In this document: positions 1 to 64,000 of the stretch, in pieces
How the letters are laid out: the number at the start of each line of letters is the position of its first letter
Numbering within the stretch: the stretch's first letter is position 1
Source: Candidatus Latescibacterota bacterium
GTDB taxonomy: Bacteria > Latescibacterota > UBA2968 > UBA8231
Length of the DNA: 64,000 bases
Direction: 5' to 3'
NCBI GenBank assembly: GCA_965203175.1
Contig: OZ241867.1
Location: forward strand, 1,312,001 to 1,376,000
Program-made: the position numbers and the translations under genes
The notes under the pieces: model-generated
Seen by the model: the letters and a program-made list of their open reading frames with translations, nothing else
Told to the model about the DNA's origin: nothing
Databases searched by the model: none

Positions 1-1662
1 GTAGCGGGTTATGCTCTCGACCGTATCGCCGGTTCGGGTTTGCAAGATTAGATCCGCACCCGGCGGCACGTCGGCCTCCCACTCGATGGTAGCTAGGTTC
101 TGAGGGGTCCGCGCCACTTCTATGAACGGAGCCTCCCCTCCGAACTCAGACGAGATCTGCGACTCCGGCAGGAACCCTTCCCCGAAAAACTGGACCTCCG
201 ACACCCCGTGACTCCCTTGTCCGGGCTCGTACGTGGAGCGGTCGTGGAGCCTATAGGTAAAGGCAAAATGCTCGACCTTCGTGAGCGGGAACTTGAAGTC
301 GTGGAAATTCTGCCCCCGCACGATGTCGCTGAGCGACCCCACCGTCTTCCAGGCCAGTTCGCCGCCAGCATTGGTGGAGCCGTCCGAGAGCTGAATGCGA
401 TAGGCTCTGAACGGAGGTGGGTTGGGGAGGGCGTGGAGTATTCTGATATTGTCCACAAAGTAGGAGCCTCCGAGATCTATGAACATTGAGCGCTCCGCAT
501 CCCGCGGATCCGCAATCGGCAACTTGTTGGGATCGTAACTCCCGTTGGCAGACCAGAACACGACCTCGCCGAAGAGGTCTCCATCTACCACGGCCGCCCC
601 CTTGTTGATATTCTCCCGGGCGGTCACCTTGCCGCCCCGCTCCAGTACGCCTGTGCCGATGTTGTCGCCGATGGTCCAGACCTCGATCTCGGCCAGCCTG
701 GGTATTTCGCGGCGGTAGTAAACTACCGGCCCCTGCCTCTCCGTGCCTGCCAGAGCTTCCCAATCCTCTTTCCCATCCAGCAACCTCACCTCCCCCGATG
801 CCTCTCGTCGGAAGTAGTCTATCTCTCCCTGTTGGTCGGCCGGCAGACTATCGTATTCGGATTGGGAAACCTGCCTCGCCCTGCCGAAGTCGCTGTCCGT
901 GATCCCCACCCCGACGTATTGGATGACGTCGCCGGTGAAGTCGCCCCGGGCATCGGGCCACTTCGTCGGTAGCTGTTTGGTCAGATCGATCTCGAAAACC
1001 CGCTCGTTCTTGATCGGTTTGTCCGTGGTGAAGCGCGTCCGGAAAAGGAGCTGACCGAGCGTTTTCTGTCCCTGTGAAGTGATCACCTTGAACTGCAGAA
1101 AAGGGTCTCCCAGATCTTCACTGACAAACTTGAGGACGATCCTAGTGGCCGATACCGTCCGCCCCAGATCGATCTGCACCCACCAGTCCCGCAACAGGTC
1201 GGAGGGGTCCGGTTCCCAGAAGGTGTCCATCCTGCCATCCATGAGGTCGATGCCGCTCGAGCGATTGGATCCGGCATTCAACACACCGCCGCCGAAATCG
1301 ACGGCATTGAGGACGGCGTTGATGCCGGGAACGACGACTTCCTCGCCATCTATTTCCAGTCTCGTGTGCTTGCGGATGAAGGCAGGTTTCACTCCCTCAT
1401 TGCTGATCTGGACCGTGTTGGCAGCGGAGTGCCAGTGTTCCCAATGCGCCCTGGAATCGACGACCACTCTGCCCGAATCCAGCGAATACCCCTCCTGTCC
1501 CCAGCACAGACATACCGCCGACAGCGTCAACGCGGAACAGACGAGTGCCGTGCGGAGGGGATCTGTTAGCCGTTGAGCGCCGACCCATCCCCGCTCGCGG
1601 TGATCCCTACCTACGCCGACTCGGGTTCTTGTCGAGTTCAGCAATAGCGCCGATGAGCGCAC
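1..1662 (-). CDS. Large secreted protein (3' end outside window), paralog of 45881..49141
   Basis: Not in the ORF track because it has no stop in the window. Manual translation from GTG at 1662 (SD AAGGAG upstream) is open to base 1. Signal-like segment ...TALVCSALTLSAVCLCWG|QEG. Blocks shared with 45881..49141: AHWEHW, DTFWEPD, IDLGR, EIPRLAEIEVW, DLG..YFVDN, EVQFFGEG, LQTRT. Confidence 0.85.
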   Translation of the reverse strand, partial: MRSSALLLNSTRTRVGVGRDHRERGWVGAQRLTDPLRTALVCSALTLSAVCLCWGQEGYSLDSGRVVVDSRAHWEHWHSAANTVQISNEGVKPAFIRKHTRLEIDGEEVVVPGINAVLNAVDFGGGVLNAGSNRSSGIDLMDGRMDTFWEPDPSDLLRDWWVQIDLGRTVSATRIVLKFVSEDLGDPFLQFKVITSQGQKTLGQLLFRTRFTTDKPIKNERVFEIDLTKQLPTKWPDARGDFTGDVIQYVGVGITDSDFGRARQVSQSEYDSLPADQQGEIDYFRREASGEVRLLDGKEDWEALAGTERQGPVVYYRREIPRLAEIEVWTIGDNIGTGVLERGGKVTARENINKGAAVVDGDLFGEVVFWSANGSYDPNKLPIADPRDAERSMFIDLGGSYFVDNIRILHALPNPPPFRAYRIQLSDGSTNAGGELAWKTVGSLSDIVRGQNFHDFKFPLTKVEHFAFTYRLHDRSTYEPGQGSHGVSEVQFFGEGFLPESQISSEFGGEAPFIEVARTPQNLATIEWEADVPPGADLILQTRTGDTVESITRY

Positions 1663-1727
1663 TTCTCTCTCCTTATCTCGCTCCCGAGCTTGCGCCCCGC
1701 TCATGTCGGAAACGCCGTTGAGCACCG

Positions 1728-1765
1728 AAAAAAGGGGGGCGAGGATCAACGATCTCGCCCCCCTT
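1728..1765 (-). terminator. Intrinsic terminator after 1806..2714
   Basis: Minus strand has a GC-rich stem GGGGGGCGAG..GATC-loop-GATC..CTCGCCCCCC followed by a T-run. Confidence 0.75.
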
Positions 1766-1805
1766 CAACAACAGCCGTCCTGGGTCCTTACAGCCGACCT
1801 TCCCC

Positions 1806-2714
1806 CTATTTGGAGAAACTCGCCTTAATGCGGCCCCAGGTGTCGTCCTCGACCGCTGTGGCGTCGGACACCCAGTTGTTTGCGTCAAAACCAAGTAGCA
1901 CGTAGTCTACCAGGGAATCGGCGTGGAAGTACATGTTGATGTCGCCAGTGGAAACCCAGTAGCCGTTGTACGAATCGCCTGGGCCATTGTCATCGTCCTG
2001 AATGGCCATGCCGATGCCCATGACCTGGCCTTCCTCCAGGTTATGGGTAATCAGGTCGGGATCGTCGGGACCGGTCGAACTGGCGGGCAGGTCGTCGAAG
2101 GTGGTGAACCAACTCTCCTGAAAGAGAGTGGCGGGTCCACCGGCCTCGCCCTCGACGTTCCATCTGATGCCGGCGTAAGGCTCTACAGAGGCCCATACTC
2201 CGCCGCCCCATAACCACAGGTTGTTGTCCGGGTTATTGAGCGACTGCTGCCAGTCCTGCGCGGTGGCCCCGGCCCATCGCTCCGGATCCAGGCCTTCAAT
2301 GTCTCCTTGGAACTGCCCGCCGCTGTGGTCGGCATCGATCACGAGCTCGAGTTTGTCGTTGGTGGCGTCGAGGGTGCCGTACCAGAGGTCGTCGAACCTT
2401 TCCTCCATGACGTACACAAAGTTGGTCTCTGGGCTCCAGCCGACGATGATGCGCTCGGCAAGATTGCCTGGATCCGGGTCACCCTGGGTGCCCGTGACGA
2501 CCTCGATTAGGTCATCTTGGGTTACCCAGAAGACAGACGGTACGTTGTCCCAATCGCCGAGATCACCGTCTACCACGACGTCCCTGATTCCATCGACGTC
2601 GATGGGCACCTGTACCGCCGCCCAGTTCCGGTCTGTCCGCTGGTGGGCCGAACTCGGAGTGAAGGAAGCGAGAACGAGGCCCAAAACGGTAGCTATAACA
2701 ATAATCCTCTTCAC
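1806..2714 (-). CDS. Secreted protein with CBM9/DOMON-like sugar-binding domain and WGxIK C-terminal tail
   Basis: Signal peptide MKRIIVIATVLGLVLASFTPSSA, VDGDLGDW and DKLELVIDAD motifs typical of CBM9-like folds, ends ATAVEDDTWGRIKASFSK. Confidence 0.7.
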   Translation of the reverse strand: MKRIIVIATVLGLVLASFTPSSAHQRTDRNWAAVQVPIDVDGIRDVVVDGDLGDWDNVPSVFWVTQDDLIEVVTGTQGDPDPGNLAERIIVGWSPETNFVYVMEERFDDLWYGTLDATNDKLELVIDADHSGGQFQGDIEGLDPERWAGATAQDWQQSLNNPDNNLWLWGGGVWASVEPYAGIRWNVEGEAGGPATLFQESWFTTFDDLPASSTGPDDPDLITHNLEEGQVMGIGMAIQDDDNGPGDSYNGYWVSTGDINMYFHADSLVDYVLLGFDANNWVSDATAVEDDTWGRIKASFSK

Positions 2715-3266
2715 TGTTGCTTCTCCTTTTGTCTATAGAATGATGACTACTACTACATTTGCGTTGATTCTGAAATGCGGGCTTTCCCTCAACACCTCCT
2801 TTCAGCGCACCATTCGCTCAGCGAGCGAGAGCAAACGGGAACTGGTGATTTTGCGCAAACCCGGTTCTAACTGAAAAGCGATTTGACTTTAATATGGGAA
2901 ATTATGCCCGGAAATCCAAGGAAAACTTCCAGCATGTTGATGCCCCAACTTCGAGACCGACCTGACGGGTGATGTCCTTAAAGCGTCCCCGCCCCTCGTT
3001 GCCGTAGAGCGCGTTGCTACGAGGCATTATAAGCACTAGCGAGGGTATTCATTTAACCGGACCTATGGTATCTTATGTAGGAGCGCAGAACATGAGACGG
3101 CGAATGCTCCATCTGGCATTGCTGGCGTGGGCTTCGTCGAGGGTGTGGTGGTCAAGGGGCACACTATCAGGGACATCACGGTCGATCTATCCGGCGACAC
3201 GGCGGTGGAGGACGAAGCCCAGTCGCTGCTGCCTCCTCACTTGGGTAGTTCTTTCTTAAGGCGTAG

Positions 3267-4700
3267 ATGATGCAAACACAAACGGGGCGAGTCGTTAAGT
3301 GGTCTAGAAAAACCACCATATTCATTGAAATCCTTTTGGTTCTTATCCCCTTTCTGCTGTTTATAGGACTAGAGATCTATTTGCGGCATAATAATTACGG
3401 CCTTGATGACAGGCTATTTATCCCTCAAAGCTCTTCTCTTACTTACCAACTTAATCAGGAGTTGTACCGAAAATATTATTCAATTAACAATCCAATGCTT
3501 AAACAGCTAATTCCCAAGATAAGCATGAAACAGCAGAAATCCGAAAAGGATTTTCGCATCGTTTGTCTTGGGGGATCAACGACAAGAGGGCCGTTTCCCA
3601 AGCTACTTCACGAATTATTAAAACGTTCCAACGCGGATAAAACGGTAGAAGTGGTTAACCTAGGAATAGATACCTTTAATAGTTATCAGGTTCTCGACTT
3701 CGCGAAAAAACTGCCTCAGTACGATCCCGACCTTTTGATCATTTACATGGGACATAACGAAATTTATGGACCACTTGGTGTTGCATCGAATGTGGCATTG
3801 GGCACGTCTCGCGAAGTAATCAATCTGATTTTGCGATTACGCGAAATTAAGGTATTCCAGCTAGCAAACAACTTTTACGCAAAATTAAGAGCACGTCCTA
3901 ATGGATTTGAAAAGGAAGGATCGCCATATAAGATGATGGTAAACAGTTCTCTTGCCCCGCATCATCCTCTACGGGAGCAAGCCATTGAGAATTTCAGGGG
4001 AAATCTCCACGAGATTATCTCTATTGCAAATCGCCATCAAGTCCCTGTGATTTTAGGGACTATCGTTTCCAATCTTCGAGATTGGCACCCCTTTGATTCA
4101 GAACCGCCGCCAGCGTCCCTCGATGTTACCCAATGGCAACAGTTATTAAAGAATGGCAAGGCTGCGTTTGAACAAAATCATCTGGAAGAGGCGGAACGCA
4201 TCTACCAAGCAGCAATTGAACTTTTCCCAGATCACGCCCAAACTCATTTTGATCTAGGTCATGTTTACCTTGCCCAAGGACATCAAGATAAAGCCAAACG
4301 ATCCTTCACAGGAGCAAGAGACTTGGATATCTTACCGATCAGAGCCCCATCAGAGGTAAACGAAACCATAAAAAGTGTTGCCAAGGAAACAGACATCATA
4401 TTAGCAGACCTTGAAATCGTATTTCAAGATTACGATCCCAAGAGTGTGATTGGCAAACCAATGATTGTTGAACACCTGCATCCTTCAAATGAAGGATATT
4501 ATTTAATCGCAAGCCACCTAGCCAACGTCATTTTTAAAGAAGGGTTTTTGACGGCGAGTAAAAGATTGGATTTTGATGATCCATCGTTAAAAAGGGAATT
4601 GGATATAGGGGCGCTAGATGAAGGGGCCCTTGTTCGACTCAGACATATGTTGAAGATATGGCCATTTAATATCAACAATGAAGGTTATCAATATCCTTGA
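3267..4700 (+). CDS. Membrane-anchored SGNH/GDSL-like hydrolase with TPR insert
   Basis: N-terminal TM helix, RIVCLGGSTT (block I), YMGHNE (block III), EHLHP (block V), TPR pair around AERIYQAAIELFPDHAQTHFDLGHVY. Visibly more AT-rich than its neighbours. Confidence 0.75.
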   Translation: MMQTQTGRVVKWSRKTTIFIEILLVLIPFLLFIGLEIYLRHNNYGLDDRLFIPQSSSLTYQLNQELYRKYYSINNPMLKQLIPKISMKQQKSEKDFRIVCLGGSTTRGPFPKLLHELLKRSNADKTVEVVNLGIDTFNSYQVLDFAKKLPQYDPDLLIIYMGHNEIYGPLGVASNVALGTSREVINLILRLREIKVFQLANNFYAKLRARPNGFEKEGSPYKMMVNSSLAPHHPLREQAIENFRGNLHEIISIANRHQVPVILGTIVSNLRDWHPFDSEPPPASLDVTQWQQLLKNGKAAFEQNHLEEAERIYQAAIELFPDHAQTHFDLGHVYLAQGHQDKAKRSFTGARDLDILPIRAPSEVNETIKSVAKETDIILADLEIVFQDYDPKSVIGKPMIVEHLHPSNEGYYLIASHLANVIFKEGFLTASKRLDFDDPSLKRELDIGALDEGALVRLRHMLKIWPFNINNEGYQYP

Positions 4701-4736
4701 AGTTAAAAGAAAATTTCCGCTAGGATATGTCTGCGC

Positions 4737-6116
4737 TCATTCCTGCCCGTTGCAGACGCGAAAAGAATACAGGTTCGTAGCCTCGAGTTCGAAACGCAGT
4801 TGCACGACTCGCCCCGTGAGTTCGCTCAGGTCGCTGCGCCCACCCCAGTCCATGAGGGCTCCCGTCTCGTCGCCGCAGAACGGGGTGCACTGCACAGCGG
4901 CAAACCCGGGAATGGGTCGCCCCTGTTCATCTTCGATCTGCACCCTGACCCCGCCGCTGCTGTCTGTTGAAGGGTCAGGACTCGGGCCACTGGTGGCCGC
5001 GTTCAGCCGCAGTTGGCTCCCGTTCCAGGTAAAGGGACGGGTAAGGACATATCCCGGACTTGTGGCATCGAGAGAGCAGAAGCCATCTAGGCGAATGGTG
5101 GCTAGGCCGATGCGCCCGTCGTGGTCGGCGGCCGGGGCATTGTGCGGCACGGTAAAGCCGGAGTAGAACAACCACAGCCGTCCGTTTCTCTCCACCGGTG
5201 CCGAAACGGGATAGATCTGCGCGTGATCGAAGGCACCGCCCCGGTACTCGTTGGTCGGTACCAGATGCATGAACAGCTTGCGGTCGGCCGTGCGGTCCCA
5301 GTGCAGGCCGTCGCGACTGGAGACCAGTTGCATATCCAGCGTCTGGGGGTATGTGTGGTACACCCACAGAACGCCCAGGTACTGGCCTGCATGGGGAAAG
5401 GCGGACAGCCCGTAGAACTGGGTGTCGGGAGGGTCAAAGGCGTCGGGTGCCAGCACGCGGCGGGTCCCGCTCCAGTGCAGGAAATCCTCGCTCACCATGC
5501 GCGAGACCATGCGGATCGGCCGGGCCGGCGTCCTCGCCTTGTGATACAGCCAGTACTCACCCGACGCCGGATCGCGCATGACGCTGAAGGTATCGCCCGT
5601 CGCCCGGCGGGGCACGACCGGGCTGTCTTCCCACGGCCGCCAGCGGACGCCGTCTGCGGAAAAAGCCGCGTGGATTCCGTCGCCCGTCGGCGTCCAGTAG
5701 AGCAGTTTGTAGCGCCTTTCGGCATCCCTTTCCGCCGAGTCCTTCAGGACGCAGTGGGTCCACTCCACGTCGCGGAGAAGGATGTTGTTGGCCGTCGATC
5801 CATCGAACTCCTCCAGCCCGAGTTCCGGCTTGTCCCAGTTGGCGCCGTCCGACGACGTGGCGTAGCAGAGGTTCTTCCCGGCATCCGGTCTGTCCCGGCT
5901 CGGCTGAGCGTTGTACCACATCTTGAAGCACCCATCCTCCTCGTCCCAGATGACCGTCCCCGGCTGCAGGACCAGATATCCCTCCCAGGGCCGGTCGGGT
6001 ATGAGCACAGGGTTGGCTTCGTGTCTGGCCGGGTGATGGACCGAGCGCCAGACGTTCTCCGTTTGCGCCAGCATTGCGTCGTCGCAGAAAATCTGCGTCC
6101 CAACGTGTTGGGGCAT
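4737..6116 (-). CDS. Five-bladed beta-propeller glycoside-hydrolase-like protein (GH32/43/130-like), uncharacterised
   Basis: NPVLIPDRPWE, YATSSDGANWDKPELG, SRDGLHW, IRLDGFCSL motifs. Paralog of the adjacent gene. Confidence 0.65.
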   Translation of the reverse strand: MPQHVGTQIFCDDAMLAQTENVWRSVHHPARHEANPVLIPDRPWEGYLVLQPGTVIWDEEDGCFKMWYNAQPSRDRPDAGKNLCYATSSDGANWDKPELGLEEFDGSTANNILLRDVEWTHCVLKDSAERDAERRYKLLYWTPTGDGIHAAFSADGVRWRPWEDSPVVPRRATGDTFSVMRDPASGEYWLYHKARTPARPIRMVSRMVSEDFLHWSGTRRVLAPDAFDPPDTQFYGLSAFPHAGQYLGVLWVYHTYPQTLDMQLVSSRDGLHWDRTADRKLFMHLVPTNEYRGGAFDHAQIYPVSAPVERNGRLWLFYSGFTVPHNAPAADHDGRIGLATIRLDGFCSLDATSPGYVLTRPFTWNGSQLRLNAATSGPSPDPSTDSSGGVRVQIEDEQGRPIPGFAAVQCTPFCGDETGALMDWGGRSDLSELTGRVVQLRFELEATNLYSFRVCNGQE

Positions 6117-6132
6117 CGGATGGCCTCCTTTC

Positions 6133-7578
6133 TCAGACGGGCAGCGGCGTGAACTGCAGGCTGTACAGGTCGGCGTCGCTGAGGGCGAAGCGCAGACGCA
6201 CCGGTTTGCCGGCCAGTCCGCGGACGTCGGCGGCGCCTTTCCAGGTGACCGTGTGCTCCAGGTAGTCGCCGTAGATTTCGTCGCAGTCGCCCAGGGCGTA
6301 CCCCTTCAGCGTCTTGCCGTCGCCGTCTTGGATCTCGACGCGCACCGAGCCGGCCGCGGATGTGGCCGCGTTCAGACTCAGGGCCCCGCCCTCGAAGGTG
6401 AAGGGCCGCGTGATCAGCTCGCCCCCCTTCAGCGGCGCATTGGCGGAGACGAAGCCGTCTAGGCGCAGCGTGAAGCGCCGCAGCCGGCAGGCGTCGCCTC
6501 GGTAGTAGCCCTCGGTGGTGAAGATCGACAGCTCCTTAGGTGCCGTCGGCAGATCGTTGGCCGTCTCCAGAATGCCCCAAGCCGTCATGTTGTTGCGGTT
6601 CTCCCAGCGCTCCGGCTGCAGTCCGGGCCGCACGAAAGCCTCGCTCCAGCGCTTGAAGTGCAGGCCGTCGCGGCTGGTCATGTACACGGCGTCCGACACG
6701 CCGCTGGCGGTGTTGCCGGGCATGCGGCGATCCGGCACGAAACGCTTGGGGAAGCCCATGTAGATGTGCGGGGCCCGATGGTAGGAGGTCACCGCGTTGG
6801 TGTAGAGATGCTCGACGGGCGCGTCGGCGAAGTCGAGCCACTGCGGCTTCGTCCAGCGGCGGAAGTCCTTCGAGGTGCAGGTCATGATGTTGCGCACCCG
6901 TTCCCCGCCGGGGTAGATGGAGTCTCGGTGGTAGTCGACGTAGCAGCCGCGCAGCGGGTCGAAAAAGGCGAGGTTCAGCGAGTCGAAGGCGCCCACGGTG
7001 ATCACCGGCTTCTCCGACAGCAGGCTCCAATGTACGCCGTCGGCCGACTTGAAGGCGTAGAGGGCCTGCTCCTCGGTGGTGCGCGCCAGTGCGCTCCCCA
7101 AGGCTTTGTATTCTTCCCCCTCCCGGCAGTCCGGGTTGCGGTCGCGGAAGGGCGCGAAGTTGTGCGCGCCGATGCCGTCCCAGACGATGTTGTTGCGCGT
7201 CGAGCCTTGGTAGTTGACCAGGCCCAGCTCCGGCCGGTACCACTCGATGCCGTCGCGGCTTTCGGCGTAGCATACGACCGGCCGGTAGTGGTTGCCTGAC
7301 GGGTCGTAGTGCGAGCCGCGATAGTAGGCGCGGAACAGCTTGCCGTCTTGGAATACCGTGTGGTAGGCGCTGGTGTTGCCCTCCCACGGCGCGTCGTGGT
7401 CGATCGCCACGTTCCGTGGCACTGGCTTCTGCAGGCGCAGCTCGACGCCGCGCAGCCGCTCGATCAGGTAGTCGTCGACTAACAGCTCGCGCCGGTTGCC
7501 CAGCTCGATGACGCCCGTCGGGGTACTGTTGGCGGTCTTTCTCTTCGTCTTCGTCTTCGATCTCTTTTTCTTGGCCAT
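6133..7578 (-). CDS. Five-bladed beta-propeller glycoside-hydrolase-like protein, uncharacterised
   Basis: YAESRDGIEWYRPELG, AFDSLN, SRDGLHF, LRLDGFVS motifs. Confidence 0.65.
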   Translation of the reverse strand: MAKKKRSKTKTKRKTANSTPTGVIELGNRRELLVDDYLIERLRGVELRLQKPVPRNVAIDHDAPWEGNTSAYHTVFQDGKLFRAYYRGSHYDPSGNHYRPVVCYAESRDGIEWYRPELGLVNYQGSTRNNIVWDGIGAHNFAPFRDRNPDCREGEEYKALGSALARTTEEQALYAFKSADGVHWSLLSEKPVITVGAFDSLNLAFFDPLRGCYVDYHRDSIYPGGERVRNIMTCTSKDFRRWTKPQWLDFADAPVEHLYTNAVTSYHRAPHIYMGFPKRFVPDRRMPGNTASGVSDAVYMTSRDGLHFKRWSEAFVRPGLQPERWENRNNMTAWGILETANDLPTAPKELSIFTTEGYYRGDACRLRRFTLRLDGFVSANAPLKGGELITRPFTFEGGALSLNAATSAAGSVRVEIQDGDGKTLKGYALGDCDEIYGDYLEHTVTWKGAADVRGLAGKPVRLRFALSDADLYSLQFTPLPV

Positions 7579-7626
7579 CTCCGGTTTCCTTTCTGTATTG
7601 CGGGCTACCCTGCCGACGATCGGCCT

Positions 7627-9663
7627 TCAGATCTGGGTCAGGAAGCTGCCCGTGGTGCCCGTGGCGTAGTCGATCACTAGGAATACCCCGGCCCCGACGA
7701 TTTCGCCCAGGATTAGACCCAAGAAAAAGGGCCGCAAGTTGCGGTAGAGGCGCACGCCGCCGTAGCGCAGGATCACCAGCTTCAGGAACCAGGCCAGCAG
7801 GGCGCTGCAGAAGATGTGACCCGTCTTCCAATTGGCGGCGATCGTGAACCCGAGCGGGTTGAGGGGCCACCACAGGAAGTGGTGGCGCGCCCACATGAGC
7901 GCCGCCATCACGCCTGCCCCGATGCCCATGAACTGATAGGCGTCCCAGCGCGGGCCTTCGGGTTCGGCGGCGATACGCGGGGCCATGTCCATGGGTCCGA
8001 AGTGGGTGGACTGCCAGGAGAAGAACAAGGGGTTGAGGTTGATGCCGCCGTACTCGTACGCCATGACTAGGGTGACGTAAGAGGAGCCCGCTAGGCTGAC
8101 TAGGATGGCCAGGACAATGGCCCAAAACAGCCGGCGCTTCTGGCCGCGGATCATTTCGCTCATCTTCAGCCCGTTGGCGACTGAGGCCATCACGAAGGAG
8201 CGGACCTCGGCGTGCCAGCCGTAGGAGAAGCCGAGCGCCACCAAGCCCTGGGTGCCGATGGAGGAGGTGCCGACCGCGGAGATCACGAAGGTCGAGGTCA
8301 TCAGGGGCGGACGCATGGCCGGGATGCCGCCCTCGGCGACCACCCGCGTCAGCGCCATGAACAGGATCATGGCGCCGAAGACGAACAGCACTGCCACCGG
8401 GAAGGGCAGGCCGATCGTCGACAGCCAGATGGCGACGGTCAGCAGGCCGGCAAGCAGCCCGAAAAACGCCTGCCGATAGGAGAGGATCTCGCCGCTGTCA
8501 TCGATTTCCCGCAGCCCGCCGACGGCCTTTGCCACCACATCGCGCAGGTGCCGACGCGCCACCCACAGCCCGACGACGACGAAGGCGATCATCGCCCCGA
8601 GACCCTGGTGGGCTAGGAAGGGATCTTCGGAGTAGAAGTCGATCCGCTGCGTACTCTGCACGCCGATCGTGTTGAAGATGCCCCGCTGCAGCCTGACGAG
8701 GACGTAGAAGACCCAGATCGAGGCCGAGATGTCGAGGTTGACGAAATAGAAGAACCCGGTCCAGGGCGGGCTGAACCAGAAGCTGAGCCAGGTGTTGCCG
8801 AACAGGGGCACGCCCACGGCGCGCTCGAAGCGGGGAAACTCCGGAAAGTAGGAGTGTAAGCCGTTGACGCTCAACAACAAAAAGGAGACGGCGAAGCCTA
8901 GCCACATGGTCTTGTTGGTGAAGAACGAGCGGCCTACAGCGCCGCCGCCCTCCCGCCGCATCATCTCCATCGGCACTTGCACCAGCGCGTAGCTGAGCTT
9001 CTCGTTGTCGACCCACTGCTTGCGTAGAATGACCATCGCGCAGATCATGGCAAAGGCGAGGGCGAGAAAGAAGCCGAACCACAGGCTCAGGGGCACGACC
9101 CAGGCACCCCAGGGAATCGAGGCCCCCTCGGGCAGCCCCTCAAAAAAATAGCGGGCCACGTTCTCGCCGCGCGGGATCATCCACTGGGGGATGTATTGAT
9201 TGTAGAGGGAATCCCAGTTGTTCTCGGGCGTGGCGTAGTAGGTCGACCCGAGGAGGCAGGGGATCATGAACTGAGTGAAGCCCATGCCGGGGATGCAGCA
9301 GGCCACCACCAGCATGATGTAGATGGTGATCAGTTCCGCCCGGGTCAGCGCCAGCCATCGGTGGAGGAGGCCGACTGCGGCACTGGCCAAGACGAGGAAG
9401 AAAAATAAAAAGAGGGCGGCCGGGGTGCTGAAGTTGAGGGTTAGGTAGGAGCCTCGGATCTCATTCGTCGCGTAGGTGTCGCAGATGTTGAGCACCAGAG
9501 CCAGCACTGCCCCGATGAGGATGCCCCGCAGCGGGATCCTCTGCAGATCCCGCGCCTGCTGTCGGTCCCCCTGCGGAGGTGCCGTCATCGGGGGCGTGGC
9601 TGGTGGTGCGTCGCGAGGCGGCGGTCGCAACTGTCGCGAGGCGGCAGCGGTCGCAACGGCCAA
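7627..9663 (-). CDS. DUF6785/DUF6784-like polytopic membrane protein (putative transporter)
   Basis: Many TM segments, with RKQWVDNEKLSY, RVVAEGG, WWPLNPLG and RYGGVRLYRNLRPFFLGLILGE motifs. Start could be the later ATG (MTAPPQ). Confidence 0.7.
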   Translation of the reverse strand: MAVATAAASRQLRPPPRDAPPATPPMTAPPQGDRQQARDLQRIPLRGILIGAVLALVLNICDTYATNEIRGSYLTLNFSTPAALFLFFFLVLASAAVGLLHRWLALTRAELITIYIMLVVACCIPGMGFTQFMIPCLLGSTYYATPENNWDSLYNQYIPQWMIPRGENVARYFFEGLPEGASIPWGAWVVPLSLWFGFFLALAFAMICAMVILRKQWVDNEKLSYALVQVPMEMMRREGGGAVGRSFFTNKTMWLGFAVSFLLLSVNGLHSYFPEFPRFERAVGVPLFGNTWLSFWFSPPWTGFFYFVNLDISASIWVFYVLVRLQRGIFNTIGVQSTQRIDFYSEDPFLAHQGLGAMIAFVVVGLWVARRHLRDVVAKAVGGLREIDDSGEILSYRQAFFGLLAGLLTVAIWLSTIGLPFPVAVLFVFGAMILFMALTRVVAEGGIPAMRPPLMTSTFVISAVGTSSIGTQGLVALGFSYGWHAEVRSFVMASVANGLKMSEMIRGQKRRLFWAIVLAILVSLAGSSYVTLVMAYEYGGINLNPLFFSWQSTHFGPMDMAPRIAAEPEGPRWDAYQFMGIGAGVMAALMWARHHFLWWPLNPLGFTIAANWKTGHIFCSALLAWFLKLVILRYGGVRLYRNLRPFFLGLILGEIVGAGVFLVIDYATGTTGSFLTQI

Positions 9664-9988
9664 GCGCTCACATCCGGGCCCGTCACCGCAGCGGTGACAA
9701 CCCCGAGGAGCGGGCCGTTTTTCTCATGGTTTTGCCCGTGTATAGGCATAACTCGTATCAAGCGCTTAATTTCTTACTTTGATTTCTTCATCTGATTTTT
9801 TGTCCTAAATTTAGGCCCGAAAAGCCTAACTTGGCAAGCATCCTCCTCTGGTATGGGACAATGTGGTCCTCTATGGAGAATATGTCATCAACCCCAAGAT
9901 GATCCGCAACCGCCCCGCTTTGGTCGGTACCCAGATACCAGCGTTCACGGATACTAGCGTTCACTCATAACTAGTAGGGCGTGCTCTG

Positions 9989-11101
9989 ATGGCTCAGGTT
10001 CTATCTAATCGCACCGTCGTCCGGGACGGTTGGCACAATATGTGTTCCGACCTCTGCTTCTGGCGGGACACCTTCTGGCTGGTCTACGATCGGACTTCGG
10101 CACACACAGCGCCTGACGGCGTCATCGTTCTGCTGAGATCGGCGGACTTGAGACGCTGGGACGAGGTCGCCGTCTTCAGGACGCCCAACGACGCGAGGGA
10201 CGGGAAACTCGCGGCTACCGACGATGAGCTCTTCGTGTTCTGCGCCGACAGCAGATATGAACCGATCGCCGGACGGAAGCGGCAGGTAATCCACTCTTAC
10301 GTCTTCGTTTCGGACGACGGCTACAGTTGGTCGGCACCGACGGGAATACTCGACAGAAACTACTGGCTGTGGCGCGTGAGGGTACACGACGGGGTCTTCT
10401 ACTGTGCCGAAAAGGGGGGTGAGCTCCTTTCCAGCCAAGACGGCCGCAACTGGACGTTCGTTTCCAGAATTCCCGATGGTGAGGGCGCAACCCCGCAGGA
10501 GCTGCAGGAAGCCCGCGAGCTCGACCACCGCACGACGCCGCGATTCAACGAAGCGGACGTCATCTTCCGACCGGACGGAGAGCTGTGGTGCGTATCCCGG
10601 ACGAGGGAGCCCGACCAGCATTCGCTCCTCTACACTTCCATCCCCCCTTACAAGGAGTGGTCGTGCGTGGACCTCGAGACGCTGATCCAATGTCCGGCGC
10701 TGTGCGAATCGGGAGGGAAGGTGTACGCGGCCGGGCGCCGCGACCCCACCGCACCTTGGATTCCGCAGCACTCGCCCGCGGGCAACACTGGGATTTTCCT
10801 GCTGGGTCGGGATGGAGTGACGCCGGTATTCGCGCTGCCGAGCGACGGGGACGCGGCCTATCCGGGTCTTCTCTCGCTCGAGGCGGACCGGCTGATCATC
10901 AGCTACTACTCGCAGCACGCCTATCTGAGCGGCGTGGTCGAGGGCGAGAAGAGACACCTCCCCCACATAGAGCGGTGGGGGGCTCTCCGGCGAGACGCGC
11001 CCCCGCCCGGCTACGAGCTGTCGCACTTCAAGAGCGGGCCTGCCGACATCTTCGTCGCCGAAGTCGATCTAGCGGCCGAGAACGTGGAGGCGTCATTCTG
11101 A
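9989..11101 (+). CDS. BNR/Asp-box beta-propeller protein (sialidase-like fold)
   Basis: Asp-box-like SDDGYSW and SQDGRNW, plus LPSDGDAAYPG and ISYYSQH. Confidence 0.6.
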   Translation: MAQVLSNRTVVRDGWHNMCSDLCFWRDTFWLVYDRTSAHTAPDGVIVLLRSADLRRWDEVAVFRTPNDARDGKLAATDDELFVFCADSRYEPIAGRKRQVIHSYVFVSDDGYSWSAPTGILDRNYWLWRVRVHDGVFYCAEKGGELLSSQDGRNWTFVSRIPDGEGATPQELQEARELDHRTTPRFNEADVIFRPDGELWCVSRTREPDQHSLLYTSIPPYKEWSCVDLETLIQCPALCESGGKVYAAGRRDPTAPWIPQHSPAGNTGIFLLGRDGVTPVFALPSDGDAAYPGLLSLEADRLIISYYSQHAYLSGVVEGEKRHLPHIERWGALRRDAPPPGYELSHFKSGPADIFVAEVDLAAENVEASF

Positions 11102-11112
11102 GGAGAGCGGCC

Positions 11113-12171
11113 TTATTGCGACCAAGCTTGAGGGTCCAGCCCAAGGCTCCGTGCGGCCTCGATGATGTGGCCCCAAGTCGTGTCGTCGATGGGAATACCC
11201 TCTTCTTGGCGCTGGTGCCCCGTGCGGTATTCAGGGTCGCCGGGCAGCAGTATCTCGCCGATATGCGGATCAACCCGGCTGGTGGATACATGGCGGATTA
11301 GGCTTTCGAGCTCGTCGAAGTAGTAGTCCATTTCGACGAAGTGCTCGATGTTGTACACCGTTAGGTGTAGCCCGTTGCTCTGCATGACGGTCTCGCCGTT
11401 GGCACAGCCCTGACCGCTGAGGGCCCCGCCTAGGATCTCAACTATCATACTCAGGCAGTACCCCTTATAGGCCACCGGGCCGCCGAAAGGCAGGATCGCG
11501 CCGGGCGGATCGCCGACAAAGGCCTCTGGATCGGTAGAGGGGTTGCCATCGTGGTCGATAATCCGCCCCTCGGGTAGCTGTTCTCCCCGGTTGTGGGCGA
11601 CGCGGACCTTGCCCTCGGCGCAGACCGAAGTGGTCATATCGACCAAGAGCGGATCGGCGTTGCGCCGAGGTGCAGCGCAGGATATGGGGTTGGTGCTGAG
11701 CTTGCCGTCGATCCCACCGTAGGGAGCAATCTGGCGCCCGAGATGACCGGCGTTGCAAAAGGCTAGGCCGATCATGCCTTGGCGGGCGACCTGTAGCGGA
11801 TAGGCCCCCACCCGGCCAACGTGCCCGCAGTTGCGCAGCGTGGCGGTAGCGACCCCGTACTGGGCGGCCTTGTCGATGGCTAGCTGGGTGGCGAAGGTCC
11901 CGCCGATCTGGCCCATAGTGCTGCCGCCATCGACGACCACTGTGCAGGGTCTTTCGCTGACAATAGAGGGCTGGCCTTTGGGATCAAAGATGCCGTCTTG
12001 GATCTGTTCGACGTATTCGTAGAGGCGCAGGCTGCCGTGCGAGTCGTGTCCGTAGAGAGAAGACTCGACTAAGTGGTCGGTCACGGCGCGGGCGCTGGCG
12101 GGAGGGCAGCCGGCCGTCTCGAAAAGCTGGTACCCTATCTGGCGCAGGTCGTCGGGTTTGATGTGCGGCAT
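11113..12171 (-). CDS. Ldh_2 family oxidoreductase (malate/lactate/ureidoglycolate dehydrogenase type)
   Basis: GHDSHG, HVGRVGAY, STNPI, DMTTS, YKGYCL motifs. Confidence 0.85.
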   Translation of the reverse strand: MPHIKPDDLRQIGYQLFETAGCPPASARAVTDHLVESSLYGHDSHGSLRLYEYVEQIQDGIFDPKGQPSIVSERPCTVVVDGGSTMGQIGGTFATQLAIDKAAQYGVATATLRNCGHVGRVGAYPLQVARQGMIGLAFCNAGHLGRQIAPYGGIDGKLSTNPISCAAPRRNADPLLVDMTTSVCAEGKVRVAHNRGEQLPEGRIIDHDGNPSTDPEAFVGDPPGAILPFGGPVAYKGYCLSMIVEILGGALSGQGCANGETVMQSNGLHLTVYNIEHFVEMDYYFDELESLIRHVSTSRVDPHIGEILLPGDPEYRTGHQRQEEGIPIDDTTWGHIIEAARSLGLDPQAWSQ

Positions 12172-12986
12172 TAGTTAGTTGCTCCCTCGAGGACGCGCTC
12201 GATTTCTCGTTCCCAAGTCTCAGCGACTCGCACGCCGTATTCGGCTTGGCCACCAGTGGCTTCCGGCCCCACCAAGATGGGCTGGCCGCGTCTTTGGCCG
12301 ATGAGCTTGGCGCGATCGACGCAGGCGGTGTGCAGGAAGTGAAAGGCAAGTCCGGCGCGCTCGCGATTGGTGGTATTTGCCTTGGTGGAGTGGGCGGTGC
12401 CGTAGCAGAAGAAAACGACGCCACCGGCCTTTAGCTCAATGGGCACGGCGCGTTCCTCGGGTACTTGGCAGTGGATGTGGTGATCGGAGTAGGGGTCGCG
12501 GCCGTGCGGATATTCCTCTTTGAAGGAGTCGTGCACGACGTGGATGGTGCCATTTTCGATGGTTGCGTCGTGAACGGCAACCCACATGGCAGTGCCTTTT
12601 AATGGGTCGTCTATTTTGAAATAGGCGTTGTCTTGGTGCCAGTCTGTGCCGATGCCGTGTCCGGCCGGCTTGAGAAACATCTGATCTAGGTGTAGGATGA
12701 AGGGAGTGCCGATGAGCTGTGAAATGGAGATGGTGACTTTTTCGTCAAAGGGCAGGGCGCGGATGAGATCGCTTTTGTCGTACAGAGGAATCAGTTGCAA
12801 ATTGACCTTGGTGGTGGAGGGAGTCTCGCCGTCGCCCTCGGTGGCGACATTGCGGACCAAGCCCTCGCGTTTGAAGCGCTCGACTTCGGCTTGTATGGCT
12901 TGGACTTCGCGGGGAGCAAAAAAATCGAGCACCGCAACGTAGCCGTGATTTTTGAAATGGGTTACTTGGGCGTGGGAGAGAGACAC
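12171..12986 (-). CDS. Phytanoyl-CoA dioxygenase (PhyH) family protein
   Basis: WHQD HxD motif with a distal H (GTAHST). Confidence 0.85.
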   Translation of the reverse strand: MSLSHAQVTHFKNHGYVAVLDFFAPREVQAIQAEVERFKREGLVRNVATEGDGETPSTTKVNLQLIPLYDKSDLIRALPFDEKVTISISQLIGTPFILHLDQMFLKPAGHGIGTDWHQDNAYFKIDDPLKGTAMWVAVHDATIENGTIHVVHDSFKEEYPHGRDPYSDHHIHCQVPEERAVPIELKAGGVVFFCYGTAHSTKANTTNRERAGLAFHFLHTACVDRAKLIGQRRGQPILVGPEATGGQAEYGVRVAETWEREIERVLEGATN

Positions 12987-13019
12987 GGGTGGTTCCTCGT
13001 CTTGTGCAGGGTGGCGGGA

Positions 13020-14432
13020 CTAGGTTGCGCGCTGAGAGGCTCGCGCCAACTCGCATAAGAGCGCGGCCGCAGTGCGGATGCCGCGGTGAAAGTCGCGCAT
13101 GGAAAAGCGCTCGTTAGGGCCGTGCCAATTGTCGGTGATTTGCCCTAGGCCGATGAGCAGGACCGGTGCGCCCGTCGCAGCGGCAAAATCGACGACGATG
13201 GGGATGGAGCCGCCCTCGCGGGTAAACACCGGCTCGATTCCGAATCCCTTGCGCATCGCCGCGAGCGCAGGCTCGACTAGTGGATGGTCTAGATCCAAAT
13301 AGTAGGCCAGTGAGCAATGCTGGTTTTTGAATTCGACGCGGGTGTCTGCGGGCAGACGAGCGCGGATGTGCTCTTCGAGGGCAGCTTGGATGTGTTCGGG
13401 GTTTTGGTCGGGCACTAGTCGGCAAGAGACGGCCGCTCGGGCTACCGCCGGTATGACGGTGCGCGGACTGCCGCCGCGGAGGAGGTTGATGTCGAGCGTG
13501 GGACGAGTCCAGCGTCTTTCGAGGAGGGAGTATTCCCGTTCTCCCACCAGCGAGGGCACGCCCAAGGTGCGGCAATAGGCTTCCTCATCAACCGCGAGGG
13601 CAGCGTAGAGGCTTTTTTCTCGGGCCGAAAGCGGCTGCACCCCCTCGTAGAAACCGGGCACAGTGATATGCCCGTCGGCGTCAATGAGGTCGGCCAAGGC
13701 GTTGACGAGTAGTTGATTGGGATTGTGGACAATCCCGCCGAAAAGACCGGAATGCACGTCCTGGGTCGGCCCCAAAACCTCGACTTCGGTATAGACAATA
13801 CCGCGCAGACCCAAAGTCAGCGAGGGCTGGTCCGGCCCGTACATGCTGGTATCGGAAATCACCGTACAGAGCACTGGGGCAAATTCATCAAGCCCACCCT
13901 CGGCCACAAACTGGCTCAACGCAGCGCTGCCGCATTCCTCCTCGCCTTCGATCAGGAAGACCAGATTGAACGGAAGCTGATTCCCATTGGCGAAGACGAC
14001 TTCGGCCGCCTTCAGATGCGCGAAGCAGGGCCCCTTATTGTCGCTGGCCCCTCGGGCGATTAGGAAGCCATCCCGCTCCTCGGCGGCAAAGGGATCCACC
14101 TCCCAAGCCGAGCGCGGATTGTCCACGCCTTGGACATCATAATGACCGTAGATCAAGACGGTGGGTCGGTCCGGCGAGAACGCGGGGCTACGGGCAAGAA
14201 CCAAGGGATTGGTAGCGGGCCTCACTTGGATCTTCTCGACCTCGAACCCCATTTGCTCGAATTGGCCGACGAGGAAATCGGCCGCTTGGGCGAGGCCCTC
14301 GCCTGTATCGTCATCGGCCCCAGCACTGACGCTGGGGATGCGTATAAAGGATTTCAGTTGTTCGATATAGGCCCGCTGCTGCTCGTCGATACACAGCAGC
14401 GCTTTTTCCAAGGCTACGCCTTCCTCTCGCAT
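13020..14432 (-). CDS. M20/M25/M40 family metallo-dipeptidase
   Basis: YGHYDVQ, ARGASDNKG, EGEEECGS, DVHSG, HGPNE motifs. Confidence 0.9.
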   Translation of the reverse strand: MREEGVALEKALLCIDEQQRAYIEQLKSFIRIPSVSAGADDDTGEGLAQAADFLVGQFEQMGFEVEKIQVRPATNPLVLARSPAFSPDRPTVLIYGHYDVQGVDNPRSAWEVDPFAAEERDGFLIARGASDNKGPCFAHLKAAEVVFANGNQLPFNLVFLIEGEEECGSAALSQFVAEGGLDEFAPVLCTVISDTSMYGPDQPSLTLGLRGIVYTEVEVLGPTQDVHSGLFGGIVHNPNQLLVNALADLIDADGHITVPGFYEGVQPLSAREKSLYAALAVDEEAYCRTLGVPSLVGEREYSLLERRWTRPTLDINLLRGGSPRTVIPAVARAAVSCRLVPDQNPEHIQAALEEHIRARLPADTRVEFKNQHCSLAYYLDLDHPLVEPALAAMRKGFGIEPVFTREGGSIPIVVDFAAATGAPVLLIGLGQITDNWHGPNERFSMRDFHRGIRTAAALLCELARASQRAT

Positions 14433-14611
14433 CGCTTCTCTGTTCTCTGATCGTCTTCCCCACCCTGCAGCCTAGCCCGCCAGCGCGCATTTCGACCAGC
14501 GGTGGTGCTCTTGCTGAGGTCGGGTTTATTCATTAGCTTTTTGCAAAACAAAAATTGAGAATCAAGTCCGATTTGCCCGCCTTGCCCGCTTCCCGCAACT
14601 GTGCAATATAA

Positions 14612-15736
<1,125 letters not shown>

Positions 15737-15784
15737 CTCAATACGAAGCCCTGCGCCTTAGGCGGAGACAGAAAGGCGAAACGC

Positions 15785-16270
15785 ATGTTTGAGGAAGTCT
15801 GGAGAGCCTACGAAGAAAACGAACTAAGCCACAGTGCGGCCCATCACCTGATGGCGGTCCACGAGTTGCGCGAGGCGCACGGCTACGCCCGCGTCTCGGA
15901 TGTCGCCAAGCATCTGAGCATCACCAAAGGTAGCGTCTCGACAGCCATGAAGCACCTCAAGGAGCGCGGCTATGTGCAAGAGGATCTCAATCGCTTCCTC
16001 GAACTTACCGAACAGGGCTTGAAAGTGGTGCAGGAGGTCGAGGAAACGCGCTTGGTCGTACAGCGGTTCCTTAAAGATGCCCTCGGTATGGATGAGGACG
16101 ACGCCATGATCGACGCCTGTAAGGTCGAGCACCTAATCAGTACGGAAGCGCGGATGCGGCTGGTCCATTTTCTGCGCGTGTTGTTTTCGGAAAAACCTGC
16201 GGCCAATGGGTTCCTCCAGATGTTCCGCGAAGATGCCCTAGAGTCTAGCAATGGCGACGTGAAAGCGTGA
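15785..16270 (+). CDS. DtxR/MntR family metal-dependent transcriptional regulator
   Basis: ARVSDVAKHLSITKGSVS winged HTH and the dimerisation motif ACKVEHLIS. Confidence 0.85.
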   Translation: MFEEVWRAYEENELSHSAAHHLMAVHELREAHGYARVSDVAKHLSITKGSVSTAMKHLKERGYVQEDLNRFLELTEQGLKVVQEVEETRLVVQRFLKDALGMDEDDAMIDACKVEHLISTEARMRLVHFLRVLFSEKPAANGFLQMFREDALESSNGDVKA

Positions 16271-16354
16271 AACCTCTGCGGCCTGTTATGGCTACCCCCT
16301 GGTTGCCCTAGCAGAGAGCGAGTAGATTCTGAGAGGACATAGCTTCTATCTATC

Positions 16355-16381
16355 AGGCCGGACGTCGTCCGGCCTTTTTTT
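16355..16381 (+). terminator. Intrinsic terminator after the gap/DtxR unit
   Basis: AGGCCGGAC-GTC-GTCCGGCCT followed by a T-run. Confidence 0.8.
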
Positions 16382-16390
16382 GAGTGAACA

Positions 16391-17356
16391 ATGCTAGGTT
16401 TCCTTCTGCGACAATTTCTGCCCGTTGGTTTGTTGGTCGTGGCCGTGGTGGGTTTCTTCTTTCCCCGTCCAGGCCTTTACATGGCCGAACTACCCACGCA
16501 GTACGTCGCGGTTGGCCTCATCTTTTTCTTGTCGGGTCTGATGCTAAAGACCGACGAAGTCCACGCCGCCCTCGCCGCGTGGAAGGCGACGTCCTGGGGG
16601 TGTGTTTCGATTCTCTTTGCCACGCCCTTTCTCGGTGCGGCGATCGCGTTCCAACTTCCGATGGAGCCCGCCTTCCAATTCGGTCTGGCCCTGTTCTGCT
16701 GCATGCCGACGACCCTGACTTCGGGCGTGGCGCTGACGGCGCAGGCCCGGGGCAACGTCGCCTTGGCCTTGCTTTTGACGGTGCTGACCAATATCGCCGG
16801 TATCTTCACGGTGCCCTTCGTGTTGGCGCATCTTCTGAGTTCCCTAGGCCAGGTCGAGCTTTCGGCTAGCGATCTGTTCGCCAAACTCTGTCTTTCGATC
16901 TTGCTGCCCTTGGGTGTCGGCAAGTACCTGCGGCGCTTTGCCGTCGATTGGATTGACGCCCAGCGCTCGCAGTTGACTTTGGCCAGCAACGCGGCGCTGA
17001 TCTCGATTCCGTGGATGAAATTCAGCGAGTCTTCCGGACGGCTAGCCCAGATAGAACCTGCGAGCTTGTTGATTCTGGTAGTGTCTGGATTGGCAATCCA
17101 CGCACTCTACCTGCTGCTCAACGGCGGCGCTTGCGCGCTTTTGCAACTCGAAGCGGCGGCGCGCAAGACCGTTGTGCTGATGGCCAGCCAAAAGACCTTG
17201 CCGGTGGCGATGACGGTGCTGGCATTTTTGCCGGATTCGGCGGTCTCGCCCGAGCAGAAGGGGTTGCTAGCAATACCTTGTATTGTATTTCACCTAGGGC
17301 AGATTTTCATGGATGCAGTTATCGCGACGCGGTGGGGGAACCGTGCAGCAGGTTAG
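16391..17356 (+). CDS. Bile acid:sodium symporter (SBF-like) family transporter
   Basis: IFFLSGL, PTTLTSGVALT..A.GN and SQKTLP motifs, multiple TM helices. Confidence 0.85.
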   Translation: MLGFLLRQFLPVGLLVVAVVGFFFPRPGLYMAELPTQYVAVGLIFFLSGLMLKTDEVHAALAAWKATSWGCVSILFATPFLGAAIAFQLPMEPAFQFGLALFCCMPTTLTSGVALTAQARGNVALALLLTVLTNIAGIFTVPFVLAHLLSSLGQVELSASDLFAKLCLSILLPLGVGKYLRRFAVDWIDAQRSQLTLASNAALISIPWMKFSESSGRLAQIEPASLLILVVSGLAIHALYLLLNGGACALLQLEAAARKTVVLMASQKTLPVAMTVLAFLPDSAVSPEQKGLLAIPCIVFHLGQIFMDAVIATRWGNRAAG

Positions 17357-17405
17357 GTGTTCTCACAGTGCAGGCTATGGCTCTCTTTTAATGGAGAGGA
17401 AGACT

Positions 17406-17810
17406 ATGCGATACTTGATTGCGGCGGCATGGATCGCCGTTTCCCTCGTTGCTTGTGGCGACTCGGAGTCTGTTGTTGGAGATGACAATGGAGACCAGCG
17501 GACCGAGGAAGGCGACCGTGCACAGCTAGCGGAGATGCGAGGGGAAATCGACGCGCTCATCGGCGACGCTGCAGGCGCGTCCATTGCGGACTGTCGCTAC
17601 GCGGGCGTAGGCTCCAAGCCCTGCGGCGGGCCTTGGGAGTTTGTAATTTACTCCGCCTCGTCAACCGATTCGACGGCATTAGCCGAGCGGCTGACAGCGT
17701 ATAACGCCTTTGAAGCTGAGATGAACGAGCGCTATGGGTTAGCTTCGGACTGCTCAGTGCCCAACGCGCCGGTGTTGGCGTATAGAGATGGACGGTGCGT
17801 CGCCGAGTGA
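17406..17810 (+). CDS. Putative lipoprotein
   Basis: MRYLIAAAWIAVSLVAC lipobox, Cys-containing GSKPCGGP...SDC motif. Confidence 0.7.
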   Translation: MRYLIAAAWIAVSLVACGDSESVVGDDNGDQRTEEGDRAQLAEMRGEIDALIGDAAGASIADCRYAGVGSKPCGGPWEFVIYSASSTDSTALAERLTAYNAFEAEMNERYGLASDCSVPNAPVLAYRDGRCVAE

Positions 17811-17851
17811 CGCCTTGCTTTAAGATCGTTGATCAACTCGGACCGCTCTGC

Positions 17852-18859
17852 TCAAATCTGCGAACGGTAGATCGCGTCGACCAATTCCATGGTCTTGGTC
17901 GCGTCGTCGAAATTCGTTTCGGGATCTTTTCCCTTTAACATGCAATCCACAAAATGGCGGTTGATATCGTAGGGGCCGAAGGCTCGATAGTCCTCTGCGC
18001 TGCCGGCCAAAACGGTAGGGTCCAACTCGTCGATAGGTTCGGTCTTGTTATCGGCGTAGAGCTGACCGCCTTCTTCGGGGTCGCCGAAGAAGGAGATGCC
18101 GGGGGCATGGACCTCGACGCTGAATATCCGCCGACCGGCCATGAAGTTGTTGAGCAAGAGTCCGGTGGCCCCGCTGCTGAAACGGACTAGGGCTAAGTGG
18201 ACATTCCAGTGGTCGGCGTCGAGGCGGCGCGAGTCGCTGGCAACGGATTCGACTTCGCCACCGCATAGATAGCGCAAGGTGTCGACGGCGTGGATGCCAT
18301 CGCAGGTAAGCATGTCCAACGCTCCGCGATAATAGGGCGCGCCGCCGACCCAGTTTTTGTAAAAGCTGGCGTGGGCGGTGTGCACGGACCCGCGCTTTTC
18401 GCACAGCGTTTTACCTTGGCGAATGACGGGGGCAAAACGGCGTTGGAAGGCGACGCCGGTCAAGACCTTGTGGCGGCGGGCTAAAGCGGCGAGTTGGCGG
18501 ATTTGCTCAGTGGTAACGGCGGGGGGTTTTTCGATAATGAGATGGCAGCCGTGTTCAATCACGGTGGCGCAGATGTCGAAAAGGTGGTGCGGAGGCATGA
18601 TGGCGTAAACCGCGTCGGGTTTTTCGCGTTCGAGCATTTGGCGGTAGGCGCTGTAGCGACCTTTGATGTCGTAGAGGTCACAGGTTTTGTGCAGGCGCTG
18701 TTCGTCGAGTTCGGCGACGGCGACTAGTTGGGCCTCGGGGATGTCGCGCAGTGAGGGGTAGTGGGCCATCAGGGCGCGGCCACCAGCGCCGATGAAGGCG
18801 ACGCGGAGTTTCTTGCGGGCGCGACCTTTGTACTTGGGTCGCGTTTTGGCTTTGGCCAT
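17852..18859 (-). CDS. Gfo/Idh/MocA family oxidoreductase
   Basis: FIGAGG Rossmann motif, EKP, DGIHAVD. Confidence 0.88.
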   Translation of the reverse strand: MAKAKTRPKYKGRARKKLRVAFIGAGGRALMAHYPSLRDIPEAQLVAVAELDEQRLHKTCDLYDIKGRYSAYRQMLEREKPDAVYAIMPPHHLFDICATVIEHGCHLIIEKPPAVTTEQIRQLAALARRHKVLTGVAFQRRFAPVIRQGKTLCEKRGSVHTAHASFYKNWVGGAPYYRGALDMLTCDGIHAVDTLRYLCGGEVESVASDSRRLDADHWNVHLALVRFSSGATGLLLNNFMAGRRIFSVEVHAPGISFFGDPEEGGQLYADNKTEPIDELDPTVLAGSAEDYRAFGPYDINRHFVDCMLKGKDPETNFDDATKTMELVDAIYRSQI

Positions 18860-18928
18860 GTCTATTCTCCGGACGCAGCTATGAGTGAAGATGCGCGGTC
18901 ACGTTGCCTGTCTGAATGGCTGCTGGGG

Positions 18929-20032
18929 CTACTCCTCTCGCTCCTTAAAATTTTCCGCCCGACGCAGTGCTTCGACGCCGGATTCGGCGAGCGAGATCGG
19001 AAAGTGAACGGGACGGTTGCCCTCTAGCTGCGACTGGTAGATGGCCATGACCATTTCCAATGAGCGGCGGCCCACGGCGCCGTCGCTGCGCAAGGTGCCG
19101 CGGCCTTCCAAAGCGTCGATCAACTCGGATAGTGCAGCGACGTACGTAGAAGCCGGGGCCGGCCGTTCGACTTCGACTTCTTCGAGGCTGCTCCACTCAA
19201 AGCCGCTGTCGGGCTCAGACAGCGTGACCTCGGACTGAAAGAGGCGGACCTGCTCGAGGTCCATGCGAATCAGGCCGGTCGAGCCGCGCAGTTCAAAGGC
19301 GTTGTCGTTGTACTGTGTCAGCTCGGCACCGAAGATCAGCCCGGTGGCCCCCCCTTTGAACTTGAGCATCGCGGCCGAAAAATCCTCGACAGCCCACGGA
19401 CGCATGCGCTGCTCAGCCATGCCGCATAGCCAATCCACTTCGCCGGCGTAGAGATCCATCAAGTCGAAATAGTGGGTGAAGTCGTGCAGTAAGGGCCCTT
19501 CATTTTCGCTGCGCCACCAAGGAGCCGGCTTGCCCCCATCCATGTAGCAATAGATGTGGTTGAACTCGCCGATAGCTCCCGCGTCGAGGAGCGTTTTGGC
19601 GAGAACCCACTCGGAGTGCCAGCGGCGGTTGTGGTTGATCTGCAAAAGCACGTCCTCCGCTTGGCAAGCCGCGATCATCTGGTCGCATTCCTCCAGCGAA
19701 AGGGCCATTGGTTTTTCGCAGATGATGGCTTGGGTCGAGGAGGCTTGGGCGCAGATAGTGACCATTTCGGCGTGGAGTTCGGGGTGGGTGGCGACGATGC
19801 AGATGTCGGGCTGGACTTCGGCGAGCATTTGCCGATAGTCGTGGTAGAGCGCCTCGACGCCGAAGCGCTCGCCAAAGGCGTCGAGCTTTTCGCGCCCCCG
19901 GTTGACGCCGGCGACCAACTCGCAGGAAGGGTGTTGAGTGACGGCGGCGGCGTGGTTGTCGGGCAGGTCGGAGAAACTGAACTGATAGCCGACGCGACCC
20001 GTGCCGATGATAGCAACGCGATACGTGGACAT
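18929..20032 (-). CDS. Gfo/Idh/MocA family oxidoreductase
   Basis: IIGTGRVG, CEKPM, HDFTHYFD. Start trimmed to MSTYR. Confidence 0.88.
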   Translation of the reverse strand: MSTYRVAIIGTGRVGYQFSFSDLPDNHAAAVTQHPSCELVAGVNRGREKLDAFGERFGVEALYHDYRQMLAEVQPDICIVATHPELHAEMVTICAQASSTQAIICEKPMALSLEECDQMIAACQAEDVLLQINHNRRWHSEWVLAKTLLDAGAIGEFNHIYCYMDGGKPAPWWRSENEGPLLHDFTHYFDLMDLYAGEVDWLCGMAEQRMRPWAVEDFSAAMLKFKGGATGLIFGAELTQYNDNAFELRGSTGLIRMDLEQVRLFQSEVTLSEPDSGFEWSSLEEVEVERPAPASTYVAALSELIDALEGRGTLRSDGAVGRRSLEMVMAIYQSQLEGNRPVHFPISLAESGVEALRRAENFKEREE

Positions 20033-20045
20033 GAAACCTCCAGCT

Positions 20046-20546
20046 TTAGAAGAGATCGAGTTGAGGAGCAAGCACACCTTCGAGGGCGAGCAACGCCCTT
20101 TTGATCGGCAGTCCTCCGGCATAGCCGACCAGCGCACCATTGCTGCCAACGACGCGGTGACAAGGCACGACAATCGGCAGGGGATTCCGGCCATTGGCCA
20201 AGCCGACGGCGCGGATCGAGCTTGGGTTGCCGATGCGGCGAGCTAGCTCCAAATAGGAGATCGTCTCGCCGTAGGGAATTTCCGCGAGTGCGGCCCAGAC
20301 TTTGCGCTGAAAAGCTGTCCCTTGGGGGTTGAGCGGTAGGTCAAAGCTACGTAGATGACCGGCGAAGTAGGAATCGAGCTGGTCGGCAACTGGATAGGGC
20401 AGATCAGTCACGGCCTGCCAATCCGACGGCGGGGTAAAGTCGCCGCTCTCGAAATAGATGTGTCGCAAGCCCGCGGAGTCACCGGCTAGGAGCAACTCGC
20501 CGATGGAACTGGACACTGTAGTGTAAAGCAGATTTTCAGTGGTCAT
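20046..20546 (-). CDS. ogt: Methylated-DNA-[protein]-cysteine S-methyltransferase
   Basis: GTAFQRKVW, IPYGETISY, active site VPCHRVV. Confidence 0.92.
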   Translation of the reverse strand: MTTENLLYTTVSSSIGELLLAGDSAGLRHIYFESGDFTPPSDWQAVTDLPYPVADQLDSYFAGHLRSFDLPLNPQGTAFQRKVWAALAEIPYGETISYLELARRIGNPSSIRAVGLANGRNPLPIVVPCHRVVGSNGALVGYAGGLPIKRALLALEGVLAPQLDLF

Positions 20547-20616
20547 AGCGATCCTAGTGCGATCTCCCAATGTAAACAGGTTGGTCTAGACCGTCGAGCC
20601 GCCAAGGGAAATGAAC

Positions 20617-21867
20617 TTAGCTGGTCGGTTGTAGCGCCTGAAAGTCCGTCCCCGTCGGCTCCTGAAAAACTCGCAGATCAAAGGCGGGCACAATGGCGAA
20701 GATGTGGTCGAAAATGTCGGCCTGAATCGCCTCGTAGTTGGCCCAGACGATATCCTTGCAGAAGACGTAGATTTCGAGGGGTAGCCCCTTGGAGGTCGGC
20801 GCTAGCTGACGCACCAGAAAGGTCATCTCTTGGTTGATCTGCGGATGGTTTTTCAGATAGGCCTGCACATAGGCGCGGAAGGTGCCGATGTTGGTCATGC
20901 GCCGGCCATTTACCAGATGCGAGAGATCCACCTGGTTGAGCTTGTTGTATTCGGCTAGCTCTTGCTTCTTGCGCTCGATGTGGGCGGTGATGTACTGGAT
21001 TTTGGCAAAGCGGGCGAGCATTTCCTCGTCGCAAAACTTGACGGTGCTGACATCGAGGTAGATCGCCCGCTTGATCCGCCGCCCGCCCGACTCCTGCATC
21101 CCGCGCCAGTTTTTGAACGACTCGCCAATCAGTGCGTACGTGGGAATGGTCGTGATGGTCTTGTCCCAATTCTGCACCTTGACCGTCGTCAGCGTGATGT
21201 CGATCACGTCGCCGTCGGCTCCGTACTGAGGCATTTCAATCCAGTCGCCGTAGGCGACCATGCGATTTACCGAGATCTGGATGCCGGCGACCAACCCGAG
21301 GATCGAGTCGCGGAAGACCAAAAGCAAAACCGCGGTCATCGCCGTCAGGCCGCCGAGCAAGTAAAGCGGCGATTGGCCGATTAGAGTTGCGACGACGACG
21401 ATGCTGCCGAGCAAAAAGAGGATGATCTTGAGGAACTGCACCGGCCCCTTGATGGAGATTTCGTGCGAGGTCCTAGTGCTGTTGTAGATGCGGACGCCCG
21501 CGCTTATTAACGCCTCGATGGCTAGTAAGCCGGAGAGCACCAGATAAATATGCGCCGCGGTCTGGATGATTTTGACGGAAACGGGATGACCTTCTAAGGC
21601 CATTGGCCCTAGGTGGTAGAAGATGAGGCCGGGGACTAGATGGGCCAGCCGGTGCAGGACCCGGCACTCGATTAGGACATCGTCATAGGGAAAATCGGTG
21701 CGGTGAATGATGGCGGCGCAGCCTCGGAGTAGCGGTCCTCTGGCTAAGCGATGGGCGAGCAAGGCGACGAAGGCCACCACAGCTAAGGCGACCAGTGCGG
21801 CGAGGTCTTCACTGAGGTCTTGGCCGAGACCCCATTCGAGAAATTGGCTACGCAGTAAGTTGAGCAT
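20617..21867 (-). CDS. Mechanosensitive channel, MscS family (YbdG-like)
   Basis: GDWIEMP, TVKVQNWDKTITTIPTY, NWRGMQESGGRRIKR. Confidence 0.92.
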   Translation of the reverse strand: MLNLLRSQFLEWGLGQDLSEDLAALVALAVVAFVALLAHRLARGPLLRGCAAIIHRTDFPYDDVLIECRVLHRLAHLVPGLIFYHLGPMALEGHPVSVKIIQTAAHIYLVLSGLLAIEALISAGVRIYNSTRTSHEISIKGPVQFLKIILFLLGSIVVVATLIGQSPLYLLGGLTAMTAVLLLVFRDSILGLVAGIQISVNRMVAYGDWIEMPQYGADGDVIDITLTTVKVQNWDKTITTIPTYALIGESFKNWRGMQESGGRRIKRAIYLDVSTVKFCDEEMLARFAKIQYITAHIERKKQELAEYNKLNQVDLSHLVNGRRMTNIGTFRAYVQAYLKNHPQINQEMTFLVRQLAPTSKGLPLEIYVFCKDIVWANYEAIQADIFDHIFAIVPAFDLRVFQEPTGTDFQALQPTS

Positions 21868-21959
21868 CTGTTGTCATTAAAAAAGACGGTGGTTAAGGCG
21901 GCTCGCGGGGGTGGGCTTGGGTGCCGGTCCAACCTGGGCTGGAAAGGGGGAGAGTCGCG

Positions 21960-22442
21960 TTACTCTGGAACGGCTAGAGCTGAAGGAAAGTCGACGAACA
22001 GGGCCGATTGCTCTTGCTCGCCGCCATAGGAGTAAAAGCTCAAACGACCTTCTTCATCGACAAGCCAGAATTCTTGGGCACCCCGAGCCAAGTACAGATC
22101 CTTCTTAGCCAGCATCTCGCCAATGGAGTTGGAGGGTGAACGGATTTCGACGCATAGTTCCGGCGCTTGGAGATAGGGCGTATCCATCCCGTGGCGGGCG
22201 AAGAAATCATCCGAACCCCAGGCTATATCGGCGACTTTGACGCCTTGGCTGGTCTGGACCGAGCACTCGGTCAGGACGCGCCCTGCTGTTTTCTGCTGCA
22301 TCAGTGTGAAGGCGATGAGGACTTGGATATGGCCATGTTTGTTTGAGGCAGGCGTCATGGTGATGTGTCCCCATTCGTTTAACTCGATTTTGAAGGGTAG
22401 GTCCTGCAGGGCCTTGTTTTGGCACACTTCAATCCAGTCCAT
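21960..22442 (-). CDS. Uma2 family PD-(D/E)xK endonuclease
   Basis: VADIAW, APELCVEIRSPSN, YLARGAQEFWLVD. Confidence 0.85.
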   Translation of the reverse strand: MDWIEVCQNKALQDLPFKIELNEWGHITMTPASNKHGHIQVLIAFTLMQQKTAGRVLTECSVQTSQGVKVADIAWGSDDFFARHGMDTPYLQAPELCVEIRSPSNSIGEMLAKKDLYLARGAQEFWLVDEEGRLSFYSYGGEQEQSALFVDFPSALAVPE

Positions 22443-22559
22443 GGACGCGACGCTCCTACTGAGGTTGTTGACCTGTCAGGTTGGTCATAAAGGGAAGATA
22501 GCCTACCTCAGAAGCGAACTCAACTCTCTGTTCTATGAGACACGCCTCATGCGGCTATA

Positions 22560-23684
22560 TCAAGTGCGGTCGGACTGCTCGGGGCAGGTAGCGATTCCGT
22601 ATAGGGCTTCGCCAATAAAATCGCGCCGCCATCCGCGCAGGAGGCGATGATCCTCGGGCGTGGCCGCGACCGCGTCGAGGACTAGGTTGCGCACTTCAGC
22701 GCGGGCCGCGACAAAGGGCGCATCAATCCGCGCCGCGTCGCTTTGCTGGCGCAAGTAATCCATGGACTGGGAGAGTTTGCGTTCGATGATCTCCTTGTCG
22801 AGCTGCGGTCGGCGCGGACGGGGCGGGCACTCCTCATCGGGGACGGTCCAGCCTCGGCGAATCTGTTCGAGGATGCAGCGATCGTAGCGGTGATTGCCGA
22901 GTGCGCGGAGCTGGCCTAGTTCCTTCAGCGATTGGGGCTTGCGCCGGGCCAGTAACACGAGGGTGTCGTCTGTCAATACGTGATTGCGCGGCCGGTCGCA
23001 TCGCTGAGCTTCCTCTTCGCGCCAAGCGGCCAACTCGCGGAGGATGGCCAACTCGCGCGGGGAAGCTCGGCCCGTGCCCTTGATCCGCGTGAATTGCTCA
23101 CGCGGGTCTCGCTCCTCGTATAGCTGTGGGTTGTCGTACGCAGCCATCTCCTCTGTCAGCCAGGTGCTGCGACCAATTTCCTCGATGCGCGCCTGCAACA
23201 CATCGCGCGCCTCGTGCAGATAGCGCACATCCTCAATGGCGTACGCTAGCTGGTCCTCGGAGAGCGGGCGGCGGACCCAGTTGGTGAGTGTCTCGGTTTT
23301 GTCGAGGACCACGCCGAGGGTTTGCTCCAAGAGTTCGGCTAGCGAAGTGGTAGAACTCATATTGGCAAGCCCGGCTGCGCAGCGGGTGTCGAAGACGTTG
23401 CGCGGGAAAGCACCCGTGGCCCGGCGCAGAATGGCCAAGTCCTGTTGGGCGTCGTGGAGAATCAGTTCGACCTCTGGGTGCTCTAACAGGGCACTAAGGG
23501 GCGAGAGATCCGCAATCGCCACCGGGTCAATCAGGTGGCAGTCGCCGTCGGCGAGGGCCAATTGGATCACGCCTAGCTTGGGATAGTAGGTGCGGTTCCA
23601 AACGAATTCAGTGTCTAGGGCAACGCGCTCACAGTCTAGAGCGCGCTCGACAAGTTCGGCAAGGGCCTTTGCTGTGTGAATCAT
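22560..23684 (-). CDS. rnd: Ribonuclease D
   Basis: DEDD exonuclease motifs DTEF, HDAQQD, FDT, YAIEDV plus an HRDC domain. Confidence 0.88.
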   Translation of the reverse strand: MIHTAKALAELVERALDCERVALDTEFVWNRTYYPKLGVIQLALADGDCHLIDPVAIADLSPLSALLEHPEVELILHDAQQDLAILRRATGAFPRNVFDTRCAAGLANMSSTTSLAELLEQTLGVVLDKTETLTNWVRRPLSEDQLAYAIEDVRYLHEARDVLQARIEEIGRSTWLTEEMAAYDNPQLYEERDPREQFTRIKGTGRASPRELAILRELAAWREEEAQRCDRPRNHVLTDDTLVLLARRKPQSLKELGQLRALGNHRYDRCILEQIRRGWTVPDEECPPRPRRPQLDKEIIERKLSQSMDYLRQQSDAARIDAPFVAARAEVRNLVLDAVAATPEDHRLLRGWRRDFIGEALYGIATCPEQSDRT

Positions 23685-23734
23685 GCGTCCATGGGCATCT
23701 TGAAGTGAGGATTAAGCAACATACAACGGAGGCT

Positions 23735-25036
23735 CTAAGATGACAAGCGCCAGAAGCGGCGCACGGGGGTTTGCTCCCGATAACCGGCCAGCCGAGTACT
23801 GAGCAGCCAAGCCGCAACAAACGCGAACTGGACTGCACACAAGTAAAAAAGCGGTCCCCGCGAACCAGCCAGCGCAGCAGACCATTGGAAACAAGCCCCA
23901 CCCGCGATGCCGCCGACAATACCGCCCAGTGCCGAAGCGTACATTGCAAGGGAGAATCCCTCGGCCTGGTACTCTTTGGAGACGGCGTCGATCATCGCTC
24001 GCGACTGTCCCATCTGGTGGCCGCCGTCTAGTGCGCCCCAGAGCAAATAGACACCCCCCGCCCAGAGTGCGATCCACGGGAGTCCCGTAGGGAGGAAGAG
24101 CCAAGCGGGTGCCATGCCCGCTTGTAGCAACAGAGTGATGGTCAGCGGTCCTCGGCTGCCGTGCCGGTCCACCATCCGACCCCAGCCATGCAGTCCCGCC
24201 ACATAGCCGAGGGCTTGTACTGGCGTCATCCAGACGAAGTAGCTAACGGGCAGCCCCCAATCCGTGAGCGCCACGACCCACAGCGGAAAGGTCGCCGCTA
24301 GCACGGCCGTGCGGGCCATGACAAAGAGCGCGTATGCGCGCATCTGGGGCGTAGCTAAGGCTTGGCGCAAGCGGCGGATGAGGCCTTCGCCGGGCGGGGA
24401 CAGAGGTCGCTCAGCTACTTGGCGCGCCAAGAAGGCCCCACCGAAAGTGGAGAAAACCGCCAGAGCGAAAAGCGGCCCAAAGTCGTCGGCCATGGGCTGA
24501 GAGCCGAGGTACCAGCCGATTAGGATGGGCAAGGCGAGTTCGAGCAGGCGCTGCTGAAGGCGCATGCGCGTGAGAAAGGCTCCGAGCCCACTGCTAGCGG
24601 TGTTGTCTTGGACTAGGGGCCACCAAGCGGTGTTGCCCGCTTGGTATGCGAGACCGCGCGCGCTAAACAGGGCTAGGCCGATCCAAGCGGCCCAAACCCC
24701 GTTTGCGCCATAGAACGCCAACAGCGCCAGTGCTAGCCCAGCCGGGAACGAGCAGAGTCGGCCCCAAAAGAAGATCCCGGCCTTCCCAGTGCGGTGCATT
24801 AGCTGCAACCCGACGACGCGCCCCATCCTTTGTAAATACTCGCTGGTGGCGACTAAACCGATGAGAAAAGGCGAAGCATTGAGCGAGAGGAGAAAGAGGG
24901 GGACGAGAGAAGTGAGGAGGGCACTACTGATCGAGCCGCTAACGGCGACGCCGATCAGCCGCGACTGGCTGCGGCGACGAGCTGCTGGAAAAATTCTGTG
25001 ACTGGGGTTTGCCGTGTTGCTTGGGGTGTCGGGCAT
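23735..25036 (-). CDS. MFS transporter
   Basis: About 12 TM helices, WGRMVDRHG motif. Start uncertain. Confidence 0.75.
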   Translation of the reverse strand: MPDTPSNTANPSHRIFPAARRRSQSRLIGVAVSGSISSALLTSLVPLFLLSLNASPFLIGLVATSEYLQRMGRVVGLQLMHRTGKAGIFFWGRLCSFPAGLALALLAFYGANGVWAAWIGLALFSARGLAYQAGNTAWWPLVQDNTASSGLGAFLTRMRLQQRLLELALPILIGWYLGSQPMADDFGPLFALAVFSTFGGAFLARQVAERPLSPPGEGLIRRLRQALATPQMRAYALFVMARTAVLAATFPLWVVALTDWGLPVSYFVWMTPVQALGYVAGLHGWGRMVDRHGSRGPLTITLLLQAGMAPAWLFLPTGLPWIALWAGGVYLLWGALDGGHQMGQSRAMIDAVSKEYQAEGFSLAMYASALGGIVGGIAGGACFQWSAALAGSRGPLFYLCAVQFAFVAAWLLSTRLAGYREQTPVRRFWRLSS

Positions 25037-25122
25037 AAAAAAGAAGAAAGGACCGACAGCACGTCCGGGCAAATTGCGTTTAGCGCCCGCGCATCAGCGC
25101 GCTAAACGGGTGTTGCTCAGCA

Positions 25123-26568
25123 TCACTTGTGCGATCTAAATGCGGCCTTTTCCCCGGGCGTCGGCGAGTGGTCGAAGGCCCCGCGTTGGATCACCGCAGC
25201 AGTCCCGCCCGCCGCTTCGATGGTTGCCCGCTGGCTGGCATGGGCCTGCTCGTCAACCGCTTCCGGGTCGAGCAAGGCGCGCAATTCTCTTTCGCAGTCT
25301 CGCAACAGGTCCTGATGCTCAGGCATGCCGGACAAGTCGTTTAGCTCGTCGGGATCCTCTGACAAGTCGAAAAGCTGCGGCGGTGCGCCTACGTAGTAAT
25401 TGTACTTGTAGCGATTGCGGCGCAGCATATAGGTGCCGTGCTCGGTGCCCAGCGCGTGATACTCGCTAAAGACGGTGCGCTCTCGATCGTCCTCTTGTGC
25501 GATCTGCCACAGCGAGCGGCCGGGCAGGTCTTGGTCGATCTGTTTAGCCCCAACGCATTCGAGCGCGGTTGGAAAACAATCCACCAAAGAAACTGGCGTC
25601 TGTACCACCTTCCCCTCCGGCACGTCAGGCCCAGCCATAATCATCGGCACAGCCGCGGCTTCGTCGTAGAGCGTGAACTTGCCGAAGATACCTCGGGACC
25701 CAAGGCATTCGCCGTGGTCGGAGGTATAGAGCACGCGGGTGAAATCCGTCAGGCCGTACTCGTCGAGCGCACTGAGAACGCGACCGATCTGGTGGTCGAG
25801 GTAGGTCGTGGTACCGTAGTACGCGGCTGTAACTCGCCGCACTGTTTCTTCGCTGTGGCCTGAGTCGAAGCGGAAGAAGCGGCGGAAGTAGTCCATCGCC
25901 GGATGATCGGGCCACGTGTCGGGCGTCCACTGCGGTGGCAGCGGCACGTCTGCGAGCGGGTATTGGGCGTAGATTCCCGGCGGAGCGATATAAGGAGGAT
26001 GCGGGCAGACGAAATTGAGGAAAACTACCCAAGGCTTGGCATCGTCGCGGTGCTCGGCGAGCCAGCGCAAGGCGTGTTCGGTGCAGCGGGCGTCGTACTG
26101 CAAATAAGTCGAATCGCCCGCGCCTGCCCGTCCAAGCTCGCCGTGTTTGTCGCGCAAGGGCGGTTGATCGCGGATGCAGCCGAGGACATCGCCGGCACCA
26201 TCGACTACGTGCAACGGCTCGATTTCCTCGCTAAACCCGTGGTCTGCGCCTTGCCCCTTGAAGTGCAGCTTGCCGATAGAGTCGCAGCAGAAGCCCTGTT
26301 CGCGCAGGCGCTGATGCCAGGAGGCGGGCGTGCCATCGTAGGGATGCCCGTTGTCCCAGTAGCCGATCTGATGCACGTAGCGGCCGGTGGCCAGTGACGC
26401 GCGAGCCGGGACGCAGATCGGGCAATTGGTGTAGGCGTTTTGGAAGCGGGTACCGCGTGCGGCTAAGGTGTCCAGATGGGGCGTCTGCACCAGTGGATTG
26501 CCGTAGCAGCCGCTGGCGAGCCGGTGGTGCTGGTCGGACAAGATGAAGAGGAAATTGCGACGTTTCAC
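25123..26568 (-). CDS. Cys-type sulfatase (choline-sulfatase-like)
   Basis: SDQH, CVPARASLATG (CxPxR), GKLH, SDHG. GTG start overlaps the upstream stop (GTGA). Confidence 0.9.
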   Translation of the reverse strand: MKRRNFLFILSDQHHRLASGCYGNPLVQTPHLDTLAARGTRFQNAYTNCPICVPARASLATGRYVHQIGYWDNGHPYDGTPASWHQRLREQGFCCDSIGKLHFKGQGADHGFSEEIEPLHVVDGAGDVLGCIRDQPPLRDKHGELGRAGAGDSTYLQYDARCTEHALRWLAEHRDDAKPWVVFLNFVCPHPPYIAPPGIYAQYPLADVPLPPQWTPDTWPDHPAMDYFRRFFRFDSGHSEETVRRVTAAYYGTTTYLDHQIGRVLSALDEYGLTDFTRVLYTSDHGECLGSRGIFGKFTLYDEAAAVPMIMAGPDVPEGKVVQTPVSLVDCFPTALECVGAKQIDQDLPGRSLWQIAQEDDRERTVFSEYHALGTEHGTYMLRRNRYKYNYYVGAPPQLFDLSEDPDELNDLSGMPEHQDLLRDCERELRALLDPEAVDEQAHASQRATIEAAGGTAAVIQRGAFDHSPTPGEKAAFRSHK

Positions 26569-28076
26569 GGCGCTCCAACGATTTTGTCGGCATCGATCTG
26601 GGGCGGCACGGGATAGTGCAGGCCGCGTTGACCGGAGAGGTTGCGGTTGGGACGGGGTGCCCATTGCTGATCGGGCAAGCCGACGAGTTGATTGTCTTTG
26701 ACCCAGGCTTCATCGCCGCCGTAGAGTTCGCCGACGAGGCGTTCGCTGAGTTGGGCTTGGATTGCGGCGTGGTCGGGTGAACCCGCTAGGTCGTTCAGCT
26801 CGATGGGATCGCTTGCGACCGCAATTCTGCGGTCGGACTGCCCGAGGTCGAAGAGCTGGACGCGGTTGCCGACGGGATAGTAGATCAGCTTGTGCCGCCC
26901 CGCGTGGATCATGCGGGTGGCAGTCGCCCCTTCGCCGCATTCGCCGTAGAGATAACTGCGCCGTTCCTCGCCGACCATGGATAGGCCCTCGACTGTGTCG
27001 GGGATGTCGATGCTCGCCAGATCGAGCAGAGTCGGCATGACGTCCTGCCAGCCGACGAGGCGGTCGTCGACAGTATGGTGCGGCACTCGTCCGTCTCCAC
27101 CTCCGAGCAAGATCATCGGCACGTTGGCCGACTGCTCGTAGTAGAGCCGCTTGGCCCAGAGGCCGTGATTACCGAGCATATCGCCGTGGTCCGCGGTGAA
27201 GCAAATAATGGTATTGTCGAGCAGTCCCTCCTCGCGCAGGGTGCCGATGATCACGCGTAGTTGGTGGTCAATCTGAGTGCAGAGCGCGTAGAAGGCGCGG
27301 CGAATGCGCAGAACCTCCGGCCCCTTGAGGTGGGCGTTGGCTCCCTGAATGACTTTGAGCGCATAGGGCAGATTGTCGAAGGCGCGTGCCCAAGCGCCGT
27401 GGTGCGGCGCGTCGATGTCGATGTCGCGGTAGAGGTCGAGATAGCTTTGCAAGGGCACTAGCGGCGGATGCGGATGGCGGAAGGACAGGTACCAGAAGCC
27501 GGGCTTGGCTGGGTTGCGCCGCTTAATCATCCGGCTCATCTGGCGCACTGCCCAAGTGGTGGGGTGGCAGTCCTCGGGCAAGTGCCAGGGACGGAAGGAG
27601 TATTCGTTGTTGCTCATGCCGTGGGCAAACCTCGTGCCAGTATGGCCTTTGTCTGCGAGGAAGAGATCGTAGTCGTCAACCGCTCCCAAGTGCGGTCGGC
27701 CTTCTTCGTCGAGGAGCACGTCGTCGAAACCGATGCGGTCGCGCTGGGGATAGACGTGGAGCTTGCCGACGGCATATGCTTGGTAGCCTGCGTCGCGGAA
27801 GGTCTGCGCCACGGTCGGCAGCTCGGGCATAGGGGCGGTCGTTTTGAAGACCCGGTCGCCGTGGGTGCGCGGCGAAGTCCCCGTCATCAGGGTGCGACGA
27901 GCGGGGATGCAGACCGGGCATTCGCTATAGGCGTTGGAGAAGCGAGTGCCGCTGCGGGCTAAGGAGTCGAGGGTGGGGGTGAGAATGGCGGAATGGTTGG
28001 CTTCGCCCAAGAGGGAAGCGGACCAATGGTCGGTGGTAATCAGGAGGACGTGCGGTCTGTCGTTTGCCATCGGCAT
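26565..28076 (-). CDS. Cys-type sulfatase
   Basis: CIPARRTLMTG, GKLH, PHPP, ADHGDMLG. Confidence 0.9.
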   Translation of the reverse strand: MPMANDRPHVLLITTDHWSASLLGEANHSAILTPTLDSLARSGTRFSNAYSECPVCIPARRTLMTGTSPRTHGDRVFKTTAPMPELPTVAQTFRDAGYQAYAVGKLHVYPQRDRIGFDDVLLDEEGRPHLGAVDDYDLFLADKGHTGTRFAHGMSNNEYSFRPWHLPEDCHPTTWAVRQMSRMIKRRNPAKPGFWYLSFRHPHPPLVPLQSYLDLYRDIDIDAPHHGAWARAFDNLPYALKVIQGANAHLKGPEVLRIRRAFYALCTQIDHQLRVIIGTLREEGLLDNTIICFTADHGDMLGNHGLWAKRLYYEQSANVPMILLGGGDGRVPHHTVDDRLVGWQDVMPTLLDLASIDIPDTVEGLSMVGEERRSYLYGECGEGATATRMIHAGRHKLIYYPVGNRVQLFDLGQSDRRIAVASDPIELNDLAGSPDHAAIQAQLSERLVGELYGGDEAWVKDNQLVGLPDQQWAPRPNRNLSGQRGLHYPVPPQIDADKIVGAP

Positions 28077-28190
28077 CTCTCGTGTGTAGCAAAGACCAGA
28101 CCCGTCAGATGCGCGGACAGTGGGCCTAGCCTGCGCGTTAATTTGCTTGCCTAAAGGCGCGGTGAAGTCCGTAGATCTGCGCTACGCGAC

Positions 28191-29051
28191 TCAGGCCACC
28201 TCGTAGTCGCGCTCGGGCCGACTCGGGTTGCCCCAGTGGTCAGCCGGGTCGGCGGCGTTGATCAGCACGCCTTCCTTTTCCCAAGAGTAGCCGGGAATTG
28301 CGCGCACATCGGGAGTGCAGTAGCGCAGCGTTAGCCCACAGCGCCGGCGATCCGATTCGTTGTAGTGCGAGCTGTGCAAAAGCAGGTCGGAGTGGATCGA
28401 GACTTCGCCGGCCTTGAGCTCGACATCGATGATTTTGCCGTAGCGCTCAACATCTTCCACCGTCTGATCGAGGACGTTGTTTTCCGAGGTGTCGCTCGGG
28501 CGGAATTCGAGCTGGCCGTGGTGATGCGAGCCCGCGACGAAGCGCATGCAGCCGTTGTCGATGTCAGCGTCGTCAATAGCCAGCCAGACGGTCGCCGTCT
28601 TGGAGGGAGTCAGCGGCCAGTAGCTAGCATCTTGGTGCCAGGAGATGGTAGTGCCGTCCTTGGGCATCTTGCAGAAGTAGTGCGAGGCTAGGCCGATTAG
28701 TTCGGGACCGAGGAGATCGTGGATGTAGGCGAGGATCTTGGGATGGTGCATGAGGTCATAGACCTTGGCGAACTTGAGATGCGCCGAGCTGAGGGTGAAG
28801 CTACCATAGCCGGCGGCCATGACCTTTCTCAGTTGCTCGTCGAAGAAGACCCGGTGCTCGGCAATCTCGGCGTCGTCAAAGATGCGAAGGCCCTTGAGGT
28901 AGCCGTCTCGGTTGAAAGCGGCAACCTGTTCGGTAGTGAGGGTGGTAGGGTCATCGACTGTGCTGGGGTAGAAGCGCAAGTCGCGGTCCATTTCGCGCAG
29001 TTCGTCGTGGGTCGGCGCGGCCTTGAAGGTGTGATCAATTTGGTTCGTCAT
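28191..29051 (-). CDS. Phytanoyl-CoA dioxygenase (PhyH) family protein
   Basis: WHQDASYW, LLHSS, RRCGLTLRY. Confidence 0.88.
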   Translation of the reverse strand: MTNQIDHTFKAAPTHDELREMDRDLRFYPSTVDDPTTLTTEQVAAFNRDGYLKGLRIFDDAEIAEHRVFFDEQLRKVMAAGYGSFTLSSAHLKFAKVYDLMHHPKILAYIHDLLGPELIGLASHYFCKMPKDGTTISWHQDASYWPLTPSKTATVWLAIDDADIDNGCMRFVAGSHHHGQLEFRPSDTSENNVLDQTVEDVERYGKIIDVELKAGEVSIHSDLLLHSSHYNESDRRRCGLTLRYCTPDVRAIPGYSWEKEGVLINAADPADHWGNPSRPERDYEVA

Positions 29052-29172
29052 GGCGTCATTCTCCTAACAGATAGGTTCGCAAATAAAACGCAATTTGCTC
29101 CTTGTCTCAAGGGCGAGGGCTAGTCGGTGTAGCAGAATCCGCTGGTGATCTCGACGAGGTCTGTCGATCTGT

Positions 29173-30168
29173 TCATCGGCCCATCAATTCCTCATAGACC
29201 CCGCCCGTTTTGGCTTGGATATTTTCGCCGCCAAAGGGATAGAGAAACCCCCAGAACAGAGCGCCGACCAACATCAAACCGAGGTAGAACAGCAAGATGC
29301 GGCGGCCCCAGACTGCCCCAAGCATGGTCAGGGTGGAGAACTTGGTGGCCGGTCCAGCAATGAAAAAGCCCAAAGCCGCCCCCGGACTCATCCCCATCTG
29401 CATCATGCTCTCGACAATGGGAATGCTGCCGCCGCCGCAGGCGTAGAGCGGCACCCCCAGAGCCACAGCCACGGGCACGGCCCAGACGCTGCCGGGGCCG
29501 ACCAGCGCCAACACCAACTCTTGGGACAGGAAGGTCTTTACCAAAGCGGCGATGAAGATCCCCAAGCCGAAGAATTTGGCGATGAAGAGCAGATCGGCGC
29601 GAAAGCGCTGTGCCAGTATTCTGGCTTCAGACCGCCCGTCCGTCTTGGCCGGAGCGTGCTCCGCAGGGACTGCTGTACGGACGGCAAACGTTAGGCGGCG
29701 CAGAGCGGACTGGACTGCGAAACCGGCTAGCAGTCCGACGCTGGCCGCTGTGACCAGCCGGGCTACGGCCATTTCCATACTTATGGTGCCAGCGGTGTAC
29801 ACGAACAGGGCGGGGTTCATCAGTGGCGAGGCCACGACAAAGGCCACCAAAGGTGCGACCGGTACGCCCATATTTATCAGGCGGCCAGCCACGGGAATGG
29901 CGGCAAAGGTGCACAGGGGCGAGATCAGGGCCAGCAGGGTGGATGCCACAATGGAGCCGTTGGCCCGCTGCTGGAGCGTGCGGCGGATCCGAGTCTTAGG
30001 CAAGTAGCGCCAAGCTAGGGTGCTGAGCAGGGCACCGAGCACCACAAAGTACCAGAGCTGGGCCGCCAAATCCCAGAAATTTGCCAAGACGCGCAGCGTA
30101 TAGGTATTCCGCAGATAGTGCTCTGCAATGCTAGCGGCCTGCCAGAGCGGGTGGTAAAGGGTTTGCAT
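29173..30168 (-). CDS. Permease (DUF318/ArsP-like)
   Basis: PLCTF, ASPLMNP, GVPLYACGGG, FFIAGPAT motifs. Confidence 0.8.
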   Translation of the reverse strand: MQTLYHPLWQAASIAEHYLRNTYTLRVLANFWDLAAQLWYFVVLGALLSTLAWRYLPKTRIRRTLQQRANGSIVASTLLALISPLCTFAAIPVAGRLINMGVPVAPLVAFVVASPLMNPALFVYTAGTISMEMAVARLVTAASVGLLAGFAVQSALRRLTFAVRTAVPAEHAPAKTDGRSEARILAQRFRADLLFIAKFFGLGIFIAALVKTFLSQELVLALVGPGSVWAVPVAVALGVPLYACGGGSIPIVESMMQMGMSPGAALGFFIAGPATKFSTLTMLGAVWGRRILLFYLGLMLVGALFWGFLYPFGGENIQAKTGGVYEELMGR

Positions 30169-30192
30169 CTGAAGGACGCGGTGAAGCCACGC

Positions 30193-32337
30193 TCAACGGA
30201 CCAGGGTCATGGGTCGGATCTTGCGCAGATCGCGAGCTTTGAGGACGGCAAAGTAGATTCCGCTAGCCACGTTGAAGCCCGAGGCATTGCGCGCGTCCCA
30301 CATCACCTCGTGATAGCCCGAGGTGACGTCCCCTTCCACCAAGGTGCAGATCCACTGGCCCGCCGCATTGTAGATATCCAGCTTAGCAGGTCCTGCTTGG
30401 GGCAGGGCAAAGCGGATGCGGGTGATGGGATTGAATGGATTCGGATAGTTTTCCAGCAGCGCTGGTGCTTCTGGTAAAGGCTGGCTGGCCGCGGACTCTT
30501 CTACGGCCGTGGGAATCTCGCCCGGCAGCAGGAATTCGATGCCGGGCAGGCGGTCCCCGTCTTGATCCACCACGTGTGCGGCCAGCATGGTGTTCCCGGC
30601 CGAGTTGCCGATTTTGAAGAGTAATCTGTTTTCTCCCTGCACTAGGCGAATCGGAACCTTCTGGTCGGCCAGTTGAAAATTGCGCCGAGCGACGTTCTCA
30701 TAGACTACATCGCCATTCAGCCAGACCTTGGCGTAGTCGCCATAGCCGAGCCACAGGAAGCCTTCCTGCGCCTGCGGTGTATGCACTAGAGTGAAGGCGT
30801 AGTTGGCGATGTTCTGATCCTTTCCATTGAGGTCGCCCAGTGGCAAAATTTCAGCGGTGTAACCAAGGTGCTCCACCTGCGTCCACACCACATCGCCAGC
30901 CGGTTCGCCCTCTCGGGGATATAGCTGGGCTTCGTTGGGCAGAGGCTCGGAGCCGATATCGCTGCTGTTGGGGAACGGACCGGCGACGAGCCAGCGCCGG
31001 ATGCCGCGCCCGTAGAACGCGCCACTGCGACCGCCACCACGAGATTTGACGAAGTTGCGCTGTACGCTGTCGGGCGCACGTCCCTCCACTTGGATTCGGT
31101 TTAGATCGAAAGTGCCAAAGCCCTTGGCCGCTGCTAGGTAGAGATGTTCCAAGTCGAGTGGATTGAAGCCCATGACCACGTTGGCCACGGCCTCGGTGGC
31201 GAGGGGATCGCCGCCGGCTACCACCACATTGTGCTGGACGTTCTGCCCCCACTGCGGCCCATCGCCTTCGGTGCCCCAGAATCCCTCGATGACGGTATAG
31301 GCCGCCGGGTTGTAGGAGAACAGGTCCACGTACCCGTGCTCGGGGTTGTTTTGGTAGTGCTGGCGCTTGGAGGTGCCATCGCCGTAGGCTTCCGAGGCTA
31401 GGGTGCCGACGTAATTCTTGATGCCTAGGGTGGTGCCGTAGATCGTGGTCTTCATGGCGGCGATGGAAATTACTTTATCGGCGTCTAGGATCGGTTCGGG
31501 CATGAAGTAACCGTCCTTGCGGAAGCTGCCGGTGCCCTCTACGTGGAAGCCGAACTGGGCACCTGGATATCGCAGACGGGTCACTCCCAAGCGCTGAATG
31601 GGTCCGCCCGGAACCGGCTCAAGGCGGAAGGGGGCGTAGTTGAGGTCAGAGGTGTCCACCACGGTGGAGACTCCCGTGGCGGCGAACTCTTCTAGCATCT
31701 TGATGTACGAGAGATCGCCGAATTCGGGATAGGTCGCGGACCAGCCGTCTTCTTCTGCATTGGAGGGAAAGCCAGGCTCTCCTTTGCGGGGCGATTCGGC
31801 CCCGCCCTCGGCAATGGTGATGCGCCGCGGCCCCACCTGCTCAGTGAGGTAGTTAATCACGCTCTTTACCACCCGCAAATCCGTGATCTGGCCGGGGTGT
31901 TCAATGCCATTGTGGTAGTATGCCGAGGAGGGATTTCCCCTGTTGGTCACAATGTTGACTTTGACGACGACCCAGTCGCTTGGCTCGACGACGGCGCGGA
32001 TGGAGCGCTCCGATTGATCTAGGTCAAGGGCGCTGCGGACGATGGCGTCCACTTGCGCGAAGCTCAAGGAGGCGTTTAGGGTTGCCGACGAGGCCAACTC
32101 CGGGTCGCTCGAAGTGGCAACCGCCACGGTCGGATTGCCCTCGCCCAAGGTGAGGGTGCCAGGGCGCAGGAGGGGCAAGCCTTCTACCTGAAGGGGCTCT
32201 TGGGCTTGCTGCGCCGAGCCTGCCGTCCCAACGAAAAAGGTCTGCGCTTGGTGGGCGTAGATGTCCCAGCCGATCAGCGCGCCGATCAGCAGGAGCAGCG
32301 CCGAAGTGGCAAGTTTGCGTTTTGTTATTTGGGGCAT
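30193..32337 (-). CDS. Secreted DUF362-domain protein with C-terminal FlgD-Ig/T9SS-CTD-like domain
   Basis: N-terminal hydrophobic segment, DUF362-like MKTT..TTLGIKN and EGDGP..G motifs, tail PTAVEE...NYPNPFNP...WDARN..G..VASGIYF. Start trimmed to MPQITK. Confidence 0.75.
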   Translation of the reverse strand: MPQITKRKLATSALLLLIGALIGWDIYAHQAQTFFVGTAGSAQQAQEPLQVEGLPLLRPGTLTLGEGNPTVAVATSSDPELASSATLNASLSFAQVDAIVRSALDLDQSERSIRAVVEPSDWVVVKVNIVTNRGNPSSAYYHNGIEHPGQITDLRVVKSVINYLTEQVGPRRITIAEGGAESPRKGEPGFPSNAEEDGWSATYPEFGDLSYIKMLEEFAATGVSTVVDTSDLNYAPFRLEPVPGGPIQRLGVTRLRYPGAQFGFHVEGTGSFRKDGYFMPEPILDADKVISIAAMKTTIYGTTLGIKNYVGTLASEAYGDGTSKRQHYQNNPEHGYVDLFSYNPAAYTVIEGFWGTEGDGPQWGQNVQHNVVVAGGDPLATEAVANVVMGFNPLDLEHLYLAAAKGFGTFDLNRIQVEGRAPDSVQRNFVKSRGGGRSGAFYGRGIRRWLVAGPFPNSSDIGSEPLPNEAQLYPREGEPAGDVVWTQVEHLGYTAEILPLGDLNGKDQNIANYAFTLVHTPQAQEGFLWLGYGDYAKVWLNGDVVYENVARRNFQLADQKVPIRLVQGENRLLFKIGNSAGNTMLAAHVVDQDGDRLPGIEFLLPGEIPTAVEESAASQPLPEAPALLENYPNPFNPITRIRFALPQAGPAKLDIYNAAGQWICTLVEGDVTSGYHEVMWDARNASGFNVASGIYFAVLKARDLRKIRPMTLVR

Positions 32338-32358
32338 GACCAACTCTCCCGTATTAAT

Positions 32359-32385
32359 CCGCAGATGGACGCAGATGGACGCAGA
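32359..32385. repeat. Short tandem repeat (CGCAGATGGA) x2.5
   Basis: ccgcagatggacgcagatggacgcaga in the intergenic spacer. Confidence 0.6.
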
Positions 32386-32435
32386 ATAGTAGAAACGAGA
32401 CGATCTGTATCTCGAATCGTTCAAGTTCTATATAG

Positions 32436-32999
32436 TTACGGTATTTGGCGCAGTATTGAAAGTGATCCTTGGCCTATCTTGATTTTTCCCCAACTCAACT
32501 TCTCGATTGCGGTAGCGTCTGGACTGTGCACGTAGATTTCCACCTCGTAGAAGATGGTAGGGCCCAGCGTCCATAGTTCGAGGTTGTCGGCCATAGTGTC
32601 GGGGGGGAAATGAATCTCAATCCACTGGTTCACTGCCCGCGCATTCTCTTCGATCAGGGCGGTTTGCACTCCTTCGGGTTCGCGCAGGGTGCCGGTCTCG
32701 TCTAAGCGCCCGCCTAGATAGGCGCGAACTTGGTAGTCGTTGCCGATGGCGCCGACGTAGATCCGCAACTTTTCCAATTGCAGCGGTTCCTCCCAGGCAA
32801 ATACCAAAATCCCTTTGGTATTCCAGGTGAAGGGTAGGGCATCGGCATCTTGGGGAACCTTGCCGTCCCCCAAGACATCGGGGTCGCCTTCGTGGGAATT
32901 CCAGATCGTAGCCCGGGTCACGGCGTCGGGTGTGATGTTGCGGCTGGAGGCACCCAAAAAAAAGAGGATCGCAAAAATTGCTGGTATGACTATTCTCAT
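32436..32999 (-). CDS. Secreted hypothetical protein with WGxIK tail
   Basis: Signal peptide MRIVIPAIFAILFFLGA, ends DATAIEKLSWGKIK plus a short extension. Confidence 0.7.
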   Translation of the reverse strand: MRIVIPAIFAILFFLGASSRNITPDAVTRATIWNSHEGDPDVLGDGKVPQDADALPFTWNTKGILVFAWEEPLQLEKLRIYVGAIGNDYQVRAYLGGRLDETGTLREPEGVQTALIEENARAVNQWIEIHFPPDTMADNLELWTLGPTIFYEVEIYVHSPDATAIEKLSWGKIKIGQGSLSILRQIP

Positions 33000-33185
33000 G
33001 CGGATAGCCTATGCCAAGGCGACCATGCAGGACTTGAAGATCTCCGATTCTACGCTTCTGATGAAGATGGCACGGGACGGCATGCAGTGAAAGCCTTCCT
33101 CTTTGTAGTGGCGACCTTGGCAAGCACAAGTGGGGTTGTGAGCGGGTCTCCCTAAATATATCTTGGGCGCAAAAGGAGGAGGACT

Positions 33186-33500
33186 ATGGAAGCAAACAAA
33201 ACCATTTCGCCAGAGGTGGGAACGCAGTTGCTCTTTGAGAATGATCGGGTGCGGGTTTGGGATCTGCGGTTGGCACCGGGCGAGAGCACGGGCCTGCATC
33301 GGCACGAGCACGACTACCTATACGTAGTTATTGGCGACGGCCGGTTGCAGGCGGCTGATGCAGAAGGAAACCGCGGGGAGGCTAGGGATATGCAGGATGG
33401 AGATGTGCGGTTCAGCGAGGTCGAAGGGGAGGCGGTACACGAGGCATTTAACGTCGGCGAAGGGCCGTGGCGGAATATTATCGTCGAATTGAAAGACTGA
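33186..33500 (+). CDS. Cupin domain protein
   Basis: Strong SD AAAGGAGGA, LLFENDRVRVW, HRHEHDY, VH..NVG. Confidence 0.85.
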   Translation: MEANKTISPEVGTQLLFENDRVRVWDLRLAPGESTGLHRHEHDYLYVVIGDGRLQAADAEGNRGEARDMQDGDVRFSEVEGEAVHEAFNVGEGPWRNIIVELKD

Positions 33501-33602
33501 AGCTAGCCACCATTAAGTCGGTCGTGACGGACTACGGAGTCAAGTAGACGAGCAAGCGGAAGAAGCTCCTTTAGCCGGACCTCGCTGGCCCAGCGGGAAG
33601 AA

Positions 33603-33959
33603 GTGGCCGGCCGGTACTTGACGGGATCCACAAGAAAAGGGTACAGCCGCCGACCCTTTGCGTGGCCTATTTTCAGCCCCATCAATGGCAAGTCCGCCGT
33701 GGTGGACGGATACCGAGCAGACACCCCTCGCCGAAAGGGTGGGATTGTGGCCTTCCTCAGGCGCAAGGTTTTGTCCTATGCCCCCGATGTTTGGTACGTT
33801 CCGAACAGCGTCAAGATCGGCCACGAGATAAGCGTCTCCTGCTACTTTTTTAAGCTGCAGCCGCTGTGCCCACTGGCGGAAATCCGAGCGGAGATTCGAG
33901 CATTGGAGCAGGAGGCAGAGGGGCTGTTGGACGAGATTATTGGGAAGTCTGGGGCATGA
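33603..33959 (+). pseudogene. Degenerate C-terminal remnant of a type I R-M methyltransferase subunit (HsdM)
   Basis: IVAFLRRKVLSYAPDVW...KIGHEIS...YFFK.QP...EIRAEIRALEQEAEGLLDEI resembles the HsdM C-terminal consensus (REVLP..PDAW...GYEI.F..YFY). No catalytic domain is present. Confidence 0.7.
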
Positions 33960-34035
33960 GCACACGGCAGTTTGGGATATATACACCCTGCGTATTCTTG
34001 CGCCGACGCCCGGTATTCCGGTATTATTATTATAA

Positions 34036-34064
34036 TTGAAAATGACAGATTTCCGCCCCATAAT
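34036..34064 (+). promoter_or_regulatory. Putative sigma70 promoter
   Basis: TTGAAA-17 bp-CATAAT in AT-rich DNA about 70 bp upstream of 34136. Confidence 0.45.
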
Positions 34065-34135
34065 TTTATAATGGACTGTTCAACAACAAGTTACGCAGAT
34101 GAATTTTTAGCAGGAATCTTGTTTATAGAGCAATT

Positions 34136-34621
34136 ATGAACGGCAAACGGCGATTACTTATTCTATCGTGTTCACAACGCAAACGCGCTTCTCACAAGCC
34201 GTTACCTGCAATTGACAGATACAACGGCCCGTTATTTTTGGTCTTACGTCGTTTCCTTCGTGAATGTCCGCATCAGGCAAGGCTGCTTGATGTATACATT
34301 TTATCTGCTGCCTATGGGCTTATTCCAGGGGATTTCCCAATTGCATGGTACGACCGAAAGATAAACACGTCGCGGGTCGTTGAGTTGCAGTCCCAAGTCA
34401 ATACAACGTTTTCAGATCTCCCACGCGACAACTACGCTTCAATCTGTTTTGTACTTGGGAAGACCTACCTGAAGGCATTTGAGGGCTTACAAGATTTGGT
34501 TCTAGCCCATACGGAACCAATTGTCGCTTATGGTCCGATGGGCAAAAAACAGACGCAACTGAAAAAATGGCTGTGGCGAGAACTTCGTTCGATAACGGAG
34601 GAAACTTATGGTTACTATTGA
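34136..34621 (+). CDS. DUF6884/YaaA-like protein
   Basis: ILSCSQRK, PAIDRYNGPLF, ILSAAYGLI, YD motifs. Confidence 0.7.
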   Translation: MNGKRRLLILSCSQRKRASHKPLPAIDRYNGPLFLVLRRFLRECPHQARLLDVYILSAAYGLIPGDFPIAWYDRKINTSRVVELQSQVNTTFSDLPRDNYASICFVLGKTYLKAFEGLQDLVLAHTEPIVAYGPMGKKQTQLKKWLWRELRSITEETYGYY

Positions 34622-34982
34622 AATTCTCGAACAAGTTGATGCAGAAGGACAAGAAGACGCTGAAGAAGGCGAGCCAACGATCAGGGAAAAAATAGAGATA
34701 GAAAGAATTGAATTTTTGCACATTACTCCTGTGAATACGAAAGCCGGCAGTCTGATTCCGATAACTGAACTTTTGAATCTCATCACCGAAATCAAACCGA
34801 TCGGACAACCACAACAGGAAGAACTTGACCGTTATTATGCCCAGCGTGTGTCTGTTTATGAGGACGGAGATTTATCATCCAAAGCACTAGACCTTCCACA
34901 CTACATCGGGCTACGTGTTGTGTTGGAAAATGTCCTACAAAAATACGGTATATCCGATAACCTGCAAATCCGAATTAGTTGA
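34608..34982 (+). CDS. Hypothetical acidic protein
   Basis: SD GGAGG, overlaps the upstream stop, low-GC codon usage. Confidence 0.6.
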   Translation: MVTIEILEQVDAEGQEDAEEGEPTIREKIEIERIEFLHITPVNTKAGSLIPITELLNLITEIKPIGQPQQEELDRYYAQRVSVYEDGDLSSKALDLPHYIGLRVVLENVLQKYGISDNLQIRIS

Positions 34983-35061
34983 GGTCCTTTGATGACTATC
35001 CTTTCGCTTGATGAATTCAGATCTTCACCAGATGCTCGGTTTTCCGAGGGCACTTGGGTTG

Positions 35062-36221
35062 GGCGTTGTTGCATGAAAGCTGTGTTCGGGTCTTGAAATG
35101 AGTCAGGCTCTTCGGTTAGATTGGTTCGTGGTTTCCAGCAAGAAACACGTTCCTTTCTTCCCAAAGAGCCTGTGATGAGCAAAGTATCTGGCAGTTCGCC
35201 CTCGGTCAAGTCGCAACCGGTGTATCGGGTTAAGAATTGGTCGTCGTATAATCGGGCGTTGGTGGCTCGTGGTAGCCTGACGGTGTGGCTGGACGATGGT
35301 CTGTGGAAGCAATGGTATGCTCAGGGGCCATCGCAACGGGGTGCTCAGTTTGTCTATTCGGATCCAGCGATTGAATGGATGTTGACGATGCGGGTGTTGC
35401 TTGGGTTGCCGTTGCGCCAGACGCAGGGGTTTATCCAATCGCTGTTGGACTTGATGGGGTTGGCCTTGGCCGTGCCGGACTACTCGACCTTGTCGCGTCG
35501 CCAAGGGGCCTTGGCGGTGGAGTTGCCGAAAAAGCAGCCCGATAGCCCGGCTAGCCCGATGCACTTGGTAGTGGATTCGACGGGTTTGAAAGTCTATGGC
35601 GAGGGCGAGAGGAAAGTCCGTCAACACGGCTGGACCAAACGGCGCACGTGGCGCAAACTGCATGTGGGGGTCAACGAGGCCACCGGCGAGGTGGTCGCGC
35701 AGACGTTGACGTCCCATCGGATCGATGATGCCTCGCAGGTGGCCCCTCTGTTGACCCAAGTCGACGAGGCGGTGGAGGCGGTAGGCGGCGATGGGGCCTA
35801 TGACAAACAGAAGGTGTTCGACGCCTTGGCCACGCGGAGTGATCCCTCGATTCGGCCGATCATCGCACTGCGCAAAGACGCTACAATCCATCAGCATGGT
35901 AATTGTAAGGTCCCCCCGTTGGCGCGCGATGAAATCCTGCGGGCCATACGACGAAAGGGACGCAAGGAGTGGAAACAGGCCAGTGGCTATCATCGACGCT
36001 CGTTGGCCGAAACGCAAATCTATCGCTATAAGCACCTCATCGGCGACAAGCTGAAGGCGCGTAGCTGGATCAACCAACAGGTCGAAAGTCGCCTCGGCTG
36101 TGCCCTCCTCAATCGAATGATCCATGTGGGCAAACCCCAGTCGTATCGAGTAGAAAAAATCAACTGAACAAAAAACAACATTCGACAATGATGCCCCAGA
36201 TATGATTCATGCAACAACGCC
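35062..36221 (+). mobile_element. IS5-family (IS903-like) insertion sequence
   Basis: Perfect 16-bp terminal inverted repeats GGCGTTGTTGCATGAA / TTCATGCAACAACGCC, flanked by a 4-bp direct repeat GTTG (35058-35061 and 36222-36225). Confidence 0.9.
35121..36167 (+). CDS. IS5 family DDE transposase
   Basis: YRVKNWSSYNRALVARGSLTVW, VDSTGLK, GDGAYD, YHRRSLAE. True start may be ATG 35176. Confidence 0.93.
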   Translation: MVRGFQQETRSFLPKEPVMSKVSGSSPSVKSQPVYRVKNWSSYNRALVARGSLTVWLDDGLWKQWYAQGPSQRGAQFVYSDPAIEWMLTMRVLLGLPLRQTQGFIQSLLDLMGLALAVPDYSTLSRRQGALAVELPKKQPDSPASPMHLVVDSTGLKVYGEGERKVRQHGWTKRRTWRKLHVGVNEATGEVVAQTLTSHRIDDASQVAPLLTQVDEAVEAVGGDGAYDKQKVFDALATRSDPSIRPIIALRKDATIHQHGNCKVPPLARDEILRAIRRKGRKEWKQASGYHRRSLAETQIYRYKHLIGDKLKARSWINQQVESRLGCALLNRMIHVGKPQSYRVEKIN

Positions 36222-36898
36222 GTTGCAAACTCACCGTATGCCGGCTCTCCACTGATCCGTTCGCGATTTTTGAATGCAAGCGCGTGGGGGTGGAGGAAGG
36301 GATGAGAAAAGGACCTCAGACGATTGAAAAAGCAAAACAGGGCGCTTACGTTGCACGGTCTGTCTCTTCTCTGCAAAAAGTGCGGCTTCGGAATGGGCAG
36401 TTTCAAGGTGTCATGGAACAACTCGACGGTAGCCTTCGAACTGACCTCTACGATAAATTACTCAAGGAAGTCATCGATGCGCCGTCGGTTGTTGAGTTCG
36501 CTGGATTCATACTTACCGTTGGTGCCGTCAGCAACCATGGCAACTGGTTTACCTCTGATAACCACAACAAGGAACTTCGCGTACTGGCTCAGTCATATGA
36601 CTGGCTCTTATTTCTCACAGACGCTGGGTTATCTCAGTTTATTGACAGGCTGCTGCTCAACCCTACACCAGAACTGGAACCTGCTCGTGAGGCGTTCTTA
36701 GCAAGCTATCCCCGTAGCTCTGGAACGAATAGATTCACCAAGGTGCGCATGGCCGTTGACGCAGACGAAGCGCTCCGAAGCTACTTCATGGGGCACGAAG
36801 CCGAGGTCGAAACGTGGTTTAACGTCATCTCTCCCCATGACGGTACGATTGAGAACCTACAGGTTGATCTGCGGAAACTCGCAACAAAAGGCTGGTAG
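36222..36898 (+). pseudogene. 5'-truncated putative restriction endonuclease
   Basis: The ORF start codon lies inside the IS right end. FECKRVG is an ExK-like motif. The gene lies directly upstream of an m6A methyltransferase. The reconstructed pre-insertion frame meets a stop at 35012-35014 with no good start. Confidence 0.5.
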
Positions 36899-36912
36899 GA
36901 GGAAGACTAAGC

Positions 36913-37509
36913 ATGACTGCAGGACGTAACAATGCTGAAGTGCTAAGTCAACACTGGTGCACTCCGCCAAAGTACGTTAACGCGATACGAGAGTTTTTCG
37001 CCGAATCAGTCGCGCTGGATCCATGCTCCAATCGCCATTCTATCGTGGGGGCGACTGTAGAGTACTCTCTGCCTGAGATTGACGGATTGTCAGCATCGTG
37101 GAATTATCCGACCATCTTCGTCAATCCTCCTTACGGCAGGGACCGCAAGAGGGGCACCACGATTCGAGATTGGCTCCGAAAATGTACCGAGGCTCACTTA
37201 CAACATGGTGTTGAGGTGCTCGCCCTTGTGCCTGTCGCTACGAATACTCGCCACTGGAAACAATACGTATTCGGCGCTGCTACTGCGGTCGCATTTCTCT
37301 ACGACACTCGGCTGCGCTTCCTCGTGAACGGGAAGGACGGCGGCAAAGGTGCTCCAATGTCCTGCGCGATGGTCTATTGGGGTCCGCAGTACGAGCGCTT
37401 TGAAAAGATATTCGTCCGCTTTGGGGCGGTCGTTGACGTTCGGCATCTACACGGGAAACTCGTTGGCACAGGCGAGCACTTGGATCTATTCGAAAGAGTG
37501 GAGAACTAA
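36913..37509 (+). CDS. DNA N6-adenine methyltransferase (phage Dam-like family)
   Basis: W.TP, LDPCS, DGL...W, catalytic FVNPPYG, LVP..T, RLRF. Confidence 0.85.
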   Translation: MTAGRNNAEVLSQHWCTPPKYVNAIREFFAESVALDPCSNRHSIVGATVEYSLPEIDGLSASWNYPTIFVNPPYGRDRKRGTTIRDWLRKCTEAHLQHGVEVLALVPVATNTRHWKQYVFGAATAVAFLYDTRLRFLVNGKDGGKGAPMSCAMVYWGPQYERFEKIFVRFGAVVDVRHLHGKLVGTGEHLDLFERVEN

Positions 37510-37512
37510 CGC

Positions 37513-38535
37513 TTATCCTCCTAATCCCTGTAGCTGCGTTGGCTCTTCGAGCGGCACCACGGGATTTTCCAAAATTCCGATTCCGCCGGAAAACTCCAAC
37601 TGCATCACGTCTCCGTCCAAAAGCCCTGTCGCCAAGTCCGCCTCGGCAAAGACGATGGGCGTCCCCCAGTAAAACGCCATCAGGGTGCGCGGCGCTAGGG
37701 GCAACCGACTGAAAAGGTGGCGCTCTAAGTGCAGGAGCCGCCCGGGCATGTTCAGGTTGTTCTGGCCGGTCGGGCCTTTCTTGTAGGCTATGGATTGTCC
37801 GTCGCGCAAGATGCGGCACGAGACCTCGACCTCGGCGTCGTCGTACTCGTCGGCTGTAATCAACACCGGCCCTAGGGAAGCGCAGCCACCCGCCCAGTTT
37901 TTGGCTTGGGGCAGGTTGAGGGGATTGGCGGCCTCAATGCCGTTGTCGGTGGCGTCGTTGCCGCCGGTGTAGCCCAGCCTCTCCAAGTGGCCTTGGCGCG
38001 TCAGGCCGTAGACTGACACTAGCTCGGTCTCGGGTACTAAGCGCTGGGTGTCGCCGGGCCGGGTGATGGGCTGGCCGTGACCGACGACGGCGTCCGGCTC
38101 GCCTTTGGCGAACAACTCGGGCCGCCCGCCGCCGGACACTTCGCGGTATTTCTGGTCATACACGTTGACAGCCTCGCCGGTGGCTTGCTGGGCCTCGATT
38201 TCGCGCAATTTGGCGCTGACTTGGTGGGTCACGCCAGCCAGCCACACGCGCAGGGCGTAGGGATGGCCGGCCGGGCCGCTGACTGGCTTGGTGAGGTACG
38301 GGTCGCTGGTGCTGCGGTTGGCTAACAGCGCGTCTAGCGGCAAGCGCCGCGCCGCCCGTTTTTGCAGGTTTTGAGCGGCGGCTACTAACCCAATCTCGTC
38401 GCCGCCGCCGTCGTAGTAGAGCTGATGCACAGTGCGCAGTCCCTGTTCTGTATCCGTCAGATCTAAGACCTCGTCGCCGATGACGAGGCCTAAGCGCATG
38501 CCGTCGCCCGGCTCGATAAATTGCACTAGTTTCAC
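37513..38535 (-). CDS. Fumarylacetoacetate hydrolase family protein
   Basis: AGVT, RPELFAK, VPETEL, GYTGGND, NPLNLPQAK. Confidence 0.8.
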   Translation of the reverse strand: MKLVQFIEPGDGMRLGLVIGDEVLDLTDTEQGLRTVHQLYYDGGGDEIGLVAAAQNLQKRAARRLPLDALLANRSTSDPYLTKPVSGPAGHPYALRVWLAGVTHQVSAKLREIEAQQATGEAVNVYDQKYREVSGGGRPELFAKGEPDAVVGHGQPITRPGDTQRLVPETELVSVYGLTRQGHLERLGYTGGNDATDNGIEAANPLNLPQAKNWAGGCASLGPVLITADEYDDAEVEVSCRILRDGQSIAYKKGPTGQNNLNMPGRLLHLERHLFSRLPLAPRTLMAFYWGTPIVFAEADLATGLLDGDVMQLEFSGGIGILENPVVPLEEPTQLQGLGG

Positions 38536-38558
38536 GCGTATTGCTCCCTGGTAATCGT

Positions 38559-39386
38559 TTAAGAGATAAAGAGCGGCGCATCGGACTTGGGCGCGATGCC
38601 GGCCCGCTCGGCCCGCTCGATTAGGTCGAATATAGCGGCCTCACCGTCCGCTCCGTAGTCGAGCGTGTGCTGGTTGACGTACAACTCAATGTGCGCCTGC
38701 ATGACGCTGTCGTCCATTTCTTGGGCGTGCTGGCGGATGTAGCCCCGCACCGCGTCTGGGTGAGCATAGGCGTACTCCACGCTCCGCACGAGCGCGCTGT
38801 CGAGTTGGCCGATGAGTTTGGGGCCGAGGCTGCGCCGCGCGAGGATGCCGCCGAGGGGGATCGGATGCCCAGTGCTTTCCTCCCACCACTGGCCTAGGTC
38901 GATGATCGCTGCTAGCCCGTGTTGGGCATAGGTGAAGCGGCTCTCGTGGATGATGACGCCTGCGTCGACTACGCCTTGCGCGGTCGCGTCGACGATCTGG
39001 TCGAAAGGCATGACCGCTAGCCGCTCAATGCTGGGGTCAAAGAGCCGCAGCAAGAGGGCCGCGGTGGTCAGCCGCCCGGGAATGGCGATTCGCTTGTGTT
39101 TGAGGTCTTCCAGCGCCAGCTCCTCCCGCGCTACCAATAGCGGCCCGCATCCTCTCCCCAAGGCACCACCCGAGTGCAGGAGGCAGTACTCCTCCCGCAA
39201 ATGCGCCAGCGCGTGGAAGGATATTTTGGTCGCGTCGAGTTGCCCTCGCAGCGCCATCTCATTGAGCGTCTCGATGTCCGCCAGCACCTCCTCGCATACC
39301 GGCGCGCCGGCGATATGCCCGTGGACCAAGCCGCAAAAGACAAACGTATCGTTGGGACAGGGCGAATAGCCCAAGGTCACGCGCAT
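38559..39386 (-). CDS. mqnD: 1,4-dihydroxy-6-naphthoate synthase
   Basis: SPCPNDTF, GALGRGCGP, IIHESRFTY, HIELYVN. Confidence 0.93.
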   Translation of the reverse strand: MRVTLGYSPCPNDTFVFCGLVHGHIAGAPVCEEVLADIETLNEMALRGQLDATKISFHALAHLREEYCLLHSGGALGRGCGPLLVAREELALEDLKHKRIAIPGRLTTAALLLRLFDPSIERLAVMPFDQIVDATAQGVVDAGVIIHESRFTYAQHGLAAIIDLGQWWEESTGHPIPLGGILARRSLGPKLIGQLDSALVRSVEYAYAHPDAVRGYIRQHAQEMDDSVMQAHIELYVNQHTLDYGADGEAAIFDLIERAERAGIAPKSDAPLFIS

Positions 39387-40099
39387 AGCCCCTCCTTCAA
39401 GAGTTGCTGAACCGCTGTCTGCGCCCTAGCAGCGGCTCCTGGCAAATCCCATTGCTCCCGCGCGCGCTGCTCGACGATGTTGCTCATGGCGCGCAGTTCG
39501 GCAAAAGGCACCTCGTACAGGGCGCATAGGTGCGCGGCCGCCGCGCCCTCCATGTTTTCGCACAAGGCCTCAAAGCGCCGGCCCCTTTCTACCCCCAATT
39601 CGTCGGTTCCCGAGCATTCCTGCACGGTGACGAAGGGGCCGATGTGGGCTTCGGGTAAAGCCGCCGCCGCCCGCTGCACCCACTGCTCGTCGATGGGAAA
39701 GCAATTGTAGTAAGAGCGCCCTTTCTCCAGCACTGGAATGCCGATCAGCTCTCCACCCTGCCAGCCATCCGGCGTCCGCACCCCCAGATCTCCGTAGTTT
39801 TCCTCGCTGGCCAAGGCCAGGTCTCCTATGCTTGCCCCACTTTCTGGATACGCTCCACCCACACCGATCTGTACGACCCGCTGCGGCCGCTGCGCCTGCA
39901 AGTAGCAGGTGAGCGCGTGCGCTGTGTTCACTGCGCCGACTCCAGTCGCTACCAAAGTCACCGGCTGCGCGCCAATTTTCCCGCTCACCCATTCGCGCTC
40001 GGCGACTTTGTGCTGCACGCGCTCGGCCACGGCCTCTCTTAGGGCAAGCTGCTCAAAGGCCGTCGCGCTCAACACGAGTATCTCTTCCGTGGCCGTCAT
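39377..40099 (-). CDS. mqnB: Futalosine hydrolase
   Basis: PNP/UDP phosphorylase fold motifs GVG..N, GVGGAY, ENMEGAA, ELRAMSN. Overlaps mqnD. Confidence 0.85.
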   Translation of the reverse strand: MTATEEILVLSATAFEQLALREAVAERVQHKVAEREWVSGKIGAQPVTLVATGVGAVNTAHALTCYLQAQRPQRVVQIGVGGAYPESGASIGDLALASEENYGDLGVRTPDGWQGGELIGIPVLEKGRSYYNCFPIDEQWVQRAAAALPEAHIGPFVTVQECSGTDELGVERGRRFEALCENMEGAAAAHLCALYEVPFAELRAMSNIVEQRAREQWDLPGAAARAQTAVQQLLKEGLCA

Positions 40100-40193
40100 C
40101 CGGCAGTCCTGTTAAAATGTCGAATAATATACGGTTGACTGCACCGAGGGCCAGCCGTACAATCCGGCCAGTCACCCTTCCCTGGATAGCCTT

Positions 40194-41366
40194 ATGCACA
40201 TTTGCCACATCCGCGTTTACTCGGTCGCCGTCCCCCGCGTGTACCACACCTACGTAGCCCCCACGGGCGGCCACAGCAAGAATGCCTCGCGCTACTACGT
40301 GCTGGAACTCGAGACCAATACCGGCCTGTGCGGCCTCGGCGAAATCTCGGATCTAGAAGATGCGTGGCAAGCGCCGTCGCCAGCGGTACTGTGCGAAACT
40401 CTGACGCCTCTGCTCGTTGGTGCCGATCCGCGCAAACGCCTCCTCGCTTGGGAGCGCGTCGCCGAGGCGCTGCCCACCAGTTACCACCCGGAATTCCGCC
40501 GGCTCGTCAGTGCAGCCGTGGAAATAGCCCTGATTGATCTCGCGGGCAAGTACTACAACGCCCCGGCCCACGCGCTTTTAGGCGGCCAGTACCGGAATGC
40601 GCTGCCTATCTCTTGGGTCGCGTACATTCGCAGTGCGGAAGAGCTGGCCGAGGAAATTCAGGAAAAGGTCGCCGAGGGCTTTACGGCCTTCAAGCTCAAG
40701 GTGGGGGCCGACTTTGACCTCGACTGCGAGCGCGTCCGCGTCTGCCGCCGGATCGTCGGCCCGGATGCGTACCTCAAGGCCGATGCGTCGGGCGCGTGGG
40801 AAGAAGAAGAGGCCATCGAGCGGATCCGCGAGTTGGCTGCGCTGGGCGTGGATGCGGTTGAGACGCCGATCCAATGCGTCGCCCGCAAGGTGGCCAAGGA
40901 TCACCCCGAACAGGTCAATGCCGACCCAGACTCCGCAGCATTGGCCTTGGCGAGGGTGCGCGCAGCCGTGCCCGCGGCCATTATCGAACACGTCGCCGAC
41001 TTTGACGACTCGTTTGCCCTCGCTCTCTTGCACCACCGGGCCGTGGACGCCTTCAACGTCGCGCCCGTCCAGGCCGGCAGCCTGCACCGCGCCCAGCGGC
41101 TGAGCCAGATCGCTGCGGCCGCTGGCGTACCCGTCTTGCTCGGCAGCACGGTCGAGCTCGGCATTGGCACGGCCGCGGCCGTGCATTTTGGCGTGGCTAC
41201 TAAAGCCGTTTGCGCGCCATCGGATTTGGTCGGTCCGGGCCTGTTGGCGAGCGATGTGGTCGCGCCGCGCTTGACCTATCAGCAGGGCTGTTTGCACGCC
41301 CCGCCCGGCCCGGGGTTGGGCGTCGAGTTGATCCCCGAGTTGATGGAACAGAAAGGAACTTCATGA
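40194..41366 (+). CDS. Mandelate racemase/muconate-lactonizing (enolase superfamily) protein, atypical
   Basis: G.GE, EIALIDL.GK..APAH.LLGG, KLKVG, PGPGLGVE. Confidence 0.85.
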   Translation: MHICHIRVYSVAVPRVYHTYVAPTGGHSKNASRYYVLELETNTGLCGLGEISDLEDAWQAPSPAVLCETLTPLLVGADPRKRLLAWERVAEALPTSYHPEFRRLVSAAVEIALIDLAGKYYNAPAHALLGGQYRNALPISWVAYIRSAEELAEEIQEKVAEGFTAFKLKVGADFDLDCERVRVCRRIVGPDAYLKADASGAWEEEEAIERIRELAALGVDAVETPIQCVARKVAKDHPEQVNADPDSAALALARVRAAVPAAIIEHVADFDDSFALALLHHRAVDAFNVAPVQAGSLHRAQRLSQIAAAAGVPVLLGSTVELGIGTAAAVHFGVATKAVCAPSDLVGPGLLASDVVAPRLTYQQGCLHAPPGPGLGVELIPELMEQKGTS

Positions 41367-42400
41367 GCCAACGCCTCTCCTATGCTAGCACGGGCGTCGA
41401 TATAGACCAGACCGATGCGGCCAAGCGCGCCATGGCCGCGAGCATGGAAACCGCAGACCCGCGCGTACTCAACCGAATTGGCGCGTTCGCTACCCTGCTC
41501 GACGCCCGCTTCCCCGAATACGCATACCCGGTGCTGGTCCACAAGAGCGAGGAGCCTGGGTCCAAGCAAAAATTGGCTTTTGCCCACGGCCGCCATCGCG
41601 GGGTCTGCTACGACATGGTCAACCACCTCATCGACGACATAATCGTCATGGGTGCCGAGCCGATTTCGATCCAAGACGTCATCGTATGCGGCGCGATGGA
41701 TGGAGCCATCGTCAACGACCTTGTGGACGCCTTGGCCGACGCCTGCCGCCAACAGGGCTGCACCCTGACCGGTGGCGAGACTTCGGTGCAGCCCGGCGTG
41801 GTCCCCGACGGCCTCTACGTGCTGACCGCCAGCGTCATCGGCGTGGTCGATAAGGACAACATCATCGACGGTCAGTCGATTGAGGCCGGCGATCAGGTTG
41901 TGGCGCTCGCTTCCAACGGTTTGCACACCAATGGCTACACGCTGGTCCGCGCCCTCTTAGACCGCAAACCGCATCTACACGCCGCAAACGTAGCTGGCGA
42001 ATCTTTCCTCGAAGCGGTGCTCAAACCCCATACTTGCTACTTGCAGGCCGTGCGCGGCCTTTTTACCGAATCCAGCCTCCACGGCATGGCCCACATTACC
42101 GGCGGCGGCCTCCGCGACAACCTCAGCCGCATCTTGTCGCCGGGACTCAGCGCGCAACTCGACTTAGAAGCCATACAGATTCCGCCGATTTTCCACATCT
42201 TGCGAGCAGAAGGCGACTTAGAGGTGGAGGATATGCTGCGCACGTTTAATATGGGCGTGGGCATGGCGCTGGTGATCGCGCCCGAGGCCGTGGAATCGGT
42301 GCTGGCCCACTTAGCGGCCCAAAACTGCCGGGCCTATCGGCTCGGGGAAATCGTCTCTGGTGGGCAAAAGGTCGCCTTGCAGGGGGCACTCGCTTGGTAA
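41363..42400 (+). CDS. purM: Phosphoribosylformylglycinamidine cyclo-ligase (divergent)
   Basis: Y...GVDI, GGETS, SNGLHTNGYT, AHITGGG, RTFNMGVGM. ATGA overlap with the upstream gene. Confidence 0.85.
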   Translation: MSQRLSYASTGVDIDQTDAAKRAMAASMETADPRVLNRIGAFATLLDARFPEYAYPVLVHKSEEPGSKQKLAFAHGRHRGVCYDMVNHLIDDIIVMGAEPISIQDVIVCGAMDGAIVNDLVDALADACRQQGCTLTGGETSVQPGVVPDGLYVLTASVIGVVDKDNIIDGQSIEAGDQVVALASNGLHTNGYTLVRALLDRKPHLHAANVAGESFLEAVLKPHTCYLQAVRGLFTESSLHGMAHITGGGLRDNLSRILSPGLSAQLDLEAIQIPPIFHILRAEGDLEVEDMLRTFNMGVGMALVIAPEAVESVLAHLAAQNCRAYRLGEIVSGGQKVALQGALAW

Positions 42401-42430
42401 ACGATCAATTTTAGAAAAGAGAAGGCGTAG

Positions 42431-45400
42431 GTGAACGACGCGAGCGGAGCCGCAAGATCCCCAAGACAGAGAAGCCCCTTTGATCACATCCTAGGACACC
42501 AGTACACGGTTTTCGACGGGCTGGCCGGGATGCAGGTGGAAGACATCTACCAAGATCAGCGCGGCCTCCTCTGGATCGCCACAGCCGACGGCGGCGTGAG
42601 CCGATTCGACGGAGCGCATTTCGATACCTTTGGCCTGTCGGACGGGCTCCCCAGTCTCACGGTAATGAGCATCGCCGAGGATCAAGACGGGCGACTGCTC
42701 TTCGGTACGCTGGGAGGTGGGATAGCTGCATACGACGGGCATGGCTTTCAGGTGTACACCACCGAGCACGGGCTGCCTTCCAACGACATAATGAGCCTGC
42801 AACCCCAAGCCGATGGTTCGATGCGAGTGCTGACCGACGCTGGGATAGGCTGGTTTGTCGAGGGGCGATGCGTAGAGTGCGTGACAGAAATTGCAGGTCA
42901 GCCGCTAGGGTGGGTGTACGACATGGTCACCGACACGACGGGTACGACGTGGCTGGCGACGCAGCAACGGGGGACCATCAGTCTGGACGGTCGGCGCATG
43001 AGCGCGAAGAACGGTGCAATGCAGTGGCCGTGGAAATTCGCTCAAGACGCCTCCGGCCCTCTGTGGATCGCCTTTCGCTACGTTGGTACCGAAGTCGTGA
43101 TAGGCCGCTACGATTCAGACAGCCAACAGCTCGACCTCATCAAGGCAGACGCGGCTATCGAGGGGACGGAGGCCGTAAATCACGGTACGCGCCATGTACG
43201 CTTGGACGATAAAGGCCGGTTGTGGATGGCTCGTCAGGGCGTGCTAGTGTACGACGGAGCCGACTGGCATTCGTTCTCGGCCGGTTTGCCGGATGTTCAC
43301 TTTTCGGAGGCGCGGCTGACCTACGAGGACCGCGAAGGAAATATCTGGGTGGGATTGTGGGGCGGCGGGCTAGTTTTTTGCGATCCGGTCAGTGTCCAGT
43401 TATACACCGGGGCCGACGGCCTGCCCGACCGCGAGGTCCACCAGCTAAGAGAAGACCACCAAGGTCGGATCTGGATCGGTACGATGGGAGGCCTAGCCTG
43501 TCTTGAAGACGGCCGGATTCGCTCAGTGGAGACCGGGCACAAGGTCTCGGCGTTGGCGATAGACTGCCAAGGGCAGGTCTGGCACGGGAGCCCCGAGGGC
43601 AAAGTAATTAAGGGAGTGGGGAAAGATGCCCAAGTGATCGAGGTGACAAAAGACAACTGCTACGACTACGAAGAAGTTAAGCTATACCCAGACCAAGAAG
43701 GGGGCATAAAGGTCGGCACTTCCGAGGGACGTTTGGGAAGGATAGAAGACGACCGTTTTATAGCGGAGGAGCAGGGGCCTGCCAATTGCCGAGTCGTGTT
43801 GCAGGATAGCGAAGGCACCTTGTGGATCGGTAGCTATGGGGCAACGCCGGCTCTGTACTATTACAAAGATGGCCATTTTCACGCATCTGATATGGCTGGG
43901 ATAGAAACCGTCGCTTACGTAAGTACATTGTGCGATTACGAAGGCACGCTTTGGGTTGGGACAGCCAACGGTCTTTTCGCCTTTGACTACCGCGCCCAGC
44001 AGGTGCGTCGGTTTACGGCAGACCAAGGAGACCTGTCCGTCAATAGCATCTTGGCTCTGGTAGCCGATTCTCATCAAGGGTGTCTGTGGATTGGGACCAG
44101 CGGCGGGGGTGTGATGAAGTACGATGGTCGAGTGTTTCAGAGCATCCGTTTGGGCAAATCCACCTTGGAGAATATCGTCGAGGCCATCCTGCGCGATAGT
44201 CGGGGCCGGTTGTGGTTCGGGACGAGGGCGGGGCTGATTGCGTATCAGCCTGGCAATACGCCCCCGGGTATCGTGATTCGCCAAGTCATGGCGGGGCGTC
44301 TGTTGGAGATGCCCCAAGCCGTGTCCTGTCCAGATAGCACCCCTGAGATTCAGTTCCACTTCCAGGGCCTCAGCTTCCGAAGCGGGGCCGAGCAGATGCG
44401 CTACAGCCATCGGCTCGTCAGCCACAGCCCGGCAGAAGAGTGGAGTGCGTTCACGTCTTCCAACAGAGTGTCGTACAACGGCGTACCGGTCGGCCAGTTC
44501 CGCTTTGAGGTACGGGTTTTAGATCGGGATGGCCTCATGTCGGAAGTCGCCAGCCTTGACGTACAGGTGTTCCCCGACGAGAAGAGCGTACGCCTCCAGC
44601 GTTTAGAACACATGCTGCAGGATGCGGATCAGGATTTTCTCAGCCAGAGCCAAGCCATGACCCAGTTCTTAGGAGAGGTCGCACAGATGGCCGAGACCGA
44701 TATGACGATGCTGGTGATGGGCGAGACCGGCGTGGGCAAGGGTGTACTCGCCCAGAGGATCCACAACCTGAGCCGACGCCGAGGGCAGCCCTTTATCGAA
44801 CTCAATTGCGGCTCCCTGCCCGCCGGACTGATCGAGAGCGAGTTGTTCGGCCACGAGCGAGGGGCCTTTACTGGTGCCGTGAAGCGGCATATCGGCTGTT
44901 TTGAACGGGCTAACTACGGCACCTTGTTCCTCGATGAAATCGGCGATCTGCCGTTGGAAGCCCAACGGGCACTGCTCCGCATTCTGGAGAATCGCTACCT
45001 GACCCGCGTCGGTGGCGAGCAGTCTATCCCAGTGGATGTGCGGGTGATTGCGGCGACCAACAAGGATCTGAAAGAGGCTATTGAGGTGGGGACGTTCCGA
45101 GAAGACCTGTTCTACCGCTTGAGCGCGTGGCCGGTGAAGCTGCCGCCGCTGCGGGAGCGCCGAGAGGATATTCCACTCTTGGCGGCGCATTTTGCGCGTC
45201 GGTATGCCCAAAATTTGCAGCGACCGGTGCCAGCGTTGGGCGACGGAGTGGTGAAGCATTTGCAGGCGTATGCGTGGCCGGGGAATGTGCGCGAGTTGGA
45301 GCACTTGATCCGGCGAGCGGTGGTGCTGTGCCGAGGGGAGGTTATTCAGGTGGAGGATGTGCCGCTGGCTGCTGAAGACGAGGCCAAAGAGGGGCCGTTT

Positions 45401-45580
45401 GCGCCGCCGGTTGAAGCCAAATTCAAAGACGAGAAACAGCAAATCGTGGAGGCGCTCCAAGTCTCCGAGGGGAGGATCTATGGAGAGCGGGGCGCGGCGC
45501 GGTTGTTGGGCATGAACCCGGAGCGACTGCGTTCCCGCATGCGCGTGTTCGGGTTGCAACGACCGAAAAAAAGGTCTTAA
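42431..45580 (+). CDS. Sigma54-dependent activator with N-terminal Reg_prop beta-propeller repeats and Y_Y_Y domain (copy 1)
   Basis: Repeated D..G.LWIGT..G blades, Y_Y_Y segment (YSHRL...Y..VPVG.FRFEVR..D), Walker A GETGVGK, ESELFGHERGAFTGA, FLDEIG, WPGNVREL, C-terminal HTH. Confidence 0.92.
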   Translation: MNDASGAARSPRQRSPFDHILGHQYTVFDGLAGMQVEDIYQDQRGLLWIATADGGVSRFDGAHFDTFGLSDGLPSLTVMSIAEDQDGRLLFGTLGGGIAAYDGHGFQVYTTEHGLPSNDIMSLQPQADGSMRVLTDAGIGWFVEGRCVECVTEIAGQPLGWVYDMVTDTTGTTWLATQQRGTISLDGRRMSAKNGAMQWPWKFAQDASGPLWIAFRYVGTEVVIGRYDSDSQQLDLIKADAAIEGTEAVNHGTRHVRLDDKGRLWMARQGVLVYDGADWHSFSAGLPDVHFSEARLTYEDREGNIWVGLWGGGLVFCDPVSVQLYTGADGLPDREVHQLREDHQGRIWIGTMGGLACLEDGRIRSVETGHKVSALAIDCQGQVWHGSPEGKVIKGVGKDAQVIEVTKDNCYDYEEVKLYPDQEGGIKVGTSEGRLGRIEDDRFIAEEQGPANCRVVLQDSEGTLWIGSYGATPALYYYKDGHFHASDMAGIETVAYVSTLCDYEGTLWVGTANGLFAFDYRAQQVRRFTADQGDLSVNSILALVADSHQGCLWIGTSGGGVMKYDGRVFQSIRLGKSTLENIVEAILRDSRGRLWFGTRAGLIAYQPGNTPPGIVIRQVMAGRLLEMPQAVSCPDSTPEIQFHFQGLSFRSGAEQMRYSHRLVSHSPAEEWSAFTSSNRVSYNGVPVGQFRFEVRVLDRDGLMSEVASLDVQVFPDEKSVRLQRLEHMLQDADQDFLSQSQAMTQFLGEVAQMAETDMTMLVMGETGVGKGVLAQRIHNLSRRRGQPFIELNCGSLPAGLIESELFGHERGAFTGAVKRHIGCFERANYGTLFLDEIGDLPLEAQRALLRILENRYLTRVGGEQSIPVDVRVIAATNKDLKEAIEVGTFREDLFYRLSAWPVKLPPLRERREDIPLLAAHFARRYAQNLQRPVPALGDGVVKHLQAYAWPGNVRELEHLIRRAVVLCRGEVIQVEDVPLAAEDEAKEGPFAPPVEAKFKDEKQQIVEALQVSEGRIYGERGAARLLGMNPERLRSRMRVFGLQRPKKRS

Positions 45581-45617
45581 AGGGAAAGTCGCGGCCAACT
45601 AGGACCATTGGGCTATT

Positions 45618-45650
45618 GGTGAAAAATCGTATTAAATACGGAATTTTTTA
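45618..45650. promoter_or_regulatory. Degenerate putative activator-binding site (UAS), copy 1
   Basis: GAAAAATCGTA and TACGGAA half-sites. TACG at 45637 is 136 bp upstream of the -24 element, as in the other copies. Confidence 0.5.
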
Positions 45651-45713
45651 GATCAACTTGTAACGACGGCGGACGGTACGCCTGATAAAAAGAAGCTTCA
45701 GGCTATATAAAAC

Positions 45714-45756
45714 TATGTTTTCCAATTCTTTAGGGCATATCCTAAAGGATTTTTTG
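45714..45756 (+). terminator. Conserved hairpin plus T-run overlapping an IHF-like site, copy 1
   Basis: AATTCTTTAGG-loop-CCTAAAGGATT-TTTT. Homologous to copies at 51234, 54603 and 61130. Confidence 0.6.
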
Positions 45757-45772
45757 TGCGGGGTCTGCTGTG

Positions 45773-45788
45773 TGGCACGAAACATGCT
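45773..45788 (+). promoter_or_regulatory. Sigma54 (-24/-12) promoter
   Basis: TGGCACGAAACATGCT versus consensus TGGCACGNNNNTTGCW. Confidence 0.8.
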
Positions 45789-45880
45789 AACACCTATATA
45801 CCGTTTCAAGTCAATTACAAGATACAGAGTCTCTGCGGTAAGGTCAGTTAGTTATAAAGTGCGGAAAGAAAAGAAATGCT

Positions 45881-48800
45881 ATGAAACGATTGCTAAAGTG
45901 GCAGATAGCTCTCTTAGCCGCATTATCTCTGCCTAGCTTCTGTGTGGCCCAAACGGATGCCTATAGACTTTTCGGCAATTCGATTCGCGTGGATCGGGCC
46001 TCGCACTGGGAGAACTGGATTTATCAGAACGACTTGGTTTCCCAATTGAATGTGCCAATCGGCGATGCGGATATTTTTCAGGTAGAGGCCAATGGGCTGC
46101 GGCCGGTATTCTTCCGCCGCAATATCAACGTGGCCCCGACGGCTGTCGATTTCACCTATCCCGATTTGGTCCGCGCTGGCGGTGATATAGTCTCTGGGGG
46201 TGCAACGGCCAAATCCAACGATGCCTTGGCTAATAATGTTATCGATGGCGACTTGAGCACCTTCTGGGAACCGGACACGCCGATCAGTTTTGCGAGTCGC
46301 TTGACTCGCCCCGGAGACTTCCATCTCGACGGCCTGCGCAACTGGGAAATCGAGATTGATCTAGGACGGTTGGTTTTTGCCGACAGCCTGACGATTATCT
46401 TTCCCGCTGGTCAGTTTGAGGACGAGTTTCTTGGCGAGCCGGTCAAGTCTTTCGTGCTTTTTGCCTCAATGGGCGAGCGCTTTCCCTTTCCTTTAGGCAA
46501 CAAGCTCAAGTTTTCCCTTATCGGTCAAGTCTCTACCGGTAGTGTAGGGGGTGAAACCGGTGCAGGGACGCTGGTTTCGGTACCCGGCACCGAAGGGCGC
46601 TATGTGCAAATGACCTTTCCGCTCTGGCCACTGGACCGAGCTGACTGGGACTTGGATGGCCGGCCCGATATCAGCGGAGCCTTCATCCATTGCGTCCGCA
46701 TTAAAATTACGGATTCAGACCTCTGGCACGACGCCTTTTTGGGTACGGGCGAAGAGGCACGTCTAGCCTATGAAGCATTGCCCCAAGATCAGCGCGGTGC
46801 GCTTGTTTATCAGCGCCAGACTGCCGGCGGGTTGCTCGTCGAAATCGAGGACGATACCAATCAGACCGCCAGCGAAAAATACCAAACCTTACCCGAAGAG
46901 AAGCGTGGCCCGGTCCTCTACTACAGCAAAGAGGTTCCCCGGATTGCCGAGGTTCAGGTCTGGGCTAAAGGCGACAACTACGCGCTGCAACCCGAAAGGC
47001 GCGGGGGGGCCTCGTTTGAAAACGGTGCCTTGGGTGCGCCCCATTTGGCCACGGATGGGCTGTACGACTCGGAGTGGCAGGCCAATACGTGGTCGCCGAT
47101 TTACGACAAGGGTACGGCTTGGTACGACTTAGGAGCCGTGTTTTGGGTCGATAATCTCTCGGTGGTCAACAAGCGCATCAACCAGAGCCACTATGGAGCC
47201 TTTTTGGGACCGGATATTTTGGTTTCCGACGGCACGTTGCTCAAACCTGTGAGTATGAACGACCGCGACGACTTTCCCCAACTCGAAGAAGCGCTCAAGT
47301 GGGACAACATCATCAGCGAGGAGCACGTCGATAACCACACTCCGATAGTGCGCATTTTTCAAGAGAACTTCCCCTATCGCAAGATTCGCTTTCTACAGAT
47401 TCGCGACATTGACGTCACCGGGGAAGTTTCGGGTCAGTACGGCCATCTGGCGACGTTGGGCGAGGTCCAGCTTTACGGCGAGGGATATCCAGTCAGCGTG
47501 TGGGCGTACTCGCCGCCGATCACGCTGACTGATTCGCGTGGCAATTTCATTCGCAAAACCCTGCCGCGCATCGCCTGGGAAGGCGATGTCATCGTCCACG
47601 AGACCGATCCGCTCACCGGCCAAGCCATCGAACGCATCGAGCCGCTGGGGCTTCACCCGGATGTCCGCTTGCAAATCCAGACCCGCACCTCTGAGCAGAC
47701 CGACACCAACTTCACATACTATCAGGTCGTGACCGTCGCTGGCAACGAAGAGCGCACGGAAGTGTCAAAGGAAGTCCACGATGAGATTGCCTTGGAGTGG
47801 ACGGCCTGGGAGATCTGGCAGACCCTGCCCGCCAGCCAGAAACACGCCTCGCGCACCGACGACGACGGCGACGGTCTGGTGGACGAGGATCGGATTGACC
47901 TGATTGACAACGATGGCGACGGTCTGGTGGACGAGGACGGCAGGAAGCTGCGCCGGGCACCGCGCTCGAGCTTTGCCAAAGACGGCGAGCTGGCGTTTGT
48001 CGGCTGGAGCGAGTGGAGCGAGAGCTACCTGCCGACCCATGGCGTCAACGAGGCGACCATCACCTCGCCCAGCCCGCGCAAGTTCGTTCAGGTACGAGTT
48101 AATATCTCCTCCGAGGATCCCTTCAAGACGGCGCGCATCCGCAGTTTGCGCATTGAGTTGGCACCACCGCTGTCGCTGGAGCTAGCTGGCGAGTTGGCGC
48201 TCCTCACCGACGAGGGAGTAGCGCGCGTGCCGACCGATTTGGGTGTCCTCCCTTCGGACTACACGCCGCCGCGCAATATAGACCCACTCGCGCCCCAGAA
48301 ATTTGCTTATTTCATTCGCGCTGCCGCGCCCGACCCGACCGATACAACGGTGCGCGACGGCTTTAACGAGGTGCTGGTTGTCGCGCCGCGCGATGCGCGC
48401 TTGACCGGTGTGCGCTTGGGGCAGGTCGCCATCGCTCGAACGCCCTCGCTGCTCAACCCAGAGCAAGTGCTGACCTCGGCGACGACCACGAAGTTTGACC
48501 GTGCCTTTGTCCTCGGCGACGACGGGGTCCTGCGCGATGCAGACGGCGCAGTGTTGGAACGCATGGCGACCGGCGCGGATTCGATCTGGGTGCGGTTTCC
48601 CTTTTCGCTCAATGCCGATCTACCAGCTGATCAGAACGCCCTCATTGAGGTGCAGTTTGCGTCGCAAAGCTTCCGCGAGGGCATTGAATTCGCCTCGTTT
48701 GTGCGCTCTTCAGGCTCGGAGGAAGGTGTATTCCAACGGGTGGACACCACCGATAAGGATGCGACCGAGTTGGTGGATTCTTCGACGGCGCAGGTCAGCT

Positions 48801-49141
48801 TGGTGGCGCTGCCGGGGTCTTTGATCCAAGACGTAATGCTAGCACCGGTTTTTACGCCCAACGGCGATGGGATCAACGATGAACTTTTGGTGCATTTCGT
48901 TTTGTTGAAGGTACAGGAGGAGCGTCCGTTAGACGTTGCATTGTACGATTTGGGAGGACGCTTGGTAGGTCAAGGGCAGGGCTCGGCGGTTGGTGGCAAG
49001 GTAGGGACGCAGGCGTTTGTGTGGGATGGACGGGATATGAATGGTCAGATTGTGCCGCCGGGGATCTATCTCTGTCAGATCAAGCTAGAAGCCGATGATC
49101 AAGCCAGCAAATTGACGCGACTCGTTCACGTGGCCTATTAA
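45881..49141 (+). CDS. Large secreted protein with Ca-binding-like DxDGDGLVDED repeats and C-terminal FlgD-Ig/CHU_C-like domain
   Basis: Signal peptide ...FCVA|QTD, discoidin-like IDGDLSTFWEP/IDLG segments, C-terminal FTPNGDGINDE...WDGRD..G..VPPGIY. Confidence 0.85.
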   Translation: MKRLLKWQIALLAALSLPSFCVAQTDAYRLFGNSIRVDRASHWENWIYQNDLVSQLNVPIGDADIFQVEANGLRPVFFRRNINVAPTAVDFTYPDLVRAGGDIVSGGATAKSNDALANNVIDGDLSTFWEPDTPISFASRLTRPGDFHLDGLRNWEIEIDLGRLVFADSLTIIFPAGQFEDEFLGEPVKSFVLFASMGERFPFPLGNKLKFSLIGQVSTGSVGGETGAGTLVSVPGTEGRYVQMTFPLWPLDRADWDLDGRPDISGAFIHCVRIKITDSDLWHDAFLGTGEEARLAYEALPQDQRGALVYQRQTAGGLLVEIEDDTNQTASEKYQTLPEEKRGPVLYYSKEVPRIAEVQVWAKGDNYALQPERRGGASFENGALGAPHLATDGLYDSEWQANTWSPIYDKGTAWYDLGAVFWVDNLSVVNKRINQSHYGAFLGPDILVSDGTLLKPVSMNDRDDFPQLEEALKWDNIISEEHVDNHTPIVRIFQENFPYRKIRFLQIRDIDVTGEVSGQYGHLATLGEVQLYGEGYPVSVWAYSPPITLTDSRGNFIRKTLPRIAWEGDVIVHETDPLTGQAIERIEPLGLHPDVRLQIQTRTSEQTDTNFTYYQVVTVAGNEERTEVSKEVHDEIALEWTAWEIWQTLPASQKHASRTDDDGDGLVDEDRIDLIDNDGDGLVDEDGRKLRRAPRSSFAKDGELAFVGWSEWSESYLPTHGVNEATITSPSPRKFVQVRVNISSEDPFKTARIRSLRIELAPPLSLELAGELALLTDEGVARVPTDLGVLPSDYTPPRNIDPLAPQKFAYFIRAAAPDPTDTTVRDGFNEVLVVAPRDARLTGVRLGQVAIARTPSLLNPEQVLTSATTTKFDRAFVLGDDGVLRDADGAVLERMATGADSIWVRFPFSLNADLPADQNALIEVQFASQSFREGIEFASFVRSSGSEEGVFQRVDTTDKDATELVDSSTAQVSLVALPGSLIQDVMLAPVFTPNGDGINDELLVHFVLLKVQEERPLDVALYDLGGRLVGQGQGSAVGGKVGTQAFVWDGRDMNGQIVPPGIYLCQIKLEADDQASKLTRLVHVAY

Positions 49142-49428
49142 CAAAGGCAGCAGTTCGGACCAGAAGTCCCGATAGGAGCGTAATGGTACCATACGAAGAC
49201 TTCACTTGGGCACCCAACAGCACGAGGATGGCCTTCACTTCTTTTACCACTAGCGACGGCTTTAGGGAGATATGGGCCGTTGATATAGACGGGAGCCACT
49301 TGGTCAATCTGACCAACGGCTTAGGTGGACACTCTCCCGCTTGGCAATCGGTGCTCCCTACTGCCACGAGCGTCGAGGCCCAGTCGTGGGGACGGATCAA
49401 ATCGCTGCTTTCAACGGGTATCCGTTAA
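49141..49428 (+). pseudogene. 3' fragment of a TolB-like array paralog
   Basis: Only the last blade and tail remain (TWAPNS.RMAF...EIWAVDIDGSHLVNLTNGLGGHSPAWQ...TSVEAQSWGRIK). No signal peptide. Confidence 0.8.
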
Positions 49429-49582
49429 TGGCTGCGACGAGGTCAGCTAGGGGTAGTCTCTGGAGTATATCTATAAGGCCGAGATGGACGGATAGAAGCC
49501 AAGAAGACGAAGAAGTTGCCGTGATGAGTGGTTGAAAATGGAGTGTGAAAGTGTCCTCAAAACTCACCGAAAGGAGTTTCCC

Positions 49583-50107
49583 ATGAAAACGCGAGTTGTG
49601 CATCAAGCTCGTCTCGTGTTAATCGCCTGTTTGATAGCTTTTGGCCTGTTGGGTATTAGCCATGCCCAAAAAAATGGACATCCGCCTTGGGTCTGGAGTG
49701 TAGCGTATTCGCCAGATGGAGGCACGCTGGCTAGCGGGGGTACCGACGAGACGATACGCCTTTGGGATGTGGCGACGGGAGAAATTCTTGCCACGCTGAG
49801 CGGGCATACGGACTGGGCCTGCGGTGTCGCCTATTCACCGAATGGCCGTACGCTGGCTAGTGGGGGCGGCGACAACAAGGTTCGTCTTTGGGATGTGGCG
49901 ACAGGAGGCCTCCTCGCCACGCTGAGCGGGCATACAAAAGCGATCACTAGCGTGGCGTATGCACCGGCTGGGGGCACGTTGGCTAGCGGGGGGTACGACA
50001 ACAATGGGGTGCGTTTCTGGGACATCGCGTCTTATATCGGCGGGGAGCCGACAGCCGTGGCCGAGACCTCATGGGGTCAGGTCAAAGTGCTGCTTTCAGT
50101 CCCGTGA
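49583..50107 (+). CDS. Secreted WD40-repeat protein (3 repeats) with WGxIK tail
   Basis: SD AAAGGAG, signal ...ISHA|Q, VAYSPDG.TLASGG.D.TIRLWD repeats, ends EPTAVAETSWGQVK. Confidence 0.85.
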   Translation: MKTRVVHQARLVLIACLIAFGLLGISHAQKNGHPPWVWSVAYSPDGGTLASGGTDETIRLWDVATGEILATLSGHTDWACGVAYSPNGRTLASGGGDNKVRLWDVATGGLLATLSGHTKAITSVAYAPAGGTLASGGYDNNGVRFWDIASYIGGEPTAVAETSWGQVKVLLSVP

Positions 50108-50158
50108 CATATATCTAACCTTACTTATTCAATCTATCCATCCGAAAGGAGCCACGTT

Positions 50159-51022
50159 ATGAACTATCGATCTCTACTGATCGCCTGCTTGGCAACGCTG
50201 GGGCTGGCCGTCGCTGGCTGGGGGCAAGCCGACGGTAAAATCGCATTTGTCTCCGACCGCGAGGGACATGGTGACGTGTGGATTATGAATGCGGATGGGA
50301 GCGATCCCGTAAATCTAACCCAAGGACGGGATTGCGCTGGCCCGGCTTGGTCGCCAGATGGCACGCAGATCGCCTATATTGCCGGCGGCGAAATCTGGTT
50401 GATGAATGCCGACGGCAGTAATCCGCAACAGGTGACAGACGATCCCGTCGATAAAGCGCGGCTTTTTTGGTCTGAAGACGGGAGTAGCATTTACTATGTC
50501 GCCGTCGTGGCTTTGCCGATTCCAGAGGAGTGGGACGGCCCTGATGCGTTTGTTACGGCGCTGGACGGCAGTGGCGCGTCGCCTGTGGACTGGAGAGAGG
50601 TATATCGCCGCTTCCTCCCTGGTGTTTCTCCAGACGGAACCCTACTAGCAACCGTCTCGTTGTGGGACGGAGGGGGCCATAAGCATGTCAATTTCTACAT
50701 CCGCACCAGTGCCAGTGATCACATGCATCCGGGTCTTCTCCTACCTGAATCACTCCAGAATAAACTGATATACACCGAACCCTACGAAAATTGGCGAACA
50801 TTCCCTACTTGGTCGCCCGACGGACTGAGAATAGCCTTCTCTGGTTTTCTCGATTTCATGGGTCAGTTTGAGATTTGGGCCGCTGATACAGACATGGACA
50901 ACTGGGTCGAGTTGACCAACGGCTTAGGTGGACACTCTCCCGCTTGGCAACCGGCGATCCCTGCTGCTACGGGCGTCGAAGCCCAGTCGTGGGGACAGGT
51001 CAAATCGCTGCTTTCTCATTAA
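50159..51022 (+). CDS. Secreted TolB/PD40-like beta-propeller protein, array member
   Basis: MNYRSLLIACLATLGLAVAGWG|Q, KIAF.SDREG, PAWSPDG, tail TGVEAQSWGQVK. Confidence 0.88.
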   Translation: MNYRSLLIACLATLGLAVAGWGQADGKIAFVSDREGHGDVWIMNADGSDPVNLTQGRDCAGPAWSPDGTQIAYIAGGEIWLMNADGSNPQQVTDDPVDKARLFWSEDGSSIYYVAVVALPIPEEWDGPDAFVTALDGSGASPVDWREVYRRFLPGVSPDGTLLATVSLWDGGGHKHVNFYIRTSASDHMHPGLLLPESLQNKLIYTEPYENWRTFPTWSPDGLRIAFSGFLDFMGQFEIWAADTDMDNWVELTNGLGGHSPAWQPAIPAATGVEAQSWGQVKSLLSH

Positions 51023-51034
51023 TCGCGTCTCGTG

Positions 51035-51069
51035 CGTAGGGGCGGTGCGGAGCGCAAGCCGCCCCTACG
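51035..51069. repeat. GTAG-type REP-like palindrome, copy 1
   Basis: CGTAGGGGCGG-13 nt-CCGCCCCTACG just after the stop codon. Confidence 0.7.
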
Positions 51070-51130
51070 CGCCTTTCTGCACCAATCCTGCCTTATCGGT
51101 CCACAAGCGCAAAATCCAAAGTAATCTCTA

Positions 51131-51306
51131 TTCGAAAAGATCGTAGGCGGCCAACACGGAAAGCCGTGGACAACCTTGCGCTGACGGCTGAAGCTGCACA
51201 TCGTAAAAAGAATCATCTCATATTTTGAATGTTATGTTTTTCAATCCTTTAGGGTGCCCCTAAAGGATTTTTTGTCGGCGGTTGTATCTTAGGGGTGGGT
51301 CATGTG
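51131..51306 (+). promoter_or_regulatory. Second copy of the regulatory cassette, with a degenerate sigma54 core
   Basis: CACGGAAAGCCGTG at 51155, hairpin AATCCTTTAGGG/CCCTAAAGGATT, expected promoter position reads AGGGGTGGGTCATGTG. Confidence 0.6.
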
Positions 51307-51344
51307 TTAAAGGCCGGGACCTCCCAATCGTCGGAAGGACGAAT

Positions 51345-54300
51345 ATGAGCGACATATCCTTTGAGCACGTGTTGAGCAGTCAGTACACCATCTTTGATGG
51401 GCTGGCTGGGATGCACGTGGAAGACATCTACCAAGATAGCCGCGGGTTGTTGTGGATATCCACTGTCGATGGGGGCGTCAGTCGGTTCGACAGCGCCCGT
51501 TTCGAGACCTTGGGCCTTAAAGACGGCCTGCCCAATCTCTCGGTTATGACCATTGCCGAGGACGCGGATGGACGGATGCTGTTCGGCACGTTCGGCGGGG
51601 GGCTTGCCGTGTACGACGGGCGCGATTTTCAGGTGTACACCACGGAGCACGGCCTGCCTTCCAACGAGATTTTTAACCTGCAACCGCAGCCGGATGGCTC
51701 GATTCTAGTGCTGACCAGTGAGGGTGTGGGGTGGGTTGCTCAAGGCCACTGCATAAAGTCCATAACCCATATTGACGGCCAACCGCTGGGGCGGGTGTAC
51801 GATATGGTCACCGACGCGGGTGGCATCACTTGGTTGGCGACATGGGGCCAAGGTGTCCTCAGTTTGGATGGGCGGCGCATGGATACTGGAGGTCGGCAGG
51901 TCCAATACTCTTGGAAACTCGCCCAAGACCCCTCCGGCTATTTATGGATCGCCTTCCAATATACGGGAACCGAAGCCTTGATTGGCCGTTACGATCCGCG
52001 GAATGAACAGCTTGCATTCATCAATGTGGGCAATGAGACTGAGGGGGCCGTGCAGCAGGGGACGCGGCACATCCGCAGCGACGAGCGAGGCTGGCTCTGG
52101 CTGTCTCGTCGGGGCGTACTTTGCTACAATGGGCAGGAGTGGCACTCTTTTTCCGCCTCCCTGCCGGATATTGACTTTTCGGATACACGTCTGACCTACG
52201 AGGACCGCGAGGGCAATATCTGGATAGGACTCTGGGGAGGTGGGGTAATTTTTTGCGATCCGGCCAGCATCCGGCGCTACATCGAAGCCGACGGCCTACC
52301 CGACCGCGAGATTCGCTGCTTGGGCGAAGATCGCGAAGGACGGGTGTGGATTGGGACGATGGGGGGCATGGCCTGCATGGAAGAGGGCCAAATCCGCCCG
52401 GTCAAGACAGGGGAAATTGTCTCGGCGATGGTAATAGATGGCCAGGGCCAGGTCTGGAGTGGCGGGAATGCAGGCAAGGTGTATAAGTGTGAGGGCCAAA
52501 CGCTACAAGCGATCTCCGTGTCCGAAGAGACCCATCCCGAAGAAATCGTCGGGCTATGCGAAGATGAGCAAGGGCGTATCTGGGTCGGCACGTTCGATGG
52601 CCGCTTCGGCTGGATAGAAGAGGACCAAATCACCTGCCTCACCGATATGTCGCTCTATGAAGGCCGAGCTATGCTACACGACCAAGATGGAGTACTCTGG
52701 ATCGGTTCATACGGAGTAATACCGGCACTCTGGTGTTATGAAGGTGGGCACTTGCACCCGGCGGATATGGCCGAGTCCGAGTCCATCGCCTATGTCAACG
52801 TCTTGTGGGAGCATCAAAACACGCTGTGGGTCGGCACGGCCAAGGGGCTTTTCGCCCTTGATCTCTCGTCGCGGGAGGCGCGTCGGTTTACTGCCGAGCA
52901 GTTTGGGCTGTCGGCCAATAGCATTTTGGCGTTGACAGCCGACTCACACGGCAACATCTGGATCGGCACCAGCGGCGGCGGCGTCCTCCGCTACGACGGT
53001 CAGACCTTCCAGAGCATTCGCTTGGGGCCATCCGCTCTTGAAAACAAGGTCGAAGCCGTCCTGTGCGACCATCGCGGTCGGCTGTGGTTTGGCACGCGGG
53101 CGGGACTGGTTGCCTACCAGCCGGGACACACGCCGCCGCGCTTGGTCATCCGCGAGGTCATGGCCGGTACCCTATTGGCCGCCCCCGAAGCCGTATCCTG
53201 TCCAGAGAGTACCCCTGAGATCCGCATTCACTTCCAAGGTATCAGCTTCCGAACCGGCGCGGGACAAATGCGCTATAGCCACCGGCTGTTAGGGCACGAT
53301 CCGACGGAACAATGGAGTGCGTTTACGGCTGCTAATGCGGTCGCGTATAGTACCCTGCCAGTGGGCGAGTATCGCTTTGAGGTGCGGACGATGGACCGCG
53401 ATGGCCTGATCTCTGAGGTCGCCAGCTTAGAGATTCAGATCCTCCCCGACGCCAAAACCGAACGCATCCATGCCCTTGAAAACGTACTGCGAGCTACCGA
53501 CCACGTCGTACACAGTCAGAGTTGGGCGATGCGCCAAGTGATGGAGCAGACCGTGCGCGTCGCTGAGACGGCGATGACCGTGCTGGTGCTAGGCGAGACT
53601 GGCACGGGCAAGGGCTTACTCGCGCAGACCATCCATGAAACAAGCACCCGCCGCGAGCGGCCCTTCATCCGCGTCAATTGCGGAGCGCTGCCGGCTGGGT
53701 TGGTTGAAAGCGAACTGTTCGGCCACGAGAAGGGGGCCTTTACTGGGGCGGCGAGCCGTCAGCTCGGCCGCTTTGAGCTGGCCGATGGCGGTACGCTCTT
53801 CTTGGACGAAATCGGCGATTTGCCGTTGGAATCTCAGCGGGTGCTGCTGCACATCTTAGAGGAGAAGGCGCTGACTCGGGTTGGCGGCCAACAGCCTGTA
53901 AGCGTGGACGTACGGGTCATTGCGGCGACCAATCGCGATCTGCGGCAGGCGATCCAAGAGGGTACGTTCCGCGAAGACCTATTCTACCGGCTGAGCGTAT
54001 TTACCTTAGAGCTTCCACCACTGCGGCAGCGGCAAGAGGATATACCGGCTCTGGCGGTGCATTTTGCGAAGCAGTATGCCCAACATCTGCAGCGGCCGGT
54101 GCCGACGCTAGATGAGGGAGTGGTCGCGCACTTGCAGGGGTATGCTTGGCCGGGGAATGTGCGCGAGTTGGAGCACCTGATCAATCGGGCGGTTTTGCTG
54201 TGCGAGGGTGGGGTGATACGCGCTGGAGACTTGCCGCTGCTGTCGGCTGCACGGCGCAGGGATGCGGTGCTGTCCGCGACAGCAGATGGCGAAGGCTTGG

Positions 54301-54461
54301 ACGAAAAGCAGCAGCTTGTGGAGGCGTTGCAAGCGACTAACTGGATTATCTATGGCGAGCGGGGTGCGGCGCGCTTGTTGGGCATGAATCCGGAACGGCT
54401 GCGCTCCCGCATGCGCTACTATGGACTGCGACGACCGAAAAAACCCGGTACGGGCAAGTAG
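51345..54461 (+). CDS. Sigma54-dependent activator with Reg_prop beta-propeller repeats and Y_Y_Y domain (copy 2)
   Basis: Colinear paralog of 42431..45580. GETGTGK, GAFTGA, and a near-identical HTH (GAARLLGMNPERLRSRMR). Start trimmed to MSDISF. Confidence 0.92.
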   Translation: MSDISFEHVLSSQYTIFDGLAGMHVEDIYQDSRGLLWISTVDGGVSRFDSARFETLGLKDGLPNLSVMTIAEDADGRMLFGTFGGGLAVYDGRDFQVYTTEHGLPSNEIFNLQPQPDGSILVLTSEGVGWVAQGHCIKSITHIDGQPLGRVYDMVTDAGGITWLATWGQGVLSLDGRRMDTGGRQVQYSWKLAQDPSGYLWIAFQYTGTEALIGRYDPRNEQLAFINVGNETEGAVQQGTRHIRSDERGWLWLSRRGVLCYNGQEWHSFSASLPDIDFSDTRLTYEDREGNIWIGLWGGGVIFCDPASIRRYIEADGLPDREIRCLGEDREGRVWIGTMGGMACMEEGQIRPVKTGEIVSAMVIDGQGQVWSGGNAGKVYKCEGQTLQAISVSEETHPEEIVGLCEDEQGRIWVGTFDGRFGWIEEDQITCLTDMSLYEGRAMLHDQDGVLWIGSYGVIPALWCYEGGHLHPADMAESESIAYVNVLWEHQNTLWVGTAKGLFALDLSSREARRFTAEQFGLSANSILALTADSHGNIWIGTSGGGVLRYDGQTFQSIRLGPSALENKVEAVLCDHRGRLWFGTRAGLVAYQPGHTPPRLVIREVMAGTLLAAPEAVSCPESTPEIRIHFQGISFRTGAGQMRYSHRLLGHDPTEQWSAFTAANAVAYSTLPVGEYRFEVRTMDRDGLISEVASLEIQILPDAKTERIHALENVLRATDHVVHSQSWAMRQVMEQTVRVAETAMTVLVLGETGTGKGLLAQTIHETSTRRERPFIRVNCGALPAGLVESELFGHEKGAFTGAASRQLGRFELADGGTLFLDEIGDLPLESQRVLLHILEEKALTRVGGQQPVSVDVRVIAATNRDLRQAIQEGTFREDLFYRLSVFTLELPPLRQRQEDIPALAVHFAKQYAQHLQRPVPTLDEGVVAHLQGYAWPGNVRELEHLINRAVLLCEGGVIRAGDLPLLSAARRRDAVLSATADGEGLDEKQQLVEALQATNWIIYGERGAARLLGMNPERLRSRMRYYGLRRPKKPGTGK

Positions 54462-54482
54462 AAGGCAGAGCTCGGAGCTAAC

Positions 54483-54538
54483 TACGAAAAATCGTATTGA
54501 GGATACGAAAAATCGTATTGAGGATACGGAAAATCGTA
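54483..54538. promoter_or_regulatory. Three phased palindromes TACG-N6-CGTA (putative UAS)
   Basis: Copies start at 54483, 54504 and 54525, an exact 21-bp period. Confidence 0.75.
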
Positions 54539-54602
54539 TATTGCCTTGTGCCGATGGCGAGGCTGCGCATCAGGAAAGCCTCACGATATAATTGTTAAGT
54601 AT

Positions 54603-54645
54603 TATGTTTTTCAATCCTTTAGGGTATTCCTGAAGGATTTTTTTG
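54603..54645 (+). terminator. Conserved hairpin plus T-run overlapping an IHF-like site, copy 3
   Basis: TTTCAATCCTTTA (one mismatch to WATCAANNNNTTR) and AATCCTTTAGG/CCTGAAGGATT-TTTTT. Confidence 0.6.
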
Positions 54646-54661
54646 TAGGTGGCCGAATTTT

Positions 54662-54677
54662 TGGCACGGAATATGCA
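54662..54677 (+). promoter_or_regulatory. Sigma54 (-24/-12) promoter
   Basis: TGGCACGGAATATGCA. Confidence 0.82.
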
Positions 54678-54735
54678 TACATATAAGTTCTCAGTAGTGT
54701 GCCTTATTCATAAATCTTATGAAAGGAGCCGCGTT

Positions 54736-55629
54736 ATGAACTATCGGTCGATACTGATCGTCTGCTTGGCAACGCTGGGACTGGCCGTCGCCGGCTGGGG
54801 GCAAGCCGACGGTAAAATTGCGTTTATCTCCGACCGCGAGGAACACGATGACGTGTGGATTATGAATGCGGACGGGAGCAATTCCGTAAACCTGACCAAA
54901 GGACGGGATTGTGCTAGCCCGGCTTGGTCCCCGGATGGCACGAAGATCGCCTATATCGGCGACGTTTTTGATGATGATCAGTACGGTGGGGAGATTTGGT
55001 TGATGGATGCCGATGGCGGCAATCCACAGCAGCTAACAGAAGATAGAGTAATTCTTTGGTTGGCTTCAGCCGATAAAGAGAGTCTTTCGTGGTCTGAAGA
55101 CGGGAGTAGCATCTACTACACTACGGTGCGTTCGGAGGACGGCGGCTTCAGCGTAGAGTTCGATAATTTCGTCGTAGGGCTAGACGGAAGTGAGCCCATA
55201 TACGTAGATTCAGAGTTCCCCGATTTCGCTATTCTTCATCCGGTTTCTCCGGACGGCACCAAAAGAGCTCACGTCGTGTTAAACGATGAAGACGGTCAGG
55301 CTCGCCTCTATATCGTCGACTTGGTCGAGTACGAGCAAATAGCCATTGATCTGACGGATCTACCCAACGTCGACGTTACAGGCGTAAACCTAGTGACTTC
55401 TTCTACTTGGTCGCCCAACGGCATGAGAATCGCCTTCGAGTTTTACCCCGATTTTTTCAGCCAGCATGAAATCTGGGCGGTTGATATAGACGGGAGCGAC
55501 TTGGTCGAATTGACCAACGGCTTGGGTGGACGCGATCCCGCTTGGCAACCCGTTGTCCCTTCTGCTACTGCCACGAGCGTCGAAGCCCAGTCGTGGGGAC
55601 GGATCAAATCGCTGCTTTCAGTTCCATGA
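54736..55629 (+). CDS. Secreted TolB/PD40-like beta-propeller protein, array member
   Basis: Conserved signal and N-terminal blades, tail TSVEAQSWGRIK. Confidence 0.88.
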   Translation: MNYRSILIVCLATLGLAVAGWGQADGKIAFISDREEHDDVWIMNADGSNSVNLTKGRDCASPAWSPDGTKIAYIGDVFDDDQYGGEIWLMDADGGNPQQLTEDRVILWLASADKESLSWSEDGSSIYYTTVRSEDGGFSVEFDNFVVGLDGSEPIYVDSEFPDFAILHPVSPDGTKRAHVVLNDEDGQARLYIVDLVEYEQIAIDLTDLPNVDVTGVNLVTSSTWSPNGMRIAFEFYPDFFSQHEIWAVDIDGSDLVELTNGLGGRDPAWQPVVPSATATSVEAQSWGRIKSLLSVP

Positions 55630-55678
55630 CATAGATCAACCTTCTTATTCAATCTATCCATCCGAAAGGAACCACGTT

Positions 55679-55777
55679 ATGAACTATCGGTCTCTACTAA
55701 TCGCCTGCTTGGCAACGCTGGGTCTAGCTGTTGAATGTTGCTTTTCACTCACCATCCAGAAAGGATGTGAACTATGA
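55679..55777 (+). pseudogene. 5' stub of an array paralog (signal peptide only)
   Basis: Full conserved RBS region and MNYRSLLIACLATLGLAV, then homology stops abruptly near 55732. Confidence 0.8.
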
Positions 55778-56526
55778 CACATATTATTGCAGTCTCGTGC
55801 GCCCTCGCTTTGTGGGCCTTGCCCGCCGCTGCTCAAAACGACTGGCTGGGCACTTGGGAAGCTCACGTCGATCAAGTCGAGCACTACGTCTTCTACGACA
55901 AAAACGGTCGTGAGGTCACACAAGCGAAGTACGACAAGCTCATCCCTAGCTTTCAGGGGTCCATCGACACCCTGCGCATCAACGACGCGGACTGGATCAT
56001 CATCCACATGACCTTCAACGTCGATGGCACCTTTCAAATCCGCGAAGAGTTCCTCGCGAATGATGGCGACCTGTTCGCCAGCTTAGATGAAATGCTAGCC
56101 GCAAAGCTGGAACTCGACTCAATCAACGCCTTTCCTGCGGTAGCCACCATGACCTACGAGACAACCGGCACCTATGGCATCGATGGCGATACCATGTCGT
56201 GGGAAGCCGACGAACAGACTCTGTACGCAGGTGACACAGAGGCCAACGCATTCTTCGCCGCAGTCGCCTCGCAGCTAGCCGAGCAGTCAGAGCTTCCCGG
56301 AGACATAGGCCCCGACTTTGTAGAGGAATTTGGCGACAACTTGGGCAGAGTGCAGACGACGTCTGGCTCGTATGTTTACCAAGTTGAGGACGGCAGCCTC
56401 TTTCTCTCGCGCAACGGCAACTCCCTCTTGCAAGCGAGTTGGTTGAGTTCCATAGTACTGTCCCGCGTCGCCGACGACACGGCCGTGACCCCTACTAGTT
56501 GGGGCAGCCTGAAAGCAAGCAACTAA
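55774..56526 (+). CDS. Unrelated secreted acidic protein with WGxLK tail
   Basis: Signal ...LPAAA|QND, no PD40 motifs, ends DDTAVTPTSWGSLKASN. Confidence 0.8.
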   Translation: MTHIIAVSCALALWALPAAAQNDWLGTWEAHVDQVEHYVFYDKNGREVTQAKYDKLIPSFQGSIDTLRINDADWIIIHMTFNVDGTFQIREEFLANDGDLFASLDEMLAAKLELDSINAFPAVATMTYETTGTYGIDGDTMSWEADEQTLYAGDTEANAFFAAVASQLAEQSELPGDIGPDFVEEFGDNLGRVQTTSGSYVYQVEDGSLFLSRNGNSLLQASWLSSIVLSRVADDTAVTPTSWGSLKASN

Positions 56527-56713
56527 GCAGGCGAAGCGATGAATAGGCTGACCGGGCCAACAATGGACACGCCGCCGGCACTTGGATAATTCCCACGTTG
56601 TTTCTCAGACTCCAAGGATGACTTTTAAATTTCAAACGGATACACTACCAAGCACATACTTGGGCGCTCAGGGATATAAATCCCATTCCTAATCTTCTGA
56701 AAGGAGCCATATT

Positions 56714-57625
56714 ATGAACTATCGATCTCTACTGATCGTCTGCTTGGCAACGCTGGGACTAGCCGTCGCTGGCTGGGGGCAAGCAGATGGTAAAATCGCA
56801 TTTATCTCCGACCGCGAGGGGCACTCTGACGTGTGGATTATGAATGCCGATGGGAGCGACCCCGTGAATTTGACCCAAGGACGGGATTGCGCTAGTCCGG
56901 TTTGGTCCCCGGATGGCACACAGATCGCCTATATTGCCAGCGGCGAAATCTGGTTGATGGGTGCCGATGGCAGCAATTCGCAACAGGTGACAGATGATGC
57001 CGTCGATAAAGCGCGGCTTTGGTGGTCTGAAGACGGGAGTAGCATTTACTATGTCGCCGTCATGACCGAGCCGCTGCCAGACGAGTGGGCTCCTGATGCG
57101 TTCGTTGCGGCGCTGGACGGCAGTGGCCCGTCGCCTGCGGACTGGAGAGAGGTATATGACCGCTTCCTCCCTGGTCTTTCCCCAGACAGAACCATAGCAG
57201 CATGGCTCACGTTGATAGAGCACGAGGATGCAGAGGGCCTTATCTATGCTTACTTCAACTTTTACAGTTACGGTGATCCCGATGATCACAGGCACCCAGG
57301 TCTTCTCCTGCCTGAATTGCGCCAGAATAAAGATATATACGGCGAACCCTACGATCATTGGCGGACTTTTCCTACTTGGTCGCCCAACGGCATAAGCATC
57401 GCCTTCGCTGGTTTTCTCGATGTCATTGGCCAGTTCGATATTTGGGCTGCTGATGTAGCAGAAGCAGATGAGAAAGGAAGGATCAAATTGACTGACTTGA
57501 CTAGCTTGACTAATGGTTTAGGTGGACGTGAGCCCGCTTGGCAACCGGTTCTCCCTTCTGCTACTGCCACGAGCGTCGAGGCCCAGTCGTGGGGACGGAT
57601 CAAATCGCTGCTTTCAGTACCATAG
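56714..57625 (+). CDS. Secreted TolB/PD40-like beta-propeller protein, array member
   Basis: Same architecture, closest to 50159 and 59959. Confidence 0.88.
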   Translation: MNYRSLLIVCLATLGLAVAGWGQADGKIAFISDREGHSDVWIMNADGSDPVNLTQGRDCASPVWSPDGTQIAYIASGEIWLMGADGSNSQQVTDDAVDKARLWWSEDGSSIYYVAVMTEPLPDEWAPDAFVAALDGSGPSPADWREVYDRFLPGLSPDRTIAAWLTLIEHEDAEGLIYAYFNFYSYGDPDDHRHPGLLLPELRQNKDIYGEPYDHWRTFPTWSPNGISIAFAGFLDVIGQFDIWAADVAEADEKGRIKLTDLTSLTNGLGGREPAWQPVLPSATATSVEAQSWGRIKSLLSVP

Positions 57626-57677
57626 ACATATATCTAACTTTCTCATTCAATGCTATCCATCCGAAAGGAGCTACGTT

Positions 57678-58643
57678 ATGAACTATCGATCTCTACTAAT
57701 CGCCTGCTTGGCAACGCTGGGGCTGGCCGTCGCTGGCTGGGGGCAAGCCGACGGCAAAATCGCATTTACCTCGTGGCGCGAGGGGTCCGGGGACGTGTGG
57801 ATTATGAATGCGGATGGAAGCGACCCCGTAAACTTAACCCAAGGTCGGCATGGGCATTGCGTTGACTTGGTTTGGTCTCCAGATGGCACGAAGATCGCCT
57901 ATCTCGCCTTTAGTGACGATCCCGAGCCCGATTCTGATGGTGCCATTTGGGTCGATTATTCCGTTGCCGATATATGGGTGATGGACGCCGATGGTGGCAA
58001 CTCGCAACAAGTGGGATCTCTAACTCCCGGAAATGAAGTACTTTTTTGGGCTGAAGACGGAAGTAGCGTTTACTACTACCTGCGGGACCCCCAACAGCTA
58101 TTCGCTGTGGCGCTGGACGGCAGTGGTTTCTCACCTATATCTCGGACGGACGGGACTGGAATAGTCCGCCGGTTCTTCGATAATTCCAATCTTTCTCCAG
58201 ACGGAACCAAGCGGGCAACCGTCGTGTTGCAGGACGACGAGGGCAATGCCTATCTACGCCTAGCTGGCTACACCCCTATACGCCTAGCTGGCCTAGCTGG
58301 CTACGCCCCTACTGAGGGGCCGCAGCCTTCTGACCAGATAGAAGATTTCAGGGAGATTCCCCTTCCCGATCTACCCTATCAACAAGCTGAACTTGAACCC
58401 GGCTGGTATAGAGTGGCTCACTCTACTTGGTCGCCTGACAGCATGAGAATCGCCTTCTATGCCGCTAACGAGAAAGGGTACAGGGAGGTTTGGGTTGTTG
58501 GTATAGACGGGAGCAACTTGGTTAATCTGACCGACGGTTTGGGCGGAGATTATCCCGCTTGGCAACCCGTCGTCCTTTCTGCTGCCGCCACGAGCGTCGA
58601 AGCTCAGTCGTGGGGACGGATCAAAGCGCTGCTTTCTCATTAA
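57678..58643 (+). CDS. Secreted TolB/PD40-like beta-propeller protein, array member
   Basis: Start trimmed to MNYRSLL, tail TSVEAQSWGRIK. Confidence 0.88.
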   Translation: MNYRSLLIACLATLGLAVAGWGQADGKIAFTSWREGSGDVWIMNADGSDPVNLTQGRHGHCVDLVWSPDGTKIAYLAFSDDPEPDSDGAIWVDYSVADIWVMDADGGNSQQVGSLTPGNEVLFWAEDGSSVYYYLRDPQQLFAVALDGSGFSPISRTDGTGIVRRFFDNSNLSPDGTKRATVVLQDDEGNAYLRLAGYTPIRLAGLAGYAPTEGPQPSDQIEDFREIPLPDLPYQQAELEPGWYRVAHSTWSPDSMRIAFYAANEKGYREVWVVGIDGSNLVNLTDGLGGDYPAWQPVVLSAAATSVEAQSWGRIKALLSH

Positions 58644-58655
58644 TCGCGCCTCGTG

Positions 58656-58690
58656 CGTAGGAGCGGTGCGGAGCGCAAGCCGCCCCTACG
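58656..58690. repeat. GTAG-type REP-like palindrome, copy 2
   Basis: CGTAGGAGCGG...CCGCCCCTACG. A half copy also lies at 60937-60961. Confidence 0.7.
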
Positions 58691-58766
58691 TGCCTTGATG
58701 GGAAGCGAAAAAAACGACCAAGCTGCCATAAGGGATGAGGTCTAATCTTCTGAAAGGAGGCACGTT

Positions 58767-59801
58767 ATGAACTATCGGTCTCTACTGATCGTCTGCTTGG
58801 CAACGCTGGGGCTGGCCGTCACTGGCTGGGGGCAAATCGACGGTAAGGATGTTGACAATCCGGCCGGTCCGTCGTTGTCGGCGGGGACGAGCAGTAATGA
58901 GGAGGCTTGGGTCGTCGGGGCCATACGCCGCCTGACCGATCACTCGGCCAATTACAGGTCTCCGTCTTGGTCTCCGGATGGCCAGCATATCGTCTTCGAT
59001 TCCAACCGCCGCGGCAAGGCGGATATTTACGTAATGGGTGCGGATGGGAGCAACCCCCGCCGCCTGACCGACCACCCAGATTGGGCCGCGTATCCCTCTT
59101 GGTCTCCGGATGGCCAGCACATTGCCTTCATATCCGAGCACGACAGCAGCGATGTAGGTTCGGATATTTACGTGATAGGTGCGGATGGGAGCAACCGCCG
59201 CAACCTGACCAACGACTCGGAGTGGCACTATTCTCCGTCTTGGTCTCCCGATGGCCGGCACATCGCCTTCGTGACCGTGGCCGGGCACTACGGAGAGTCT
59301 AATATTTACGTAATGGATTTGGATGGGAGCGGCCCCCGCCGCCTGATAGCCCACCCAGGGCCGATCCGGTCTCCGTCTTGGTCGCCGGATGGCCAATACA
59401 TCGCCTTCGATTCCGACCGCGACGGCAACATTTACGTAATGGGTTCGGATAGGAGCTACCGCCGCCGCCTGACCGACCACCCGGCCGACGATAGGTCTCC
59501 GTCTTGGTCTCCGGATGGCCGGCACATCGCCTTCGAGTCCAATCGCGACGGCGACTGGGAGATCTACGTGATGGATTCGGATGGGAGCAATCCCCGCCGC
59601 CTGACCGACCACCCGGCCGACGATAGGTCTCCGTCTTGGTCTCCGGATGGCCGGCACATCGCCTTCGAGTCCAATCGCGACGGCAACTGGGAGATCTACG
59701 TGATGGACATCGCGTCTCATATCGGCGGGGAGCCGACGGCTGTGGCCGAGACCTCGTGGGGACGGATCAAGAGGCATTTGCAAGATCATGCCGGCAACTA
59801 A
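58767..59801 (+). CDS. Secreted PD40-repeat protein (6 regular repeats) with WGxIK tail
   Basis: Six PSWSPDG.HI.F repeats, array-type signal peptide, tail GGEPTAVAETSWGRIK. Confidence 0.9.
   Translation: MNYRSLLIVCLATLGLAVTGWGQIDGKDVDNPAGPSLSAGTSSNEEAWVVGAIRRLTDHSANYRSPSWSPDGQHIVFDSNRRGKADIYVMGADGSNPRRLTDHPDWAAYPSWSPDGQHIAFISEHDSSDVGSDIYVIGADGSNRRNLTNDSEWHYSPSWSPDGRHIAFVTVAGHYGESNIYVMDLDGSGPRRLIAHPGPIRSPSWSPDGQYIAFDSDRDGNIYVMGSDRSYRRRLTDHPADDRSPSWSPDGRHIAFESNRDGDWEIYVMDSDGSNPRRLTDHPADDRSPSWSPDGRHIAFESNRDGNWEIYVMDIASHIGGEPTAVAETSWGRIKRHLQDHAGN
59462..59707 (+). repeat. Near-identical 132-bp-period intragenic tandem duplication (one propeller blade)
   Basis: 59462-59575 and 59594-59707 differ at one visible position (GGCGAC/GGCAAC). 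Confidence 0.85.
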
Positions 59802-59958
59802 GCAGAACAGGTTGAGTGCATTTGTCGGCTCCTCCAGCGCCTGCCAGAGGAGTTCCGCCGAGCGCTGGACAACCTAGCCATCGTCGTCGAGGACTCATAA
59901 CAACTAAAGGCTGCGTAACGTCAGTTATTCAATCTATCCATTCGAAAGGAGCCGCGTT

Positions 59959-60924
59959 ATGAACTATCGAGCCATATTTGTCGTCTGCTTGGCAACGCTG
60001 GGACTAGCTGTCGCAGGCTGGGGGCAAGCCGACGGTAAAATCGCATTTATCTCCGACCGCGAGGGGTACTCTGACGTGTGGATTATGAATGCGGATGGGA
60101 GCGACCCCGTAAACCTGACCCAAGGACGGGATTGCGCTAGCCCGGCTTGGTCTCCAGATGGCACGAAGATCGCCTATATTGCCAGCGGCGAAATCTGGTT
60201 GATGGACGCCGCCGGCAGCAATCCGCAACAGGTGACAGACGATGCCGTCGATAAAGCGCGGCTTTTTTGGTCTGAAGACGGGAGTAGCATTTACTATGTC
60301 GCCGTCCCGACTTGGCCGCTTCCGGACGAGTGGGCCCCTGATGCGTTCCTTGCGGAGTTGGATGGCAGTGGCTCGTCGCCCGTGGACTGGAGAGAAGTAT
60401 ACAGCCGCTTCCTCCCTGGTGTTTCCCCTGACGGAAGCCAACTAGCAACTGTCACGTTGTGGGATGGAGAGGGGGGCCATAGGCATGGTCCCCGTGTTCT
60501 CCGGCCGGGCGAGCCCGGCACTGTCCGGCCAGGCGAGCCCTACACAGCAAAGCACAGGCGCTACGAAGCGGGCCGTGTCCATGCTCTCTTCTACATCGGC
60601 ACCAGTGCCTTTGATCACATGCACTCAGGTGATCTCCTGCCTGAATCGCTGCAGAATAAACTGATATATACCGAACCCTACGAAGAGTGGCGAACCTACC
60701 CTACTTGGTCGCCCGACGGCCTGAGAATAGCCTTCGCTAGTTTTCTCGATTTCATGGGTCAGTTTGAGATTTGGGCTGCTGATACAGACGGGGACAACTG
60801 GGTCGAGTTGACCAACGGCTTGGGAGGACATGAGCCCGCTTGGCAACCTGTCGTCCCTTCTGCTACTGCCACGAGAGTAGAGTCTCAGCCGTGGGGACAG
60901 ATCAAAGCGCTGCTTTCTCATTAA
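59959..60924 (+). CDS. Secreted TolB/PD40-like beta-propeller protein, array member
   Basis: Close paralog of 50159 with an inserted loop, tail TRVESQPWGQIK. Confidence 0.88.
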   Translation: MNYRAIFVVCLATLGLAVAGWGQADGKIAFISDREGYSDVWIMNADGSDPVNLTQGRDCASPAWSPDGTKIAYIASGEIWLMDAAGSNPQQVTDDAVDKARLFWSEDGSSIYYVAVPTWPLPDEWAPDAFLAELDGSGSSPVDWREVYSRFLPGVSPDGSQLATVTLWDGEGGHRHGPRVLRPGEPGTVRPGEPYTAKHRRYEAGRVHALFYIGTSAFDHMHSGDLLPESLQNKLIYTEPYEEWRTYPTWSPDGLRIAFASFLDFMGQFEIWAADTDGDNWVELTNGLGGHEPAWQPVVPSATATRVESQPWGQIKALLSH

Positions 60925-61009
60925 TCGCGCCTCGTGCGTAGGGGTGGTGTGGAGCGCAAGCGCATGGAGAATACGGGTTGCGCCGACTTAAGACGTCGCA
61001 AGCGGCTAA

Positions 61010-61065
61010 CACGGAAAGTCGTGGAAAATCCACGGAAAATCGTGAATATTCCACGAAAAAACGTG
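61010..61065. promoter_or_regulatory. Three phased palindromes CACG-N6-CGTG (putative UAS)
   Basis: Copies start at 61010, 61031 and 61052, a 21-bp period. The last copy is 136 bp upstream of the -24 element. Confidence 0.75.
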
Positions 61066-61129
61066 GAAAACTTTGCGCCGACGGCTGAGACTGTGCATCG
61101 CAGAAAGGCTCGTTTCATATTTTAAGTGT

Positions 61130-61171
61130 TATGTTTTTCAAGCCTTTAGGGTATTACTAAAGGCTTTTTTG
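61130..61171 (+). terminator. Conserved hairpin plus T-run overlapping an IHF-like site, copy 4
   Basis: AAGCCTTTAG/CTAAAGGCTT-TTTT, a compensatory change relative to the other copies. Confidence 0.62.
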
Positions 61172-61187
61172 TCGGCGATCGTATTTT

Positions 61188-61203
61188 TGGCACGGAATGT
61201 GCC
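61188..61203 (+). promoter_or_regulatory. Sigma54 (-24/-12) promoter
   Basis: TGGCACGGAATGTGCC. Confidence 0.78.
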
Positions 61204-61256
61204 TATATTCCCTCCATAGCGAACCCTATTCATAACCTTTTGCAAGGAGCTACGTT

Positions 61257-62291
61257 ATGAACAATCGGTCTCTACTGATCGCCTGCTTGGCAACGCTGGG
61301 GCTGGCCGTCGCTGGCTGGGGGCAAGCCGACGGTAAGGATGTTGACAATCCGGCCGATCCGTCGCTGTCGGCGGGGATTGGGCAAGCGGTGACGAGCAGT
61401 GGTGGGGAGGCTTGGGTCGTCGGAGCCATACGCCGCCTGACTGACTATTCGGCCAGCTACAGCTCTCCGTCTTGGTCCCCGGATGGTCAGCACATCGCCT
61501 TTGGGTTCGAGCGCGACGGCCGGGCTAAGATTTACGTGATAGGTTCGGATGGGAGCGACTTCCGCCGCTTGACCGACCACCCGGCTTGGGCCGCGCTTCC
61601 CACTTGGTCCCCGGATGGTCAGCACATCGCCTTCGTGTCTGAGCGCGGCGTCAGCGATATTTACGTGATAAGTTCGGATGGGAGCGACCGCCGCAATCTG
61701 ACCAACGATTCGCATTGGGACTGGTCTCCGTCTTGGTCTCCAGATGGTCGGCACATCGCCTTCGTGTCCGGGCGCGGTAGCTACGGCAAGGCTGAGATTT
61801 ACGTGATAGATTCGGATGGGAGCAACTCTCGCCGCCTGACCGACCACCCGGAGCAGGTCGATTCTCCCACTTGGTCCCCGGATGGTCAGCACATCGCCTT
61901 CGTGTCCGAGCGCGGCGGCAGGGCTGGGATTTACGTGATGGGATCGGATGGGAGCAACCCTCGCCGCCTGACGGACCCCTCGGCCGACTACAAGTCTCCG
62001 TCTTGGTCTCCAGACGGCCAGTACATCGCCTTTGAGTCCGAGTGGTACGACAGGGTTGGGATTTACGTGATGGATTCGGATGGGAGCAACCCCCGCCGCT
62101 TGACGGACCCCTCGGCCGACTACAGGTCTCCGTCTTGGTCTCCGGATGGTCGGTACATCGCCTTCGAGTCCAACCGCGACGGCGACTGGGGGATTTACGT
62201 GATGGACATCGCGTCTTATACCGGTGGGGAGCCGACGGCTGTGGCCGAGACCTCGTGGGGACGGATCAAATCGTTGCTTTCAACCCCATGA
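61257..62291 (+). CDS. Secreted PD40-repeat protein (6 regular repeats) with WGxIK tail
   Basis: Paralog of 58767, tail GGEPTAVAETSWGRIKSLLSTP. Confidence 0.9.
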   Translation: MNNRSLLIACLATLGLAVAGWGQADGKDVDNPADPSLSAGIGQAVTSSGGEAWVVGAIRRLTDYSASYSSPSWSPDGQHIAFGFERDGRAKIYVIGSDGSDFRRLTDHPAWAALPTWSPDGQHIAFVSERGVSDIYVISSDGSDRRNLTNDSHWDWSPSWSPDGRHIAFVSGRGSYGKAEIYVIDSDGSNSRRLTDHPEQVDSPTWSPDGQHIAFVSERGGRAGIYVMGSDGSNPRRLTDPSADYKSPSWSPDGQYIAFESEWYDRVGIYVMDSDGSNPRRLTDPSADYRSPSWSPDGRYIAFESNRDGDWGIYVMDIASYTGGEPTAVAETSWGRIKSLLSTP

Positions 62292-62336
62292 CATACATCT
62301 AATCTTCTCATTCATCCTTCTGAAAGGAGCCACGTT

Positions 62337-63281
62337 ATGAACTATCGGTCTCTACTGATTGTCTGTTTGGCAACGCTAGGGCTAGCCATCGCTGGCTGGG
62401 GGCAAGCAGATGGTAAAATAGCGTTTATCTCCGACCGCGAGGGGCACAAGGACGTTTGGATTATGAATGCGGATGGGAGCGACCCCGTGAGCCTAACCCA
62501 AGGGCAGTATTGCGCTAGCCCGGCTTGGTCCCCGGATGGCACGAAGATCGCCTATATAGACATTGGTGCCGATCATTCTGGTAGTGATGTCTGGGTGGTA
62601 GACGCCGCCGGCGGCAATCTGCAACAACTGACAGGCAAGCCAGTGACGGAATACATAGCCAGGGGAGCTCTTTTTTGGTCTGAAGACGGAAGTAGCATTC
62701 GCTTCTACGCGTTGGGCCGCACAGACATATTCGCTGTGGCGCTGGACGGCAGTGGATCCTCACGCATGGAATGGACGGAGGGGGCTTTGGAAATCCTCCG
62801 CTTCCGAAACCACCACCATCTTTCTCCAGACGGAACCAAACGAGCCTCCGTCGCCTTGCCGCGTGATGACGTAGAAGGCCAAGCTCTCTTCATGATCTAC
62901 AATGTCGAAGACAGGCAGACCACGGTCGCCCGGGCCATTACCCTGTCCGACCAACCTAACGTCGATCTCTCTGCTCTGGATCGCGCCGCTTGGTTTTACC
63001 CTTCTTTTCCCCTTACTTGGGCACCCAACGGCACGAGGGTAGCCTTCACTTCGTACACCGTTCGCGAAAGGACTGACACTCCTTCCCCCAACGACTTTTC
63101 CTATTCCGAAGCCACTGGGGAGATTTGGGCCGTTGATATAGACGGGAGCAACTTGGTCGAGTTGACCAACGGCTTGGGTGGATATTCTCCCGCTTGGCAA
63201 CCAGTTTCCTCTTCTACTATTGCTACAAGTGTCGAAACCCAGTCGTGGGGACGGATCAAATCGCTGCTTTCAACCCCATGA
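62337..63281 (+). CDS. Secreted TolB/PD40-like beta-propeller protein, array member
   Basis: Conserved ends, variable centre, tail TSVETQSWGRIK. Confidence 0.88.
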   Translation: MNYRSLLIVCLATLGLAIAGWGQADGKIAFISDREGHKDVWIMNADGSDPVSLTQGQYCASPAWSPDGTKIAYIDIGADHSGSDVWVVDAAGGNLQQLTGKPVTEYIARGALFWSEDGSSIRFYALGRTDIFAVALDGSGSSRMEWTEGALEILRFRNHHHLSPDGTKRASVALPRDDVEGQALFMIYNVEDRQTTVARAITLSDQPNVDLSALDRAAWFYPSFPLTWAPNGTRVAFTSYTVRERTDTPSPNDFSYSEATGEIWAVDIDGSNLVELTNGLGGYSPAWQPVSSSTIATSVETQSWGRIKSLLSTP

Positions 63282-63326
63282 CATACATCTAACCTTCTCA
63301 TTCATCCTTATGAAAGGAGCCGAGTT

Positions 63327-64000
63327 ATGAACTATCGATCCATATTGATCGCCTGCTTAGCAACGCTGGGGTTAGCCGTTGCTGGCTGGGGGCAAGCCGA
63401 CGGTAAAATCGCGTTTATCTCCGACCGCGAGGGATACGAGGACGTGTGGATTATGAATGCGGATGGGAGCGATCCCGTAAACCTAACCCAAGGACGGCAT
63501 TGCACTACCCCAGCTTGGTCCCCGGATGGCACGCAGATCGCCTATATCTACCTCGACGATTATCCCCATGGTCGGTACGGTGGAGAGATTTGGTTGATGG
63601 ATGCCGACGGCGGCAATCCACAGCAGCTAACAGACGATTCCGTCGATAAAACATCGCTTTCGTGGTCGGCCGACGGGAGTAGCATTTACTATGTCGTCAG
63701 GTGGACGGCGGAAATGACTAAGGAGTCGGAGGCGGGTGAGAGGGACGGCCCTGATGCGTTTGTTATGGCGCTGGACGGCAGTGGCCCTTCGCCCGTGGAC
63801 TGGCGAGAGGTGCCCCACTTCCGTCACTCCAGTCTTTCCCCGGACGGAACCAAAGAAGCCATCGTCGTGTTGCGGGAAAAAGGGGACGCAGAGAATCTCG
63901 CCCGCCTCTATGTCCGCGATGCCAATGAAGACGAGTACTTTATCGCCCGGTCCACCGGCAAGTACCCGGGTATTCCTCTGCTTGGCTTACCCCGGAACGC
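63327..64000 (+). CDS. Secreted TolB/PD40-like array member (runs off window end)
   Basis: SD GAAAGGAG, then ATG AAC TAT CGA (MNYRSILIACLATLGLAVAGWGQADGKIAFISDREG). Frame appears open to the window end. Confidence 0.85.
   Translation, partial: MNYRSILIACLATLGLAVAGWGQADGKIAFISDREGYEDVWIMNADGSDPVNLTQGRHCTTPAWSPDGTQIAYIYLDDYPHGRYGGEIWLMDADGGNPQQLTDDSVDKTSLSWSADGSSIYYVVRWTAEMTKESEAGERDGPDAFVMALDGSGPSPVDWREVPHFRHSSLSPDGTKEAIVVLREKGDAENLARLYVRDANEDEYFIARSTGKYPGIPLLGLPRN

Follow-up and report, generated by a model that had tools for sequence, protein, structure and literature searches.

A short C-terminal tail shared by exported proteins of a Latescibacterota bacterium: a probable, hitherto undescribed tag for cell-envelope addressing or processing

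The window, a stretch of 64,000 nucleotides of contig OZ241867.1 from a Candidatus Latescibacterota bacterium, contains 13 open reading frames (ORFs) with a common short C-terminal tail (Table 1). All 13 ORFs end as a first-pass annotation of the window had described, and each strict match to WG.[IVL]K (ORFs of ≥60 aa) lay 3–13 residues before the stop. Six looser matches (WAWMR, WGALR, WSIIR, WGRLR, WSAVK and WAAFR) were different sequences, five of them internal or in short junk ORFs. The truncated PD40 remnant lacked a start codon and a signal peptide. Another PD40 paralogue, the 14th, begins at 63327 (genome positions 1375282-1376241), its tail falling just beyond the window. The 187-aa protein had no Pfam or NCBIfam match and was a singleton in the genome clustering; the 250-aa protein had four paralogues in the genome and two relatives were found in databases. 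Two further proteins end in C-terminal domains (CTDs) like those of type IX secretion (T9SS) cargo. The DUF362 protein served as the comparison element for the junction it shares with the tails, and the CHU_C-like protein adjoins the tail-gene array.

Table 1. Tail-bearing genes of the window and two neighbouring genes encoding CTDs of the T9SS type.
Feature	Position	Strand	Tail or CTD	Evidence
CBM9-like exported protein, 302 aa, GTG start	1806..2714	-	tail TAVEDDTWGRIKASFSK at 1806-1859	AF2; Foldseek 7nwn
DUF362 protein	30193..32424	-	FlgD-Ig/T9SS-type CTD after PTAVEE	Pfam FlgD_ig 2.7e-8; TIGR04183 1.1e-4
Exported protein, unknown family, 187 aa	32436..32999	-	tail TAIEKLSWGKIK + 13 residues at 32436-32513	
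Exported protein, 1086 aa	45881..49141	+	CHU_C-like (T9SS type-B-like) CTD	Pfam CHU_C 8.3e-6, below gathering score
PD40 paralogue remnant, 5'-truncated	49099..49428	+	still ends TSVEAQSWGRIKSLLSTGIR (49366-49428)	
WD40-repeat exported protein	49583..50107	+	tail TAVAETSWGQVKVLLSVP at 50051-50107	Pfam WD40 E 2.3e-32
PD40 paralogue	50159..51022	+	tail TGVEAQSWGQVKSLLSH at 50969-51022	Pfam PD40
PD40 paralogue	54736..55629	+	tail TSVEAQSWGRIKSLLSVP at 55573-55629	
Exported protein, unknown family, 250 aa	55774..56526	+	tail TAVTPTSWGSLKASN at 56479-56526	
PD40 paralogue	56714..57625	+	tail at 57569-57625	
PD40 paralogue	57678..58643	+	tail at 58590-58643	
PD40 (TolB-like, 6 repeats) paralogue	58767..59801	+	tail TAVAETSWGRIKRHLQDHAGN at 59736-59801	Pfam PD40 E 3.2e-72
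PD40 paralogue	59959..60924	+	tail TRVESQPWGQIKALLSH at 60871-60924	
PD40 (TolB-like) paralogue	61257..62291	+	tail at 62235-62291	
PD40 paralogue	62337..63281	+	tail TSVETQSWGRIKSLLSTP at 63225-63281	Pfam PD40; AF2

The consensus of the tail was T-A-V-E-x-x-[ST]-W-G-x-[IV]-K-x-x-[FYL], followed by 0–10 residues and the stop. The core spans about 16 residues and whole tails about 16–25. Among 72,493 stop-to-stop ORFs (≥50 aa) of the 6.58-Mb genome, 92 of the 108 occurrences of WG.[IVL]K were within 15 residues of the stop; the motif was therefore not equally frequent at internal positions, neither here nor in the window (13/13 C-terminal). When ORFs were anchored on T[AS]VE only, 72 carried it within 25 aa of the stop (approximately 19 expected). 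WGx[IVL]K was in register in 53 of these and a W-A-x-[IV]-K variant in seven more, and lysine was the most conserved residue after the tryptophan (60/68). The upstream T-A-V-E was as conserved in this genome as the [ST]-W-G-x-[IVL]-K-x-x-[FY] core, and T, A/S, V, E, W, G and K were nearly invariant across two phyla. The T, G and K codons varied synonymously and third codon positions varied freely, which supports selection on the tail at the protein level. After the lysine, tails of this genome had 3–13 mostly polar residues with variable endings (K, E, Q, P, H, F or N; e.g., SLLSVP, ASFSK). No hydrophobic run or transmembrane (TM) helix followed the lysine in tails of the window or the genome, as the first-pass annotation had stated. 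The shared C-terminal tail is thus confirmed.

Genome-wide, 89 carriers fell into approximately 23 sequence clusters, including one family of 34 members. Signal peptides, seen by eye in all complete window carriers as originally reported, were found by a crude rule in 82 of the 89, compared with 199 of 600 control ORFs. The claim that the carriers have unrelated folds stood in that several folds were present, but counting 13 ORFs overstated the diversity. They represent five sequence families: nine PD40 proteins in two subfamilies, one WD40 protein, one CBM9-like protein and two proteins of unknown fold. The nine PD40 paralogues had nearly identical signal peptides and tails. The earlier fold labels were upheld, CBM9 by Foldseek (7nwn, E 2.6e-9) and WD40 and PD40 by Pfam. 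AlphaFold (AF2) models of two carriers support a position of the tail outside the folded domain, and an integral strand of the fold was not seen in either. In the CBM9-like model (pLDDT 84), the body ended at strand 269-273 and the tail was drawn as a short helix (H293-299) outside the fold, where the pLDDT dropped from 63 to 47. In the model of the PD40 protein at 62337..63281, the last propeller strand was 283-287, and the tail region (292-314, pLDDT ~50 or lower) was drawn as a short helix at H305-311. Confidence in the predicted tail helices was low (pLDDT 44-63). Genes for ABC-transporter and DUF6785 membrane proteins shared cassettes with many of the carrier genes, and the CBM9-like tail genes lay in a recurring cassette arrangement that encodes two CTD proteins and a protein of about 900 aa.

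Of the 168 genomes searched in the phylum, 83 matched a strict DNA pattern for the tail (reversed-pattern control: 0/168); in a second phylum, a profile search was positive for 82 of 151 genomes. The stop followed 2–12 codons downstream in 117 of 120 public matches. A uniform ending, x-x-[FY]-[RKQ]-stop at 4–5 residues after the lysine, was common to many genomes (91/120 public matches). Public records titled Latescibacterota were among those with the tail, in agreement with the similar tails that the first-pass annotation had mentioned for this group. Among the 120 listed homologues of the CBM9-like carrier, 114 retained the tail, at identities down to 25–30%. No Pfam-A or NCBIfam 20.0 model covered it, whether whole carriers or the last 40 aa of five carriers (E ≤ 10) were searched, and a literature search found no paper describing it; a previously described family was thus not found. 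We read the tail, borne by about 100 unrelated exported proteins, as a probable cell-envelope address or processing tag that has not been described before.

The genome encodes a T9SS core (PorU, 632 bits; SprA, 618 bits; a porU-porV operon), and in this genus PorU occurs once and PorU2 is absent. A gene for a DegP/HtrA-type protease was located near one PorQ gene. All 83 tail-positive genomes of the phylum had a PorU match (E ≤ 1e-30). The tail was absent from families f2-f4 (56 genomes), in which a PorU-like match was partial and sub-threshold or missing, a contrast that may stem from a single evolutionary event. In the second phylum, 81 of 82 tail-positive genomes had a PorU match, but PorU was nearly universal there (150/151), so this phylum offers no contrast. 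Families f10 (13 genomes) and f14 (five genomes) encoded full-length PorU, yet the tail was found neither by DNA pattern nor by profile. Nor was it found in genomes G051 and G073, despite 122 and 110 FlgD-type CTD matches, respectively. By distribution, PorU appears necessary but not sufficient for the tail. A comparison of distributions for genes of the PorV/PorU/SprA type, along the lines that had been proposed, turned up none that tracks the tail. Two candidate partners were near-universal in the phylum: a PorV2-like barrel occurred in 167 of the 168 genomes, and the M6-like protein encoded in the porU operon in 161 of them.

The observation that a TAVE linker also precedes the CTD of the DUF362 protein extended to the whole genome: T[ASG][VI] occurred 17–20 residues before NYPNPF in 32 of 55 motif-defined CTDs (fewer than one expected by chance). 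The relative closest to the WD40 tail protein (49583..50107) in this genome ends in a T9SS CTD, with the S-Y-I-x-x-P-T-A-[VI] junction of the tail protein in front of it. TAV also preceded CTDs in the tail-negative genome G051 (3/7), so the junction is not tied to the tail. Tail genes clustered with CTD genes, 48 of 89 lying within 5 kb of one (22.1 ± 4.1 in 1000 random placements, maximum 35). This adjacency was dominated by the 34-member family and by arrays, and approximately 40 of the 89 had no CTD gene within 5 kb.

The tail and CTD classes are complementary in this genome. None of the 89 carriers had both, and the median length was 317 aa among tail carriers and 737 aa among the 246 ORFs with a C-terminal CTD. 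Four of 89 tail carriers exceeded 450 aa, and four of 246 CTD carriers were shorter than that. Hand counts among the matches listed gave small (<450 aa) CTD frames in 2/107 for G000, 15/43 for the tail-positive G049, and 17/59 and 20/91 for the tail-negative G051 and G073. The size split thus does not generalise. The suggestion that the two tails are interchangeable is weakly supported: the families with the tail and those with a CTD are distinct in this genome, WD40 repeats gave the sole cross-matches between them, no carrier had both, and a CTD-bearing homologue was not seen among the 120 listed relatives of the CBM9-like carrier.

We infer a sorting function and tentatively favour a linear, unfolded C-terminal sorting or processing tag on Sec-exported soluble proteins, tied to the T9SS sorting pathway. 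The link to T9SS is drawn from the co-occurrence with PorU, the (P)TAV(E) junction in 32 of 55 CTDs and the clustering with CTD genes. The signal peptide would carry the protein over the inner membrane, and the tail, as predicted, would hang from the folded domain via a flexible linker. A T9SS-associated envelope component could then recognise the invariant T-A-V-E ... W-G-x-[IV]-K-x-x-[FYL]. The protein would reach the cell surface or be retained there, and the tail would probably be cut at or near the TAVE junction common to T9SS CTDs by a PorU-type sortase. This would add a third, minimal kind to the cargo signals linked to T9SS, used in this genome mainly on small (~300 aa) single-domain proteins. 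The specific form of this idea is rather doubtful, namely that a 16-residue TAVExx[ST]WGx[IV]Kxx[FY] replaces a folded CTD of 70–100 residues, is read via the shared TAVE junction and is removed by PorU. In a solved substrate-bound translocon, the folded CTD buries ~1,850 Å2 on SprA and PorV (PMC10994853). A 16-residue peptide cannot reproduce such an interface, which counts against the T9SS reading.

The tail might also act independently of T9SS, its W-G-x-I-K-x-x-F forming a short amphipathic helix, flanked by K/R, in a membrane or LPS interface that holds soluble periplasmic or surface proteins in place. Comparable membrane anchors would be the C-terminal helices of PBP5/6 and the MinD membrane-targeting sequence. 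We consider such an anchor unlikely. A short tail helix was modelled in two unrelated carriers, and the tails show a matching hydrophobic spacing (W at i, I/V at i+3, F/Y/L at i+7). The cassettes with ABC-transporter and DUF6785 membrane proteins, and the lack of a dedicated reader among the PorV2-like and M6-like candidates, would fit as well. However, the helix confidence was low, glycine is helix-unfriendly and ten residues are short for an anchor. In-plane anchors usually keep amphipathicity rather than sequence, whereas seven tail residues are nearly invariant, and a lipid anchor would not need the acidic TAVE.

Rather improbable is a docking peptide that attaches, through an added strand or helix, to one shared protein partner, be it the conserved CTD, another domain of T9SS cargo encoded nearby or a scaffold at the surface. 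On this view, CTD-bearing proteins would take the small tail proteins along during export or join them in complexes on the surface. T9SS moves folded proteins, which is compatible with such co-export. The enrichment beside CTD genes (48/89 against 22 expected) and the repeated CBM9-like cassettes point in this direction, but the enrichment is driven by one family and arrays, and some 40 tail genes have no CTD gene nearby.

We also see little probability that the tail serves maturation or turnover instead of localisation, as the recognition site of a periplasmic protease of the C-terminal-processing or PDZ kind (Prc/CtpA/DegP type). The tail is C-terminal and predicted to be exposed and flexible, its end is uniform in many genomes, and the DegP/HtrA-type gene near PorQ could supply such a protease. 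In this genome, however, residues and length after the lysine vary while the upstream TAVE..WGxIK is conserved, so the free C-terminus that PDZ domains would read is not conserved. Such proteases are also near-universal, whereas the tail is patchy. A covalent link between the invariant lysine and an envelope polymer such as peptidoglycan, like that of the C-terminal lysine in Braun's lipoprotein, would agree with the strong conservation of this residue but is highly improbable, as the lysine is not terminal and no transpeptidase was linked to it. Sharing through paralogy or a DNA-level repeat at gene ends, which the near-identical PD40 paralogues (9/13 window carriers) might suggest, is refuted by the ~23 unrelated clusters, the free third codon positions, the reversed-pattern control and the retention of the tail at 25–30% identity, leaving a negligible chance that the tail is non-functional.

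If the tail is an address tag, ~1.5-2% of genes in these genomes carry an unannotated localisation signal (about 100 genes in the present case; as many as 58 profile matches in a different genome). Predictions of secretomes and surface proteomes for Latescibacterota-type and Eisenbacteria-type bacteria would then be systematically wrong. A 16-residue tag sending folded proteins to the diderm envelope or surface would be a compact display or secretion tool and would offer a direct route to ask how T9SS-type machinery recognises cargo. Should the third-class reading hold, a short peptide can direct T9SS-type surface sorting in several uncultured FCB-group phyla. Being sharply defined, the motif lends itself to immediate HMM annotation and to simple fusion and mutation tests.

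Several known C-terminal signals resemble the tail. The OMP beta-signal, which the BAM complex recognises through an aromatic residue at the C-terminus, is likewise short and C-terminal. The tail too has an aromatic residue close to its end, ...S-x-F and ...Y-R being frequent endings. In contrast to barrels, the carriers are soluble propellers and beta-sandwiches, and the terminal residue was not conserved in this genome. The G-x-[IV]-K-x-x-[FY] register presumably does not fit either. The soluble CBM9-like, PD40 and WD40 folds and the variable terminal residues rule out this signal.

PEP-CTERM/exosortase, LPXTG/sortase, GlyGly-CTERM/rhombosortase and MYXO-CTERM signals consist of a signature motif, a TM helix and a basic cluster. 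The tail shares with them a short signature at the extreme C-terminus, many unrelated exported carriers per genome and restriction to certain lineages. The 3–13 polar residues after the lysine, the lack of a hydrophobic run and the lack of an NCBIfam sorting-signal match exclude a signal of the PEP-CTERM, LPXTG or GlyGly-CTERM type.

Like the T9SS type A CTD (TIGR04183/PF18962; here FlgD_ig-like PF13860), the tail is C-terminal on Sec-exported proteins of unrelated folds, is confined, among the lineages searched, to PorU-bearing ones (83/83 genomes in the phylum, 81/82 in the second phylum) and follows the same (P)TAV(E) junction, its genes interleaved with CTD genes. Unlike this 70–100-aa Ig-like sandwich, it comprises ~16 unfolded residues without a domain in AF2 models, matches no CTD family model and is absent from families using CTDs heavily. 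It is therefore not a type A CTD itself, being too short, without a TIGR04183, PF18962 or FlgD_ig match and without a predicted domain. PorU, PorV and SprA were all present in the genome. As in C-terminal sorting tags in general, the tail combined a position bias, unrelated exported carriers, a predicted location outside the fold and conservation at the protein level.

The tail is a sharply defined C-terminal linear peptide that is conserved at the protein level; it occurs in two phyla at least, on exported proteins with many different folds, and this is solidly established. The ends of the 13 window ORFs named in the first-pass annotation were confirmed to read T-[ASGR]-[VI]-x-x-x-[STP]-W-G-x-[IVL]-K, with 3–13 more residues before the stop. 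Window ORFs of 60 aa or more had 13 occurrences of WG.[IVL]K, in 13/13 cases 3–13 residues from the stop; six looser look-alikes elsewhere in the window were different sequences. The ORFs ending in the tail (carriers) had been described as having unrelated folds. Several families are indeed represented in the window, but the number of independent folds is below 13, nine of the carriers being PD40/TolB-like paralogues.

Features of the window, and related features on contig C1 of the source genome
Feature	Coordinates	Remarks
CBM9-like protein	1806–2714	one window carrier
Cassette with CBM9-like tail genes	1–9663	window
Cassettes with CBM9-like tail genes	C1:93500–128500	loci L138 and L139, source genome
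Sulfatase genes	25123–28076	two, adjacent, plus PhyH dioxygenases and GFO/IDH/MocA oxidoreductases
DUF362 protein	30193–32424	CTD after PTAVEE
WD40 protein		one window carrier
Carriers without a family		two in the window
Sigma-54 activators	42431–45580; 51282–54461	Reg_prop/Y_Y_Y sensor propellers
PD40 paralogue remnant	49099–49428	one of the nine PD40/TolB-like carriers; 5'-truncated; directly after the 45881–49141 gene; tail still intact
PD40/TolB-like paralogues		nine window carriers in two subfamilies; sharing a near-identical signal peptide
PD40 paralogues compared over signal peptide and body	50159–63281	
Protein with two homologues	55774–56526	homologue search gave only these; uninformative
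PD40 paralogue, 14th	from 63327	end beyond the window
PKD-ended CBM9-like copies	C1:1287886–1288146; 4693770–4694024; 5377449–5377712	source genome

The window occupies C1:1312001–1376000 of the source genome, a single contig of 6.58 Mb with 59% G+C. The 72,493 stop-to-stop ORFs of 50 aa or longer in this genome contained WG.[IVL]K 108 times, with 92 of the 108 at most 15 residues from the stop. Against circularity, ORFs of at least 120 aa were also anchored on T[AS]VE only. This string lay within 25 residues of the stop in 72 ORFs, where its overall frequency predicts about 19; 53 of the 72 had an in-register WGx[IVL]K and seven more W-A-x-[IV]-K. The W was present in 60/71 and the K in 60/68 of the anchored set. 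The seven tails with Ala for Gly (T[AS]VE-x2-[ST]-W-A-x-[IV]-K) bring the count in the genome near 100. The consensus was (P)-T-A-V-E-x-x-[ST]-W-G-x-[IV]-K-x-x-[FYL], followed by 0–10 residues and the stop. All synonymous forms of the T, G and K codons were in use, as was also visible in the DNA-pattern matches, so the conservation is at the protein level and not that of a DNA repeat; paralogy or a DNA repeat as the origin of the tail is refuted, with next to no probability left to it. With the CBM9-like carrier as query, 128 proteins reached E ≤ 0.001. Among the 120 listed, 114 ended in the tail, including relatives with only 25–30% identity, and the six without it were fragments or had degenerate ends.

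A tail forming an integral strand of each fold would, according to the first-pass annotation, refute the sorting-signal reading; in the predicted models of the CBM9-like and PD40 carriers it is no such strand. In the AlphaFold2 model of the CBM9-like carrier (51 sequences, mean pLDDT 84), the beta-sandwich ends at strand 269–273 and is followed by a low-confidence linker and a short helix at 293–299, where pLDDT falls from 63 to 47. The PD40 model, built from only eight sequences (mean pLDDT 71.5), places the last propeller strand at 283–287 and helices with a pLDDT of about 50 or lower at 292–314. The CBM9-like body matched the CBM9 modules 7nwn (E = 2.6e-9) and 1i82 with Foldseek. It also matched haem-binding subunits of ethylbenzene dehydrogenase and nitrite oxidoreductase. 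Two histidines are invariant in the 34-member family, H24 as the first residue past the predicted signal-peptidase site (...SSA|H), and H130; these residues may form a metal- or cofactor-binding site instead of marking a plain carbohydrate module.

Carriers of 120 aa or more numbered 89 in the genome (median length 317 aa) and fell into about 23 unrelated sequence clusters: the CBM9-like family (34 members), PD40/WD40 proteins (21), smaller families of 8, 4, 2 and 2, 17 singletons and one member of a CTD cluster, where CTD stands for the folded, FlgD-Ig-like C-terminal domain of type IX secretion (T9SS). By a crude rule that scored up to 12 start codons and kept the best, 82/89 carriers had a signal peptide, compared with 199/600 control ORFs of 250–400 aa; CTD proteins scored 226/246. 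Five of the seven failing carriers had a signal peptide by eye and two were fragments. Among the PD40 paralogues the signal peptide (MNYRSLLIVCLATLGLAVAGWGQADGK) is almost invariant over bodies that are only 41–62% identical, a pattern that points to gene conversion or to both ends being strongly constrained.

The CBM9-like tail genes are found in repeated cassettes, each of which also encodes a pair of CTD proteins, an F5/8 type C domain being present in one of them, and a protein of about 900 aa without a family. ABC transporters, a DUF6785/DUF6784 membrane protein and a PpiC-type rotamase complete the set. DUF6785-type proteins were encoded at 16/64 tail loci. The two sigma-54 activators lie on either side of the point where the PD40 tail-gene array begins, and sigma-54 may control this array. 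The sulfatases, together with the PhyH and GFO/IDH/MocA genes, suggest a lifestyle of sulfated-glycan degradation.

A strict back-translated DNA pattern (T-A-V-E-x3-W-G-x-[IV]-K) was present in 24/24 other genomes of the same genus, at 3–31 copies each, and in 83/168 genomes of the phylum, while the reversed control pattern gave zero matches in every genome. The tail was found in 71/75 genomes of the genome's own family (f1) and in f5 (2/3), f6 (1/3), f7 (1/1), f8 (1/1), f9 (2/2) and f12 (4/6). It was found in none of the genomes of three families of the same class, f2 (0/31), f3 (0/3) and f4 (0/22), nor in f10 (0/13), f14 (0/5), f11 (0/1) or f13 (0/1). This contrast was borne out by a 26-position profile of the tail. 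The profile has a first row three residues short and was built from strict DNA-pattern matches, which by itself makes its TAVE, WG and K columns invariant; it matched 18 times at E < 0.01 in G049 (f9), with no match at this threshold in G051 (f10), G073 and G075 (f14) or G035 (f2). In a scan of one genome per species, a stop followed 2–12 codons downstream in 117 of the 120 matches listed, at 4–5 codons in 91. Two of the 120 ran off the stretch or into masked sequence, and one, in a record titled Gammaproteobacteria, was internal and probably due to chance. Typical ends among the matches listed were ...WGRIKASFSK and ...WGxIKALYR.

The records of the matches listed were mostly titled Latescibacterota, with others titled Gemmatimonadota, Eisenbacteria, Handelsmanbacteria and, once, Planctomycetota. 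An occurrence in many phyla, as these titles would have it, was rejected: the Gemmatimonadota, Handelsmanbacteria and Planctomycetota records tested (L006, L009 and L070) are the genomes G137, G151 and G138, which belong to the same family as the source genome in the taxonomy used, since their PorU contig numbers, coordinates and scores are equal. Phylum names in record titles are unreliable and not to be used for mapping the tail; two tail-bearing phyla only are established. The second, separate phylum lies around G168, entered through a record titled Eiseniibacteriota. There, 82/151 sampled genomes had profile matches at E ≤ 0.001 (81/150 without the unpublished G186, which enters no other claim than the tallies for this phylum). 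Up to 53 matches were found in one genome at this threshold, and 58 in G171 at E ≤ 0.01; many are confined to the [ST]WGx[IV]Kxx[YF]R half of the tail.

Pfam-A and NCBIfam 20.0 left the tail unmatched in whole carriers, and the last 40 residues of five carriers had no match at E ≤ 10. A full-text literature search for the motif strings led to one paper only, which deals with a densovirus and is unrelated. Latescibacteria with T9SS and Gemmatimonadetes with T9SS and sorting yielded zero hits, and the listed titles and opening lines of abstracts for the phylum names with T9SS and C-terminal sorting mentioned no such tail. Searches for PorU2/PorV2 gave T9SS structure papers only.

The source genome encodes the T9SS sortase PorU (632 bits, above the cut-off) and the translocon SprA (618 bits). 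The gene directly after porU encodes a homologue of the carrier protein PorV, and the one after that an M6-like protein; the genome also encodes PorQ-like and PorV2-like barrels. With an HMM from 55 motif-defined CTDs, 246 ORFs were found to end in an FlgD-Ig-type CTD. The first-pass remark that PTAVEE precedes the CTD of the DUF362 protein is confirmed and holds more widely, as T[ASG][VI], often PTAVE, stood 17–20 residues before the NYPNPF strand in 32 of the 55. Two WD40 proteins, one with the tail and one with a CTD, diverged right after a common S-Y-I-x-x-P-T-A-[VI] junction. In tail-negative genomes the TAV junction preceded 3/7 CTDs in G051 and 0/7 in G073 (14 CTDs readable from 30 loci). 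A CTD gene lay within 5 kb of 48/89 tail genes, compared with 22.1 ± 4.1 at random positions (maximum 35, 1000 trials), a figure inflated by arrays and one large family. The source genome had zero proteins with both tail and CTD, and its two size classes barely overlapped. The general rule of tails on small and CTDs on large proteins was rejected, as it holds in the source genome and fails in the tail-positive G049: CTD frames below 450 aa made up 2/107 in the former and 15/43 in the latter, with 17/59 and 20/91 in the tail-negative G051 and G073 (hand counts of listed rows only).

All 83/83 tail-positive genomes of the phylum had a PorU match at E ≤ 1e-30. Families f10 and f14 lack the tail although their PorU is full and CTD matches exceed 100 per genome; PorU is not sufficient for the tail. 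In the second phylum, PorU was present in 150/151 genomes (149/150 without G186), so it provides no contrast there. Families f2–f4 had a sub-threshold match to PorU positions 5–737 only, within a reading frame some 1,900 aa long, with few CTD candidates and no tail. Lacking a full PorU, they may use the system described by the NCBIfam 'PorU2/PorV2' models NF052324 and NF052325, a putative second T9SS-type sorting system. The genus of the source genome has a single PorU and lacks a PorU2-type protein; in the source genome itself, NF052324 had no match.

Two candidates from the T9SS loci of the source genome, a PorV2-like barrel and the M6-like protein downstream of porU-porV, were rejected as readers of the tail. 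They are present in 167/168 and 161/168 genomes of the phylum; being near-universal, they are not tail-specific, and the patchy distribution of the tail is explained by neither. A complex prediction, run without controls, of the PorV homologue (residues 24–349) with the C-terminal 32 residues of the CBM9-like carrier gave a score of 0.01 and a mark of 0.32, and counts neither for nor against this pairing. Longer, CTD-fused forms of this carrier were absent at E ≤ 0.001, which is weak evidence. In a second CBM9-like subfamily, a PKD domain takes the C-terminal place of the tail (Pfam PKD_4, E about 1e-14; L144–L156, G051 and G054), and this is the only CBM9-like form found in the tail-less f10. 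Replacement of the tail by the PKD domain in f10 was dropped as an explanation: three such copies occur in the source genome itself, so the PKD-ended proteins are a separate subfamily and not a swap.

Every step beyond the tail being exported, exposed, conserved and C-terminal we infer. Tentatively, we favour a minimal sorting or processing tag working with the T9SS pathway via the common TAVE junction. The tail is tied to T9SS by the PorU match in every tail-positive genome of the phylum, the junction common to tails and CTDs, the proximity of their genes and, in the source genome, the separation of the two signals; the tie is weakened by the tail-less f10 and f14, the near-universal PorU of the second phylum, the CTD sizes in G049 and the TAV junction in tail-negative G051. 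An amphipathic in-plane anchor seems unlikely; the segment past the fold is modelled as helix in both carriers, at low confidence. A docking peptide for a common partner is rather improbable. A tag read by a protease has a slim chance, and cross-linking through the Lys, conserved as that residue is, a very small one. The way a CTD is read also weakens the link to T9SS: a folded CTD buries about 1,850 Å2 on SprA and PorV loops, according to PMC10994853, and a 16-residue peptide is not recognisable in this way.

Follow-up and report, generated by a model that had tools for sequence, protein, structure and literature searches.

A repeated sigma-54 sensor-activator module beside exported-protein operons, and a candidate C-terminal tag, in a Latescibacterota genome

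What controls a run of genes for exported repeat proteins that is interrupted by two regulator genes, and what does the short C-terminal tail shared by these proteins do? The locus belongs to a Latescibacterota genome of the sponge/coral type, and the window is the whole 64,000-nucleotide stretch of DNA that was analyzed. We consider it probable that lineage-expanded sigma-54 sensor-activator modules switch operons for exported proteins and that the tail is a separate layer. An earlier note on this DNA had placed all genes on one strand and had two paralogous activators alternating with secreted-protein genes. Both descriptions agree with our annotation: in 41210-64000 every long ORF with a family match lies on the plus strand, the long minus-strand ORFs being shadows that overlap plus-strand genes, and the activators are a 63% identical pair whose neighbors on the same strand encode signal-peptide proteins. 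The features are as follows.

42431..45580, +, act1, an activator gene (Pfam and PDB sequence matches, no TM-like segment, LRSRMR-class HTH)
45620..45787, +, cassette 1: palindromic CGTAT-type enhancer (45620-45650), hairpin and T run (45724-45751), -24/-12 element TGGCACGAAACATGC (45773-45787)
45881..49141, +, gene for a 1086-aa signal-peptide protein, the first past cassette 1
49183..49428, +, remnant of a PD40 gene, its final 81 codons, tail included
49532..50107, +, WD40 protein, tail-bearing and with a signal peptide
50159..51022, +, PD40 propeller protein, likewise tail-bearing and with a signal peptide
51155..51293 (approximate), +, degenerate fourth cassette that closes block 1 before act2: one half-site and the putative hairpin terminator (51243-51269) retained, -24/-12 element lost
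51345..54461 (alternative TTG start 51282), +, act2, a paralog of act1 with the same architecture and an LRSRMR-class HTH
54486..54676, +, cassette 2: tandem CGTAT-type enhancer repeats (54486-54541), hairpin (54613-54639), -24/-12 element TGGCACGGAATATGC (54662-54676)
54736..60924, +, block 2, six genes, all with signal peptide and tail
54736-55629, 56714-57625, 57675-58643, 58767-59801 (six-bladed) and 59959-60924, +, the PD40 genes of block 2
55774-56526, +, block 2 gene for an unknown 250-aa protein with signal peptide and tail
61011..61202, +, cassette 3: CGTGGA-type enhancer repeats (61011-61071), hairpin (61140-61166), -24/-12 element TGGCACGGAATGTGC (61188-61202)
61257..64000, +, block 3, with PD40-tail genes at 61257-62291, 62337-63281 and from 63327 onward (ending at genome position 1376241)

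Past the window, block 3 continues with three FG-GAP/T9SS genes and one further tail gene. The start of act1 lies 30 nt past a purM-like gene, and no promoter of its own could be recognized upstream of act2.

The two activator proteins, act1 (1049 aa) and act2 (1059 aa from start 51282 or 1038 aa from start 51345), both match Reg_prop, Y_Y_Y, Sigma54_activat and AAA_lid_14 in Pfam. The Sigma54_activat matches (PF00158) score 223 and 234 bits (E 2e-66 and 8e-70), and a Walker A motif (GETG[VT]GKG), ESELFGH and GAFTGA are present in both. Together with the single rpoN of the genome (438 bits, over cut-off), these features bear out the earlier identification of the pair as sigma-54 activators with GAFTGA. 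At the C terminus, the Pfam HTH_8 match is weak in act2 (E 0.0095, below cut-off) and not listed for act1; PF02954 is present in many activator homologs, and a conserved C-terminal motif, AARLLGM-x-PE[RK]LR-x-R, co-varies with the DNA sites. The N-terminal 720 residues constitute the sensor part, a double Reg_prop propeller with Y_Y_Y.

Several parallels are offered by known regulators. The XylR/DmpR, NorR, FhlA and PrpR class comprises one-component enhancer-binding proteins with an N-terminal ligand sensor (V4R, GAF or PAS). Like these, act1 and act2 have an AAA+ domain bearing GAFTGA, followed by a putative C-terminal HTH of Fis type, have no receiver, and carry the sensor fused to the ATPase; the repeated upstream sites, the -24/-12 promoter and a target operon beside the regulator gene are likewise shared. 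Unlike the members of that class, they have the double propeller and Y_Y_Y as their sensor, and their family has grown to 9 members here and to as many as 14 in a congener, falling into three HTH/half-site classes. Every score against NCBIfam equivalog models was far below cut-off.

The sensor itself resembles that of the Bacteroides HTCS (BT4663; PDB 4a2l/4a2m, 3v9f, 3ott), with Reg_prop blades, Y_Y_Y and a significant sequence match (act1 sensor against 3v9f/4a2l/3ott, E 3e-42 in the PDB sequence match), and in both cases there is one sensor per adjacent exported-protein locus and many paralogs per genome. In the HTCS, in contrast, the sensor is periplasmic, and a membrane helix, histidine kinase, receiver and AraC-type HTH come after it, whereas the predicted output here is through sigma-54 and the targets are propeller/redoxin proteins rather than SusC/D-type loci. 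An assignment of the activators to the HTCS was rejected, as they have no membrane segment, kinase, receiver or AraC HTH: a search of both proteins for a membrane segment found none (no KD19 above 1.21; act1 maximum 1.13), and HisKA, HATPase_c, Response_reg and HTH_18 are absent from their Pfam matches. No studied precedent for a cytoplasmic version of the Reg_prop/Y_Y_Y sensor was found in the literature searched. As judged from their sequences, act1 and act2 are predicted to be bona fide enhancer-binding proteins of the one-component sigma-54 type, cytoplasmic and with a propeller sensor like that of the HTCS, and we read the propeller-sensor modules as a new form of one-component sigma-54 control.

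Searching the whole window for the promoter pattern TGGCAC-N5-TTGC with at most one mismatch gave 15 matches; 100 shuffles averaged 5.0, and none of them reached 15. Of the 11 plus-strand matches in the region, those at 45773, 54662 and 61188 fall between genes, seven within PD40 coding sequence (...GATCGC type) and one within act2. Upstream of each intergenic match stand repeated or palindromic half-sites and a hairpin of 10-12 pairs with a T run. The claim that three blocks begin with the same cassette stands as to the three complete cassettes and fails as to their sameness, the enhancers being of CGTAT type in cassettes 1 and 2 and of CGTGGA type in cassette 3. The GG and TG columns of the -24/-12 element are invariant in a 23-row alignment, whose rows include the promoter-less cassette at 51230; the strict element is found at 16 of 20 loci, and the remaining four are off by one base. 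The hairpin is kept at 19 of 19 loci of relatives, and the four copies here are the longest-stemmed terminator-like sites in 45000-64000. It is predicted to behave as an intrinsic terminator. In its alignment 97% of cells are paired, with double changes at only two pairs; this conservation, mostly at the level of sequence, suggests that it may be more than, or something other than, a terminator.

Beyond the window, the activator family has a cassette after each of its 9 copies in the genome, and it is found in 23 of 24 congeners with 1-14 copies each. The linkage of activator and cassette, which the earlier note had proposed to check in related genomes, holds at all 19 close loci of relatives as well as at the 9 copies here. 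In other species a cassette is retained after activators whose identity is down to 56-70%, in surroundings that have diverged, and a more distant sister family of activators shows this layout too, with different palindromes. In a representative search, the sensor end together with the AAA+ domain found matches at 35-57% identity in many proteins 1000-1200 aa long, and the Atlas yielded one Reg_prop+Sigma54 cluster, labelled Latescibacterota. Outside the phylum, none of the 80 matches listed has the sensor part; they span many phyla and come from a search seeded on two AAA+ motifs, which samples the spread poorly. In metatranscriptomes (two sponge runs and one coral run; 5% of sampled words), contigs over 44001-64000 are mostly 90-95% alike, i.e., they come from relatives. 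Some copies of the module are irregular: M3 has no obvious gene past the promoter, the activator of M4 is split into two ORFs, and the cassettes at genome positions 2464954 and 2460359 have no adjacent activator. The unit is best described, at the level of sequence, as a repeated module, of which the region holds two copies and one orphan promoter unit.

The enhancers differ between modules in step with the activators. The HTH recognition helix and the half-site class agree in 25 of 25 classed modules: LRSRMR helices go with CGTAT sites (13/13), LRYRMQ helices with [CT]GTGGA sites (5/5) and LRYRMRKH helices with CGT[TG]CA sites (7/7). This co-variation supports the part of the earlier note in which the activators drive the array. 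Each trait has changed at least seven times on the sensor tree, and the two changed jointly in five of five independent pairs, for which a sign test gives only p = 0.0625. Two recombinants, L016 and M4, encode proteins 89-90% identical to act1, yet have another HTH and another half-site. As the HTH coding region lies about 50-150 bp from the enhancer, recombination could move both together without a functional tie. By the same code, cassette 3, which has no activator gene upstream and whose CGTGGA enhancer differs in class from the LRSRMR-type HTH of both local activators, belongs to activators encoded elsewhere.

Could the arrangement be no system at all but a commonplace island, in a host-associated bacterium, where paralogous genes for "eukaryote-like" repeat proteins surround generic sigma-54 regulators present by chance and segmental duplication has left the cassettes behind? 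Blocks, cassettes and genes are clearly duplicated, gene remnants and the promoter-less cassette bespeak turnover, dS is low at both ends of the PD40 genes, as after gene conversion, and repeat proteins are reported (PMC12993501) to be common in sponge-associated Latescibacterota. Against this stand the persistence of the cassette beside diverged activators of other species despite diverged surroundings, the invariant GG and TG in 23 sequences, the layout kept with other palindromes in the sister family, and an enhancer class that follows the HTH class in at least five independent contrasts; we regard the island explanation as improbable. Slightly less credible still is the notion that the downstream enhancer is not the target of its own activator, serving other regulators or merely autoregulation of the gene that precedes it, with the cargo under a common trans regulator. 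The cassettes that lack an adjacent activator (cassette 3 and those at 2464954 and 2460359) indicate that trans control exists, and the AAAGTCGT core and the hairpin are common to all modules; the agreement of adjacent HTH and half-site in every classed module, both recombinants included, speaks for control by the neighboring activator.

The sequence shows how a module is laid out: the gene for a one-component sigma-54 activator, predicted to be soluble, comes first, and within about 330 nt past its stop stand the repeats, each made of AAAGTCGT and 2-3 variable bases, that would be its binding sites. A strong putative intrinsic terminator comes next, which would end the transcript of the activator or of the preceding block, its hairpin possibly doubling as a bending site, and the -24/-12 promoter element follows about 27 nt past it. 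Under the reading that we favor, of modules that switch the adjacent operon, we infer that the activator, once it has bound an intracellular ligand, assembles at the repeats and triggers opening of the sigma-54 promoter, from which transcription would turn on an operon for Sec-exported proteins: mainly PD40 propellers in this window and, in other modules, FG-GAP propellers that bear a type IX secretion domain, and exported thioredoxin-like fusions. The module may then be "ligand-inducible" and its products "binding proteins," as the earlier note had it.

The cargo proteins carry signal peptides and are more varied than a module dedicated to tail-tagged propellers, as had been suggested, would have; that suggestion is not sustained. 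Depending on the module, the first cargo gene encodes a PD40-tail protein, an FG-GAP protein with a T9SS C-terminal domain, an exported redoxin (thioredoxin-like) fusion or the 1086-aa protein, and orthologous loci have differing cargo. The 1086-aa protein lacks the WGxIK tail and has a weak CHU_C/FlgD_ig-like (T9SS-type) C terminus (CHU_C 26.3 bits against a cut-off of 27); it clusters with 57 CTD-like proteins, and its ortholog stands after the activator at L017. Within such modules lie 16 of the 21 PD40-tail genes of the genome. These proteins were rejected as TolB, the TIGR02800 scores of 71-272 bits (cut-off 343) covering propeller blades only, without the N-terminal TolB domain. The "diversifying array" of the earlier note is retained in part: the middle of the PD40 genes is very variable between conserved ends, but its median dN/dS is 0.55. 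As this is below 1, "diversifying" denotes mosaic divergence, and positive selection on the middle was not borne out.

The tail (consensus T-A-V-E-x-x-S-W-G-x-I-K) is, as first described, present at the end of every complete small cargo gene: WG.[IVL]K falls within the final 25 residues in 10 of 10 such genes of the window, and in the 3'-open eleventh once it is completed beyond the window. It is no mark of the array. In the genome's 35,586 stop-to-stop ORFs, counted from a length of 80 aa upward, WG.[IVLM]K occurs 107 times, 92 of them in the last 25 residues; the tail is found here on about 81-92 exported proteins of at least eight unrelated families, nearly all with a signal peptide, and in 94 of 168 genomes of the phylum. 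A sigma-54-like site precedes only 5 of 81 tail genes, which rules out that tail genes generally form a sigma-54 regulon. Tail proteins end 3-11 residues past the invariant K with no hydrophobic stretch, and at 16 of 16 regex-positive loci of distant families the tail lies 3-5 residues from the stop. AlphaFold models it outside the propeller as a low-confidence helix; this, with its presence on non-propeller folds, rules out a role in propeller closure. Small tail proteins have no T9SS sorting domain match (TIGR04183/PF18962, CHU_C) in Pfam and NCBIfam, four 40-residue C termini found nothing in NCBIfam at E up to 10, and no relevant report of the motif or of Latescibacterota T9SS-type tags was found in the literature searched.

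Two known tags invite comparison. In the PEP-CTERM system (Haft et al. 2006, PMC1569441), an exported family likewise combines a short C-terminal tag, an enhancer and sigma-54 site (upstream of 99 of 167 genes) and a dedicated activator (PrsK-PrsR). That tag, however, has a transmembrane helix and Arg cluster and an exosortase partner, and PrsR is a response regulator with a kinase, unlike the activators here. The tail was rejected as a PEP-CTERM-like tag, having neither transmembrane helix nor basic cluster and a sigma-54-like site before so few of its genes. As for T9SS cargo, PorU of this genome scores above its cut-off, Por_Secre_tail gives 103 matches, and FG-GAP proteins encoded in these modules carry the T9SS C-terminal domain. 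Canonical PorU is present in every family with several tail-positive genomes, whereas in f2 and f4, sister families that lack the tail, PorU-like matches are only partial. A T9SS C-terminal domain folds as a beta-sandwich about 70-100 residues long; the tail, in contrast, has about 18 and matches no T9SS model.

On these grounds the tail is probably a new C-terminal tag, whose likeliest role is in sorting or attachment following Sec export. That it is a structural or regulatory element, e.g., a peptide by which the proteins dock to a common periplasmic partner, or a mark for a tail-specific protease, is a lesser possibility, compatible with its length, the lack of a hydrophobic anchor and the predicted detached amphipathic helix; the conserved ~900-aa no-Pfam genes and T9SS-type genes that adjoin CBM9-like tail genes could encode such partners. 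The tail occurs on at least eight unrelated folds, always at the extreme C terminus and nearly always on proteins that have a signal peptide, as known sorting tags do; this and the distribution of PorU argue for sorting. A fuller version of the sorting view can be offered only tentatively: the tail (T-A-V-E-x-x-S-W-G-x-I-K-x-L-F-[KR]) would be the label of an undescribed Latescibacterota-wide route by which Sec-exported proteins reach the surface or vesicles, T9SS-dependent or piggy-backing on it, and the modules ligand-specific switches that select which tail-tagged or T9SS-tagged propellers are displayed and whose cargo is swapped between orthologous switches by recombination at conserved gene ends.

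The modules, with three helix variants, three half-site variants and their own promoters, offer a testable case of insulation within a large family of sigma-54 activators. They also appear to reuse the glycan-sensor fold of gut Bacteroides HTCS for one-component sensing in the cytoplasm, and this in an uncultured phylum from sponge/coral-type habitats. The tail, absent from Pfam, NCBIfam and the literature searched, is a candidate new protein-sorting signal, and the machinery behind it could be traced by phylogenetic profiling.

The genome is a single contig of 6.58 Mb with a G+C content of 59%, and the window spans its positions 1312001 to 1376000. All credible genes from position 41210 to the end of the window lie on the plus strand, as an earlier note on this DNA had held, and among them are the two paralogous sensor/activator genes that it had recognized:

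42431 to 45580, plus strand: act1, with Reg_prop, Y_Y_Y, Sigma54_activat, and AAA_lid_14 matches
51282 or 51345 to 54461, plus strand: act2, matching the same domains

The two products are 63% identical, and both possess the Walker A motif, ESELFGH, and GAFTGA. Residues 1 to 720 of act1 resemble the periplasmic sensor domains of the Bacteroides hybrid two-component systems (HTCS; PDB codes 3v9f, at 3e-42, 4a2l, and 3ott). A search of both proteins for a membrane helix recovered no segment that is hydrophobic enough (maximal 19-residue Kyte-Doolittle means of 1.13 and 1.21). Because of these domains and motifs, the sensor match, and the lack of a membrane segment, we identify act1 and act2 as one-component activators of sigma-54 promoters that are soluble and have a sensor of the HTCS type. 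A single rpoN scores above the curated cut-off in the genome. Close homologs bearing names are labeled as Gemmatimonadota metagenome-assembled genomes, and an Atlas cluster of the same architecture is labeled Candidatus Latescibacterota. Fragments of relatives are also found as a small share of sponge and coral metatranscriptome assemblies, from which we infer no habitat.

Elsewhere in the window, the G+C content drops to 0.50 at 34001 to 36000, with surroundings of about 0.6, and ORFs without a Pfam match overlap on both strands at 35103 to 36188. Two minus-strand ORFs of 335 and 206 aa (58782 to 59789 and 61272 to 61892) run across six-bladed PD40 genes and are read as shadow frames of the PD40 repeat rather than as genes.

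The region has three complete cassettes, which combine enhancer half-sites, a hairpin, and a -24/-12 element, and one decayed cassette:

45773, plus strand: -24/-12 element of cassette 1
51155 to 51293: decayed cassette before act2, keeping one half-site and its hairpin (51243)
54662, plus strand: -24/-12 element of cassette 2
61188, plus strand: -24/-12 element of cassette 3

With up to one mismatch, TGGCAC-N5-TTGC occurs 15 times in the window against a mean of 5.0 in 100 shuffles, none of which reaches 15. The three listed elements are its only intergenic plus-strand matches in the region; one other plus-strand match lies within act2, and seven lie within PD40 genes, where they are coding coincidence. 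The sole exact match of the window is at 27625 on the minus strand, inside a sulfatase ORF. Upstream of each intergenic site are repeated half-sites and a hairpin of 10 to 12 pairs with a T run, so three such units do open the three blocks of cargo genes; they are not, as the earlier note had it, the same cassette throughout, for the half-site of cassette 3 is CGTGGA rather than CGTAT. Among terminator-like sites from 45000 to 64000, the longest stems are those of the three cassette hairpins and of the hairpin at 51243. Since they are placed 3' of act1, block 1, act2, and block 2, they are read as intrinsic terminators, each closing one transcription unit shortly ahead of the promoter that follows. 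When 23 cassettes, drawn from this genome and 19 related ones, are aligned, the GG of the -24 and the TG of the -12 are invariant, the distance from hairpin to -24/-12 element is fixed, and 97% of hairpin cells are paired, with changes on both sides in two pairs. The hairpin sequence is likewise conserved and includes a TTCAA-N4-TTA stretch resembling the IHF consensus; hence, an additional role in DNA bending is possible.

The half-sites beside each activator gene match the class of its C-terminal recognition helix: LRSRMR is paired with CGTAT sites in 13/13 cases, LRYRMQ with [CT]GTGGA in 5/5, and LRYRMRKH with CGT[TG]CA in 7/7, while two more Y-type helices are paired with sites of the [CT]GTGGA and CGT[TG]CA types. 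These 27 modules were compared on a sensor-only tree, on which helix class and site class each change at least seven times. The split activator of module M4 was excluded there, yet it agrees with the code separately. All five phylogenetically independent pairs with unlike helix classes have correspondingly unlike site classes (sign test, p = 0.0625, the lowest value that five pairs allow). The activators of M4 and of the related locus L016 are 89 to 90% identical to act1 overall, but they have another helix and other sites. As the helix codons are physically near the half-sites, a single recombination event could shift both together. Under this code, act1 and act2 fit cassettes 1 and 2, and cassette 3 fits activators of the M2/M4 type, whose genes are some 0.9 and 1.9 Mb distant.

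Nine activator paralogs in this genome are 62 to 90% identical by tblastn, with two further distant ones (about 30%), and a cassette is present 3' of each of the nine. Cassettes without an adjacent activator are found at genome positions 1373000 (cassette 3 of the window), 2464954, and 2460359, with a partial one at 4979855. The M4 activator (3320833 to 3323455; 88 to 90% identical to act1) is split into two ORFs of 379 and 424 aa, although the cassette and the FG-GAP/redoxin cargo of this module appear intact; the gene may have been disrupted only recently. Among this genome and 40 relatives, 33 of 41 have an activator match at an E value of 1e-100 or lower, including 23/24 of the same genus (1 to 14 matches each) and 8/12 of a sister family, whose members are more distant. 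The earlier note's proposed check of co-occurrence is borne out for activator and cassette, the half-site repeats, hairpin, and -24/-12 element following the activator stop codon at 19/19 congener loci; PD40-tail genes are the first recognizable cargo at four of these. The strict -24/-12 pattern is found at 16/20 loci, this genome's own included, and the other four differ by one base. Sister-family loci have an identical order of elements with different palindromes. At loci L035 to L043, from sister family f2 and others, the more distant activators (about 1060 to 1100 aa) retain the layout of palindrome, T-rich hairpin, and -24/-12 element, some 205 to 225 nt past the stop; the palindromes differ (e.g., CCGTATATGG and GTTATAACG), and the host genomes are without the tail.

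The cargo genes encode, in first as well as following positions, proteins with N-terminal signal sequences. Those of the window are as follows:

one 1086-aa protein whose C-terminus is a borderline CHU_C/FlgD_ig match
one WD40 protein
nine PD40 proteins
one protein of 250 aa matching no family
one PD40 remnant

The tail-bearing PD40 remnant (49183 to 49428) and the cassette lacking a -24/-12 element are signs of ongoing turnover in the array. Past the window end, block 3 continues with three FG-GAP proteins with a type IX secretion system (T9SS) domain and one further tail protein. The first cargo of other modules is an FG-GAP/T9SS protein or an exported protein with a C-terminal redoxin/AhpC-TSA domain. 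Across the 19 relatives' loci, the first recognizable gene is of the PD40-tail type in four, the redoxin type in four, the FG-GAP/T9SS type in four (with that type farther downstream in three others), and the 1086-aa type in one; in three it was assigned to no type, one of these having just 327 nt of flank. Even act1 orthologs (86 to 95% identical) are followed by first genes of three different kinds. Of the 21 PD40-tail genes of the genome, 16 are inside activator modules. Short PD40 paralogs have a mean pairwise column identity of 0.6 to 0.8 at the ends and 0.02 to 0.5 in the indel-rich middle, and their two ends have median dS values of 0.41 and 0.42, versus 0.96 for the middle. The ends are homogenized, and the middle can drift freely. 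Positive selection on these genes is not shown by the median dN/dS values (N-terminal end, 0.22; middle, 0.55; C-terminal end, 0.43). The variability of the repertoire proposed in the earlier note holds for the PD40 middle, but the cargo, not being dedicated to tail-tagged propellers, also includes the FG-GAP/T9SS, redoxin, and 1086-aa types.

The tail itself (T-[AS]-V-E-x-x-[SP]-W-G-x-[IV]-K) ends 10/10 complete small genes of the window and the eleventh once completed, as had been claimed for every such gene. In genome ORFs of at least 80 aa, 92 of 107 occurrences of WG.[IVLM]K lie within the last 25 residues. Its bearers, nearly all with a signal peptide, fall into at least eight unrelated groups:

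CBM9-like family, about 300 aa: 35 members
PD40: 21 members
Cache: 7 members
family of the window's 250-aa protein: 5 members
FGE-sulfatase, fasciclin, LTXXQ, HmuY, and WD40 proteins

Across 25 aligned sequences, the W, G, and K do not vary, and a profile of this alignment, run against 168 genomes of the phylum, picks up the tail in 94: in all 75 others of the window's family, in most genomes of seven more families, in 1/13, 0/1, and 0/5 genomes of three other families, and in 0/31 and 0/22 genomes of two sister families. In four distant families, it lies 3 to 5 residues ahead of the stop in 16/16 pattern-recognized loci (20 fetched); the four missed loci all belong to the lowest-scoring family. 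Five genomes from other phyla, accessed via named loci, yielded no tail; neither Pfam nor NCBIfam has a model for it, and no paper containing the motif turned up in the searched literature. In an AlphaFold model of a 303-aa PD40 protein (mean pLDDT of 73.6), residues 283 to 300 form a low-confidence helix past a propeller body and a disordered linker. Members of the CBM9-like family recur in one type of locus (e.g., genome positions 96385 to 103397, 911206 to 918330, and 2791416 to 2796268), where the neighbors encode a 900- to 1000-aa protein (approximate length) without a Pfam match (14 paralogs among the neighbors; C-termini like YAGL), an F5/8-type-C protein of approximately 600 aa that ends in a CHU_C/FlgD_ig domain, a DUF6785/DUF6784 membrane protein, a PPIase-domain lipoprotein-like protein, and TPR proteins. 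In the window, two sulfatase genes (Sulfatase plus SGSH_C) lie side by side at 25123 to 28076 on the minus strand, and the FGE-sulfatase-type tail protein is encoded elsewhere in the genome.

Regarding export, the genome has PorU above the cut-off, with a PorV-like neighbor, and 103 T9SS-domain matches. Canonical PorU is present in every family of the phylum with several tail-positive genomes, and in the two sister families that lack the tail, PorU matches are only partial and fall below the threshold. Three more families, however, have PorU and little or no tail. This distribution, comprising few independent events, is compatible with dependence of the tail on type IX secretion. A further pairing of T9SS-type and tail-type genes, outside the sigma-54 modules, is seen at 30193 to 33008 (minus strand), where the gene for a 743-aa DUF362 plus FlgD_ig protein immediately precedes that for a tail protein of 190 aa. 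In the literature, PorZ, a component of the T9SS, is described with two propeller domains like those of the BT4663 sensor; the sensor fold thus also occurs within the system exporting part of the regulon cargo.

Several known systems offer parallels. With its target adjoining the regulator, the module would resemble in operation the classical enhancer-binding proteins of the one-component type. The HTCS share the sensor with act1 and act2, but we rejected the activators as HTCS, as they are without the membrane segment, kinase, receiver, and AraC domain. The PrsR/PEP-CTERM system (PMC1569441) likewise ties sigma-54 control to C-terminally tagged exported proteins; the tail was rejected both as a PEP-CTERM-type anchor and as a T9SS domain. 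The regulatory logic is familiar, but the sources searched contain no description of a cytoplasmic sensor made of propellers, of a family this large and insulated, or, most notably, of the tail. Transcription from the cassette promoters is predicted, and the sensor ligand and the function of the tail are putative. Of 81 tail genes, just five, each of them PD40, have a sigma-54-like site within 300 nt upstream (genome-wide, 38 of 5073 crude genes do); therefore, the tail and the sigma-54 regulon are distinct layers, and the PD40 family is where they overlap.
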